A stretch of 64,000 nucleotides of DNA from Leucoraja ocellata (GCA_036785375.1 JAWMAR010000056.1:3658001-3722000), one strand, 5' to 3'. Positions 1 to 64,000 are shown, counted from the first letter of the stretch. The notes: generated from the letters alone by a model not told the origin. Made by a program: numbers and translations.

Positions 1-1189
1 AGGTGTTGCCACGCATAAGCATAAATCTGCAGTTAAGAAAGCGGTTAAGTTAAAACTATGGCAGGTCGCATTACCATAGAGATATCCATTCAGTCTGTCT
101 GTGGATTATTCTCAACTGATTTCTCAATAAAATAATGTTGGAGTGTTGGGTCAGTCTCTGCATTAAATCTTCAACGGAAAGGTGGTTCTTTCTCTTTGCT
201 ATGTTGTGAAACTGATCATTCTAGTTACGACATATTTTGTTGCTTGCAGTTGCAATAATACTGTTCACAAAACAAATTTGTTCTGTGCGATTAACAACAA
301 AGAAAGTATAAAGAACACATTGGATTGGAACTGAGCCAATAACTAAGGATTCTTTCTATTTTTTGTTGATATTTGTGGAAAGTGCAGGGTATAATGACTA
401 TATTGTCAAAAATTCTCCAAGGCATTGAAGGACTGAGTTGTTCCAAATTGCATTTGCCTGGATGGAGATCAATGTAAAGACTGAAGTTGTCATTCCCATG
501 ATCTTGCGAAATGATCATTTTCATTTTTATCAATGACTTCATGGCACACCCGTGGTCATATTTTGGCATTAATTTGCTTCTCCCGTGCCCACTGTGACTT
601 TCCCTGTTTCATCTCTGCCAGCCCCTAATTATTAACCTCTAGAAGTTCAGAAATTTTAAGTCCATTCAGATGGATGTCAGTAAAAATCACTACCAATCAG
701 GTTATTCTGAAGATGGTAAGGCTTAATAACAATGCTGCGAACTTTGCTATTGATCCTGCACAAATTAACGTGTTGCCTCATTCAGACCACTGCTAGCAAT
801 CGTATTGCTACATACGTAGAAGTATTTAAATACGCAAAGGCCTGATAATCCATGTTTAATTTGCAAGCCCATAGTGGAGTTAATAAATTAAGAGTTCACC
901 AGTGATTAGTTTTGTTTCCTTTTTCCAAACATCCTGCGACTAAGGGGTGAGGAGAAATTTTCAGTATTAAATGGAACCAAGAAGGCACAAAAAATGATTT
1001 GAACAAAACGCTGAAAGGATCCATCAGGCATGCTGCACCTGCAGGAACAGTGAGAGATCCCTTGTCAGAACAACACAGAATGGATATCAATTTCTGATGG
1101 TCATTTTGCCAAATGTTGATAATGTTAATTGAAATTGATGGGATGGGAAACTATCCTTGCAGTAAGAAGCAATGGTGCATTTATGGGAC

Positions 1190-1890
1190 TTTTTTAGGCA
1201 TATTTCAAAGTATTTTGTGCAGTTTTGGTCACCACATTACAGGAAGGATGTGGAGGCTTTGGAAAGGGTGCAGAGGATGTTTACCAGAATTAGGAGGTAT
1301 AAACTACAGGGAAAGTGTGGACAGGCTTGGATTATTTTCTCTGGAATGCCGGAGGTCGAGGGGACACCTAATAAAAGTGTATAAATTTGAGTATGTGTTA
1401 AAAAGAACTGCAGATGCTGGTTTAAACCAAAGATAAACACAAAGCTGGACTAACTCAGCGGGCCAGGCAGAAGCATCTCTGGAGAGAAGGAACGGGTGAC
1501 GTTTCGGGTCTCTGAAGAAGGGTCTCGATCCGAAACGTCACCCATTCCTTCTCTCCAGAGATGCTGCCTGTCCCGCTGAGTTACTCCAACTTTGTCTACT
1601 GTATAAAATTGAGACATACCCCATTTGTATACCCTAGCTATATTTTTCCCAGGATGGAAAAAAGCAGCTATGTGAGGCCTTAGCTTTAAGGTGAAAGGGG
1701 CATATTTTAAAGTGGGTAGAGAATGCCTGGAACACGCTGCGGTGGTGACGATTGAAGCAGATACATTAATGACATTTAAAAAGCTTTTGAGTATGGAGGG
1801 ATACGGGTTATGTGCAAGTAGATAAGTAATGATATTGGCATCCTGTTCAGCACTGACATTGTGTGCAGAAGGGCCTGTTCGTGTGCGTCT
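1190..1890 (+). mobile_element. Degenerate CR1 LINE 3' fragment, split by a Penelope-derived inverted repeat
   Basis: Translates to VQFWSPHYRKDVEALERVQRMFTR and DRLGLFSLECRRSRGHLIKVYK (CR1 ORF2 C-terminus). Resumes after about 1600 with a CR1-type 3' UTR (gaagggcctgtt). Confidence 0.8.
1395..1599. repeat. Penelope-derived inverted-repeat element with hammerhead-like core at 1512-1539 (+)
   Basis: Left arm (agcatctctggagagaaggaacgggtgacgtttcggg) is the reverse complement of the right arm (ccgaaacgtcacccattccttctctccagagatgct). Core ctgaagaagggtctcgatccgaaacgtc. tgtataaa-like sequence on both flanks. Confidence 0.75.
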
Positions 1891-2439
1891 TGATGATGAT
1901 AAATCTGTAATAGAATCCTTAAAAGCAGCTGCCAATTTACACGTTGACTCACTTCTGTGACATTTGTCACTGTCTCTGGGGTGCTAACAGAGCCTTTAGC
2001 TATTTGCCGAACAAAATGCACTCTAAGACACCCAAGTTAAAACTGGTGTAAAACTATGAAATTGTCAGGAACATATGATAATATCATTAAAACGCGTGTT
2101 TTAATGATATAAAATTCTCTGTCAGTGATGTAGTACTGTATGTTTTCCCTTTTTATTCACTCCACCAATGAAACATTGGCACAAGTGCAAAAACTATAAA
2201 ACTAGATTTGGATTATTTTATTGTTATTCACACCATGGTCCAATGACCTCCTTGGTTCAGCTGACGCTGGTAGTAGTAAACAATAAATACAGCTAATGCA
2301 GGATCAGCTGGCGGGGCAAATATTGTAGTGCAATCTGAAGTAATATAAAAAAAATGTGTGAAGTGCAATAACAGGATACCAAATGAGAGTTAAGAGGAAG
2401 GGTATGTGGTAGCACCCTGCATGGAGTGTGAAAAAGGTG

Positions 2440-2770
2440 ATGAGTTCATTACTAATATTTGTAGGGAAAAGGTGTTATTGAGCCTGGGCTTTCAAGGTTC
2501 TGTATCTTCTCCCAGAAGATAGAAGGGGGAAAAAAGGAATGGCCATCGTTGCAGGCAACTCCTACGACTGGGCAGAATTCACCACTCTTTACAGGTTAAG
2601 GCAGTCATGAGCATTTGCCATAATAGGCTGAGATGCATCCTGTCAAAATACTTTATATAGCGCAGAGAACATCGATAGCAGTTTGAGAGAATTTGTGTGG
2701 ATGTGTCAATCCTTCTCGGATGTCTTAGTAAATACGCTGATTTTTTTTTTTGATTACTGCATCATTGTGA
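2440..2770 (-). mobile_element. Degenerate Rex1/Babar-like LINE fragment
   Basis: Minus-strand sequence resembles the Rex1-type C-terminal LLPSGRRY region; heavily decayed. Confidence 0.4.
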
Positions 2771-2869
2771 AGGAACCAGGTTAGTTTGCTAATCATCTAG
2801 TTTGCTGATGATTTATAGATGTAAAGAAAGTTGAAGCTGTTGACAATCTTTGCAACCATACCATGGGGG

Positions 2870-3652
2870 GGGGGGGGGAGGTAAAGGGACAGGCGTTGCA
2901 TCTTCTGCGGTTGCAGGGGAAAGTAGTGGGATACTACTACTGGCCACATCTTCCCATCTCCACCCCTTTCTGCTTTCCGCAGACAGTTCCCTCCGTAACT
3001 CTGTGCTCAACTTGTCCCATCCCACCCATACCACCCCCTCCCCAGGTAGTTTCCGCTGCAACTGCAGAAGATGCAACACCTGTCCCTTTATCTCTCCCCT
3101 CGACTCCATCCAAGGACCCAAACAGTCTTTCCAGGTGAGGCAGAGGTTCACTTGCCACTCCTCCAGTGCATCTAGTGCATCTGCTGTTCCAGGTATCAAT
3201 TTCTCTACATCGGCGAGCCCAAGCACAGGCTCGGCGATCATTTCGCTGAATACCTCCGCTCAGTCTGTCTTAACCAAGCTGATCTCCCAGTGGTCCAGCA
3301 CTTCAACTCCCCCTTCCATTCCCAATCTGACCTTTTTGTCCTGGGCCTCCTCCATTGTCAGTGAGGCCCAGTGCAAATTGGAGGAACAGCACCTCATATT
3401 TTGCTTGGGCAGTTTGCACCCCAACGATAAGAACGTTGACTTCTCTAACTTCAGGTAGTCCTTGCTTTCTCTCTCCATCCCCTTCCCCATCCCAGTTTTT
3501 CCACTAGTCTTACTGTGTCCGGCTACATTCTTTCCTTGTCCCACCCCCTGCCTTTACATCAGTCGGACGAAGGGTCCCGAAACATCGCCAATTCCCTCTC
3601 TCCATAGATGCTGCCTCGCCTGCTGAGTTACTGCAGCATTTTGTGTCTACCT
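2870..3652 (+). mobile_element. Penelope-like element 3' fragment (GIY-YIG region + terminal repeat) with 5' inversion
   Basis: CNCRRCNTCPF..IQGPKQSFQVRQRFTC..KLEEQHLIFCLGSLHP matches the PLE zinc-knuckle/GIY-YIG C-terminus. About 2875-2922 is an inverted copy of about 3050-3098. Ends in a decayed hammerhead-type terminal repeat. Confidence 0.85.
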
Positions 3653-3659
3653 ATTGAGG

Positions 3660-3945
3660 TCAGGGTTGTGAACGGCTCCCCCCCCCCCCCCCCCCACGCC
3701 CGCCAATTAGGTCATCAACCATTTCTTTCATCTTGCAGACGTTAAAAGCTGGATTGATGTGCTGATGCTGCAACACACAAGGTGTTTTGGCCAACAACAG
3801 CAACGTCATTGTTGAACTTAAAGATTGAGTTGATGAGTACTTGGCCAGTGTCATGGGTGTACAGGGAGTACACTCTAGGGACCGCAAGGGTCTAGGCACA
3901 CTCGCTTGAGAAGTAAGTGCTGACGGTTATTGGGGAGGAAATGTT
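3660..3945 (-). mobile_element. Rex1/Babar-like reverse transcriptase fragment
   Basis: Frameshifted remnants of the ..YSL(Y)THD..AKYSSNS..KF..D and ..NV.K.KEMVD motifs. Confidence 0.55.
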
Positions 3946-5156
3946 AGACCAATAGTAAGTGAAAAACCCTGCTCCGTCTGGAAAGTAGTTGCCTTGAGCA
4001 CACACCATTGAATTTGGTAAGTGACAAATGGATTACCTTTCACAGCGTAGACAGCTGGTGGGACAGGGATGAGCCTCATCATATATCAAAGCCTTTCAGG
4101 AATGGAGCCAGTTGCATGCAGTCAGAATGACCCAATGTCTTGTTAATCTGGGAGCTTCATTTCCCAATTGTAAATTTATCCCACGACTCTGTCAGAATAA
4201 ATAGTGTGGTTGGAGATTTGGGGGATATTTGGGTTATTGGCAGTTTTGCTTGCCTCTTCGGTAATTTTTTTTTATCCCAACCAATGTTTGAGGATCATTA
4301 TTCTTTTCAGACTCTGCTTATTGACACTAGTTCAATATTCTTTTTCTAAGGAATCTACATGCCTTGTAAAGTAAAATTGTTATTATTCTTCAGTTCTGAT
4401 TGATCGCAGCATGGAGAAGCAGGTTGTAGCAACAGTTTGTGAAATTTGGGTGGAAAGGATTACTGGTTGGAAGCCACTAATATTTCTATTTTTATTTAGC
4501 CTTTCACTGTTTTCAATTCAATGCTCCCCATGCAGTATTTTGCACTTCATTTCACTAAAGTAATGTTTCTTGTAACATTCAGAGCAAGAATGTTAATTAT
4601 ATTGTAATTAACATCAGAATTATCTTATCAAAATGCTTAAGTTTTGAATTGTGTTTTCCAATACATATAGTATGATATCTACTTTTAAAGTATCTTTCTA
4701 AATGAAATTGTAAAGAAAATGCACAGATGTCCCATTGTTTAGTGTTGCCAGGGTTCAGTGCTTGCTTGATTATTCTGTGGAGGTGGTTTTGATGCCAGTT
4801 TGATAAATGACCGGAGCATACTTATCCCATACTTAATCTCTCGATTGTTTTGGCTGTGATCCTAAGTGTTGACTAATCATGGAATATGTAGCTGAATCAG
4901 TTGGTGTTCTAGATTAGCTATTTTCTGAATAAAATGATATGTTTAAAACTTTGACCTATGGTGTTAACATTTTCCTCAACGTTTTGACGTAATTTCTATA
5001 TCTCAAGTGGCTGTGACATGCAAAACAATCCCTCCAGTTTTCCTAACTGCCTCGCATGAATTTATTCAAAGTTAACTGGAACAAGCAATATGCCAGCAGA
5101 TTTATATAATGTACAGCATTTAGCTATATTTTTGCAAAGTGTTTTGCTTTTATTAA

Positions 5157-5489
<333 letters not shown>

Positions 5490-5979
5490 TAAGGCAAATT
5501 TTGTAGTTTTCCAGCAATAATTGTTTTAGTTATTGTAGCATCTTGACCTGTTGATACCCTGACATATTAAGTTTATTATAATGGGACAATATCCCTTTAT
5601 CTGATTTAGTAGCTGGGAAGTCAAACAAATGAGAAACAGAGTACAAGAATCCTCAATGCCTATGCAGACAATTATTTTGCATGTTTTAGTTTCATACACG
5701 TTGGTTCAATTAGTTGGTATTTTTCATCTTCGAAATTTTTGTTTTAGATATGCACTATTTCTGGAGCATATATGCTTGGGTCTGTGATATATTATAATTA
5801 ATTAGATATTGTCTTGCTATTGGCTGATTCTAATAAATTATTCTTTATTTTTCCTTGCAGTCTAGTCACACGCTTGCAGTATAAAAGCTTAAGGGGATGT
5901 CACCTGCAAGAGACAAAGTCATTGCAAGGCTAAAGGATGTTATCTCTTGGAGGCAGTCCAAAAAAAAAATCACTAGACT

Positions 5980-6320
5980 AATTACTTGGATGAGAGGGTT
6001 GTCCTATAATGAGCTGCTAAAGAAATCAGATTTATTCTTGAAGAATGTAGGGTGATCACATTGAAACAAAGAACCTTGCAACCGTGGCAAGGTAGATGCT
6101 ACTGTTTCCACGAGTGAAAGATTTCGAATGAGGGACATAGTTATAAGATATGGGGTGATCAATTAAAACTGAAGTGTGTAGGAACGTCTCTCAGAGGGTG
6201 GTAAATCTGTTTTACTCTGGAGAGTTGTGGAGACAATACTGTTTAAGAGTATTTAACCAGGAAGCAGATACATTTTTTGAAAGATTATGGAATTGAGAGC
6301 TATGGGGAAATGGCTCAGTC
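5980..6320 (+). mobile_element. Old CR1 3' fragment
   Basis: Decayed CR1 ORF2 end (tcagagggtggtaaatctg, ggacatagttataagata). Confidence 0.55.
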
Positions 6321-6404
6321 ATTTCTGTTTCGACCTTGCTCTGGCTCTTGACTGTAACAAAGGATGCATCAGAATACTTTGTACTGTTTTCTTTTATGAT
6401 TGAA

Positions 6405-6665
6405 AGTTACAGCATGGAAACGGGCCCTTCAGCCCACCAAGTCCACGCTGACCATCGATCACCTGTTCACACTAGTTCTGTTATCCCACTTTTCCATTGC
6501 ACTTGGGGTAATTTTAGAGGACCATTAAGCTAGAAACCCATGACTTTGTGATGTGGGAGGAAACTGGAGCACCCAGAAGAATCTCGCGTAGTCACACGGA
6601 GAACGTGCAAACTACAGACAGCGTCTGTCTCTGGCACTGAGGCAGCAGCTCTACCAGCTGTGCCA
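6405..6665 (-). mobile_element. tRNA-derived V-SINE (HE1-like)
   Basis: Reverse complement of the SINE head (ggtagagctgctgcct), V-domain (gtttcctcccaca) and CR1-like tail (gaagggcccgtttccatgctgt). Confidence 0.75.
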
Positions 6666-7184
6666 TTTTTTAACTATTCACTGGCAAGTTTTTTTTCACT
6701 ATTGGCCATGACCTGAGAATACTTGAGTGGGGAGTGGCACTGAACAGGTGAATGATCATTTATAAATCAATATGCAAGGTTTGAAGGGGGGATGTTCTTG
6801 ATTAAAATGTTCCTTGCAGGCTATTGCATATTTTGAAAGTGAAACTGGTTGGGTTAATTGCTCCCCACCAAATCCTGAAGGCCATTCATCATACTAAGCT
6901 GCAAAAATAAATAACTACGGGAGGAACTCTGAGTTGAGCAACATCTGTGGGGATGGGAGAAGGGTGTGTAAGAGAGAAGAAATTGGCAACCTTTTGGGTT
7001 GAGACTCGGCATCAATCCTGCAAATTGATTTTGGTTCTAACTTCCAGTATCTGCAGTTTCTTGTATGTCCAGTTATATTTGGTTGATGAACTATTTGTGT
7101 GGTTATGCCTTGTTCCTTTAAGACTTGTAGATAGTGAGAAATTTGTGGTCAACAAAATTATATGGAAGGTAGTTTCCTATTTTA

Positions 7185-9245
7185 AGTTAGAGCAGTACAG
7201 CACAGAAACCGGTCCTTCGGCCCAACTTGTCCATGCCTTTTCAATGCCTCCAAAAAATTCCTATCCATGTCTCTAAAATATTAAAAAAACATCAATGTAC
7301 CCACCTGTACTACTTCCTTTGGTGACTTGTTACATGTATGCATTATCCTTTGTGGAATGGATTACACCTCTGGTTCCTTTTAAATTTCTTCCCTCTCACC
7401 TTAAGCTTGTGCCCTCTAGTTTTAGACTCCCCTGCCCTCGGGAAAAGACTGTGACTAATCATCTTATCTATGCCCCTCATGATTTTGTACACTTTGCGTT
7501 CACCTCTCAGCCTCCGACAATCCAGAGGAAAAAAGACTCAGTGTCTCCTTGTAACCCAAACACATTGACGCCTCTAGATCATTTTGGACCCCTTCTAGTT
7601 TAATGATATCCTTCCTACAGCAGGATGACCAAATCTGCACACAGTATTCGGGCCTCACCGAGTCTTTTACAGTTGTAACATGACATCCCGACTCCTGCTT
7701 TCAATACTCTGACCAATGAAGGCAAGCATTTTGACTTTATAAAACAATATACCTCTACCCCTAGGTGTCTCTGTTCTGCAACACTTCCCAGGGCTATTCC
7801 ATTTACTATGTTGTAAATCCTGCCCTAGTTTGTCCTACTAAATTAAATGTCTCCCATTTTCTGCATTAAACTTAATCTGCCATTTCTCAAACCACTGGCC
7901 CAGTTGATTACAAACACATTGTAATTGTAGAAACCCTCCTTTACTGTCCACTATAGCAGTGCTTCTTAAACTATTTCAGTGTCATTCACCCTTCACCCTT
8001 TTCTTATGTTTTTTGGTAATTTTCGTCTTATTCTCTCGTGTGTATAATTTTATATATCATTTATTTTGTCACACGAGGAAAAAACATAAATTAACTCTTC
8101 TTACGTGTTTATTTTATTCAACTTTTTGAACATCCTAAAAATATGTAAAGAAAACTAGGAGTGAAAAATTTAATTACCACTGGAGTTGGAAAATCATTCT
8201 ATTAGAGTGATAAAGCCATTTCAATGTCTAAACACTGGGCTTCAGCCCCATCCTATCCGTTCGGCAGCTTTTTCTTGGAAAACTAGCTCAAAAAACCATG
8301 GAGTTCATGTGATTTAATATATTAGTATCCAACTTTTTTTTAATGCATCATCCACCCTGAAATTAGGTTATATCGAAGTACTTCTAATAGAGTCACCAGG
8401 TGACGCTTTTAGAAGTACTTGGAAATCAAAATATCAGTTAACGACTGCACCTCAGAGCAAATAATTTAATTTTTTTTAAGATAATGTAAGAGGATTTCAC
8501 AATGACCCACGTGCTACCCTGGCCGTGTCTGCAGCAGCAGTGGTGGTGTAACCAGGGTTACCAAATCAAACTCGCAAAATACTGAAGTCGCTAGAAGTGA
8601 AAATGTAGAATATCACTACAAGAAAATGGCATAATCTAACTTTAGATTGCCTAAAATCGGGGCTCAAATCTCCTCAATATAGCTAGAATTCATATTGTTA
8701 GATGCAAATAAGTGCTGGTAGATTGAAGTACAGTAAATGTATGTAGAATTCTAGTTCTAGCAGAAAAGTAGCTAAATTGGCAACACAACGCAAAGTTACA
8801 GTTCAACAGTTACCTACTGCGATCCTCCAGTGTTGCCATTTATAAATTTATAATCCCACTAGTTCGCCTGCTCTTCTGTAAAAGGTTACATTACAATAAA
8901 TTTGGGAAATATCCTGCTACTTTAAAATTAGAAAACCAGAGGTAGAGAGAAAAAAACGTATCCAATTTCCAGCTCCACTGCCATTAAAACCAATAAGAGC
9001 ATTACTAACCACTTTAATGGCAATATCTTTAAGTATAGAAAAAATATATAAATATCTGAATAAATTAAGTCATTCACCCCTCTAGTTTCATTCACCCCAA
9101 AATAATTTAATTTGCCCTTGGGTGAATCATTCATTAGTTTAAGAAGCATTGCAAGGTAGCACCAATTTACAAACGTGCTCACCATGCCACCTACATTTGT
9201 ACCCAAATCGTTAATACAAATAATGGACAGCAGGTAGTCATCTGG
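7185..9245 (-). mobile_element. CR1 fragment interrupted by a hAT-like element
   Basis: CR1 3' UTR and ORF2 remnants at 7185-7956, continuing at 9152-9245 (CINDLGTNVGGMVS, next to the RT ADD region). Confidence 0.7.
7957..9151. mobile_element. hAT (Charlie-like) non-autonomous DNA transposon
   Basis: TIRs cagtgcttcttaaacta (7957) and tagtttaagaagcattg (ends 9151), 16/17 match. Degenerate 8-bp flanks cactatag / caaggtag. Confidence 0.7.
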
Positions 9246-9780
9246 ATACCTTTGCATCTGTCCAAAGCTAATGTTCTGTGAGTTATAAATGTATTTGACA
9301 AAACCTGAATATTCATCTTTCATTTTCCAATGCAGACAAAATAATGTGTTTCTTGCAGCAACATAAATTGTAAGTATTTTTAAAGTTTTGGTAACACATT
9401 TGTTCTGTCGTACCAAATGCTTGGTGGTTCGGTGACTTTTGTCATGGAACCAACCTCCTATGCTCAACATTGAGCATTCCCAGGCAAAGTATTGTAGGCA
9501 AGTGCAGATTAACTTCTGCTTTCTTACATTTTTGGAAGAGCACCCTCTGCTGTACCAATGTGAGACTTCCCATTTGTACTTCCCAAGTCAACCATTACGC
9601 GACCCACCTCGGTGAGATTGATCTTACAAGCCAAATGTAAGGAGGCAGCTTTTTGCGCACCCAGAAACTATTGAATTGCTCGATTTTGTTAATGCAATAC
9701 TGAATTCTTTTGGTTTGGGAAAAGTATAGTTATTCTTTCATTTGCTGCCATATATAATAACTGATGATAAATATATTATA

Positions 9781-10086
9781 GCAGTCACGGTGGTGCAGCG
9801 GTAGAGTTGCTGCCTTACAACGAATGCAGCGCCGGAGACCCGGGTTCAATCCCGACTACGGGTTCAGTCTGTATGGAGTTTGAACGTTTTCCCCGTGACC
9901 TGCGTGGGTTTTCTCTGAGATCTACGATTTCCTCCCACACTCCAAAGACGTACAGGTTTGCAGGTTGATTGGCTTAGCAAATGTAAAAATTGTCCCTAGT
10001 GGGTGTAGGATGGTGTTAATGTGCGGGGATCGCTTGTTGGCGCCGACCAGGTGAGCCGAAGGGCCTGTTTCCGCGCTGCATCTCTA
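9781..10086 (+). mobile_element. V-SINE (HE1-like), with a LINE-type tail (about 10087-10203) inserted in its 3' end
   Basis: Pol III A/B boxes (ggtggtgcagcgg; gggttcaatccc), V-domain, CR1-like tail. The insert ends in aataaag(tat)n before the SINE's ctaaactaaa. Confidence 0.85.
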
Positions 10087-11142
10087 ATCTTTTATTGTTT
10101 CCATTGTCGTTATTATTTATCTGATATGTTGGTGCTCCGGTCAGGCAGGCGCCTGAAATTTCATTGTATGTATTTACAATAACAATAAAGTATTATTATT
10201 ATTATCTAAACTAAAAAGCAGTATTCACCTTTGCTCATCTTCATTTTTTGAAATCTTAAAATAATTTGACAGGCACACTTAGTTGGCCCAGTTGATCTCA
10301 AGCATTTGAGGAAAATCCATCATTATAGGTTTATTGGATTAAGTATGGCTGTCAATTTATTTTAAATTATTTTCACAGGTATCATCTCAAAGATGAGAAG
10401 CTATTTACCTCACCAGAAGCTGTCACGTTGATACTTTTAACACTTCCACGATATTAGCTATTGATTTTTTTTAAATTAATGAACATAAAATACATCACAG
10501 GAACGAGCCCCTTCGGGTCATAATGTCTGAACATGATGGCAATCAAATCTCATCTCATCTGTCTGCACATGATCCATATCTCTCCATTCCCTGCATGTAC
10601 ATATGCCTTTCTGCAAACCCCTTAAACACCATCGTATATGCCCCCATCATTCCTGGCAGCGGGTTTTGGGCACTCACCGCCTGTGTGGTTTTAAAAAAAG
10701 CAAAACCAGCTCCCGCACATCTTGTGCTTTTCCTGTGTGCTCTTGGCCAACATATTATTCAACACATTTGGGGTTGTGGTGATGATTTTGATCTACTTAA
10801 ATACATGCATTTTAATTAAACATGGAAGTTTGGTGTTGGTGTAATTTGTGTAAGTCATCACTTTCCTCATCTAATATTTCAGATTGTAGACTTGGACATT
10901 TTAAATCATTACGCCTTTTTAATTATGCTTATTCATTTGTGCACATCAAATTTAGTTGGATATTGAGCAGTAAAGTAGGAACTTTATTTTAATTATAATT
11001 GATTGAGCTGGGATGCAAAATATGGATACTCAACTAAAGGATGGGATGGGGATGGGGGGCATATAAATAAAGAATTGCAGAACATGGTGGGAATGACAAT
11101 TGTATGAAATTTAGGAATGGGACAAACAATGTGATACTATAA

Positions 11143-11373
<231 letters not shown>

Positions 11374-12909
11374 TAAGTATTTCAAGATAATCTGATTCTT
11401 TGCCTTGCAGCCTTTTTTAAATGGCAGTTGTGCATTACTTCATCCCATATTCTTTATAGTAGTACATGCAAATGTTTGTGTTAATATTTTGTAATTAAGG
11501 AAAAGTGTGTGATTTCATGCAGCTTTGTCAAGTTTTTAAAAGGATGCATTTTGGTAAAATCGTAGTACTTTCACCAATTGTAGCTAAAAACAATTTACAC
11601 TGAGTTTTGTAGTTAGTGAAATAAAGTAGGTTGACTATCTTTGAGCCTTTTTTTGATTAGGTTAATCCAACAATGTTGTCCCTGGTCACTTGTTTCTCTA
11701 AGGGGTCATCCATTCAATTCTTAACCCATCTGTTTTCTATTTTGGCTTTCTTTGATAATTTATCCCATAACTTCTTACAAGAGTTTGGTTGAAAATCAAC
11801 TGCCCTTTTGTTTCTAAACGATCCTAACCTCCCAGTATTTGATGCCCTTCCAAATAGTTTTGTCTCGTGCTTGGAAACCATTGCCATTTTTCATTCTGTT
11901 GCCAGAGTGGTGGGGGTGGGGAGTTTTCTGAGAAATCTAAACATAGATTTATTAGTCCAGTAATAAATGCACCGTTCCCGTTGGGTGAAATTTTCTCTTA
12001 ACCGAAGTTTGGCAAGTGTAGCCTGTGTGGCATGGGTTGTGAGATGTTTGTGGTTGCGTTTAACTCTTATGGTGTTCTCCTGGTCACCCTTTAATAACCT
12101 CATCAAAAATGTTCCTGTATCCCAGCTCTCAAGTCATGTTCACCCCTTGCATTTGGTGACTGATTTCCAATAACTCCTTGTATTAAAATTCTCCTTGCAT
12201 TGAAATCTTTTTATGGCCACTTTGATCCCAATTGAGGATCTTTTCGCTTGGAATTGAGGAATAATAGAAATGAGTATACACAAGAACTGCAAATACTGGA
12301 ACAAAAACATACAATGTTGGAAATGCTCAGGTCAGGCAGTATCTGTGTCGAAATAATTCGTTAATGTTTTGGATCAAAGATCCTTCAGAATGAGGAAGAG
12401 TTTTTAATACAATTATATGCAAGATTTGATGTATCTTGCAATTGACATGTTGCCAATTGGCAATAGATATGAGTGGATAATATAATCCTGCTTTGGGTGC
12501 TAAAGGAGAAACTAATTCAAGATTCATGCATGTAACATGCACGCCTCACTAAAAGAGCGGAGTGATATGCGCATGCCATTTTGGCACATTTCCTGCAGTC
12601 TCAACCTTTGATTCCTCTCACTGCTAAATTAGGACACTTAACTCCATTAGTTCCATCAAAAACACACTGGCTTTAACAGGATGCTAACAGATTTATAATA
12701 CCTTCTGTGTGCCACTTCTATGGCCAAGACGTTAGAAAATTGCTCAACTCATTTTTCTTGATTACAATTCATAATTTTTCATTTTAAAGTTGGTATCTAG
12801 GCTTTCCCTTGATACCTGTCTATTAAAATATCAAATAGTCGTCTCTCCTTTAACGGTAACAATCCATAGTGTTGCTGCCTCATCAGTGTGCTGTCCAATA
12901 TATGGCTTT

Positions 12910-13250
12910 TCATGGAGTCGTACTGCGTGGAAACAGGCTCTTTAACCCAACACCGACCAACATGTCCCATCTACACTACTCCCATCTGCTTGCGTCGGCC
13001 CATTTCCCCCTAATCCTATCCTATCCTATTTAGTACTTGTATAAATGTTTCTTAAACGTTGCAATAGCACTTCAACTACCTCTTCCGGCAGCTCCTTTCA
13101 TACACCCACCGCCCTCTGATAAAGTTACCCCTCGGGGTTCTTATTAAATCATTCCCCCTCATCTTAAACCAATGCCCACTGGTTCTCAATTCCCCCACTC
13201 TAGGCAAGAGACTCTGCATTTACCCAATCTATTCCTCGTGATTTTATGTA
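12910..13250 (-). mobile_element. CR1 3' fragment
   Basis: Reverse complement of the CR1 3' UTR/ORF2 end (gtggaaacaggc, ggttctcaattcccccactctaggcaagagact). Confidence 0.75.
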
Positions 13251-15739
13251 CTAATTTATTTGAAGTTAGCCTTGCAATGCTTCAGCGCAATTTCCACGTT
13301 GTTGCAGGCACACTTGGACTGACTTAGCTGTCATTATGTTCTGTCAAACTAAATCTACAGTTTGTTCATTCTTCCTTGAAGTTAGCAGATCCATTATCCT
13401 TAAAATAAAATTCAACTCAACATTGTGATAAGTTGGTACTTGAAAGTTTATACCTCTGCACATATATTCCATCTTGACCCTTCGTTTTTCCTCTGCTCCT
13501 TGGCATGATCTACAGTTTCCATTGGCAGAGCTATCCCGTTCTCTTAAGAGGCAAAATTCCGAGTACTTTTTATCTTGATATACCAGGAATCATTTGTGTA
13601 GTGCATTGCAAGAGCCCTTTCTCCAGAGAGTTTAGTTTGGCAAATTGCCTAGTGTAGATACCTTGAATGAAAATAAACTGAGTTGACAACTTGGGTTTTC
13701 CCCAAGTGCTGCAATTACTCTTTGATATATGATGTACTCTTTTTTAAAAACAGCAGCTCATTTGAACTTCAAAAGTTTAAGATCGGACCCAAGGCTAAAT
13801 AAAGCAGATGTGTGGTTAAAATTTAAATAGTCTTTTAAGATCAAATGCTACTATTTCCACCAGCCCAATTCAAGCTCCATCTCTTGTTGTTGCCTGATTC
13901 CTTGTGCGCTTAATCTGCACTCGGATATATTTTTGATGCTTTGGATGCCTGAAAGGTTTGGGGAAAGCCGTGTGCTTTGCACAGTGTGTATGTTTGGACC
14001 AGTGGAGTGGACAGGAGTTGGGGTGGATGGGAAGAACAGAGGAATCAAGGAAAGGAAGGGTGAAGCAGGAGAGTGTTGGAAATGAGGGGGTAGTGGTCGG
14101 CTGAGGAGAGTTGGGAGGAAAACCTGATGAGGCCTGTGATGACAAGCACCTCTAATGAAGATGTTTGTGCAGCAGGGACTGGTTTGCAATGAACAAAACA
14201 AAATTACTGGAGGAATTCTGCAAGAGAAGCAACATCTGTGGAGGCAAAGGGATGGTCAATGTTTAGGGTTGAGACCCTGTATCAGGACTGAGTTTGGAGG
14301 GGAGATGGCCAGTCTAAAGATGTGCGAGAGGGGAGAGACTGGCTGGTAGGTGACTGGTGGAACCAGCTGAGTGGGGATGATGGGCAAATAGAACCGGCTG
14401 AGTGAGGTGGTGGAATTTGGAGACTGAAGCTGTTGGGCGATATTTGTAAATTGATAAGGGGTGATAGGCAAATGGAACCATGTGGGAGAGGGGGATAGAA
14501 AGGGTGACCTAAAAGCAGCTCTGCCAGCTTGTTCCACATACCCATCACACTTTGTGATGAAATCTCCCCTCGTGTCCCCTTTAAATCTTTTCTCGCTGAC
14601 CTTGAATTTGGTCTCTAGTTTTAGCCGTTCGTGTTAACTTTACCTGTCATGATTTTATACACCTCAAAATGTCGCCCTGCAACCTCTTGTGCTCCAGGAA
14701 ACAGACCCAGCCTATCTAGTCTCTCCTTGCCATTCAACTCTCCTGTCCCAGCAACATCCCTGAAAATCTTCATACTGGCCTCGGCCCAAAATATAAACCC
14801 TCCCTGTGCTTCCATAGATGCAGCCTGACCCGCTGAGTTCCTCCACCAGTTTTTCCATCATCAGCAGGTTTGCTGTCTGATGTCCTAGATCTCCTTGCCA
14901 TTGGACCCAGACCTTGCCTTGCCAAGGCTATGTGGTAGTTGGTAATGGGCATCTTCCACTCCTCAACTGAAGTGGAAGTGACTCATCTTCTTGTTCTTGG
15001 ATTCAAAGGTTCTGCCTTGAAATTCCCAATGAGCAGCATAAAGCCACTTAACAACTCGGAAAGATTCTCATGGGAATGCTGGCAGTTCTCGGAGCTGCTA
15101 GATTCCCTACCAATTGGTAAATCTTTGGATTCCATTCCCAGGTAGAAGTTCCGTACATAGTGGCAGCTTCTTGGCTGCAAGTTTATTTACTATGTAAAAA
15201 TGTACACATGACTTCTGCGGTGAGGCCATTCTGGTAACGGAAATTCATCCTTGCAGAATTTTCAAATCACTACCCAAAAAGTTGTTGTATGTCCTGCGTC
15301 CTGCGCACTTAATTTGTGTGAGTTGGTGGGGCTAGTAAATACAGCAATTTTTTAAAACTTTATATTCTTGACATGTATGTTGATAACACTACTACTCATC
15401 ATAGTCAATTGCAATACGGCCATTTTTTGGGGGACACAACTCTCCTGCCCACCCCTACATGGGTTACCTGTGCGTGAATTCTTGGTTTTTCCAGCGTTTG
15501 CACTGGGAAATCAATCCGCAGCCTACTTTCCTGACTCTGGCTCAGGAGAAAGGAATGACTTTAAAGGAGACAAGCCCCTGTTAACAGTTCTTGAATTAAT
15601 ATCTGAATTGCATTACGTTTAACTTTTGAAATATTTAAAGTTATGTGATTACTTAAAGATTTTTGCATGTTTGAACGGCAATAATTTGTAAACGTTGATA
15701 ACCTTGTCGGTCTGTAAGCAAGTTACTTAGATACTTAGA

Positions 15740-15956
15740 CACTAGGTGCAGGAGTAGGCCATTCGGCCCTTCGAGCCAGCACCCCCATTCAATGTGATCG
15801 TGGCTGATCATCCACAATCAGTACCCCCGTTTGTGCTTTCTCCCCATACCCCTTGATTCTGCTAGCCCTAAGAGCTCTATCTAACTCTCTTTTGAATACA
15901 TCCAGTGAATCTGCCTCCACTGCCTTCTAAGGCAGAAAATTCCACAAATTCACAAC
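15740..15956 (-). mobile_element. CR1 3' tail
   Basis: ggtgcaggagtaggccattcggcccttcgagccagc tail family, which recurs many times in the window. Confidence 0.75.
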
Positions 15957-16474
15957 TGTGTGTATGGTTTGACTGCCTGTCAAAGGTATTTGAGTGGAAT
16001 TTACCACTCCCAGCCAGAAAGCATTGTGCTGTTCGAGATCTCGCCCAACACATTGCACATAGCAGCATTCGGAAAGTTGATGCTTGAATATCAGCTCCAG
16101 ATACGTGGGGTCTAGTACTTGAGGGAATTCTGAACATGAACCTCTTGCTGCTGCCAGAAAATGTTGTGCCATAAGGTTTACACCAAAAACATTATTAACT
16201 CCCAACATTCTGGTTTTGTATAGCTCAAGGCAACTTCAAATTAGTTCTAAGCTAACTATCAATAACTTTGAAATTTAAAGTATAAAGTTATTACTTCTAA
16301 TAGAGCTCGGCTTGAGACACGTCAAAGCCATGGTGTGATAAAATGGTGCAGTAAGGTAGATTATGAGAAGGATTTTGTCCAAGAGTGGATCTTCTGCATG
16401 AACTTAAATCATCTAGAAGTTAGCACTTCATAATGTATCATTTCTCAGTAAGATTCTAATATTTTTGTACATCG

Positions 16475-16775
16475 CGGAAATTGGACCATTGGCTCACCGG
16501 GTCGGCACCGACCAGCGATCCCTGCACATTAACACTATCCTACACACACACACACACTAGGGACAATTTACATTAATACCAAGCCAATTAACCTACAAAC
16601 CTGTACGTCTTTGGAGTGTGGGAAGAAACCAAAGATCATGGAGAAAACCCACAGGGCGAATGTACAAACTTTGTACAGACAGCACTCATAGTCGTGATCG
16701 AACCTTTGAACACAGGCCTCTGGCGCTACTAGCGCTGTAAGGCAGCAACTCTAATGCTGCACCATCGTGCTGCCT
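16475..16775 (-). mobile_element. V-SINE (HE1-like)
   Basis: Reverse complement of the SINE at 9781. Confidence 0.85.
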
Positions 16776-16916
16776 TAAGTTAAGGGGCTGCATCTCCAGT
16801 AAGGAAGTATGAAAAGATTGGTTCAGAAATCTGATTGTTGTGGGGACAAAGCTCTTCTTGAGTCAAGATGTTCAGGCTTTCAAGCTCCTCTATCTTCTCC
16901 CAGTAGAAGACTTTTG

Positions 16917-17244
16917 GGCGGTCACGGTGGCACAGCGGTAGAGTTGCTACCTTGCAGCGAATGCAGCAAATGCAGCGCTGGAGACCCGGGTTCAATCCCG
17001 ACTACGGGTGCTGTCTGTACGGAGTTAGTACGTTCTCCCCGTGACCTGCGTGGGTTTTCTCCAAGATCTTCGGTTTCCTCCCGCACTTGAACTTAGACGT
17101 GCAGGTTTGGAGGTTAATTGGCTTGGTAAATGTAAACATAAAGAATTTTAAAAAAATGTCCCTTGTGGGTGTTACTGTGCAGGGATTGCTGGTCGGCGCG
17201 GACCCGGTGGGCTGAAAGGCCTGTTTCTGTGCTAAACTAAACTA
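16917..17244 (+). mobile_element. V-SINE (HE1-like)
   Basis: A/B boxes, V-domain, (ctaaa)n tail. Confidence 0.88.
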
Positions 17245-17534
17245 AGAGAGAAAAGAATAACGAGGGTCGCAGGCTTTCTTGATGATACTTGGTCTTTTTG
17301 GTGCAACGCAATGTGAAGATCGACCGGATGAGTCGGAGTTTATTGTTTTGTTGTATTACATACTTATTCCCACTAATACAAACCTTGGAATCTATTAGGT
17401 GTTGCTGGCAAGACCAGTCTTCATTATCCATCTTTCATTGCGGTTGAGAATGTGGTGAGCTGCAGTATCCATCAACATATTTTTCAATGTGAAGTTACAC
17501 CCACAGCTATTTGGTATAGATTACATAATGTCAA

Positions 17535-17895
17535 TAAATTATAGGAGTAGAATTATGCCGTTCGGCCCATCAAGTCTCCTCCACCATTCAATCATGGCTG
17601 ATCTATCTGTCACTCTCGATCCCATTCTCTTGCCTTCTCCCCTTAAACCCTGACACCTTTACTGATCAAGAATCTATCAATCTCCACTTTAAAAATATCT
17701 ATTGACTTAGCCTCCACAGCCAATGTATGACAATGAATTCCACAGATTCACCACCCTCTGACTAAAGAAATTCCTCCTCATTTCCTTTCCAAAGGTATGT
17801 CTTATTATTCTGAGGTTATGACCTCTGGTCCTAGACTCACCAACCAATGGAAACATCCTCTCCGCATCCACTCTATCCAGGCCTTTCACTATTTC
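17535..17895 (-). mobile_element. CR1 3' fragment
   Basis: MKGLDRVDAERMFPLVGESRTRGHNLRI..FFSQRVVNLWNSL. Confidence 0.85.
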
Positions 17896-17989
17896 CTAAA
17901 TTTTATTCCGGGGCAAAGGAATAGCAATTATTTGAAGTATGAGATGCATTTTGAAGGAAATTGTGTAGTTGTTGATAATCACATATGCT

Positions 17990-18680
17990 TGAAGCCGTTC
18001 ATAATGTAGAGGTTGTGGATCTGCAAAGTGCTGATGTAGTAGTTGAGTAGGTGAGTAACGTGGATTTGTAGATGGTACACACTGCAGCAGTGTTTGGTGA
18101 TAGAGTGAATACTTGGGGTGATATATGGAATACCAGTCTAGGTGTGTTGAGCTGCTTTTGTTGAGGCCACACTCATCCAGAGAAGCAGAGTATTCTATCA
18201 CACTTCTGACAAGTGCCTTGTAGATGGTGAAAAGGTGAGTCACTTGCTGCGTGATGTCTTGTCTCTAACCCTTCCTGCTCGGTGGCCAGCATATTTGGCT
18301 GATCTAGTTGAGTTTGAGATCAGTGGTGATTTCAGAGTGTTGATTGGGATTGCAGTGATGGCAATGATAAGGGTTGGTACTATATTTTGACGTATTGGAG
18401 ATTGAAATTGCCTAGCACTTGTGGTGTGACTGTTCCTTGCCCGTCCATGCCTGACTGTTATCTAGATTTTAATACATGCAAGGTTAGTTTGCAACATTTA
18501 TTGAGGAATTATGAATGGGTTTAACATTATGCACTCATAAGTGAACGTCTCTTCTGAATTTGTATTGGGTGGGGGGGAAGAAATGTCATGATAAACCAGC
18601 GAAAGATGTTTGGGCTTCTTGGGCCTCCTTCAGTGAAGTTGCGTAGTTGGAATGATTAACCTTCAACCACCACAACCATC
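17990..18680 (-). mobile_element. Old CR1/L2-group LINE fragment
   Basis: TIYKALVRSVIEYS motif and decayed RT-like sequence. Confidence 0.5.
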
Positions 18681-20854
18681 TTCCTTTGCACAAGGTGCAA
18701 CTACACTCGTGGGGGAGCTTTTGACAGATTAAAGAAGGGTCCCAACCTGAAACATTGCGTGTCCATTTCCTTCATGCTGCTTGACCTGCTGAATTCCTCC
18801 AGCACTTTGCCCAAGATTCCAGCATCTGCTGTCTCTTGTTTCTCTAAAGGCTTTTTCTGCTTGATCCATGTTGACTTTTGCCAGGACTCTTTTATACCGT
18901 TCTTGGTCATTCTTGCCACCTCTTGAATACAAAGTACTGCTTGCTGGTGTTGGAAATGAAACTAATTAGCAAGTACTGGAAATCAATGGTGCTTTAGTGT
19001 CCACTTACATGTGCCAAGATACAGTGAAATTCTTCTTTTACATTGGGCATCGCAGCATCTGTGGAGAGAAAAGGTAAAAGTCCACGCCAGTTTCATAAAA
19101 CGTGCTTTTGTTAGTGAATATATTTACTCTTATTAGCATGAGATATCATGGGTGAAATTGAAATGGCGCTGAGGAATAAATCATTAGTATGCAGGTTTGA
19201 AATATCATTGGACTCCATGCGCTAAACTGTAGCACGTTCGTAGAAAATGCTGGTAATACTCATTTATGCAGCACCTGTCGAAATATAAGTGGTTAACCTC
19301 ACAATCCTGGTGCTCTTTGTGTGGAATTTACGCATTCTCCCCGTAACTGTGGGTTTACTCCATGTGCTCCGATTTCCAACCTGACCCAAAACATCACCTA
19401 TCCAGGTTCTCCAAAGATGCTGCCCAATCTGCTGAGATGCTCTTTTTTTTTTGTAAGCCAGCATCTACAGTTTCTCCTTCTCTCCTCATAATCGTCAAAT
19501 CCAAGGGTACAAAATTCAGTTACTTAAAACTGAGTTTAGGGGCATCATTATATGTCGCCCTTATTGCATGAATACTCACTGGGCAGGTTTGGGCACAGGA
19601 TTTTTAATCTTATGAACAGTGCGTTGTGTTGAGTTACAGTTGGTATGTGATTGACCATTGGTTCAGGAGTAGTGGTGGGAATAGGATAAAGAACCCCCTG
19701 CAAGATTTGCACTTTGATGATTGAGTTTGCATTTATTTGATGTCCATCTTATTCAACCATTACCTATTGAGCAAGTTACAGCTGGTGTTTATTCATGTAC
19801 TGGTTTAACGTACATTGTCTTTGTCTTCTAATCCTGGTGGCTGGTAATGACTTGTTCGTAGCTGAAGTTTAGTTATTTTAAGATGTCGGCTGTAGTGACG
19901 GAAGAGAGATCTAAGGATTTTTGAAACTCCCATGTTTACGTTTTTCCCCCATGGTAACTATAAATCAATTTCAAAGTTTTAATCCCCTGAAGGATTTCAA
20001 TCTTTAAGTGAGATGGTTATGCAACCCCTAAAGATATTGGCTTTATGCTATTAAATACAATTAAATATCCTGTTGCATTTTAATTTAATAATGTTATTCT
20101 TTTGATTTGAGCTGAATGGCTAGCTTACGTTTTCTTTGCATTACAGAGTAATATAGCACAAAATTAGGCCATTTGGCCCAACTCTTCCAAGATGCTATAT
20201 TCAAGTTAATCCAACTAGTAAACCAGCATCTGCAGTTCTTCGTCTGGTCCCATTTATCTGTGTTTACCCCATATCCCTGTAAACCTTTCCTATCACTATA
20301 CTTTTTCAAATGCCTTTTTAAATGTTATTGTACTTGTATCTGGCAGCTCTGTGAAAGAAGTTGTGCGCCCCCCCCTCCGGGTCTCTTTTAAATCTTTCCC
20401 CTCTCACCCTAAAACTATGCCCTTATAAATAAAACATATTAAAATATAAAAAAGCACAAACACAGAAGTCCACGACACAACATAACCACAACACAACACA
20501 GTCCTGACCTGATGTGTTGTCTGTCCAAGGTAGACAAAAGTGCTGGAGAAACTCAGCGGGTGCAGCAGCATCTATGGAGTGAAGGAACTAGGCAACTTTT
20601 CGGGCTGAAACCCTTCTTCAGACTGATCAAACCATTCTTCCAGCATCTGCTGTTCCTTCTTAAACATATTGTCTGTCCACATCCTTGCACAGATTCAGCC
20701 TGACCCACTGAGTTCCTCCAGCCTTTTGTTTTGTATTTAACATTCTCGAATCTTTGCACTTCTTCCATCTTACTGTTTAGATGTTTTTCTTATAGCAGAG
20801 TAACCAAAACGGTACGTGATATTCCCTGTCCTCCTTAATTAACAACATTATATT

Positions 20855-22030
20855 AATGGCATCCAGTCTTCCAGAACAGTGCCTGTGGCTAAAGATGATG
20901 CAAATACATCTTTAAGGGGCTCTGCAGTTTCTTCCCTAGCTTCCCACAAGGTTAGAGGATGCACTTGGTCAAACCCTGGGGATTCATCCATCTTGATGAA
21001 AATTAAGACCGGTAACACCAATTCTTCAAGAACTTAAACTTACTGTTTATTGTCACGATCAACTGTCATGCGGAAGACAATTAATAAGCCTGACTTTGGA
21101 ATACCGTGGAGAACAGGTAGATGCCTCACAGACCTAGATTTTGCCGATGACATTGCACTACTAGCAGAATCGAGACACACCCTTCAAGAGATGCCAACTT
21201 CTCCGGAGGAGAATGCATCAAAGGTTGGATTAAGGATCAACTGCCAGAAGACAAAGACCATGCAGACTGGAGACCAGTAGCCAACAGACCAACTGATAAT
21301 CAATGGGGAACCTGTTGAAAACGCCACAGGATTTACCTATCTTGGCAGCATGTTCACAGTAGATGGAGATGTAGAGGTCGACATCCTCCCAAATTGGTAA
21401 AGCTGCATCAGTCTTCAGACGAATACAACCAATATGGTCTAGTGGCGGGATATCCAAGATGCTGAAAGTCAAGCTCTTCCAGCTCATCAAGCTCTCCCTA
21501 CAGCCCTCTATGCCAGTGAGACAAGGATGAAGATGAAAAATAAATTGGATGCATTCCAACAACGCTGCTTGAGGAAGATCCTGAAGACTAGCTACAGAGA
21601 CCACATCACAAGCGAGGAGATCTACCGGGAAGCTGCAACAAAGCCTCTCAGCCAGGCCATAGAGGTACGCAGGATGAAATTTGCAGGACATGTACTCAGA
21701 ATGGCTCCAGAACGTGCACCTAAGATAGCAATGACATGGCAACCTGACGGAGAATGAAAAGAGGCCGACCAAAACTCGCATGGAAACGGACATTCCAGAA
21801 GGATTTGGAAGCCCGTGACGCATTTAGCAAATTCCATCCATTCCAAGCCCTTTGTACTATGGGTGGCCCAGTCAATATTAAGGTTGAAACCTCCCACTAA
21901 TAATAGCCTATTATTCTTATTGCTATCTGTAGACTCGCAGTACGTCTTGGGTTCCTCTAATTATTGGTGGACCTGTAACTACAGTCCCATCAGTGATCAT
22001 CTACTTCACCTTTTCCTAGCAAAGGCATTT
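20855..22030 (-). mobile_element. CR1 ORF2 remnants flanking an RTE insertion
   Basis: 21815-22030 encodes endonuclease-like GGFNLNIDW..KGLE..EF.KC. 20855-21020 resembles the start of the RT region. Confidence 0.6.
21055..21815 (+). mobile_element. RTE-clade LINE reverse transcriptase fragment (pseudogenised)
   Basis: LTDLDFADDIALL..KVGLRINCQKTKTM..FTYLGS..IGKAASVF..LDAFQQRCLRKILK..RRMKFAGHVLRM..KRGRP, spread over several frames with stops. Confidence 0.85.
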
Positions 22031-23891
22031 CATTAGCTACTAATATTATCAAACCAAAGATTGTTTAATTCCATGCTACATCTTTGAGCTAATTGTATAA
22101 GGGAAGGATACCAAAATTTGCCATTGAAGCAAATGCAGCGGGATAGGTTGAGGGGCTGAAACATGTAACAGTCACGCTTCAAGACAGTGCTGGAGTGATT
22201 AGAACGGGTGTGAAGGGTTATGAGGAGAAGGCAGGAAAATGGGATTAGGTGGCAGAGATCATCCATGATTGACTGGCGAAGTGGACTCGATGGGTCGAAT
22301 GGCCTAATCCTACTATAACGTGAACGTGACTCGGGTCAGGCAGCATCTTTGGAGAACATGGGGCAATGACATTTTGAGTAGCGGCCCTTCTAACAGTTAA
22401 GCAATCTTGGTGGGTTTTTTAAAATATGATAAGATTATTGTGACTAAAACATATTGCGATTTTTAACGTGCATTCAACTATTTTAAATGCTATCAACTTA
22501 CTCGTACAGGTAACAGTTGGTAATGGAGAGAGTTTAATTTATATACTGACTTTCAGATTCCAAAAGAATTACACCCTTCACTAACAAATCCATTATTTTA
22601 TAATGAAGATAGACAAAATGCTGGAGTAACTCAGCGGGCATCTCTGGAGTGACGTCATGAGTCATCATGGGTGACGTTTCAGGTTGAAACCCCTCCTCGG
22701 ATTCTATTTTCTTTCTCCAGAGATGCTGCCTGTCCCGCTGATTTACTCCAGCATTTTGTGTCTATCATTGGTTTAAACCAGCATCTGTATTTCTTTCCTA
22801 CACATTCCTTTATAGTCTTTAGTTTAATAAATTTTAAATCTTTATACAGATGGACATGGATGTTCATATTACTTTCATGTACTGTTACTCCAGTAATATT
22901 GGTTGCAAGGATTGCTCATTAATTGATAATTCCATTCTTTTAACGCAAACTAAGCCTTGCTGTTGGAAGCTGGTTTAGAGCTGTCTGGCGCTAATAAGCC
23001 CTCTGCTGGTTAATATGCAGTAGTACTCTATCAGTTGGGCCACTCTAAAGTTCCTATTCCCATTCTAGTAAATTGAGTTTCTCTGACATATATGCAATCT
23101 CTGCATGTCAAATTATTAATATACAACGTGAAGAGTAGCTGCCCCAGCACCGACCTCTGTGGAACTCTGCTAGTCACTGGCAGTGAACTGGAAAAACCCA
23201 CCTTTATTGCTACTATTTGCCTTCTGCCATCCAGCCAACTTGCTCATATACATGTTTAAGAAGGAACTGCAGATGCTGGAAAATTATAGGTAGACAAAAA
23301 TGCTGGAGAACTCAGCCGCTGAGTTTCTCCAGCATTTTTGACTGCTCGTATGCATGATATTATTCATATTCTGTCCTTAAAAATACTTCTGTTTTTAATT
23401 AGAGGAAGTTCTTAAGTTTGTAATAGAAGTCATGTTGTTGTACTGGGCCATATATTTTTTTTATTAGTCCGGTTGCAGGTTACTAGCTACCTGAGAATAT
23501 CTGGAATGCTAATCATTTAGAGGTCCCAAATGTGTGAAATTGTCTTCTTTCAAAATGTTCTAAATTGTATTTCATACCTATAAAGAACTGTCCTAAAGGC
23601 ATTTCAATGTTTTCTATGCCAATTAATTAGATTTTAAATGGTCACCTTTACATAAGCAAACATGTAAATCAATTGTACTCGGCAAGATACCAAGACCAGC
23701 AAAAGAAAACTAAGTTGTACTTTTAAAAGTTAAAAGGATAATAGGGCAAAATTCCAACTGTCAAATATTATGGAGTCGTACACCATAGAAATGAGCCCTT
23801 CAGTTCATGTACATTCTGAAAATCCACGTACCGTTCTATACTAACCCCATTTAATAGCATTGATCTATATCCTTGTATATTGGACTATACA

Positions 23892-24665
23892 TAGCAATGT
23901 TACAAAATTTTGAGATTTTAAAAATCAAGTCTGCAATTTATCCCATCAGATAAATCATAAAAATAAGTTTAATTTGACACCCAATTTACTTTCATATCTT
24001 CAGTATTAAAAACGTTATGGCCATTTTCATACTCGGAAATTAGCATCTTGTTCCCTATTGCTTTTCTATTGACCTTACACAAAAGCTGTGATCGAGGACA
24101 GTCAAAAGCCCATAACTTTCTTAAAAATTAAGAGAACTGAAAGACATTTTCAGTTATTATAGATTGAAGCATTCTGAAACAAATATGAAACAATCTTACT
24201 TAGATGACCTGAAATTAAAGCATATAATTAGTTAGTTACCTAATCGTAGCTAATTACAAAGTTCAATTACTAGATCTAAACATCTATCCATTTCTTAAGA
24301 AAAGATTAACATTTTTAAATAACCTAAGTGTCCAAATAACATTCACACAAGAATTCACAATATAACATAATTTTTAAATCTCATTGTCATGAATTTATAG
24401 GCTAAATGGAAGGAATTTAATGTTTAATTCCCGTAAATTAATGGCCATTTAAATTGTCTTGCGAGTGGGTTTTTGTGGAACGCGATCGATTGGAACGTTG
24501 CGGTTACAGTGAATTTCAACCCCATATTGGCAAGAAAAACACTGTCGGTTCGTATGGGGCCATAATCACATTTTCGCCAAGGAAATTTTGATTAAAGTCA
24601 TCCTAAGAAACAAGTTTATATGTAAAATAAACGACTTGCCTTATGTAAGTATTGTAACATACCTA
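23892..24665. mobile_element. Non-autonomous TIR DNA element with 7-bp TSD (superfamily uncertain: hAT/P-like)
   Basis: Left end tagcaatgttacaa vs right-end reverse complement taggtatgttacaa (12/14). Direct repeat ctataca at 23885-23891 and 24666-24672. Confidence 0.7.
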
Positions 24666-25149
24666 CTATACAATAATTCATCCAGTTATTTAAGTACCTA
24701 TTGTCTAGGGATCTTGTGCATTTATCAGAACATTTATTTTGTAAAAACATCCCTTCTTTCACAATCTGTCATAGATCTATGACCCCCGTCTCAATCCCAA
24801 AAGCTTTCTCTCCATCTTATCACGGTAGCTCTGGTCACGGGTAGACTGCCCGCACAATAACTCCCCCCGATCGCGTTTTTTCATGTGAACTCCTTGGGAC
24901 TTTGTCATTTAACCGGGCTTGTAAAAGTCCTAGTGGTTACAACAGAACATGTTAACATGCAGGTTAGGTATCTATTCATGCTACCTGGAGGACTACTGTA
25001 CGAAACATTCTCTATATAGCAAGTGATGAGAGAGGCACTTCAGATCAAATCTGGATCTTAATGTACCCTTATTTTTAATCTGTATTAATCCAGCACTGCA
25101 TGTTGTGATAACATTTCTTGAGATTGATCTAGAATTCATTGATCTAGAA

Positions 25150-25673
25150 TTACAAAGGGATTTGAGAGTGCTGGTGCAGGATTCCCAGAAGGTTCGTTTG
25201 CAAGTTAAATCAGTGGTAATGAAAGCAAATACAATGTTAGCATTTATTTCGAGTAGACTAGAATATAAAAAAAACGGATACAATTATGAGGCTTTATAGG
25301 GCACTGGTCAGACTGCATTTGATGTATTGTGAGTAGTTTTGAGCCACATATCTGAGGAAGGATGTGCTGGCATTGGAGAGAGTCCAGAAGAGGTTTACAA
25401 GAATGATCATGGGAATGATTGGGTTAACGTATGATGAGCGCTTAACAGCACTGGGCCTTTATTCGCTGGAGTTTAGAAGGATGAGGAGGAACCTCATTGA
25501 AACTTATCCGAATAATGAAAGGCCTGAATAGTGGATGCGGAGAGGATGCTTCCACTAAAGGGAGATCTAGGATCAGAGGGCATAGCCTTAGAATAAAAGG
25601 ATGTACCTTTTGAAAGGAGATACAGAGGAATTTCTTTAGTCAGAGAGTGATGAATCTGCGAGATGCATTGCCA
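25150..25673 (+). mobile_element. CR1 ORF2 fragment, outermost host of a nested cluster (3' tail resumes at 32248-32355)
   Basis: QRDLRVLVQDSQKV..KANTMLAFIS. The tail aaggcaggagaatggggttgaga.. reappears at 32248. Confidence 0.8.
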
Positions 25674-26090
25674 ATCAGTCAATAAACCACTGATCTTTAT
25701 TTTTGGATAGTACAACAAATCACTCTATACAATACCTAAACCACTGCAGGTTCAATCCTTGTATCTGCCTGGCCAAGCCCTTCAGCCTTGTGTAAGCAGA
25801 AACACTCCAAAAGCTTACGCAGTCACAAGTGCTCTTCATGAAGATCGACAAAGGACCTCATGGGGGCTGCCTTTTATAGGTCCCTGAACCTTGAGCGGCC
25901 GAACTACAGAGGGCTGGTCTGTTTACAATCCAATCAACCATAACGTATTACAACAATGCATTATTGACAGTTACACAGAACAGAATTCCCCTTACATTGT
26001 TGCAGGAGAAGCTTCTAGAGGAAGCTAACATAACTTGAATAATGCAACATTTACCCTGGTATTCAAACAAACCAGAGAGGGTATTGCATT

Positions 26091-29000
26091 AAATAATAAT
26101 AATACTAAATTTTATTTCAGACTCAAGGTCCAGGCAAGGGACAACATTATATTGCATATTTAAAAAATCATAAAATACATATAAAATCTTAGTATATCAC
26201 ATAAAAGCATCATGAATTATATATTTAAAAAAAACCCCACAATACATGAATTAAAATCCAGAATAAAAAAGAATGATCAATGTCCTACAACGAGGCCGCG
26301 AAACCAGTGTCCCCACAACGGATTTGTGGCGTGTAGTGCTAAACCTTATGTTTGACAAGGCCACAATAATCACATTTTTAGAGTAATTTATCCTGTATAT
26401 GAATTTATACATATGATTTCTTAGGATAGCTTCTAAAGTACTGACTCCTGCTGCCACAAACATGTTACTAGCACTACAACATCTAGGTTTCCTTAGCAGT
26501 GTTCTCATGGCATCCTCATAGGCCACTTTTAGTCTCTGCAAACTTGTCTTTCCGTAGTTCGACCACAGGTGCGCAGTAGAGAATGGTGTGCAATATGCTC
26601 TAAACAGCGACATCTTCGCCACATCTGTACACGCACCAAACGTAAGCAAGAGAATATTTGCCTGTACATACATCATACATCGCTGCCTATAAATATCCTC
26701 AGCATCTATCATTTGTTCTGTAATAAAATGCCCAAGATATTTTAGACATTTATCCTCTTTGGTTCTACAGGTCATAACAGCACTCTTACAAGCATTATAT
26801 TTAATATCGTGTTCCACACCATGCACAGAACATATAGTAAGGGGCTGCTGGAGACCACAAGATCATCTGCATACATAATATGGTTCACACCAATCGTGCA
26901 CCCAGTGTTACAGGCTTTCAATTGTTTGGACAGATCATCAATATAAAGATTAAAAAGGACTGGGGACAAAATCTCCCCTTGTCTAACACCATTGCTAACC
27001 CCAAATAGGGCTGAGACCCTTTTGCCCCATTTTATTTGCATAGTTTGGTGGGCGTACCAGTAAGCCAGAATTCTCACAATGTATTTAGGCACCCCTTTTT
27101 TGCCTCATTTTAACAAACGGAGTTCTGTGATTAACACAAGCAAAGGCTTTGGAAGCATCAATAACGCACATAAGAATTGAAGAGTTTTTGCCTCTATATT
27201 TGTTTAAAATCTTTAGGGCATATATGCACGTCAGTACCATGTTTAGCTTTAAAACCAAACTGGTTATCTGTGGAGTTAACAAACTCATTTACTCTATCCA
27301 GCAGAACTATTTCTTTCTAAGAGTTTTGACGATATGCTGGCTAAAGCTATGGGCCTGTACTTATTTAGGCTGCCTACTTTACCAGCTTTGTCCTTAATAA
27401 CTGGCACTAACAGAACAGACAGCATTGAGTCTGGTATCAAGCCATGAATCATAAAGCTAGTAAAATAAATAGTAAGGAGAGGAGCTATCCTCATACTCGC
27501 ACACTTAAGATGTTCAACAGAAATATGATCCAAGCCACTGCTTTGTTGTTGGACAGCTTGTTCATGGCATAACACGCCTCGTGTGACATAATCACCATAG
27601 AGTCATTACTCTCAATATTGTCCACCCTATACCATATAACCATATAACCATATAACAATTACAGCACGGAAACAGGCCATCTCGGCCCTACAAGTCCATG
27701 CCGAACAAATTTTTTTCCCCTTAGTCCCACCTGCCTGCACTCGTACCATAACCCTCCATTCCCTTCTCATCCATATGCCTATCCAATTTATTTTTAAATG
27801 ATACCAATGAACCTGCCTCCACCACTTCCACTGGGAGCTCATTCCACACCGCCACCACTCTCTGCGTAAAGAAGTTCCCCCTCATATTACCCCTAAACTT
27901 CTGTCCCTTAATTCTGAAGTCATGTCCTCTTGTTTGAATCTTCCCTATTCTCAAAGGGAAAAGCTTGTCCACATCAACTCTGTCTATCCCTCTCATCATT
28001 TTAAAGACCTCTATCAGGTCCCCCCTTAACCTTCTGCGCTCCAGAGAATAAAGACCTAACTTATTCAACCTATCTCTGTAACTTAGTTGTTGAAACCCAG
28101 GCAACATTCTAGTAAATCTCCTCTGTACTCTCTCTATTTTGTTGACATCCTTCCTATAATTTGGCGACCAAAATTGTACCCCATACTCCAGATTTGGTCT
28201 CACCAATGCCTTGTACAATTTTAACATTACATCCCAGCTTCTATACTCAATGCTCTGATTTATAAAGGCTAGCATACCAAAAGCTTTCTTTACCACCCTA
28301 TCTATATGAGATTCCACCTTCAAGGAACTATGCACGGTTATACCCAGATCCCTCTGTTCAACTGTATTCTTCAATTCCCTACCATTTACCATGTACGTCC
28401 TATTTTGATTTGTCCTGCCAAGGTGTAGCACCTCACATTTATCAGCATTAAACTCCATCTGCCATCTTTCAGCCCATTTTTTCAAATGGCCTAAATCACT
28501 CTGTAGACTTTGGAAATCCTCTTCATTATCCACAACACCCCCTATCTTGGTATCATCTGCATACTTACTAATCCAATTTACCACACCTTCATCCAGATCA
28601 TTGATGTACATGACAAACAACAAAGGACCCAACACAGATCCCTGAGGCACCCCACTAGTCACCTGCCTCCAACCCGATAAACAGCCATCCACCATTACCC
28701 TCTGGCTTCTCCCATTCAGCCACTGTTGAATCCATCTTGCTATTCCTGCATTTATACCCAACAGTTGAACCTTCTTAACCAACCTTCCATGAGGAACCTT
28801 GTCAAAGGCCTTACTAAAGTCCATATAGACAACATCCACTGCTTTACCCTCGTCAATTTCCCTAGTAACCTCTTCAAAAAATTCAAGAAGATTAGTCAAA
28901 CATGACCTTCCAGGCACAAATCCATGTTGACTGTTCCTAATCAGACCCGGTTTATCTAGATGCTTATATATATTGTCTCTAAGTATCTTTTCCATTAATT

Positions 29001-31938
29001 TGCCCACCACTGAAGTCAAACTAACAGGTCTATAATTGCTAGGTTTACTCTTAGAACCCTTTTTAAACAATGGAACAACATGCGCAGTACCCCAATCCTC
29101 GGGGACTATTCCCGTTATACAAATCACCTTGGACACTGTTGAATAAAGTACTATAATGTTGTTACCAAAACTTAGCTGTACCGGAGATTCCATCCACCGT
29201 GCAAGGTAGAGATGTTTTGCAACTGTTAAGAGCTCTCACTTCTTTCCAAATATCAGTAGCATTGTTACTTAGCAGCTTCTTAGCCATGGAATCAGCCCTC
29301 ATAGTTTGCTCATTTTTACAGATGAAGCGAACAACATATTTCTATCTTGCATTAGTGAGCTTCTTGTACCCTGTCTGGGTCTACCTGCCATAGCCCATGA
29401 TTTAGTGGCTTCATGGGCTTCAGCAGATACTCGGCTTCATACTTATTCCAGCCAAGCCTGATGTTATGTGTCTTATGTTTAGGCCTACTGACTACATACA
29501 AAAGGCTTACTATATCATTAAACATGGAGCAGATATCTCTCTTTTGCTTCATATCCTTACAATTAACATTACTACACATAATTACATCTTTAGGTAGATG
29601 AATATTGCTTAAGCATTTATCTGTACGGGCATAATAGGCTAAGATGTTTTCCTTTGTGAGGGTTGACCAGTCCAGTTTTTCTATGTTAAAGCTATTTCTA
29701 TCTCTGGATACCACAGGTAGGTGTTCAACATTTATTGTCATAGCAACATGTATATGATCAGTCATTGCTGCCCCATACAAAATGCTCATACACCCCAATG
29801 AGGCATGTGCATCAGCTGTATTAATATAGTGGTCTAGCCACGACATAATGTGCCAGGCCTCACTAATATAACTATCTGTAGGTAAAAGCACTTTGCTTGA
29901 AAATATTAAATTATTATCTTGACAGAACTGAGCCATATGATTGGCAAATAATGAGTTCCTATCTGTTTTGAATAAAGGAATAGATGAAAGCAAGCCTATT
30001 TAAATATTCATCCTCCGATGACATTCATAGGGTGTATACACATTCAGGATAACAAATTTCTTCTTGTGAGCAAAGGGTATTGCAATACACACCTCAGCAT
30101 TAAGCCGAACCACATTTATTGATTAGTCAAGCTTCTTGATCCATAGAATAGCCACGCCCCCTGGTATCCTACCTCTGACTATTCCCATGCCAAGGTCAGT
30201 TGTAGACTCCCCAGCCCCATGAAAGTTGTCAATGAGAGAATTGAGTTTGTCCAAGTCTTGCTTCGCTAAGAATGTCTCTTGCATACATAGTATGTCACAG
30301 TTCTCCAGAAGGTTGTCAACAACTGAGCAGCGAGCTTTATCCTCTGTGCTCTGGCTCAAGCGCAGGCCATGACAGTTGTACGATAGAACCCAAATGTTCA
30401 TTTAGGGAGACTAGTGAGTGCTGCTAGCACCAGCAGGCACAGTCATTCCCCCTGCAGCAGGCGCAGTGCTTGATCCGATGACTCCAACCTTGAGCGGCTC
30501 GTAATAGTGACGGACAAATGCCCCTTCTGGCCAGAGCTCCAGGTTGTACATTTCGCCAACCTCATTACATTCCGCAGATACTTTGAATAAACAGTATCTA
30601 CTGTGTACAGTGTCAATCTTTTGACAGGTAACCTCATGGCCAAGTTTTTCTTTAAGATACACAGATAAAGTTTTGACGTCTAGATCCGGTGAAAGCATGG
30701 AGGCAAAAACACTCACCAGCTTAGTCTTGATCATTTTGATGTTACCCGCAGCTCCGCTACCAAAAATAGGCACAGCGTTACTGGATTTCTTTCTGTGCAC
30801 TATTACCACTGGGCAGAATCTTGGCTTACCAACAGTGTTCTCTGGAGCACGATGTCGACCCTTTTTCACAACATGACTCCACTTTGGAGAGTCTGGCAAA
30901 TACGTTAATCCACTGGGTCTATTCATTGCCGTTGCCCTCTCCACGTTTAAGGCAAGGCCCTCCACCGCAGCCCTCACTCTGACAACCAAGCCAGAGGCTT
31001 CTGTCGGTGAGACTCCCAGTGCTGTATCTGCCATGCCAATGGCTCCATCCATCGCCACCAACGCATCCAGACCACAGCCCCGAATCAAGTAAGTGGTGCG
31101 CTCCAACGCACACACTGGAGTAGTGATCAAGGTGTGCTCCAATGCACCCACTCGGCGATCAATTTCCACTGTAATGGCACGAAAATCTTCGCATACATCA
31201 GCCTGTAGCTGCATGACGTGCTTCATAGAACAGACCTCGGCGTACAGCTGCTCCATTCTCCCAAGTAGGCTCGAGACATCTATGTTAGTAGATGTCATCG
31301 GCGGCAGTTCATCCAAGTAATTAGAGACAAATCTGGGAGTATTCTCCCCACATTCATTCATTACTTTAAGGCAACTCTTTATGTTGTTGAAGTCTTTCTG
31401 TACCCCTTTATGGGAAATGTTCCGCTGTGTAGTGGGGCAGAATTCAAACAGAACTTCGAGGACTCTATCCACTCAGAATCAAAAATGTTTGCCGCCAAAA
31501 GGACAATCTGGCTTAGTCTTAATTTTTACAGCAAGAAATTTAAGTAGCTCGTCCTCAACAATAACCTTACCGTCAACAGTCTTGTAGATCTCAGGCTTTA
31601 CTCTAGACCGGCCAAGACCAGGAGCAATGCCGGCTGCCTGTGGCCGATACACCGGCTCCCCCGCTGCCTCTGACCTGGCCCCAAGCTCCACTGCCTGCTG
31701 CCCGGCTCCACGCTCCGCCGCCTGCTGCCTGCTGCCCGGCTCCAAGCTTCGGGTCTCCACTGCTCCACACTCCGGGTCTCCGCTGCCCCAAGCTCCAGGC
31801 TCCGCTGCCCGGCTCCAAGCACCACAGGCCCCTGGCCCGGGTCAGGCCCATCTCGGACCCCGGCTCCGGCTGCACGCCGTGCGCCAAACTCAGCACCCCC
31901 TCCGCCAGGCCTGGGCTGCGACTCTCTCCTGGCACCGC
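26091..31938 (-). mobile_element. Near full-length, decayed RTE-X-like non-LTR retrotransposon (ORF1 + APE endonuclease/RT ORF2)
   Basis: ORF1 about 31760-30411 with a frameshift (DELLKFL..; PRFVSNYLDELPP..IDVSSLL). ORF2 from ATG 30401: SYNCHG..DILCMQETF..GRIPGGVAILW, LDHY, then DASKAF..NH, VSNGVRQGEILSP.LFN.YIDDL, HIMYADDL. AATAAA + (TAT)n tail. GCATT flanks at 26086-26090 and 31939-31943. Confidence 0.82.
27633..29115 (-). mobile_element. Young 5'-truncated CR1 LINE with an uninterrupted RT reading frame
   Basis: About 465 aa without stops (VPEDW..NYRPVSLTSVVGK..DFSKAFDKVPH..GVPQGSVLGP..YADD..). (GTTATATG)n tail. TATAC at 27628-27632 and 29116-29120. Confidence 0.95.
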
Positions 31939-33179
31939 GCATTTCAACCAATCAACAATGAACAGGGTCACTGTCCCGCAACATTATTTACAATATGTAC
32001 ATTTAGTGTGCATTTATCCAATTAACCTCATGCATTTTACATTTCCTTGGATGTCCTCTACAGAAATCCCATCCATCTGTCAACCGAATATGCAACACTA
32101 ATCTGGGCCCTAGACCTACTGGCACCAGAGAAGAAGCTCGTCTTATTTCTGCAGAGCACATCAGACTGGATCAAAATGGCCTAGCAATACATAAGTCCTT
32201 ATTAAATTTTGGGTACCATGGCTGCTCGGTTTCAACCAGGATTAACAAAGGCAGGAGAATGGGGTTGAGAGGTAAAGATAGATTAGACATGATTGAATGG
32301 CAAAGTAAGCTCGATGGGTTAAATGGCTGAAGTATGCTCCTATGACTTATGAACATGATGTATTTAACTCTGAATGCATTTGTATCCAACTGAGCCTCCC
32401 AAAATCTGCAAAGAACGTCATAGCAACTACCATCACAGCATGATATTCAATGCTGCCCTTTGTTATGAATAAGGTGAGTATTCATCTTGTGGTTTGTAGA
32501 TCTTGACTCCATTAGCTTGCTAAGCCGATGTAGTCTGTCCCTGTAAAGATGTAGGGTACACAATTTTGCATCATATTTAACTGTAATACAAGTTTGCATG
32601 ATCTCATGCTGGCAAGCTTCATGCCGCACGTTCAACCTGACTAAATCTTTAAACTGTGTACTTGTGGATTAACCTGCCTTATCACAGAACAGTTGGGTGT
32701 GAGTCTTGCTGCCGGAACGCAAAGACCAGGCAGGCGATCAGATTCCTTGATTATGGGGCATTTTTGTTAACCATTGCTGGAAACCAAACACGTTGCATCT
32801 AATCTGATGTTCGTCTTTATTTTCTCAGCCTCGCAAAAGTTATGCATGAAAACTTTCACGGTATCAGGAATTTGAACAATTCCTGGTGTCTGGTCATTGA
32901 ACTGTGCGAGTCGGGAGCTGAGGAATGCGAGCTCAGTATATAATAAATGAACAAGAATGTGGGATTAGACTGGTCTTTGAGTGGTGAAATGCTTGGTTGG
33001 TCAGGTGGCTCGCTTCTGTTCTAGACATTCAATACTTTTGCATGTAACTATAAATGTACAGATTAACCGATGGAGAATAATTTAAATTAAACCATAGCAG
33101 AATTAAGAATTGTAATGGATAAATCTGTACAGGGCATATTTTAACTCGTTTGTGGGGGATAAAACTGATTTAGCTGAAT

Positions 33180-33382
33180 GAGAAACAAAATGCTGGAGTA
33201 ACTCAGCCGGTCAGGCAGCATCTTTGAAGAGAAGGAATGGGTGATGTTTCGGATCTGAACCCTTCTTCATGCCCGAAATATCACCTGTTCCTTTTTTCTA
33301 GAAATGCTGCCTGACCTGAGATACTCCAGCATTTTGTCTATCTTCTGTGTAAACCAGCATCTGTAGTTCCTTCCTACACATT
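33180..33382. repeat. Penelope-derived inverted-repeat element
   Basis: Arms acaaaatgctggagtaactcag.. / ..tactccagcattttgt around a decayed hammerhead core. Confidence 0.7.
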
Positions 33383-33436
33383 CCCTGGATAAGATTGGAT
33401 GGAATTTTCTGATTTTCACAGTATCGGATAGCTGAA

Positions 33437-33760
33437 ATAATAATAATAATAATAATAATATATTTTATTGTCATTGCACATCAGTGCAACGAGATTTAGT
33501 ATGCAGCTTCCAACCGATGTCAAAAAAAATATATAAAAATAAACTGCGACGTGACCATCTGAGGGAGACAGTCCAGGTGAGATGGGGGGCACTCAGCAGG
33601 GCCGGTTCAGAGCCGCTATAGCTCTGGGAATTAAGCTGTTTCTGAGTCTGGAGGTTCGGGCGTAGAAGGCCTTGTAACATCTGCCGGAGGGAAGTAGTTC
33701 GAACAGTCTATTACAAAGGTGTGAGGAGTCTTTATGGATGCTGACGGCCTTCCTGATATT
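33437..33760 (-). mobile_element. Rex1/Babar LINE 3' end with (TAT)n tail
   Basis: KAVSIHKDSSH..LFELLPSGRCYKAFYARTSRLRNSLIPRAI, then aataaa + (tat)n. Confidence 0.75.
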
Positions 33761-34692
33761 GGGCCAATCCTGACCAAACACAGCAGGATCAGAGACTTTG
33801 ACAGACCTGTTTTCTCCAATCATTGGTCGTTTTGTTTTGAGCTCAATTTTCTGAATGTTCTGGTGTAAAATAGGCAAATTATTGCTTTGCTTTCTATTCG
33901 CACAGATAGAAATAGCTATTCAGGAAACAAGATTTTTAAATCTTGCATACAATGCTTTAACTTTCACATTTTATCGTGTCATATTTGATGGCCGAAGTGA
34001 TTAATGTTTTTCTTATATGTTTGGGTCCTTCTCATCAAATTAGACCACCAGCAAAAACACCAACCCCTACTCCCCAAGTTATACGTTGGTTTTCATTCTT
34101 TCATTATTTTTTTAATCTAATTCCCTGAATTAAGTTCTAACTAGTTGCCAGTTCCTCATAGTTTAAGTTCATACTGAATCTTCCCCTTTCTGAATCCATA
34201 TTAATTGCTGTTTACAGGTTATCTCATTTCACTTGTGATTATTCTTATTTTCAGTTGACCTAATGAGCCTGCACTTGCCTGCAGCTTTCTCATTTCTTTG
34301 AAGAAAGGCAGTTGTTAGTCTGTTTCTAATCTACTGTTATCTTGCCAGCTTCATAGTATCGCTGACAAAATAAATTTCATCTCCCTTCTGCCTAAACTTC
34401 GTGTCTCAACTTGCTTTGTTCCTTTAACAGGAAAATATTGCATCTTTTCCCTGTCACTTTTTTTTAAACCCAGTTTTGCTACATGCAAACATTGCTTGGC
34501 AAACAGACGTGGCTTTCAGAACAGATGCTTAGCAGGTTTCGCTGCAGAAAGAGCAAAGGGGATCATTCTGGTGCCATCCAGTAACCAAAGATTTAAAACG
34601 TGAAATTCGAAGTGGTTTTCCATTGACATCATCATCTCTACCTACATGTATGTTCTTGTACTAATCTTTTTATTAAAACTGCTACTCCCCAG

Positions 34693-35022
34693 CAGGTGTA
34701 TAAGATCATGAGGGAAATAGATAGGGTGAATGGGCAATCTTTTACCCAGGGTAGGTGAATCAAGAACCAGGGGACATGGGTTTAAGGAGCGAGCGGTGAA
34801 AGATTTAATAGGAACCTGAGGGGCAACATTTTCACATCATGATGGATATATTGAATGAGTTGCCTGATGTGGTAGTTGAGGCAGGTACTATAATAAGTTC
34901 AGAGACGGGCACTTGGAAGGGAAAGGTGTAGAGGGGTATGGGCCAAACTCAGGCAGGTGGGAATAGCACAGATGGGGCATCTTGCTTGGCATGGACAATT
35001 GGGCCGAAGGGCCTGCTTCCAG
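34693..35022 (+). mobile_element. CR1 3' fragment
   Basis: gtataagatcatgaggg..agaaccaggggacat..gggccgaagggcctg. Confidence 0.8.
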
Positions 35023-35334
35023 CCTTGGTGACCCCTTTACTTCTGTCAAAATCCCCTTTCTAGACCTCTGTGGTTCTTTCCTCACTGCCCTTTGTCTTGG
35101 ATGCTTCTATGTAATTTAGCTTTTGCCTGTTTTGTTTTTAAATCTCATTCCAGCACCAATCTTTTCAATTTTTCATCTCAAGTTAACCTATAGACAACTG
35201 AAGTTAAAGGAGTCTTGTGAAAAAAATATAGTGGGTAGAAATTAGGAGACCAAAAAGAGGCCATGATATATATATTGATGGCAATAGTTTAATGAGAATT
35301 TATCTAAGAGTGGCCAAGAAAGGACCGGTTCCTT

Positions 35335-36012
35335 TGGGGGTCTAAAAGGGTAGAGAGATCTGGATAGAGTGGATGTGGAGACGATGTTTCTACTAGTGGC
35401 CGAGTCTAGGACCAGAGGCCATAACCTGAGAATAAAAGGACGTGCCATTAGAAAGGAGATCACTTTAGTCAGAGGATGGTGAATCTGTGGAATTCATTGC
35501 CACAGATGACTGTGGAAGCCAAGTCAATGACAGCACGGTGGCGCAGTGGTAGAGCTGCTGTCTTGCAGTGCTGGAGACCCAGGTTCGATCCCGACTACGG
35601 TTGCTGCCTTTACGGGGTTTGTACGTTCTTCCTGTGACCATGTGAATTTTCTCTGAGATCTTCGGTTTCCTCCCACACTCCAAAGACATACAGGTTTTTA
35701 GGTTAATTGGCTTGGTATAAGTATAAATTGTCCCTGGTGTGTGTAAGATAGTGTTAATGTGCCGGGATCGCAGGTCGGTGCAAATTCAGTGGGCAGAAGG
35801 GCCTGGTTTCTCACTGTGTCTCTAAACTAAACTAAACAACGCATTTTTTTGAGGCGAAGATTGACAGATTCTTGATTAATAAGGGTGTCTGGGGTTATGG
35901 GGTGAAAGCAGGAGAATAGGGTAGAGAGGGAAAGATGGATCAGCCAAGATTGAATGGTGGAGTAGACTTGATGGACCGGATGGCCTTATTCTGCTCCTAG
36001 AATTTATGAACT
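35335..36012 (+). mobile_element. CR1 3' fragment with a nested V-SINE (35531-35837)
   Basis: CR1 sequence ..gaagccaagtcaat | SINE | ..ttgacagattcttgatt. The SINE has A/B boxes and a (ctaaa)n tail. Confidence 0.85.
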
Positions 36013-36182
36013 AACCTATGTGTGGAGACAGGCAATGTGGGAAATCCTAAGTGAACACTGCTAATCTGCATTAGCCATGGTGTAGGACTTGGAAGATGGT
36101 GAGGTCAAGGGGAGGTATGCAGCTGAGGGTGATCTGATTGAGGTACATAGAAATTAGAACGTGTGGATTGTAGAATCATTCT

Positions 36183-36221
<39 letters not shown>

Positions 36222-36610
36222 ATGGTCGAAGTATGAATGGATCTAAGATGAGTGGAGTGAATTTTAAAGGGGATTTGTGGAAGAGTTTTTATTTTTAGTG
36301 GTTGATATCTGGAACTTGCTAACTTGCTGCCAAAGGAAGTGGCGCAGTCAGATACAATCATTGTTTAAGAAACATTTAGACAGGCACTTGCATAGGCAAA
36401 ACATATAACGATATGGATCAAATGCAGGCAAGTAAATCTGTTGTAAATGGGCAAAATAATCTGCCTGATCACGACGGGCTCGTGTTGTCGAACTGTAATA
36501 TAGCATTAGTATTGTTATTATCACTGCTCTATTGTCATCTAACTTTTTTTTAAACTTTTTTTCAAATTGGTATTGAATCTTCATTGTAATTATGGAATGA
36601 TTATTTTTAG

Positions 36611-36788
36611 GGAACAAATTCTCCGTGTGAAAGCAGAGGAAGATAAAATCCCATTACTTTTAGTGGGTAATAAGTCCGATTTGGAAGATCGGAGGCAAGT
36701 CTCTGTTGAAGAAGCAAGGAGCAAAGCAGATGAGTGGGGAGTTCAATATGTTGAGACTTCAGCAAAAACTCGAGCCAATGTAGATAAG
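36611..36788 (+). CDS. RALB: RALB coding exon 3 (178 nt)
   Basis: Acceptor ttatttttag|G, phase matches the previous exon. Encodes [59 protein letters not shown] (NKxD, ETSAK; [10 protein letters not shown] is RalB-type). Donor AAG|gtgag. Confidence 0.98.
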
Positions 36789-36878
36789 GTGAGGACTCTG
36801 TTGAATGATTTAATTGCTTAACTAAGTAGGTAACGTTTTAGCTTGGTGAATAAGGAATCAAGAATAATAAAGGGCTAA

Positions 36879-37341
36879 AGGGCCTGTCCCACCAGCATGC
36901 GACTCCATGCGGCAAGCGCGACCTAACGTGGTCGCTTGAGCCATACGGCCTCACGGGGCCGGTCCCAATTCGATCGCCGGAGCTGTATGGAGTTGTGCGG
37001 AGCTGGTCCCGACATCGCGCGGGGCTCTGAAAAACTGACCGTGTTCAAAAATTCCGTGCGGCAACGGCCTGCCGGCCCGCAGCCGCCTCGACGGGCGTGC
37101 GCAGCGTCTCGACGCAGTACGCAGCTTCTTGACGCGAACTTCCCGCAGACTTCGCTCGAACCTCACGTCACTCACTCGACCTCCGCGCGGCCCCCGCTTA
37201 CGGTTTGGCCGCGCTCGCCGCATGCAGGCGCATGCTGGTGGGACCGGCCCTGTACGGGGATCACTCGACCTCCGCGCGGCCCCTGCTTCCGGTTTGGTCG
37301 AGCTTGCTGCATGCAGGTCACATGCTCGTGGGACAGGCCCT
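36879..37341. mobile_element. PIF/Harbinger-like MITE
   Basis: TIRs agggcctgtcccac / gtgggacaggccct. TAA TSD at 36876-36878 and 37342-37344. GC/CpG-rich. Confidence 0.88.
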
Positions 37342-37864
37342 TAACTCTTTGGTATTTCGTCATAATGCAATCAGAACCTTTTATCTTTTCTAATACAATT
37401 GCTTTGTAACTAGTTTCCAGAATAGATTTATTTTAAACCTCACACCCATGTTACCTGAGCAGGCTTCTCATTAGATCTGCCAATTGTGTAATGTGGATCA
37501 TTTCCCCAAAGGTACTATTGTCAGTAGTCATGGAGTTATATAGCACAGAAACGGGCCCTTCGGCCCACCTTGTCCATGTCGACCTATTGGGTTAAGGAGG
37601 TGGGGGGGGGGGGGGGGGGGGAGGTGGTTGGTGGTCTGACTCCTTCATCCAATTGGCAAGCTTGCCTTGGATTCCATGCTACCTAACCTTCCAGGAAGTC
37701 TACTATGCAGGACATTGTGAAGGATCTTGCTGAAGTCCATGTGGCCAATGTCCCCTTCCCTGCCCTCAACAATCTTCCTTCAAAAGACTTCAAAGAAAAA
37801 CTCTCTTATCAGATTTGTGAAATGCTATTTGCATATATTTTAAATGAAATTATTTCTGCTTTAG

Positions 37865-37984
37865 GTATTTTTTGATCTGATGAGAGAAGTCCGAGCAAAG
37901 AAAATGTCAGAAAACAAAGATAAAAATGGAAAGAAGAGCAGCCGAAACAAAAAGAGCCTCAGAGAACGATGTTGCATTCTGTGA
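37865..37984 (+). CDS. RALB: RALB last coding exon (hypervariable region + CAAX)
   Basis: Acceptor tttctgctttag|. Encodes [39 protein letters not shown] (TGA 37982-37984). Total CDS 114+209+178+120 = 621 nt = 206 aa. Not in the ORF track; translated by hand. Confidence 0.97.
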
Positions 37985-39830
37985 ATATTTTTGTGTGGGT
38001 GGGTTGATACTCAGCAATTTGAACTTGGGCACTTGTATTCATTTAGCCACTTGGTTTGTTTATAATTGGTCACTGTTTATTTTATAGTAAAACAGTGTTA
38101 ATTTTGAATATTGGGTAATGCTGGATACATTGCCAATGCATTGCTCTTTGAATTGTCAAATATGCTGTATCCTTTAGACCTACTCAAGATTTGTATTTCT
38201 TTGCTGCTTTTTTCTCGGTCATTTAACTTTAAACAACTGCTCATATCAATTATAACGTGCTTCCATCTCCCATTTAGATTGATTGCCTGATTTATTTGTC
38301 CATTTGACTGAATTATTCAGAGCCACTGTACAAAATTACTCTGGGAAATTACAGGGCAGATTTCAAATACTTCGGACTAATGAGGCAGGTTTATAAAAAG
38401 GCAGCATAGTAAGCCTGTTGTTCTTTAGTTCATCAAAGTATGATTTCTTTTTAATGTGAAAACCTTGTGATTAAAATGACATTTGATAGTAGGGAGAACA
38501 CTCGTCATCCCCTTTTATATATTACCATATGTGGTCTTGCTATTTGTCTCATTCATTCAAGGGAGAAGGGAATGATTAACTCCAACTTGCTTTTAGCTAC
38601 TGTCACCCAATGGTAACGAGTCACATTTATGAAAGCAACTACTGTTTTTTGGAACAGTTTTGAAAAAGCAGTTCACCTTGCACAGCATGATCATATTTGT
38701 GCTATTAATGCTCATTTTTTAAATTGCCACGTTGGAAGTATTTTCTTGACAATTTCACCTATTTCGCCCTAGCTACAATTAAAAATTTTATGGCCCATTT
38801 TAGACCTAATTCTCCACTAACACTTCTCACTATTGTAACTTGCCTTTCACTATAATACGTTGAATGCACAATAACAAATGTCCCTGAAGCCTATCATGTT
38901 GCGTTCTCTGCATCCATATGGTGAATTAAAAGTAGGTGGTGAGAGTCCTCGATATCAAGGTAGAGGGACATGTCACTTGAATATTCCACACCAGCACATT
39001 AATCAGGAAGGTATTATGTTTCGCATTGTCTGACTTACTTTGGTCAAGTGTCATGAAAAGTTTGAACTATTTGTTGGAACTAATCGTGTCTTATAACACG
39101 CGACTAATACATGTGAAACACAGCAATCATGGCTTAAATGTATATTATCCTTTATCTACTTGTGTAGAAGAAAACAATATCCAGTTCTTTCAAATGCTTG
39201 AACTGCGTCAAGTGGACCAATATCTTGCTGTTTTTAACATAAGTAAAGGAATGAGATTGGATTGTACTAGTGTGTCTGTAATATCACGCGACTGACTATT
39301 CTGAAGTTTTAAGAATGATTTCTGAATGGTGGTAAATTGTTAGTTTGTACATTAAAACACTACAGCAATTTATTTTCTACATTTGCCTTAACACGAATTG
39401 CATGCAACTTGAATTTCACCCTCTTGTGTATATAACATGATTTTATTCCAGGATTTAATTGCAACTTTTATGTTGAACGAAAGGGGTTGAGGTTCTATGC
39501 TAATATTGAACTGTGATATTGTATTTGCCAAATAGCTACCAGATTGTTTACACTGTTTAACAAAACTAATAATTTCAAGATTAATTTTTTTCAATCAAAA
39601 TTTGTCATCAATATTTGAAATATTTCAACATGAAGATTTACAAATAAAAGCTAGTAGCATAACTTGACTAATCTTTTGTCTCTGCATTCCTTCAATCTCC
39701 GGTATTACTCATCTTTACCATTCCTTGTAACACTTTTATTTTTCATGTGTGATATAGAAGATTAAAAACAATACATCTGGATCTGAATTAAAAACTCTTT
39801 TTGCCTCAGTTGCCAATAAATGAAGGGTTG
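37985..39830 (+). other. RALB: Putative RALB 3' UTR with candidate poly(A) signals
   Basis: AT-rich stretch with no recognisable repeats after the stop codon. AATAAA at 39643-39648 (followed by U-rich sequence) and at 39815-39820. The 3' end is inferred. Confidence 0.6.
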
Positions 39831-40102
39831 TAAAGAGCTACTCAAAATGCATTCTGAACCAGCAGAACAAACATGTATTTCATTAATGGAATATAACTTG
39901 GTAGCAGTGTAGATTGTGCTGATGTGACTGCCAAAGTGGTGTTTAATGCCATCAGTTGGAGATACATTTTAAGGCACAAGTTTGGTCACTAACAATGCGA
40001 GTATGAATATCTGTTGCAAAATTCAGTGGAACTTTAGAAGTTCAGGTCTGGTTAGAAAAGAGAATTTTAAGTACTAGATTGGTGTAAGCTGGTTCAGATC
40101 TA

Positions 40103-40500
40103 GTCATAGTGATACAGCGTGGAACCAGGCCCTTTGGCCTAACTCACCCACACCGGCCAACAATGTCCCAGCTGCACTAGTCCTGCTTGCCTGCGCTTGG
40201 TCAATATCCCTCCAAACCTGTGCTATCCATGTACCTGTCTAACTGTTTCTTAAGCATTGGGATAGTCCCAACCTCAACTACCTCCTCTGGCAGCTTGTTC
40301 CATGCACCCACCACCCTTTGTGTAAAAAAAAAGTTACCCCTCGGATTCCTATTAAATCCTTTCCCCTTCACCTTGAACATTTGTCCTCTGGTCCTCAATT
40401 CCCCTACTCTGGGCAAAAGACTCTGCATCTACCCAATCTATTCCTCTCATGATTTTGTATATAAGATCCTCCTGCGCTCCATGGACCCAGCCTACTCTTC
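40103..40500 (-). mobile_element. CR1 3' fragment
   Basis: LLPRVGELRTRGQMFKVKG..FTQRVVGAWNKLPEEVVE. Confidence 0.85.
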
Positions 40501-40989
40501 CTCACCCTGGACGTCCCTGGATGGAGGGCAACAAAGTGCATTTAAACAGATTGTGGTGAACCATGTGCTGGATAAGACCAAAAAGAGAAAATTGTTGACC
40601 AACATTTTCATTTGATCTTTTAATAAAAATAGAATTTTGATGGTTGCTGCTTCCCCATTGACTTCTCCCTTCTAATGATAATGAATTTGAATTTACTACA
40701 AAGTCCACAACATTTTGCATTTTTTTTTTCTGATGCCATTTCTCTTGGTAGATAGTTTTTCTGATGAAGCCAGCAAGTTGACTGTTCAGAGTCCCTTTCA
40801 GTACTGTTATGCATTGCCAATCTTGGAGCTATTTGCCTTTTCAAATAACTGTTTGGCAATCCACTTTGTGTCATCCTTGCATTTCATTTTCCTATCCAAC
40901 TTAATGCATGAATTTTTAAATCTTATGGAATTTTCAAAATTAAACCGTCATTGTAAATTTCTATGGGTGTGACAGTATTTTGAAATTTA

Positions 40990-41455
40990 TAACCATATAA
41001 CAATTACAGCACGGAATCAGGCCATCTCGGCCCTTCTAGTCCGTGCCGAACACTTATTCTCCCCTAGTCCCATCTACCTGCACTCAGACCATAACCCTCC
41101 ATTCCTTTCCCGTCCATATAACTATCCAATTTATTTTTAAATGATAAAATCGAACCTGCCTCCACCTCCACTGGAAGCTCATTCCACACAGCTACCACTC
41201 TGAGTAAAGAAGTTCCCCCTCATGTTACCCCTAAACTTCTGTCCCTTAATTCTCAAGTCATGTCACCTTGTTTGAATCTTCCCTACTCTCAGTGGGAAAA
41301 GCTTATCCACGTCAACTCTGTCTATCCCTCTCATCATTTTAAAGACCTCTATCAAGTCCCCCCTTAACCTTCTGCGCTCCAAAGAATAAAGACCTAACTT
41401 GTTCAACCTTTCTCTGTAACTTAGTTGCTGAAACCCAGGCAACATTCTAGTAAAA
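40990..41455 (-). mobile_element. CR1 3' fragment, same young family as 27633-29115
   Basis: FTRMLPGFQQLSYRERLNKLGLYSLERRRLRGDLIEVFK is near-identical. Same GTTATATG tail. Confidence 0.92.
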
Positions 41456-42074
41456 TTCTGCATTTGTTAAAGACAGCTGGACAGCAAATCTTAGTTAAAA
41501 TGAAATTCAACTTGCAACTTGCCTAAATTTGGGGTAATATGACCAGGGAAACTACAATTTCTTGAGGTACTATCATGCCTGATTTTAACCATTTGTTTTT
41601 CCATTGCATCTTTTAAAAAATATATATCGTCTAACACAAATTTCTTGTTGAAATGTTATGTTATCGGATGGTTGGGAATTTTACTTTGTGCACCATCTGA
41701 AACCTTTTGGATTAGATAGTATTAGCCTCTATCGCTCCAGAAAAAAACTCTCCATATTTTTGCAATTGATCCTTGCAGCTGAGGGGGAGACCTGATGGTA
41801 TGTAAAATTGAGACTGGCATAAATGTTCATAAATGCATAGCCGTGAAGGTTTATTTTAATAAGAAAATGAGTTGAACTGTTCATCTGGAAAGCGGTGCCA
41901 ATGGGCAACATGTCGTTGGGTTTGGAAAGCACCTTCTCTTTTCAGATGAGAACTCTTATAGCAGATGCTAAAATCTGAATCCACAAATTGAATGAAGAGC
42001 AGAAGGGGCGGAAAGACAGTTTTCTGTGTTGTATAATTCAACATTCTAAAAGATCAATTTGAATGAGCAAAAGA

Positions 42075-42335
42075 CTGAGGCGCGCAGCTGGTAAAGCTGC
42101 TGCCTCAAAGTGCCAGAGACCTGGGTTTGGTCCTGACCTTCAGTGCAGTCTGTGTGGAGTTTGCACCTTCTCCCTGTGGCAGTGAGTTTCTTCCGTGTGC
42201 TCCCACATCCCAAAGACGTGCGGGTTGAATAGCCTGTAAATCGCCCAGTGTGTGGGGAGTGGATGTGAAAATGAGATAATAGAACTCGGGTGATCGATAG
42301 TTGGCGTGGGCCGAGGTGCTGTATCTTTAAAAGTA
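42075..42335 (+). mobile_element. V-SINE (diverged)
   Basis: ggcgcgcagctggtaaagctgctgcctc..gtggagtttgcaccttctccctgt..cccaaagacgtg. Confidence 0.75.
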
Positions 42336-42759
42336 AAATTGAGAGGTATAGCCATAAAATTCAGGTGTGTAGGCAGAAACGTTGTCGCAATGTGGATATG
42401 TCAATGACTAGAAGGTTATGCTGTAAACTGAGAGGGGGTAATGCTTAAAGGAGAAGTGTAGGACCTTATTGTTGAGTGGTATGTGCCTGGAATGTGCTGC
42501 GTGATGTACAGGTAGAAGCAGATATGACCGTGACATCTAAGATTTTTAGATGCATGAATTTGCACGGAATGGAGGGAAGTGAATCATGTACAGGCAGGAA
42601 GGATTAGTTTAATTTGGCCCAAATTTTTACTGAATAAACAGCTGCTGGCTTACCAAAAGCTCATAAATTGTTCATGTAATCTCAATACAGTTCAGTATAT
42701 TAATCTAATGTAAATCTGTGCAGGCCATATCGGGTCCGTATGTATAGTTCTAATATTGG

Positions 42760-43080
42760 AGTGCAGTGACTAGTGGGGTGCCGCATGGCTCAATGCTGGG
42801 ATCCCAGTTATTTACAAAATATATATTAACGATTTAGACAAAGGAATTAAATGTGACATCTCCAAGTTTGCAGATGATGCAAAACTAGGTGGCAGTGTGA
42901 GCTGTGAAGAGGATGCTATGAGGCTGCAGGGTGACTCAGATTGATTGGGTGAGTGGGCAGATGCAGTATAATGTGGATAAATGTGAGGCTATCCACATTG
43001 GTGGCAGGAACTGGAAGGCAGATTATTATCTGAACGGTGTCAGATTTGGAAAAGGGGAGGTGCAACGAGACCTGGGTGTC
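42760..43080 (+). mobile_element. CR1 RT-core fragment
   Basis: Encodes VTSGVPHGSMLG..YINDLDKGIKCDISKFADDAKLGG. Confidence 0.85.
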
Positions 43081-44292
43081 CACCTGTTACAAACAACAAT
43101 GATTTAAATGATTGTCGGTGATATGACAACTGATGGTATTAGACAATAGGTGCAGGAGTCGGCTATTCGGCCCTTTGAGCCAGCACCGCCATTCAATGTG
43201 ATTATTGATAATCAGGCTACAGGAACAGATGAAGTTGGTAATATAGGGAGACCAATGGTAGATGGAATGTGGGACAAAGCATTATCAAAGGACAAACACA
43301 AGGAATAGGAGTTTTGAGAAACCGAGTTTAATAATGTAGTATCTATTTTCTGGCATTGCCCATTGTCCTACAACTATCTCTGTCTATCAAAACCTTTTAT
43401 CATCTAATAAAGTTCAAGAAAGCTGGCCAGACTACTTGAACTTTCCTACCTCTTGCCTTAAGTTCTAAATCTGTTATCATAGAGTGGAAACGAGCCCTTC
43501 GGTCTAACTTGCCACACCGGCCAATGTGACCCATCTACACTGGTCCCACCTGCCTGCGCTTGACCCATAAACCAGTCGTATCCATGTATCTGTGTGAATG
43601 TTTCTTATCCTGCATAGTCAACCTTGTCTTTAGTAGCGAGCATGAAGAAAAGATTTCATCCAATTCCTAATTCTTCCACTCTGCAGCCAAAATCGTGGAA
43701 TTCACTTCATCCTTTCCACAACCTTTTAAAACACACGAAAATCTCTTTAATGATTTGAATGAAAAGTTATTCTTCCTGCAACTATCCACACCTGTTTTGT
43801 GGTGGTGGCTGATTGCCAATAAGGTGAAACAAAATATTCTAATAGTTGTAAGTACCTGTCAAGGACTATACTTCAATTTCAGTAATGAATTTTACACTCA
43901 TTGAACAGATGGGGAATTGCTGCTCACCCAGTATCATGGAGAATATAATAAGTGACAGAAAATAAAAACGATTAGTTTGAATAAATTGTACCCATGTGGG
44001 AAGAAGCAAATTGTTACAAATTGTCTTTGTCATCTTGATAATGTAGGTTTCATGTGACAGTTGTCCTAAGGCTGTTCGCTTTGTAATTCTACATAAAAGT
44101 CACTCACTGAGCCCAAACTGGGCATTCTGATAATTGATTGCCTTCACATGAAGCCTATCGGTAACAAAGATGAAATAGGATGTGCTGATATAGAAGTAAT
44201 ATATACATAAAGTAATCCTTTTATATATATTAACCACAGTTGTCATCCACTCAGCTATTAAGTAGAAATCCCCACGACAGTGTAGCAACATT

Positions 44293-44522
44293 TGTGTAGG
44301 AAGGAACTGCAGATGCTAGTTTATATTAAACCAAAGATAGACACAAATTGCTTGAGTAACTCAACGGGTCAGATAGCATCTCTAAAGAAAAAGGATGGGT
44401 GACATTTTGGGTCGCAAACCTTCTTCAGACTGAAGAAGGGTTCTGACCCGAAACGTCACCCATCTTTATTTTCACCAGAGATGCTGCCTGACCTGCTGAG
44501 TTACTCCAGCACTTTGTGTCTT
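44293..44522. repeat. Penelope-derived inverted-repeat element; intact hammerhead-like core at 44430-44457 (+)
   Basis: Palindromic centre cttcttcag-a-ctgaagaag. Core ctgaagaagggttctgacccgaaacgtc. Arms of about 90 bp are mutually complementary. Confidence 0.8.
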
Positions 44523-45130
44523 ATCAACAGCAGCATTTGTACTAGGATCTGATCAGGTAACTCAGTATCCAAAAAAGAACATTGCAGATGAGTGGAAAAT
44601 GTAAAAGGAAAATGCTGTACTAAAGATAGAGCACTAGGGGCTAGTGGAGCCAAGGGATATAGGGAGAAGGCAGGCACGGGTTATTGATACGGGACGATCA
44701 GCCATGATCACAATGAATGGCGGTGCTGGCTCGAAGGGCCGAATGGCCTCCTGCACCTATTTTCTATGTTTCTATGTAAATTTTCTGATGATGCTTAATT
44801 GTGAAAAGATAGGAGAATTGCAATAGATTGCATCAATTATTTTGCAAAAAAATCAATGGTCTCTTAAAAGTTCACGTTTATAAAAAGAAATTTGCATTAA
44901 TATCGAACTGTTTATATTCCAAGTAGAGATCCTTTTCTACTTTTATTGAAGAAACGAGTGGAACGTATTGGAAATAAGGTAGGCAGCGTCTGTGGAGAGG
45001 AGAACAATGGGTTTAAATCAGGAATGAGGGGAGATTAGAGATGAACAAGCATTAGAAATAGGATTATGGATCGTAGAGATGGAAGAAAGCAAAGGAAAGG
45101 TCATGAAAGGTGAAATCATAAAGGGTGTAA

Positions 45131-46419
45131 AGGGGCTGTCCCACTTGGGCGACATAATCTGCAAGTTTAGAAGAGTGTCTTCGACCTTCAAACTCGCAGC
45201 ATGGTCGACACATGGTCCTAGGAGGTCCTATGAGATCGCTAGAACTCCCCTTCATGCTCGAGGGAAGTTCCCGATTACTCGTGGCCTCAGGTTTAAAATT
45301 TGGTCGGCATGGTTCTTTTGAACTCGTAGTGCAGTGGTGTGGGGTCGCTTTTAGTTACAGGCAGTCGAGGGCAGCCGTAGGCAATCTCCTTCTGACCGTG
45401 CATTTCGATTGGCTCATTGGAGTTTTCAGGACCAAGGAAAACCTACCAGTAGGAAAAATGCCCGCTAAACTTTATTATGTTTCTTAAAAGTGTCGCCACT
45501 CCTTCTCTCCCATTCTTTCCCCCTTCTCTCCCCCCTTCTCTCCCCCCTTCTCTCCCCCCCTTCTCTCCCCCCCTTCTCTCCCCCCCTTCTCCCTCCCCTT
45601 CTCCCCCCCCTGCTCCCCCCCCCTTTCTCCCCCCCCTTCTCTCCCCCCTTCTCTCTCCCCCCCCCCCCCCCAGCACTCTCTAAAGGACTTACCGTACATT
45701 GTGGCAGCCGTTTACCTTCCTCTTCATCGCGGGTGTGAATTTCAGTCAGCGCACCTCCGCTTTCCCCTGCCCCCGCCTTTGTGTTGTGAGTGTGNNNNNN
45801 NNNNNNNNNNNNNNNNNNNNNNNNNNNNNNNNNNNNNNNNNNNNNNNNNNNNNNNNNNNNNNNNNNNNNNNNNNNNNNNNNNNNNNNNNNNNNNNNNNNN
45901 NNNNNNNNNNNNNNNNNNNNNNNNNNNNNNNNNNNNNNNNNNNNNNNNNNNNNNNNNNNNNNNNNNNNNNNNNNNNNNNNNNNNNNNNNNNNNNNNNNNN
46001 NNNNNNNNNNNNNNNNNNNNNNNNNNNNNNNNNNNNNNNNNNNNNNNNNNNNNNNNNNNNNNNNNNNNNNNNNNNNNNNNNNNNNNNNNNNNNNNNNNNN
46101 NNNNNNNNNNNNNNNNNNNNNNNNNNNNNNNNNNNNNNNNNNNNNNNNNNNNNNNNNNNNNNNNNNNNNNNNNNNNNNNNNNNNNNNNNNNNNNNNNNNN
46201 NNNNNNNNNNNNNNNNNNNNNNNNNNNNNNNNNNNNNNNNNNNNNNNNNNNNNNNNNNNNNNNNNNNNNNNNNNNNNNNNNNNNNNNNNNNNNNNNNNNN
46301 CGGTTTCAACGCGGACGATCGAGCCAGCTCGAGGCTTTCCAAGCGAGTGCCCTCGAGCTTGAAGGTCGAAGACATTCTTCTTAACTCGCAGATTAGGTCG
46401 CCCAAGTGGGACAGTGCCT
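45131..46419. mobile_element. PIF/Harbinger-like non-autonomous element spanning the assembly gap
   Basis: TIRs of about 60 bp or more (aggggctgtcccacttgggcgacataatctgc.. / ..gcagattaggtcgcccaagtgggacag). TAA next to both ends. Internal (CCCCCTTCTCT)n tract at about 45500-45671. Confidence 0.75.
45795..46300. other. Assembly gap (506 N)
   Basis: Run of N, next to low-complexity C/T and GT repeats. Confidence 1.
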
Positions 46420-46684
46420 AAAGATACATAACATAAAGTAAAAAAAGGGTGGTTATAAAACGGGCAAATGAACAATCTAGCAGCGGCACAATTGAGAAAT
46501 TTGGCTTCATTCCTTTAAAAGAAAAATATTGCTTGACATTTGAACAAACCCACACTGAATAAGCTGCAAGTGTTCATTATCTGTAATTGCTAAACTTTTT
46601 GTTGAGTTTAGAAAGCTGTAGTATGCATATTTGGAAAATGACGTGCTGTTTCTCGAGCTTACATTGAGTGTCATTAGAACTATA

Positions 46685-47115
46685 CTAGGCTCAGGACAGG
46701 GCGGCACAGGGCTACTACTCGGGTCGAGGGGACTGTCGGGTCGGAGCGCCGCGTCCAGCCCTGCCTCGCCTGTCCCGACGTTGTGCAGCCCATGGAGTGC
46801 AGCAGCAGCACCTCGCCCGTGGCCCCGTCTGTCGGCAGCCCGGCCAGCTGTCCGACCATCGGACCGACACCATCACCCCTCCTCCTCATGGCCGATCATC
46901 GGTTCATGAGTTGGATGGGGTGCCGGACTTTGTGCGTGATGCCACGTGGGCCAAAAACACCTCAGCTGGCCCGCCGGCTGGGCATTATGTGCAGTCCAGT
47001 ACCTGGGCAAACATATCATTCACCCAGCCACGGACGAGTCTGTCAACAAATTGCCGTCGGGAATTTGTCCCGTATTTTGACCTTTTGTCCCTTATTTGGG
47101 TGTGAGAAAGATAGA
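46685..47115. mobile_element. GC-rich probable DNA-transposon (hAT-like) fragment
   Basis: CpG-rich block ending in ttgtcccgtatttt..ttgtcccttatttggg subterminal-type repeats. No clear TIR pair. Confidence 0.35.
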
Positions 47116-47569
47116 AAGACCACTGGAGCACTGCATATCATTTTAGCTCTCTTTAGTTAGAGAAGGGTGTCTCTGAATCAAGGCAACAGAGGTCAGGATG
47201 AAAAACCTGCCTTATGTGCAAATTTGGAAAAAAATAGGCCTATGCTTAGAAGCACCTGTCTGGATTGAGATGATCAGATTATGGGGGTTTCTTGCAGGCT
47301 TGATAAAGCAAGGATATTTGGGTGGGACATTCTTGAACTAGGGGGTCAAAGAATCTGTATAAGAGTTTTCTTCTTTCAAAGAATCTTCTTGAGAATCTTT
47401 GGAATTTTCCACCTCAGGGGACCATGCATGGTTGGTTGTTAATGATATTCAAGGCAGAAGCATGTAGATGTTTGGAATGCAGATGGCTATTTGGTAGGGT
47501 GAATGGAATTGAGGTCAGCCATGAGATCAGCAGTGATTGTATTAAAGGGTGGAACAGGCTTTGTTGGAG

Positions 47570-48191
47570 GGCAGCACAATGGCGAAGCATTAGAGTTGCT
47601 GCCTTACAGCGCCAGGGACCCGAGTTCAATCCAGACAACGGGTGCTGTCTGTATGGAGTTTGTACGTTCTCCCTGTTCTAGGTTTTAGAAACATGGAAAA
47701 GTAGGTGGAGTAGGCCATTCTGCCCTTTGAGCCAGCACCGCCATTCAATATGATCATGTCTGATCATCTAAAATCAGTACGCCGTTCCTGCATTTTCCCC
47801 ATATCCCTTGATTCCTTTAGCCCTAACCCTCTCTTTTCCCCGGGTGCTCTGGTTTCCTCCTACACTCCAAAGGTGTACAGGTTTGTATGCAAATTGGCTT
47901 GGTAAAATTGTGAATTGTACCTATTGTGTGTAGGATAGTGTTAGTGTTTGGGGATCATAGAAACATAGAAAATAGGTGCAGGAGGAGGCCATTCGGCTCT
48001 TTGAGCCAGCACCGCCATTCATTGTGATCATGGCTGATCATCCCCTATCAATAACCCGTGCCTGCCTTCTCCCCATATCCCTTGATCACTCCTTCTCCCC
48101 ATATCCCTTGACTCCACTATCGCTTGTTGGCGCGGTCTCGGTGGGCCAAAGGGCCTGTTTCCACGCTGTATCTCAACTAAACCAAACTAAA
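47570..48191 (+). mobile_element. V-SINE interrupted by two antisense CR1 tails
   Basis: SINE segments at about 47570-47677, 47835-47956 and 48119-48191, separated by (catagaaa)-tailed CR1 3' ends. Confidence 0.8.
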
Positions 48192-48754
48192 CCTCCTTCA
48201 CCTCCTTGCACATGTTGAATTCTCTTTACGATCATTGACCTGCAGGGTTTTTCCCCCTACCTTTAAATATTTATTTGTTTATTCTGCTCCTGTGAATTTC
48301 TCTTCGCTACAGGAGTGTCACTGGAGCCTACTGTGTGCTTAAAATGATTCTGACTCATGGGAATGGGTCAGGGCAGAGACAGAACACTGGAGCAAAAACC
48401 CAACGTGTACATTAACAAGACACATCAAACATCTCACAATGATAGTGTGCAGATTAGTAAAAAGGCGTGAAAGGGAAATCATGACAAATAATCAAGATTC
48501 TAGTTATTATTTTAAAAGACACTGTAATTATAAACAAGACACCAAGGACAGTCTACAACATTAGTAGATAGGTTTCCTTGCCAGAACACGTTAGTCCAAA
48601 CTTGCAGTAATCCATATTGAGGTCACTTTTGGATTACAAACTTACTGAGAATTGCATGTCATTCGTTGCCTTGGAGAAAAAGCAGGAAAGGCAAGAGATG
48701 AGATGTTTAGAGATGCAGCCAAAAGAGTAAGTGTCAGCCAACAATACACTAATA

Positions 48755-49062
48755 CACTACACACTAGGGACAATTTACAATTAGCCTACAAACTTGTATG
48801 TCTTGGGAGTCGGGGAAGAAACCTACATGATCACGCTACTTCCATCCACTCCCTACACATTAAGGGCAATTGATTTCAACAGAGGATTAATTAACCTGCA
48901 AACCCACACGTCTTTGACATGTGGATGGAAACCGGAGCTCCAAGAGGGAACCCACGTGGCCACAGGGAGAACTTGCAAACTCCACAGATAGCATCTGAGG
49001 TCAGGATCAAATCCAGGCCTCTGACACTGTAAGGCAGTAGGTTTACTGGATATGCCAATGTG
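48755..49062 (-). mobile_element. V-SINE (diverged, partly duplicated)
   Basis: Reverse-complement V-domain and head. Confidence 0.65.
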
Positions 49063-49477
49063 TCATCCTTAATCAAATTTGGAATAAGTTTGGAACACTG
49101 ATCTATATTATCGGAGGATAGTGCAGGGTTAGGCTGTTCTGGTTTTGGAGCAAGGTTAAGATCAGCTGAATGTGCCTTTATAATACTGTTTACACCAATG
49201 ACGTGGATGGTGATTGAAGCCCACCACGTTGGAAGGAAAAGAAACATCAAAAATGAAGTGATCTGTTAAGAGATCAATTTAATAAAGCTATAACAGGTGA
49301 TAAAAATGGATTTGCACATCAGTTTTCACTGAAGACAACAGTCAAATTCCAACCATATTAATTTGGTCTTAGCACATTTCAAAATTACTTAAGAATGTTA
49401 AATATAGAAAGCATAAATATAAAAATGTCACAAGATGTCCAGTGAAAATGCGATCTATCCCGGAAATGTCCAATTAT

Positions 49478-49782
49478 ATCTTACCCAGATTAGGGGAATC
49501 AATAACCAGAGGACATAGTTTTAAGGTGAGAAGGGAGAAATTTTAATAGGAACCTGAGGGGGAAACCTTTTGACACAAAGGGTAGTGGGTATATGCTATG
49601 GGCTGCCAGAGGAGATAGTTATGGCAGGTACTCTAACAACATTTAAAATACGTTTAGACAGGTACATGGATAGGAAAGGTTTAAAAGGATATGGGCCAAA
49701 TGCGGACTGGTGTGTTTAGTGTAGTTGGGGCATTTTGGTCAGCATAGGCAAGTTGGGCTGAAGAGCCTGATCCATGCTGCAT
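49478..49782 (+). mobile_element. CR1 3' fragment
   Basis: accagaggacatagttttaaggtgag..ttgggctgaagagcctg. Confidence 0.8.
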
Positions 49783-50511
49783 ATTGCTGTGATTGAACGA
49801 GGAAATTGGCAACGAGGAAGCTAATATTTTTCAGTTTTCTAAATACCAGAAATGTACATGGACTGGATGACCGAAAAGTGTAAGTTATTTATTGTAAACG
49901 CAGGCCAGTAAAAGCCTTCTAATTATAACGTACATTGGACTAGGCTATAATTACCACATTTATATCTTACGCATTTTTTTGTAATTACATACACTTGAAA
50001 GACTTTAAAAGATGAACAAAAAACAGTTAGAGGAATACAGCGGGTCAGGCAGCATCTGAGGAGGGAAATGGACAGACAATGTTTCCACCCTGCTTCGGAC
50101 TGATGCAGTAAAGGGGAGATTGTTGGTACAAAGAGGTGAGAGGAAGGGGGTGGGATAAGAACTGAGAATTGATACAGCACTCTCTCCATATTTTTCGAAT
50201 CCCTTTCCAATCAATGAGTAACGTAAGATAAAGGGAAGGTAGACACAAAAAAACTGGAGTAACTCAGCAGGTCAGACAGCATCTCTGGAGAAAAAGAAAT
50301 AGGTGACGTATCGGGTTTTCGGACTGAGAGTCCGGGGAAAGGGAAACGAGAGATATAGAGGGACAAGTGAATGAAAGATATGCACAAAAGTAACGATGAT
50401 AAAGGAAACATGCCATTGTTAGCTCGGGGGGGTGATGGTGATGGGGAGGGATGACGGGGATGGAGTGAGAGGGACAGAGAGAGAGAGATTTCTCTAACTT
50501 GCTTGAAGTTA

Positions 50512-50875
50512 AGGGCCTGTCCCACGAGCATGCGACTGCATGCAGCAAGCGCGACCAAATGGAAGCGGGAGCCGCACGGAGGTCGAGTGATCCTGTTGAG
50601 ACGGTGCGTACGGCGTCGAGAAGCTGCGTATGCCTGACAAGGCGGTGCGTACGGCCTCAATGTGGCTGCGGGCCGGCAGGCCGTTTCCGCGCTGGATTTT
50701 TGGACAGTGTCAGTTTTTCGGAGCCCTGTGCGATGTCGGGACCAGCTCCGCACAACTCCATATGGCTCCGGCCATCGAAGTGGGACCGGTCCCGCGAGTA
50801 CAGGACCGTACAGCTCAAGCGACCACGTTAGGTCGCGCTAGACGCATGCAGTCGCATGCTCGTGGGACAGGCCCT
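50512..50875. mobile_element. PIF/Harbinger-like MITE (same family as 36879-37341, opposite orientation), inserted in an antisense Penelope fragment
   Basis: TIRs agggcctgtcccac / gtgggacaggccct. TTA TSD at 50509-50511 and 50876-50878. Host encodes KLEEQHLIFCLGSLQP on the - strand. Confidence 0.88.
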
Positions 50876-52419
50876 TTAGAGAAATCAATACTCGTACCAC
50901 TGGGTTGTAAGCTGCCCAAGCAAAATATGAGGTGCTGTTCCTCCAATTTGTGCTTGGCCTGGGATGTGGACGTAAAAAGGATAGAGGGGAATGGAAAATG
51001 TTTATATGAAGGAGGCATTGGTTTCCAATAGTAGAGTTATTGTTATCATGGATTCCAAGCCAATCTTTTCATACACACTAGATAAAGGGTTGAAAGTAAA
51101 AGGAGATAAAAAGCTATAGGAACCAAGATAGCAACAGCATTTTAAGTAATTAGCAATGGGGACCATTTAACTGAATGGCTTGTTCTTGTGCTGTAAATTA
51201 ATGTAATGCATAGACAGAAAGAAATGATCCCATAATAACCATTCAAATAAACACATTAACGCACAGAATAGCCAGCAGCGCCTTAACAATTGGTCGAATT
51301 GTGTAATTCTGTAAATGGTAACTAAAGTAAAAAGTTGGCGGCAATTTTACTCAAATGTTTCATCGCAGATTTTAAAAGACATTGTGCAAATGTCATTCAT
51401 ATGGGGCCGTTAAAAGAGCCTTGTGGCCCATGAGATAATTGACAGATGATTTATGCAGATCGAGACGCAACAAAGGGCAGGACAATGACAAGGAGGTAAT
51501 GCTCAATGTACCTAACAGTAACCTGGTTTTCCATAAGAATCTATTATGGAACCCCTGGCTATATGTAATTTCTGTGCATAAAATGGATTTGAGCATCTGG
51601 AGTATTAAATTTTCTGATCTGAAAGCAAGTCACGAGGAGACCGACTATCTTCAGAGGGACTTGGTCCAATTACTTAGATGGGAGTGAGATAGGGCAGATA
51701 GAATTTAATATGGATAAATGTAGGATAATGTGCACAGGATCAAGTAACAACAAGCGGGTATGACTTGAAAGGGGCTTCATTGGCATGATAGAGGTCTTTG
51801 AAATAGACGAAAAAAAAGAATTTAGGAGTGATCGTATTCTGAAGGCATCTGGTCGGTGTCAGGCAGTTATTAAAAAGCTAATTGGGTATTCTGGGGTGCA
51901 TCTGGAGTTCAGAAGATGTAATACTGACATTATACAGATCAACGTTGAGACTTATTCCAGAGGAAAAGGAGCAGTTTTTACATCACCTAATTTCAAAAAA
52001 TATATAGGGATACATTAAAAATTTGTAGAAAGACTTACCAGAGTGGTTCTGGGCCTTAGGAATGACAATCTCCTGACAAAAGGCCATTTCACTGCAGAAA
52101 GAAGGACTATGGTGAATTCACTTCACATAATGAAAAGCATAGAATTTACTACGTAGCGGAGAGGACAAAACGAAAGCAGGAAATTGGGAAACCCTGATTA
52201 ACATTGTGATTTTAATAAAGTATATAAAGTTTGTCTGTGATAATTCGTAGCAGATGACACACTGTTTTTTAGAGATATTTTGAAAGGGATAATCAAAAGG
52301 CAAGAAATTGCAGATGTTCGAAATCTGAAATAAAAACACTCCATCTTTCATCCCAGCAGACTTTGCATTCAACAGATCTTCTTTCATAATTTCTGCTACC
52401 TTCAATGAGATTCCAACGT

Positions 52420-52740
52420 CTGATACATCTTCCCCCCTCCTCCATCAGGATTCCATAGGGAACATTGCCTCCATATCTCCCTGGCTTCTTTCCTTGTCCA
52501 CTGACCACTTGCTACTTCCCCTTCTTCCTTCTCTCCTTCCCATGGCTTTCTCCCATGCAACCGCAGGAGCTGCAACACCTGTCCTTTTACCTTTTCCTTC
52601 CCCACCATCCATTCCCAAAATATCCTTCCAGGTGAAACTGCAATTCGCTTGCACCTCATCCAATCTCCTGCATTTTATACAGCGCACACAGCGTGGTCTT
52701 CAGGGCATCGCAGAGACCAGGCGCAGATTGTCTGAATACA
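52420..52740 (+). mobile_element. Diverged Penelope-like fragment
   Basis: PCNRRSCNTCP..ISFQVKLQFACTSSNLLHFI..ETRRRL. Confidence 0.7.
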
Positions 52741-52882
52741 GAGCATAGAAACTTAAAAAAACAGAAAATAGGTGCAGGAGTAGGCCATTCGGCCCTTCGA
52801 GCTAGCACCACCATTCAGTACGATAATTGGCTGATCATCCAAAATCAGTACTCCGTTCCGTTTTTTTCCCCCATATCCCTTG

Positions 52883-53367
52883 GGCTGTGGCGGCGTTCCA
52901 GCGGCGGCGACCCGACTTCGGAGGTTCGGCCGTGGGCCCAGTAGACGACATCGTCGGGAGCTCGCAGGCCACAGGTTGGTGACCTGTTTTTCCGGAGCTC
53001 CCGCGGCAACAGCGTCGTCTGCTGGACTGGAGGGCGGCAGCTTCGACCACCCTGGGCCGCGGAGATTGAACCGACCTGTTCGCGGAGCACGGTTGAGCCG
53101 CGGGACCGACTTACCATCACCCGGTGGGGTCACATCATCGCAGGCCTGGATCGTCTCAGCGCAGAGGGAGAACACGGAGGGAAGAGACAAAGACTTAAGA
53201 CTTTTGCCTTCCATCACAGTGAGGAGGTGCCTGGTGAACTCACTGTGGTGGATGTTAAATTTGTGTTAATTGTGTGTTTTGTTGTTTTATTATATGTATG
53301 ACTGCAGGCAACGGAATTTTGTTCAAACTGAAAGGTCTGAATGACAATAACGTTTTCAAGATTCCAA
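52883..53367 (+). mobile_element. GC-rich non-autonomous retro-element with a caagatt-type repeat tail, inserted in a CR1 tail
   Basis: Host ..ccatatcccttg | insert | gattcccttagcccctaagagc. 3' hairpin at 53211-53251; gacaataa before the tail. Confidence 0.65.
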
Positions 53368-53756
53368 GATTCCCTTAGCCCCTAAGAGCTAAATCTAACT
53401 CTCTCTTGAAAAATTGAGAGCACATATGTGTAGGAAAGAATGGACTGTACCCTTAATTAAATTGTATCTCTGTATGCTTCGTTGTCACCTTCTCCTAGCT
53501 TACAATGATCTATTCTACATTTTCCTTGATCACCATCCTCTTTGATGTCCCATTTTCACACCTTACACTTCCTTATCTCTGTGTCTCCCTCTCCCCTGAC
53601 TCTCAGTATGGAGAAGGGTCTCGAAAGAAAGCATCGCCCATTCCTAATATCCAGAGATGCTGCGTGTTCCGCTGAGTTACTCCAGCATTTTGTGTCTATC
53701 TCCAGAGCACATATGTTCAGTCTACAAGGTTGACACTGAGCTCCCAGACACTCCCG

Positions 53757-53995
53757 GAGTTTGTACGTTCTCCCCGTGACCTGCGTGGGTTTTCTCTGAG
53801 ATCCTCGATTTCCCCTCATGCTCCAAAGACATATGGGTCTTTAGGTTAATTGGCTTGGTATAAATGTAAAAAAAGTGTTAAATTGTCCCTAGTGTGGGTA
53901 GGATAGTGTTAGTATGCGGGGATCGCTGGTCGTCTCGAACTCGGTGGGCCAAAGGGCCTGTTTCCACGCTGTATTTCTAAACTAAACTAAACCAA
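53757..53995 (+). mobile_element. 5'-truncated V-SINE
   Basis: V-domain and (ctaaa)n tail. Confidence 0.8.
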
Positions 53996-54169
53996 AGTGA
54001 ATGGACGCATAGATCCCGCACCAGATCAAATTGCTTTCTATATTCAGTCAAAAGATGTGGCCAGCAATTAATTGCTCGGGCCTAATTAGCCTTTAGAAGG
54101 TGGTGCTGAGCTGCCTTCTTGAATCACTGCAGTCCTCGAGGTGCGTGGCAGAACAATGCTATTAGAGGG

Positions 54170-54753
54170 GTAGACACAAAAAGCTGGAGTAACTCAGCGG
54201 GACAGGCAGCATCACTGGGTGACATTTCAGGTCGACACCCTTCTTCAGACTAGTTAGGGATAAGGGAAAGGAGAGATATAGGCGATGGTGGAGAGATAAT
54301 GAACAATGAATGAAAGATGCAAACAAAGTAACAATGATAAAAGAAACAGGCCATTGTTAGCTGTTTAAGAGGGAACTGCAGATGCTGGAGAATCGAAGGT
54401 TACACAAAAAAGCTGGAGAAACTCAGCGGGTGCAGCAGCATCTATGGAGCGAAGGAAATAGGCAACGTTTGGCTATTAGCTGTTTGTTGGGTGAAAACGA
54501 GACTGGGAGGGATAGAGAGAGAGAGAGAGAGAGAGAGAATCTCTCGTTTCCCTTATCCCTAACTAGTCTGAAGAAGGGTCTCTGTACTGTACACTGACAA
54601 TGACAATTAAAATTGAATCTGAATCTGAATCTGAATCTGATCCGAAACGTTGACAATTCCTTCTCTCCAGTGATGCTGCCTGTCCCGCTGAGTTACTCCA
54701 GCTTTTTGTGTCTACTTTCGTTTTAAACCAGCATCTGCAGTTTCTTCCCACAC
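54170..54753. repeat. Compound Penelope-derived inverted-repeat cluster
   Basis: Left arm cccttcttcagactagttagggataaggg is mirrored by cccttatccctaactagtctgaagaaggg. A second-subfamily copy lies at 54372-54470. Confidence 0.75.
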
Positions 54754-55114
54754 AATGCTATTAGGGAGAGACTGCTGGGAGAATCCCAGCATTGTAAATA
54801 CTGGGGAATTCCAAAAGTCTCACACTCCATACATGTGAAGTTGGGCGGAGCAGCCTATTTTGTAAAATTGCTGTGGACCTTGGCCAGAGTTCATGGACGC
54901 TCACATTTGCGGTGGGTGTCCTGAACTTGCTGCTACTTGTGATGAGAAATGAAAACAGTTCTTCATCAGTAGGTCTCAGCTCAATGTCATCATGATGTTA
55001 AATGCTGGGCTGTCATTGCATGACATGAAAATGAGAGCAAATGTGGAAAAAATGAAACTAGGCAAAGGGGAAAATAAGATCAGCTCTCGGAAACAGAAAT
55101 GGACAATAAGAAAG

Positions 55115-55560
55115 GAAACATAGAAACATAGGAACATAGAAAATAGGTGCAGGAGTAGGCCATTCGGCCCTTCGAGCCTGCACCGCCATTCAATATGATC
55201 ATGGCTGATCATCCAACTCAGTATCCCGTACCTGCCTTCTCTCCATACCCCCTGATCCCCCTAGCCACAAGGGCCACATCTAACTCCCTCTTGAATATAG
55301 CCAATGAACTGGACTCAACTATCCTCTGTGGCAGAGAGTTCCAGAGATTCACCACTCTCTGTGTGAAAAATGTTTTTCTCATCTCGGTCCTAAAAGATTT
55401 CCCCTCTATCCTTAAGCTGTGACCCCTTGTCCTGGACTTCCCCAACATCGGGAACAATCTTCCTGCATCTAGCCTGTCCAACCCCTTAAGAATTTTGTAA
55501 GTTTCTATAAGACCCCCCCTCAATCTTCTATATTCTAGCGAGTACAAGCCGAGTCTATCT
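55115..55560 (-). mobile_element. CR1 3' fragment with (TTTCTATG)n tail
   Basis: YSLEYRRLRGGLIETYKILKGLDRLDAGRLFP.. Confidence 0.92.
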
Positions 55561-55625
55561 AGAAATACATACAGACAAAACTTGGAGTGTTAAATTCCAT
55601 ATCTTTGTAACATCTGTATTCCTAT

Positions 55626-55832
55626 GTGTAGGGAGGAACTGCAGATGTTGGTTTAAACCTAAGATAGACACAAAATGCTGGAGTAACCCAGCAGGACAGG
55701 CAGCATCTCTGGATAGAAGGAATGGCTGATGTTTCGGGTCAAGACCGGCTCTCGACCCAAAACGTCACCCATTCCTTCTATCCAGAGATGCTGCCTGTCC
55801 CACTGAGTTACTCCAGCATTTTGTGTCCATCT
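55626..55832. repeat. Penelope-derived inverted-repeat element
   Basis: Arms gacacaaaatgctggagtaac.. / ..gttactccagcattttgtgtc. Confidence 0.75.
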
Positions 55833-57149
55833 ATATTCCTATTATAATTGAGTTCACAGTAATTACCGTGCATCGTTCCAGCAACACAAGAAATGGTGTG
55901 GGAAGATGAACAAATATCAGTACATATTCAATAATATTGATTCAGACATCAGCATGTTCTTATCTCCACCTATAAGAAAAGTATTGTCAATACCAGGCTG
56001 AATAACATATGCACTTCTAACTAAATCGTGAAACACAAAGAACTGGGCGATCTCAGTGGGTCAGGTAGCACCTGGGGAGGTACAGGTGGACAGGTGACAT
56101 TTTGGGTTGGAACCCTTCCCCTGGAACCTTTCTTCTGATTGAATTCCACTCCGAAACATCACCTGTGCATTCCCTCCGAAGACATTATGGTCCTTCAGCA
56201 CTTTGTGCTTTGCTCAAGAATCCAGCATCTGCAGTTCCTTGTGTTTCCACACTCTTAACTAAACGAGGATTCTGATTTTAGGACAACAGCTCGACGATTC
56301 AAGCAGTGTTTAGTAAACGCTCCGGCATCTGGCTATCGTTTTGAGTAAACAAATCTAGATATTGCTTGTCATTAATTGTTAATTATTTGGAATAAGTGGT
56401 AGCATTAATTTCTAGATTTAGGCTGCAGGATGGATTTGATCAATTTAATTTTAATGGGAGTTTGTACAATAATGGCTCCAAAAAATAATTGATAAATCCA
56501 CAGGGCTTGAGGAAGGAGAGTATTGTGATTGATGTACAAATAATTGAATAATTAAAGATAATAAGTAATGCACTGATATAGAACTGCAGGAAATGGAGGA
56601 AAGATGTATGAAAATTGGGATTGATTTCTCAAATCTTCACAAGAAATCATTTTTGGCCTGTAGATAGCCGATAATTTGTTTTCTCAGCTGAATTAAAGTT
56701 GAGGGTTTGATTAGATTAAGAGCAAGTAAGAGACTGAAATGAGATTGGAACAGAAAGAGGCAAGGCTATGGGCTTTAATTAGGAGGAAAAATGTTACAAA
56801 GGTTTATTATAATTCAAAGATAAAATAAATAATTACTTAATGTTTTGAATTCTGTGGTAGTAATAGAAAGGATACTTAAATTAGTCTCCAACTCCACCCA
56901 TCATGACCCACCGCACATCTGGAAGTGTCCAGAGGATAAAAAATAGAACAGTGCAGCACAGAAAGAGGCCCTTTGGCCCACAATGTCTGTGCCCAACATA
57001 GTTTCTATGAAGCATTAGAACTTAGAGATGGAGACAAGACACGATACTTGGGCAAAGGCAAGTTTAAGTTTGATTTTGAGTTTTGTTTATTGTCATATGT
57101 ACTGAGGTGCAGTGAAAAGCTTATGTGGTGTACAAAGCAGTCAGCAGAA

Positions 57150-57573
57150 ATATAGAAACATAGAAACATAGAAAGTAGGTGCAGGAGTAGGCCATTTGGC
57201 CCTTCGAGCCTGCACCGCCATTTAATATGATCATGTCTGATCATTCAACTCAGTATCCCGTACCTGCCTTCTCTCCATACCCCCTGATACCTTTAGCCAC
57301 AAGGGCCACATCTAACTCCCTCTTAAATATAGCCAATTAACTGGTCTCAACTACATTCTGTGGCAGAGAATTCCAGAAATTCACCACTCTCTGTGTGGAA
57401 AATGTTTTTCTCATCTCAGTCCTAAAAGATTTTCCCTTTATCCTTAAACTGTGACCCCTTGTTCTGGACTTCCCCAACATCGGGAACAATCTTCCTGCAT
57501 CTAGCCTGTCTAACCCCTTAAGAATTTTGTAAGTTTCTGTAAGATCCCCCCTCAGTCTTCTAAATACTAGCGA
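57150..57573 (-). mobile_element. CR1 3' fragment, same subfamily as 55115-55560
   Basis: Near-identical sequence and the same tail. Confidence 0.92.
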
Positions 57574-57967
57574 AAGACAATCAAGCCATCCACGTTGTAC
57601 AGATACATGATAAAGGGAATAACGTGAATAACGTTAAGTGAGAGGAGATTAAGAAGAGTGTAGTTGAACTAAGAAATGTTGCTGTTGGAATAGAGATTTA
57701 AAAGAGTGGAACGACTGTAATGAGCGATTGCAAATTCACCTCTGTGGTTGGCATACAAAGAGTCGCCTGGGTTGGACGCCATCTTGGAATGTCAACATAA
57801 TGCCAAGACAAAACCTAATCCATATCCCTCCATTCCCTGCATATGCATTTGCCCATCCAAAAGTCTATTAAATGCCACTAGCGTGTCTACCTCAACCATC
57901 ACCCTCAGCAGTGTGCTCCAGGCACCCACCATCCTCTGTGTAAAAAAACCTGCCCCACACATCAATA

Positions 57968-58280
57968 TTATTATATAACAAAAACGTCTCATCTTGTATG
58001 TATGTATGTTCCCCAAATACTGCCAAAACAGTGCACGATGGCGCAACAAATTTAGGGGTGCCTGCAGTGTGCAGTATCAAATTTTGTTCGATTTTACAAA
58101 GAAATTCCCTTCAAAAACTTTAACTAACTTACTACCTTGAGTGGCAGTGTGCTCTCATTTGCCGGGCCCGATATACGCGCATGCGCAGTTGACGGAATTT
58201 GGAATAACTGAACGGGTTGTTCTTGACTGGCATCACAACGGGGATCTCTGGCGTCACAACGGTGACCCAACGTCCCGTCT
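57968..58280 (+). mobile_element. Unclassified insertion (possibly Helitron-like, non-autonomous) inside a CR1 tail
   Basis: Interrupts CR1 ..cctgccccacacatc | ctttaacatttgcctctctcacc. Starts tatataac..(tgta)n. No clean 3' CTAG. Confidence 0.35.
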
Positions 58281-58865
58281 GCTTTAACATTTGCCTCTCT
58301 CACCATAAAGCCCTGCTCTCTGATATTTGATTTTTCCATCCTGGAATAAAAGTTTTTGACTGTCAACTTTTTCGAAAAGAAAATGATATGACCCACGAGA
58401 ATCCCTGTCTCAAGTTACTAACCTCTATTTGATTCACATTCAGATGGTTTTCTGGTAGATGCTCCTTTCGGTTTATAAATACACTGCAAAATAAGAGATC
58501 ATTAAAAGCTGACAGTGCAGGTCAGGATCACAGGAGAACAAAATCACTCACTGCTGCCCTTTAATTAAAACAAATCAAAATAATTTAAATGGTGTACAAT
58601 AAGCCACCCAAAATATTTTAATTATAGCACATGTCTTCGTTATGTGATAAGCTATAATAACCAAACAGCAGTTTTGTGATCTTTGACACGCTTAGGCTCT
58701 CTATGTGACCTGATCTGAACTATTGCAGTTATGCTGTACCTTGGAATTTGGGTCAATAATACTAAATACCCCTGAACCCAGTTAGTTCTAGTGTAGATCG
58801 CAAAGTTATCTTGCCCTTGTTATCTTGCAGGAACGGGGTACTGATTGTGGACGATCAGCCATGAT

Positions 58866-59158
58866 TCAAACAAGAGGACATGACTTGAGAATTAAGGGAC
58901 AGAAGTTTAGGGGTAACATGAGGGGGAACTTCTTTACTCAGAGCGTGGTAGCTGTGTGGAATGAGCTTCCAGTGAAGGTGGTAGAGGCAGGTTCGTTTTT
59001 ATCATTTAAAAATAAATTGGATAGTTATATGGACGGGAAAGGAATGGAGGGTTATGGTTTGAGTGCAGGTAGATGGAACTAGGGGAGAATACGTGTTCGG
59101 CAGGGACTAGAAGGGCCCTAGATGGCCTGTTTCCATGCTGTAATTGTTATATGGTTAT
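58866..59158 (+). mobile_element. Young CR1 3' fragment nested in another CR1 tail
   Basis: QTRGHDLRIKGQKFRGNMRGNFFTQ. GTTATATG tail. ATGAT at 58861-58865 and 59159-59163. Confidence 0.9.
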
Positions 59159-60652
59159 ATGATCACATTGAATGGCTGTGCTGGCTCGAGGGGCCGAATG
59201 GGCTACTCCTGCACCTATTGTCCATGGTCTTCCTTCATAGGACTGAAACAATTTATTAATTTTTCATCCACAGAATAAATTTGCTGAGGATAGTGCTTTT
59301 TCTACATCTTTGGCTTAATAATGAAAACAAATATTTATTATCAGTTGGATAATTTTAATAGGCTAATCCTTAGGGCTCCATGAGGGTTTAATTTGTTAGA
59401 ATTATACAACTGAACCAAAGTGATCTTTGATTGAAAAGAGATGTGGAAACGTTTTTATAATCACATACTAGGTTCAATATTCTTTGTAGTGGGATGCGTG
59501 CTAGATTTTCTAGACACAAGGAACTGCAGATGCTGGTTTTACACAAATGGACACCAAGTGCTGGAGTAACTCAACAGGTAGGCAGCATCTCTGGAGAAGA
59601 GGAAATGTGTAGGAAGGAACGACAGATGCTGGTTTAAACAGAAGATAAACACAAAATGCTGGAGTAACACAGCGGGAAGTTTGAAGAAGGGTCTCGACCC
59701 GAAAAGTCATCCATTCCTTCTCTCCGGAAATGCTGCCTGTCCCATTGAGTTATTCCAGCATTTTGTTTCTACCTTCAGCATCTCTGCAGAACATGGATGG
59801 GTGACATTCCAGCCAGGTCCCGACCCGAAACGTTACCTATCCATAATTCTCCAGAGACGCTGCCAGACCCACTGAGTTACTGCAACTCTTTGAGTCCTTT
59901 GACTATCTTTTATAACTTGCTAGTCAATGGAACAACACCAAGGATGCTTAATGCCATAACATACTGTGAAAATGTGTGGGTGCAGAGTTTCAATTAATAC
60001 CTTTCTAATTTATAACATATTAATGCAGTCAGACAGCCCAACTTTATAACTTCTGAATGCCAAATATCACAAACAATATTTGTGTACCAGGTGAGATGGT
60101 CATGGAGTCATGGAAACAGGCCCTTTGGCCCAACTTGCCCACTCCAACCAACATGTCCCATCTGCACTAGTTCCATCGGCCTGCCTTTGGCCCATATCTC
60201 TCTAAACCTATCCTATCTATGTACCTGCCTAAATGTTTATTAAACATTGCAATAGTACCCGCTTAAACGTTGCGATAGTACCTGCGATAAACATTGTGAT
60301 TGTACGCACATGAAAAGTTGTACACTTGCTTGCAGAATAACTAGTGTAGTCTCCTTTGGTGATGGCCAAACAAAGATCTTTTCCTGACGTAAGTTCCATG
60401 GTTCTGAAAATTGGAAATGTTTTTATGCACAGAAAGGCCTAGGCTAATTTATACCAAATTTCCGTGAATGTGGAATAACCCCATACCTCTTGAACAATGA
60501 CCCACAGAAATCTGAGTTTCTTCCTTGTAGTTTTCTTTGTAGAATCAACTGCGCAGTTGGTGACCATTCAGTCCATCATGTCAGCGGCTCGTTAAAGTAA
60601 AACTAGCCTGCTTGAATCAGGCTTTTCAAGTGCCCAACTTACTGTTTCTTAA

Positions 60653-61082
60653 TGTGTAGGAAGGAACTGCAGTTGCTGGTTTAAACCGAAGATAGACACA
60701 AAAAAACTGGAGTAACTCAGCGGGACAGGCAGCATCTCTGGAGAGAAGGAAAGGGTGACGTTTCGGGTCGAGACCCTTCTTCAGCTGACAAAAAATCTCG
60801 ACCAGAAACGTCAGCCATTCCTTCGCTCCAGAGATGCTGCCAGAGATGAACAAGGGGACTGAACTTTTATTGCCTTCCCTCACAATGGGAAACGTTGATT
60901 CCGCTGTGGGGGATGTTTTATGTTTTATGTCAAATTCTATAGTGTTGTGTTTATCTTATTTGTGCGCTGCATGGTAGCTCAAATTTCATTGCACCAATAT
61001 GTGTGTGTGACAATAAATGTCCTTTGTCCTTTGTCCTTGTCCCGTTGAGTTTCTCCATCTTTTTGTGCCTATCTTCGGTTTA
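60653..61082. repeat. Penelope-derived inverted-repeat element; consensus hammerhead-like core at 60757-60784 (-); insert at 60842-61037
   Basis: Minus strand reads ctgaagaagggtctcgacccgaaacgtc. The right arm is interrupted by a (tgtcctt)n-tailed element. Confidence 0.8.
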
Positions 61083-61279
61083 CTATTTTACTTAAACCTG
61101 AAGATGATGTCACAATTTCCTAATCAAAGGAAAGTGTTACATAAAGTCATAAGCTCATAAGGTCATAAGGAATAGGAGTAGAATTAGGCTATTTGGACCA
61201 TCGAGTCTACTCTACCATTCAATCATGGCTGATCTATCTCTCTCTCCTAATCCCGTTCTCCTGCCTTCTCCCCGTAACC

Positions 61280-61914
61280 AATCAATCAATCAATCAATCA
61301 ATAAATCGATCAATCAATCAATCAGTATTATTGATAACATACACATATAAGTGCAATGAAATGAATTTGCCAGCAGCGGTACAATCAAAAAAGAACACAC
61401 AATACAGAATAAAATTTAACATAAACATCCACCACAGCATTCTTCACTGTGGTGGAAGGCACAAAGTACAGTCAGACCTCCGTCATTGTTCACCCGTGGT
61501 CGGGGCCATAAACCTCCGTAGTCGCCGCTACCGATGGCCCGATGTACAGACCCTCTCATCGGAATGGTTGAAACGCCACCGCCGGGACAGTCAAACACAC
61601 TCCACGGCTTGGAGGTCCCGAATCGGCGCTTTCCTACCAGAGGCCGCGGCTTCAAGATGTTGTAAGCCGCAGGCCGGCGGTCGGAGCTCTTCTCTGGCTG
61701 TCCCCGGCGAGGGAACCCAGGCTCCAGATGGTAAGTCCAGGCCGCGCCCGTGGCTAGAAGCTCCGCAGACCGCGGCTTCAGGATGCTATAGACCGTGGGT
61801 CGGCGATCGGAGCTCTTCTCCGGGGATCCCCAATGGATGCCGCGCCCGCGGCTAGAAGCTTCGCAGACCGCAGCTTCAGGATGTAACAGCTCCGCAGACT
61901 GCGGCTTCAGGATA
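61280..61914 (-). mobile_element. GC-rich non-autonomous retro-element with (TGAT)n tail and internal tandem repeats, inserted in a CR1 tail
   Basis: TAACC at 61275-61279 and 61915-61919. Repeated ccgcggcttcaggatg / agctccgcagac units. Hairpin at 61429-61455. Confidence 0.7.
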
Positions 61915-62447
61915 TAACCTCTGACACCTGTACTAATCAAGAATATATCAATCTCTGCCTTAAATATATCCACTGACTTGGCCTCCACAGCGTTCTGTGG
62001 CAAAGAATTCATCAAACAATTTTAGAAAAAATGCTGAAGACAGCACGAATTTGCTCGGAATAAATCGCTTCCAGAACGTCTCTGCATGTTTATAATTTGC
62101 AGTGAAGCTAGGAACTTTTACATCTCACCTAAATGTGAAAGCCACATATGGAGGAGATCTCACACTCCTGCCTTCACACCTCGAGGCTGCACATTGGCAG
62201 AGCAAAGTTACCCTTTGTAGCCATAAAGGGTTTGACTGCTCGTTTAACGGATAATCTGAGTAACAAAACCTTTCTCAGCAGGCACATCTAAACTATCCGG
62301 CTCATTCATTTCAGTCAAGGCTAAGAATATAATAATTTACAGGGTAAACCTTTTTAATTTAAATGTAATTCTTAAGGTTGGAGTCCACAGCGTTATTGGC
62401 GACAGATACTCAGCAGTCTGATTCTGTATCTGTCTAAAGTTCTTGGG

Positions 62448-62663
62448 CAGGGGGTTCCCAACCTTTTTCATCCCGTTTACCCCTGGCAACTTTAATAGCA
62501 CATAACAATGTTATTTCACTTATTTATGAACAACTAATGATGAACAGATACTGGTATACCAGAACCAAACACAGTCAGTCAATGAGAAAAAATATGTACT
62601 AATCCAGAATCAACAAATTTACCCCCTGGGTAGGCGAAATTTACACCAGCGTGGGAACTCTTG
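62448..62663. mobile_element. hAT-like MITE
   Basis: Termini cagggggttccca / tgggaactcttg. 8-bp flanks ttcttggg and tcctaggg (6/8). Confidence 0.65.
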
Positions 62664-62670
62664 TCCTAGG

Positions 62671-62977
62671 GCATCACGGTAGAGTTGCAGCCTTACAGCT
62701 CCAGAGACCCGGGTTCGATCCTGTCTACAGGTGCTGTCTATAAGGAGTTTGTACGTTCTCCGCATGACCGTGTGGGTTTTCTCCGAGTGCGCCGGTTTCC
62801 TCCCACATTCCGAAGACGTACAACCTTGTAGGTTGATTGGCCTTGGTAAAAATTGTAAATTGTCCCTAGCGTGTAGGGTAGTGTAAATGTACGGCGATCG
62901 TTGGTCGGCATTGACTTGATGGGCTGGAGGGCCTATTTACACGCTGTATCTCCAAACTAAACTAAACTAAACTAAAC
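62671..62977 (+). mobile_element. V-SINE (HE1-like)
   Basis: B box gggttcgatcc, V-domain, (ctaaa)n tail. Confidence 0.88.
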
Positions 62978-62978
62978 A

Positions 62979-64000
62979 GTTCTTCCCATCTCTCCCCCCA
63001 TATCTGCCTTCCACAAAGACCGCTCCCTCCATAACTCCCTTGTCAATTCTTCCCTTTCCTCCCGTACCACCCCCTCCCCGGGCACTTTCCCTTGCAACCG
63101 CAAGAAATGCAACACTTGTCCCTTTCCTTCCTCCCTCGACTCCGTTCAAGGACCCAAGCAGTCGTTCCAGGTGCGACAGAGGTTTACCTGCATCTCCTCC
63201 AACCTCATCTATTGCATCTGCTGCTCTAGATGTCAGCAGATCTATATCGGTGAGACCAAGCGGAGGTTGGGCGATCGTTTCGCCGAACACCTCCGCTCGG
63301 TCCATAATAACCAACCTGACCTCCCGGTGACTCAACACTTCAACTCCCCCTCCCACTCCGTATCCGACCTCTCTGTCCTGGGTCTCCTCCGATGGCCAGA
63401 GCGAGCATCACTGGAAATTGGAGGAACAGCACCTCATATTACACTTGGGGAGCCTGCATCCTGGGGGCATGAACATTGAATTCTCCCAATTTTGTTAGTC
63501 CTTGCTGTCTCCTCCCCTTCCTCAGCCCTCCTGCTGTCTCCTCCCATCCCCCAGCCTTCGGGCTCCTCCTCCTTTTTCCTTTCTTCTCCACGCCCCCCCA
63601 CCCCCGATCAGCCTGAAGAAGGGATTCGGCCCGAAACGTTACCTTTTTCCTTCGCTCCATAGATGCTGCTGCACCCGCTGAGTTTCTCCAGCTTTTTTGT
63701 GTACCTTAAACTAAAAGGTTGCTGTTTAAGAAGGAACTGCAGATGCTGGAAAATTGAAGGTAGACAAAAATGCTGGAGAAACTCAGCGGGAGAGGCAGCA
63801 TCTATGGAGCGAAGGAGATAGGCAACGTTTCAGGCCGAAACCCTACATTGGAGGAGCAGCACCTCATATTTTGCTTGGGCTGTTTGCACCCCAGCGGTAT
63901 GAACATTGACCTCTAATTTCAGGTAGTCCTTACTTTCTCCTCCCCTTCTCAGCTCTCCCTCAGCCCTCTGGCTCCACCTCTTCCTTTCTTCCTCCCCCCC
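62979..64000 (+). mobile_element. Penelope-like element 3' part: GIY-YIG endonuclease, hammerhead-bearing terminal repeat, inverted copy and further partial copy
   Basis: SSNLIYCICCSRCQQIYIGETKRRLGDRFAEHLRSV..PVTQHFNSPSHS (IYC..YIG). Core ctgaagaagggattcggcccgaaacgtt at 63613-63640. Inverted terminal repeat at about 63725-63843. Confidence 0.92.

Follow-up and report, generated by a model that had tools for sequence, protein, structure and literature searches.

What are the hammerhead-bearing repeats that recur along a 64,000-nucleotide stretch of the Leucoraja ocellata genome (the window), and how were their copies made? A sequence-only reading had described roughly 20 copies, about one per 3 kb, as a separate non-autonomous SINE- or retrozyme-like family mobilized by the machinery of Penelope-like elements (PLEs). 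The repeats are hammerhead-bearing terminal repeats of PLEs, present as short single or mirror-image insertions. Their kind is already known, dispersed hammerheads of truncated PLEs having been published previously (PMC4209133). A search confined to the literature returned no paper on this family in cartilaginous fishes, nor any reached through short solo-pLTR insertions. A profile of 10 window copies, run on the window and, as a control, on its reverse, gave 42 and 0 arm matches, respectively. Merged by eye, the 42 matches represent about 27 insertion sites; the repeat is therefore real, but its copy number had been put slightly low. All but one of the 17 positions listed earlier lie in or adjoin a profile match, the exception being 54568, a 5' half-core fragment with a PLE-type 3' untranslated region (UTR) in front of it. 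Genome-wide, the density is about 0.5 per kb; if a 600-kb sample of the genome is representative, the arms number about 1.7 million and make up 4.6% of bases.

The repeated module of ~95 to 130 nt is the terminal repeat (pLTR) of PLEs that encode a reverse transcriptase (RT) and a GIY-YIG endonuclease. Positions in the module are numbered with the C of CUGA as 0, and cleavage is predicted after +27. One such element forms tandem units that repeat every 3,985 bp and contain an open frame of 1,234 amino acids: at locus L253, three arms are spaced 3,985 bp apart, each with the ORF after or before it, and the module precedes the ORF (ATG at +164) and recurs behind it, where the next unit begins. 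The frame carries the motifs DKG, YIDD, and IY-CxxC-YIG and, before GIY-YIG, a CX4CxxC linker that is also found in the window (62976-63476). The Pfam matches of the unit protein fall under the curated cut-offs for both RT (E = 1.4e-6; 28.6 bits against 29.6) and GIY-YIG (E = 0.013; 16.3 bits against 22.6); the protein has 765 homologues, and PF00078 (RT) is present in most of the 120 homologues listed. A CX2-5CxxC linker before GIY-YIG is the criterion for Neptune and is common to Nematis (PMC8557442); judged by this motif, the element, an EN+ PLE, would be of the Neptune/Nematis type. Endonuclease ends 57 to 75% identical also precede subfamily A arms, and the three commonest sequence variants are found in short copies and ORF-linked copies alike. 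Mobilization by PLE machinery was borne out. A separate non-autonomous SINE or retrozyme family found no support: in this genome, autonomous PLEs carry the module as their pLTR. The SINE-like look of the short copies comes from the one fixed 5' boundary that many of them share. In the 600-kb sample, an endonuclease end lies at most 450 nt upstream of 11 of the 137 core-complete arms; most old copies are thus ORF-free and could have multiplied themselves.

The hammerhead has the features of the minimal type I motif, namely, the core letters, the extra base before G10.1, the G10.1-C11.1 pair, and the palindromic 15.2-16.2 positions, but helix I has 2 pairs only (74% of cells paired in 80 copies), short of the 4 to 5 bp of that type. 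Four cores previously called intact (1512-1539, 44430-44457, 60757-60784, and 63613-63640) do contain CUGAAGA, GAAA, and GUH, the complete set of catalytic letters, which is conserved across subfamilies, but helix II of the core at 63613 has an A.G mismatch, and both helix-I pairs are kept in none of the four. Subfamilies A and B are likewise real, with 7,592 and 22,899 exact 37/38-mers genome-wide against 0 for a reversed-pattern control, although 412 full arms cluster into at least six groups instead of two. The proposed preservation of stem II structure holds for a one-sided change from U-A to U.G, but the main groups showed no compensatory double changes. Nor did the covariation proposed as a check appear in 80 copies (0.130 against 0.128 in shuffles, with 210 of 500 shuffles as high); the test took the first 80 in a list of 147 full arms, drawn from the window and the sampled loci, after window 55663, window 33181, and L093:6014 had been set aside. 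Folding of five arms was no better than that of shuffles (z of -1.6 to +0.2 in 5/5), and the hammerhead fold was not the minimum-energy fold in these arms. An Rfam scan of the window gave no match to a hammerhead family and, at E up to 1, none to a tRNA, 5S, or 7SL head. Two weak miRNA-family matches, both on fold-back arms, were rejected as chance hairpins.

The ends of young copies bear PLE signatures: target duplications, two 3' ends, and one-tailed head-to-head pairs. The young sample comprised 97 subfamily B arms picked by a 3' anchor as the first matches on one contig, with a few duplicated loci included. Their 3' ends fall at +87 to +103 (about +93) in 66 arms and at +126 to +129 (about +129) in 31; the two ends are 36 nt apart, and the difference is referred to as the tail. 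Target duplications are 13 to 15 bp long (mode, 14). Flanks share a word of at least 8 letters in 35 of 60 non-inverted young arms, compared with a mean of 0.75 in shuffled pairs, and a word of at least 9 letters in 18 of 19 inverted young insertions. These 19 insertions contain 34 of the 97 arms, and every one of them has the tail on exactly one arm. Among older pairs in the 600 kb of sampled genome, the tail is on exactly one arm in 40 of 54 (p = 3e-4). The palindromes are not copies of one palindromic master element, because their inversion junctions differ from copy to copy.

In the window, profile matches place head-to-head pairs at 1394..1597 (subfamily A, with the tail on the left, minus arm and core 1512-1539 in the right arm), 23253..23343 (very short, without a hammerhead, left arm tailed), 55625..55832 (left arm tailed), 22601..22804 and 33181..33380 (right arm tailed), and 56029..56240 (old, right arm tailed). 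Further profile matches mark a five-piece arm cluster with two head-to-head junctions among its pieces (59518..59904) and decayed old arms at 14197..14285 (minus) and, with a tail, 18726..18837 (plus). Two other head-to-head pairs lie at 44293..44525, where the left arm is tailed and the arms meet at a TCAG-N-CTGA palindrome immediately 5' of the plus-strand core 44430-44457, and at 60653..60843, where the left (minus) arm has both core 60757-60784 and the tail. At 20518..20731, a subfamily B arm (minus; core 20594-20621) adjoins two fragments, one an inverted tail piece and the other part of an older arm. The cluster at 54169..54754 consists of an arm with a 3' UTR (54169-54251, minus), a B arm with a tail (54362-54472, minus), a half-core fragment (54563-54583, plus), and an arm with a tail (54633-54754, plus).

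Several arms are associated with coding remnants. An older 5'-truncated PLE copy (2936..3653, plus), beside which lies a short inverted piece (2873-2924), has a broken GIY-YIG C terminus, a pyrimidine-rich 3' UTR, and a decayed hammerhead arm (3560-3653); it is 74% identical over 735 nt to L035, a locus encoding RT and GIY-YIG. A young 5'-truncated subfamily B copy (62981..63707, plus) has the CX4CxxC linker, the GIY-YIG end (Pfam E = 9e-4, under the curated cut-off), a 3' UTR, core 63613-63640, and the short 3' end without a tail. Its positions 62981-63703 are 93% identical, hammerhead included, to the 3' 725 nt of L035. At 63723..64000, an inverted arm with a tail (63723-63848) is head-to-head with a second truncated PLE, of which the endonuclease end and 3' UTR run from 63847 and the own arm lies just past the window end (L281:516-618). 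On the minus strand at 50235..50949, an endonuclease C-terminal fragment (50879-50949) is upstream of an arm (50235-50317), with an inverted-end element between them (50514-50873); on the plus strand at 52343..53706, decayed endonuclease fragments (52343-52769) are followed farther on by a pyrimidine tract and an arm (53604-53706), possibly as separate insertions. Head-to-head pairs, the tail, and attached endonuclease fragments were all absent from the earlier description of this DNA.

The 5' ends cluster near the hammerhead core: 56 of the 97 young arms start at -6 to +10, 18 of them at the peak position, -2, and 17 in a second group at +3 to +10; 5 others start within 114 nt upstream, 26 farther up, and 10 at +11 to +48. 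Position -2 is the helix-I edge, where the 2-bp helix I has its first base. Genome-wide counts of 5' ends with matched patterns were 3,020 at -2, 579 at +1, 793 at +18 (inflated by sequence variants), 598 at the cut site, +28 (in part palindromic junctions), and 377 at +32; cut-site starts are five times rarer than those at -2 and do not exceed those at +1 or +18. The tract upstream of the core is 84% pyrimidine and, with CAG, ends at -2; neither the upstream TCA nor this tract remains in copies that start at -2. Locus L258 is a single insertion of two runs ending at -2 and -1, of which the upstream run reaches the ORF start. A spliced upstream exon was rejected as the source of the -2 starts, since only 0 to 2 letters separate the target duplication from -2 in the copies inspected. 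The RNA ends sought at the cut site did not appear in RNA reads, from libraries not built for capped ends and maybe from related species, and oligo-dT and single-cell cDNA runs, in libraries that can miss circles, showed no pile-up of molecule starts or ends. Among indexed sequencing runs, no RNA run was listed as carrying the sequence. A strand bias was seen in the single-cell RNA runs.

Taken together, these modules are probably the pLTRs of several EN-bearing PLE families, with the short copies likely produced by internal starts and run-off at the hammerhead edge. The RT/GIY-YIG protein would cut the target with a stagger of about 14 bp, and cDNA would begin at +93 or +129. A start in the downstream module would give ORF-bearing, randomly truncated copies, and a start in the module at the RNA 5' end would give run-off copies of ~95 or ~130 nt. 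The short copies are likely run-off cDNAs because the template RNA likely begins at the helix-I edge, probably by transcription start in the conserved TCAGT, which we take to resemble an initiator motif. Counting against this, the RNA reads showed no pile-up of 5' ends, the peak falls on -2 instead of the initiator-like A at -3, and a second group of starts lies at +3 to +10. Both nicked strands would prime, one per start site, and microhomology would join the two cDNAs head to head, with just one arm tailed; hammerhead cleavage would have little part in copy making. In vitro, an anole PLE has two internal RT starts bracketing the tail, extends both strands, and inserts without need for hammerhead cleavage (PMC11167929). 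A wider reading, to which we give somewhat less than an even chance, is that the genome holds a million-copy record of PLE integration: RNA from the helix-I edge would yield strong-stop cDNAs that insert on their own, an RT dimer priming both strands from two start sites would account for every one-tailed fold-back, and the hammerhead region would be mainly a promoter and a site for protein binding, with some short copies maybe promoter-bearing, SINE-like spreaders without a Pol III head.

The 5' pile-up could instead be a truncation hotspot at which the RT stalls, or a 5' exonuclease halts, at the foot of the protein-bound hammerhead fold or at the C-rich tract. The exact coincidence of the peak with the first base of helix I and the pyrimidine richness upstream agree with this, and splicing factors could bind there, given that the tract and CAG end at -2. 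The intron of Drosophila virilis Penelope has its 3' end at the 5' end of helix I (PMC4209133), and the anole hammerhead needs protein to act (PMC11167929). Such a stop is nevertheless unlikely, if worth keeping in mind, in view of the folding of the five arms and of the missing upstream exon in short copies. RT pauses, moreover, are expected at stem entry, not exit.

It is improbable that the short copies are a self-propagating SINE-like family, with an internal promoter of their own, PLE protein supplied in trans, and daughters having the same 5' end: short and long copies share their three commonest variants, the -2 starts have lost TCA and the pyrimidine tract, the window holds no tRNA or 5S head, and the varied inversion junctions exclude one master. 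Daughters without flank would, however, be indistinguishable by structure, and the fixed boundary, the scarcity of attached ORFs among old arms, and the sufficiency of pLTRs for trans mobilization in rotifers (PMC3846280) suit such a family. So does the enrichment of one variant in short copies (16, against 3 long copies, in a small sample), which counts against short copies being by-products. The chance that the copies are non-LTR retrozymes, whose self-cleaved monomers circularize and are then retrotranscribed, is very slim. Retention of the catalytic letters, cut-site 5' ends at 1.6 times the +32 control, and the proposed derivation of animal retrozymes from pLTRs (bioRxiv 10.64898/2026.07.22.740005) speak for it; conversely, the window has no tandem array of the module, adjacent arms in the 600 kb are head-to-head in 54 of 78 pairs and co-oriented in 21, starts at +28, some of them palindromic junctions, are no commoner than those at +1 or +18 and five times rarer than those at -2, and the cDNA runs list no pile-up of ends. 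Furthermore, lacking a helix III loop, the motif should not cleave as a dispersed monomer (PMC4209133).

The family itself is ordinary PLE biology, helpful chiefly in annotating repeats, since this one short module makes up about 4.6% of sampled bases. Its counts bear on the origin of inverted copies and tails in PLEs. Two-strand internal priming accords both with the strict one-tail rule of young fold-backs and with a 5' peak that lies upstream of the ribozyme, and the same patterns argue against ribozyme cleavage setting the limits of the inserted RNA. Because the 1,234-amino-acid frame of a young element is open, the model can be tested in vitro in a second PLE clade.

Compared with known systems, the skate elements are closest in plan to canonical EN+ PLEs as presented by Craig et al. 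2021 (PMC8557442) and Arkhipova et al. 2013 (PMC3846280), where insertion units combine a pLTR, an adjacent inverted 5'-truncated copy, and a 30- to 40-bp tail. Both have a single ORF with RT followed by GIY-YIG, tandem units, head-to-head inverted copies, a tail at one end, target duplications, and a pLTR hammerhead. The skate copies differ in being very abundant and mostly a bare 95- to 130-nt module, in an ORF that begins after the tail and not inside the pLTR, and in 5' ends sharply bounded at the helix-I edge, a trait not found stated for canonical elements in passages of these papers. The minimal hammerheads of metazoan PLEs (Cervera and de la Pena 2014, PMC4209133) share the CUGANGA core, the extra base before G10.1, the G10.1-C11.1 pair, the palindromic ACGU replacing helix III, and the occurrence both as scattered single copies and as pairs on opposite strands. 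Here, helix II has 4 bp against 7 to 8 bp in the Schistosoma families, and helix I is 2 bp, as in a D. virilis variant, against 4 to 5 bp in Schistosoma. The Poseidon element PAc of Anolis carolinensis (Frangieh et al. 2024, PMC11167929) is alike in the two internal RT starts that bracket the tail, in cutting and extension of both strands, in insertion for which hammerhead cleavage is dispensable, and in RNA-seq without cut-site ends. PAc belongs to a different PLE clade, the linker zinc-finger motif being present here, and its ORF starts inside the hammerhead instead of at +164. Finally, animal non-LTR retrozymes (PMC7761336; bioRxiv 10.64898/2026.07.22.740005) have in common with the skate copies a type I hammerhead related to PLE pLTRs, a non-coding sequence, and presumed dependence on PLE machinery, but they form tandem hammerhead-bounded units of 150 to 300 nt that are expressed as circles, whereas the skate copies occur alone or head-to-head, with their starts upstream of the core.

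The hammerhead-bearing repeats are, with very little doubt, terminal repeats (pLTRs) of Penelope-like elements (PLEs). In the window, a GIY-YIG endonuclease end with a Pfam match below the curated cutoff (62976-63476, + strand) is followed by a pyrimidine tract and then by the hammerhead core at 63613; a first-look genome search with the protein from this end gave 146,829 candidates. Loci with long frames encode both reverse transcriptase (RT) and GIY-YIG and have a subfamily B repeat (“arm”) at the end; to one of these, L035, window positions 62981-63703 are 93% identical and 2936-3646 are 74% identical. The unit was defined by a tandem array in which full, nearly identical PLE units recur with a period of 3,985 bp (L253/L277, G000:C1 about 8,664,400-8,674,400), in which the order is arm, tail to +129 (the C of CUGA being 0), ATG at +164, 1,234 codons, ∼116 nt of 3' UTR, and the next arm. 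In one of the units, the 1,234-aa frame is uninterrupted. The protein contains DKG, YIDD, a CX4CxxC linker, and CxxC within GIY-YIG, and by the motif criteria in PMC8557442, the unit would be of the Neptune/Nematis type. Its Pfam scores are slightly below the cutoffs; the RT-endonuclease part matches 765 database proteins, the best at 54-55% identity. The N-terminal half is long and proline rich, with short internal repeats. Subfamily A arms stand after older endonuclease ends that have 3' UTRs of their own. In the unit 3' UTR, a putative splice acceptor, consisting of a pyrimidine tract and CAG, lies directly before helix I (e.g., window 63496-63612); in Drosophila Penelope, an intron ends at the matching position, directly before helix I (PMC4209133).

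A strict motif scan of the window found CUGAAGA..GAAA cores in repeat context at 1512, 44430, and 63613 (+ strand) and at 60757, 54225, and 20598 (- strand). A profile built from 10 window copies gave 42 arm matches, which group by eye into about 27 insertion sites, and none in the reversed window. Of 17 copy positions listed in the sequence-only reading, 16 coincide with a profile match, but 54568 is a half core. The four cores it called intact all keep the catalytic letters, but the one at 63613 has a helix-II mismatch, and both helix-I pairs are present in none of the four. An Rfam scan of the window returned no hammerhead match. Across a genome sample of 60 10-kb stretches at round coordinates of the larger contigs (600 kb), the profile matched 293 arms (0.49 per kb), which occupy 4.6% of bases, and none in the reversed control; for the 3.44-Gb genome, this extrapolates to ∼1.7 million arms. 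The proposed subfamilies A and B both occur, but 412 clustered full arms fall into six or more groups, each carrying AGTCTGA on the core's 5' edge. The claim that stem II keeps its structure is borne out only by one-sided changes among the three helix II sequences read (GGGU-CUCG-ACCC, GGGU-UUCG-GCCC, and GGGU-CCCG-ACCC), and covariation among 80 aligned copies equals that of shuffles. Single arms fold no better than shuffled sequences.

Young insertions were drawn from the first 100 matches of the subfamily B 3' anchor on contig C1 (31,530 matches genome-wide), giving 97 distinct arms, with a few duplicated loci. Their 5' starts fall at -6 to +10 in 56 arms, and -2, where the 2-bp helix I begins, accounts for 18 of these; 5 lie in the 114 nt upstream, and 26 arms reach into the ORF. 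Four arms begin at +28/29, the predicted cut site. Genome-wide, when two mismatching letters were demanded before a 33-mer, starts numbered 3,020 at -2, 579 at +1, 793 at +18 (inflated by sequence variants), 598 at +28, and 377 at +32. The 3' ends are bimodal (+87 to +103 in 66 of the 97 arms, +126 to +129 in 31), and these two ends, at ∼+93 and ∼+129, reflect the PLE tail. A word of at least 8 letters is common to both flanks in 35 of 60 scorable noninverted arms (mode, 14; control mean, 0.75, and maximum, 4). Nineteen head-to-head insertions hold 34 of the young arms; the tail is on exactly one arm in all 19, and a duplication, 9-18 letters long, accompanies 18. Older pairs are one-tailed in 40 of 54 cases, untailed in 9, and two-tailed in 5. 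Fold-back junctions, often at small palindromes (TCAG-N-CTGA, AACGTT, GGCC), vary from copy to copy, and therefore each fold-back was likely built at insertion.

Beyond what was observed (the structure of the unit, the two classes of 3' ends, the duplications, the one-tail rule, and the 5' peak), we propose a mechanism. The element RNA would begin at about -3/-2, a start toward which we lean slightly and which would place the module at the RNA 5' end. The promoter of Drosophila Penelope is located in the pLTR (PMC2377424), and an initiator-like TCACT occurs in a rotifer pLTR (PMC3846280). In an anole PLE, RT initiates internally at two tail-bracketing sites, and both strands are cut and extended, with insertion proceeding without hammerhead cleavage (PMC11167929). 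Internal initiation in the 5' module would produce run-off cDNAs about 95 or 130 nt long, and initiation in the downstream module would produce truncated ORF-bearing copies; if both nicks primed, one per start site, one-tailed fold-backs would result. PMC3846280 proposes instead that PLE palindromes arise by self-priming on an antisense template. The three commonest variants are common to short and ORF-linked copies (24/12, 10/11, and 16/3, respectively); the skew of the last toward short copies counts against reading these as by-products, as does the scarcity of upstream endonuclease ends, found for 11 of the 137 core-complete arms of the 600-kb sample. One insertion with an 11-letter flanking duplication (L258:4776-5105) contains two short runs ending at -2 and -1, the upstream run extending about 100 nt beyond the tail into the ORF start, suggesting that the template was switched at the 5' end of the RNA.

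On the RNA side, we mapped three raw runs plus a contig set, possibly from a related species, to the unit junction. Depth is 2,000-6,000 on both strands of the arm versus ∼1-50 at the ORF start, as expected if dispersed copies are passively transcribed. These data list no position, the cleavage site included, where many molecules start or stop; loose read ends at -2 and -3 mirror the genomic junction pile-up and do not demonstrate RNA ends.

Other elements occur in the window and at other loci. An open 504-aa RT frame (27721-29235, - strand; Pfam RVT_1, E 6e-35), which we take to be CR1/LINE-like, is flanked by frames (26251-26862, 29352-29999, and 30411-31472) that have no Pfam match and resemble parts of a second, interrupted LINE. 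The inverted motif GGCCTGTCCCAC bounds two related elements (36881-37339 and 50514-50873), which are likely nonautonomous DNA transposons; the second interrupts a PLE copy. At L034:6495-6799, four to five co-oriented repeats of ∼66 nt, made of the arm 3' part from GAAAC onward, form a local tandem amplification that lacks the CUGA half. A 34-bp-period tandem repeat (L035:1-2400) hosts a PLE insertion, and single related units occur at window 12945-12984 and 60138-60175.

The repeats had been described as a SINE/retrozyme-like family moved by PLE machinery. The link to PLEs holds, with arms present on RT and GIY-YIG units, but the retrozyme likeness is not supported: retrozymes, as portrayed in PMC7761336 and bioRxiv 10.64898/2026.07.22.740005, are tandem, cleavage bounded, and circular, whereas the window has no tandem array of the unit, and starts at the cut site are far outnumbered by those at -2. 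A literature search found no paper on this PLE repeat family or on starts at the helix-I edge. In PMC4209133, minimal pLTR hammerheads scattered singly or as opposite-strand pairs have been ascribed to truncated PLEs, and inverted copies and tails are standard for PLEs (PMC8557442). The dispersed hammerhead pLTR copies, inverted copies, and tails are of an already described kind.
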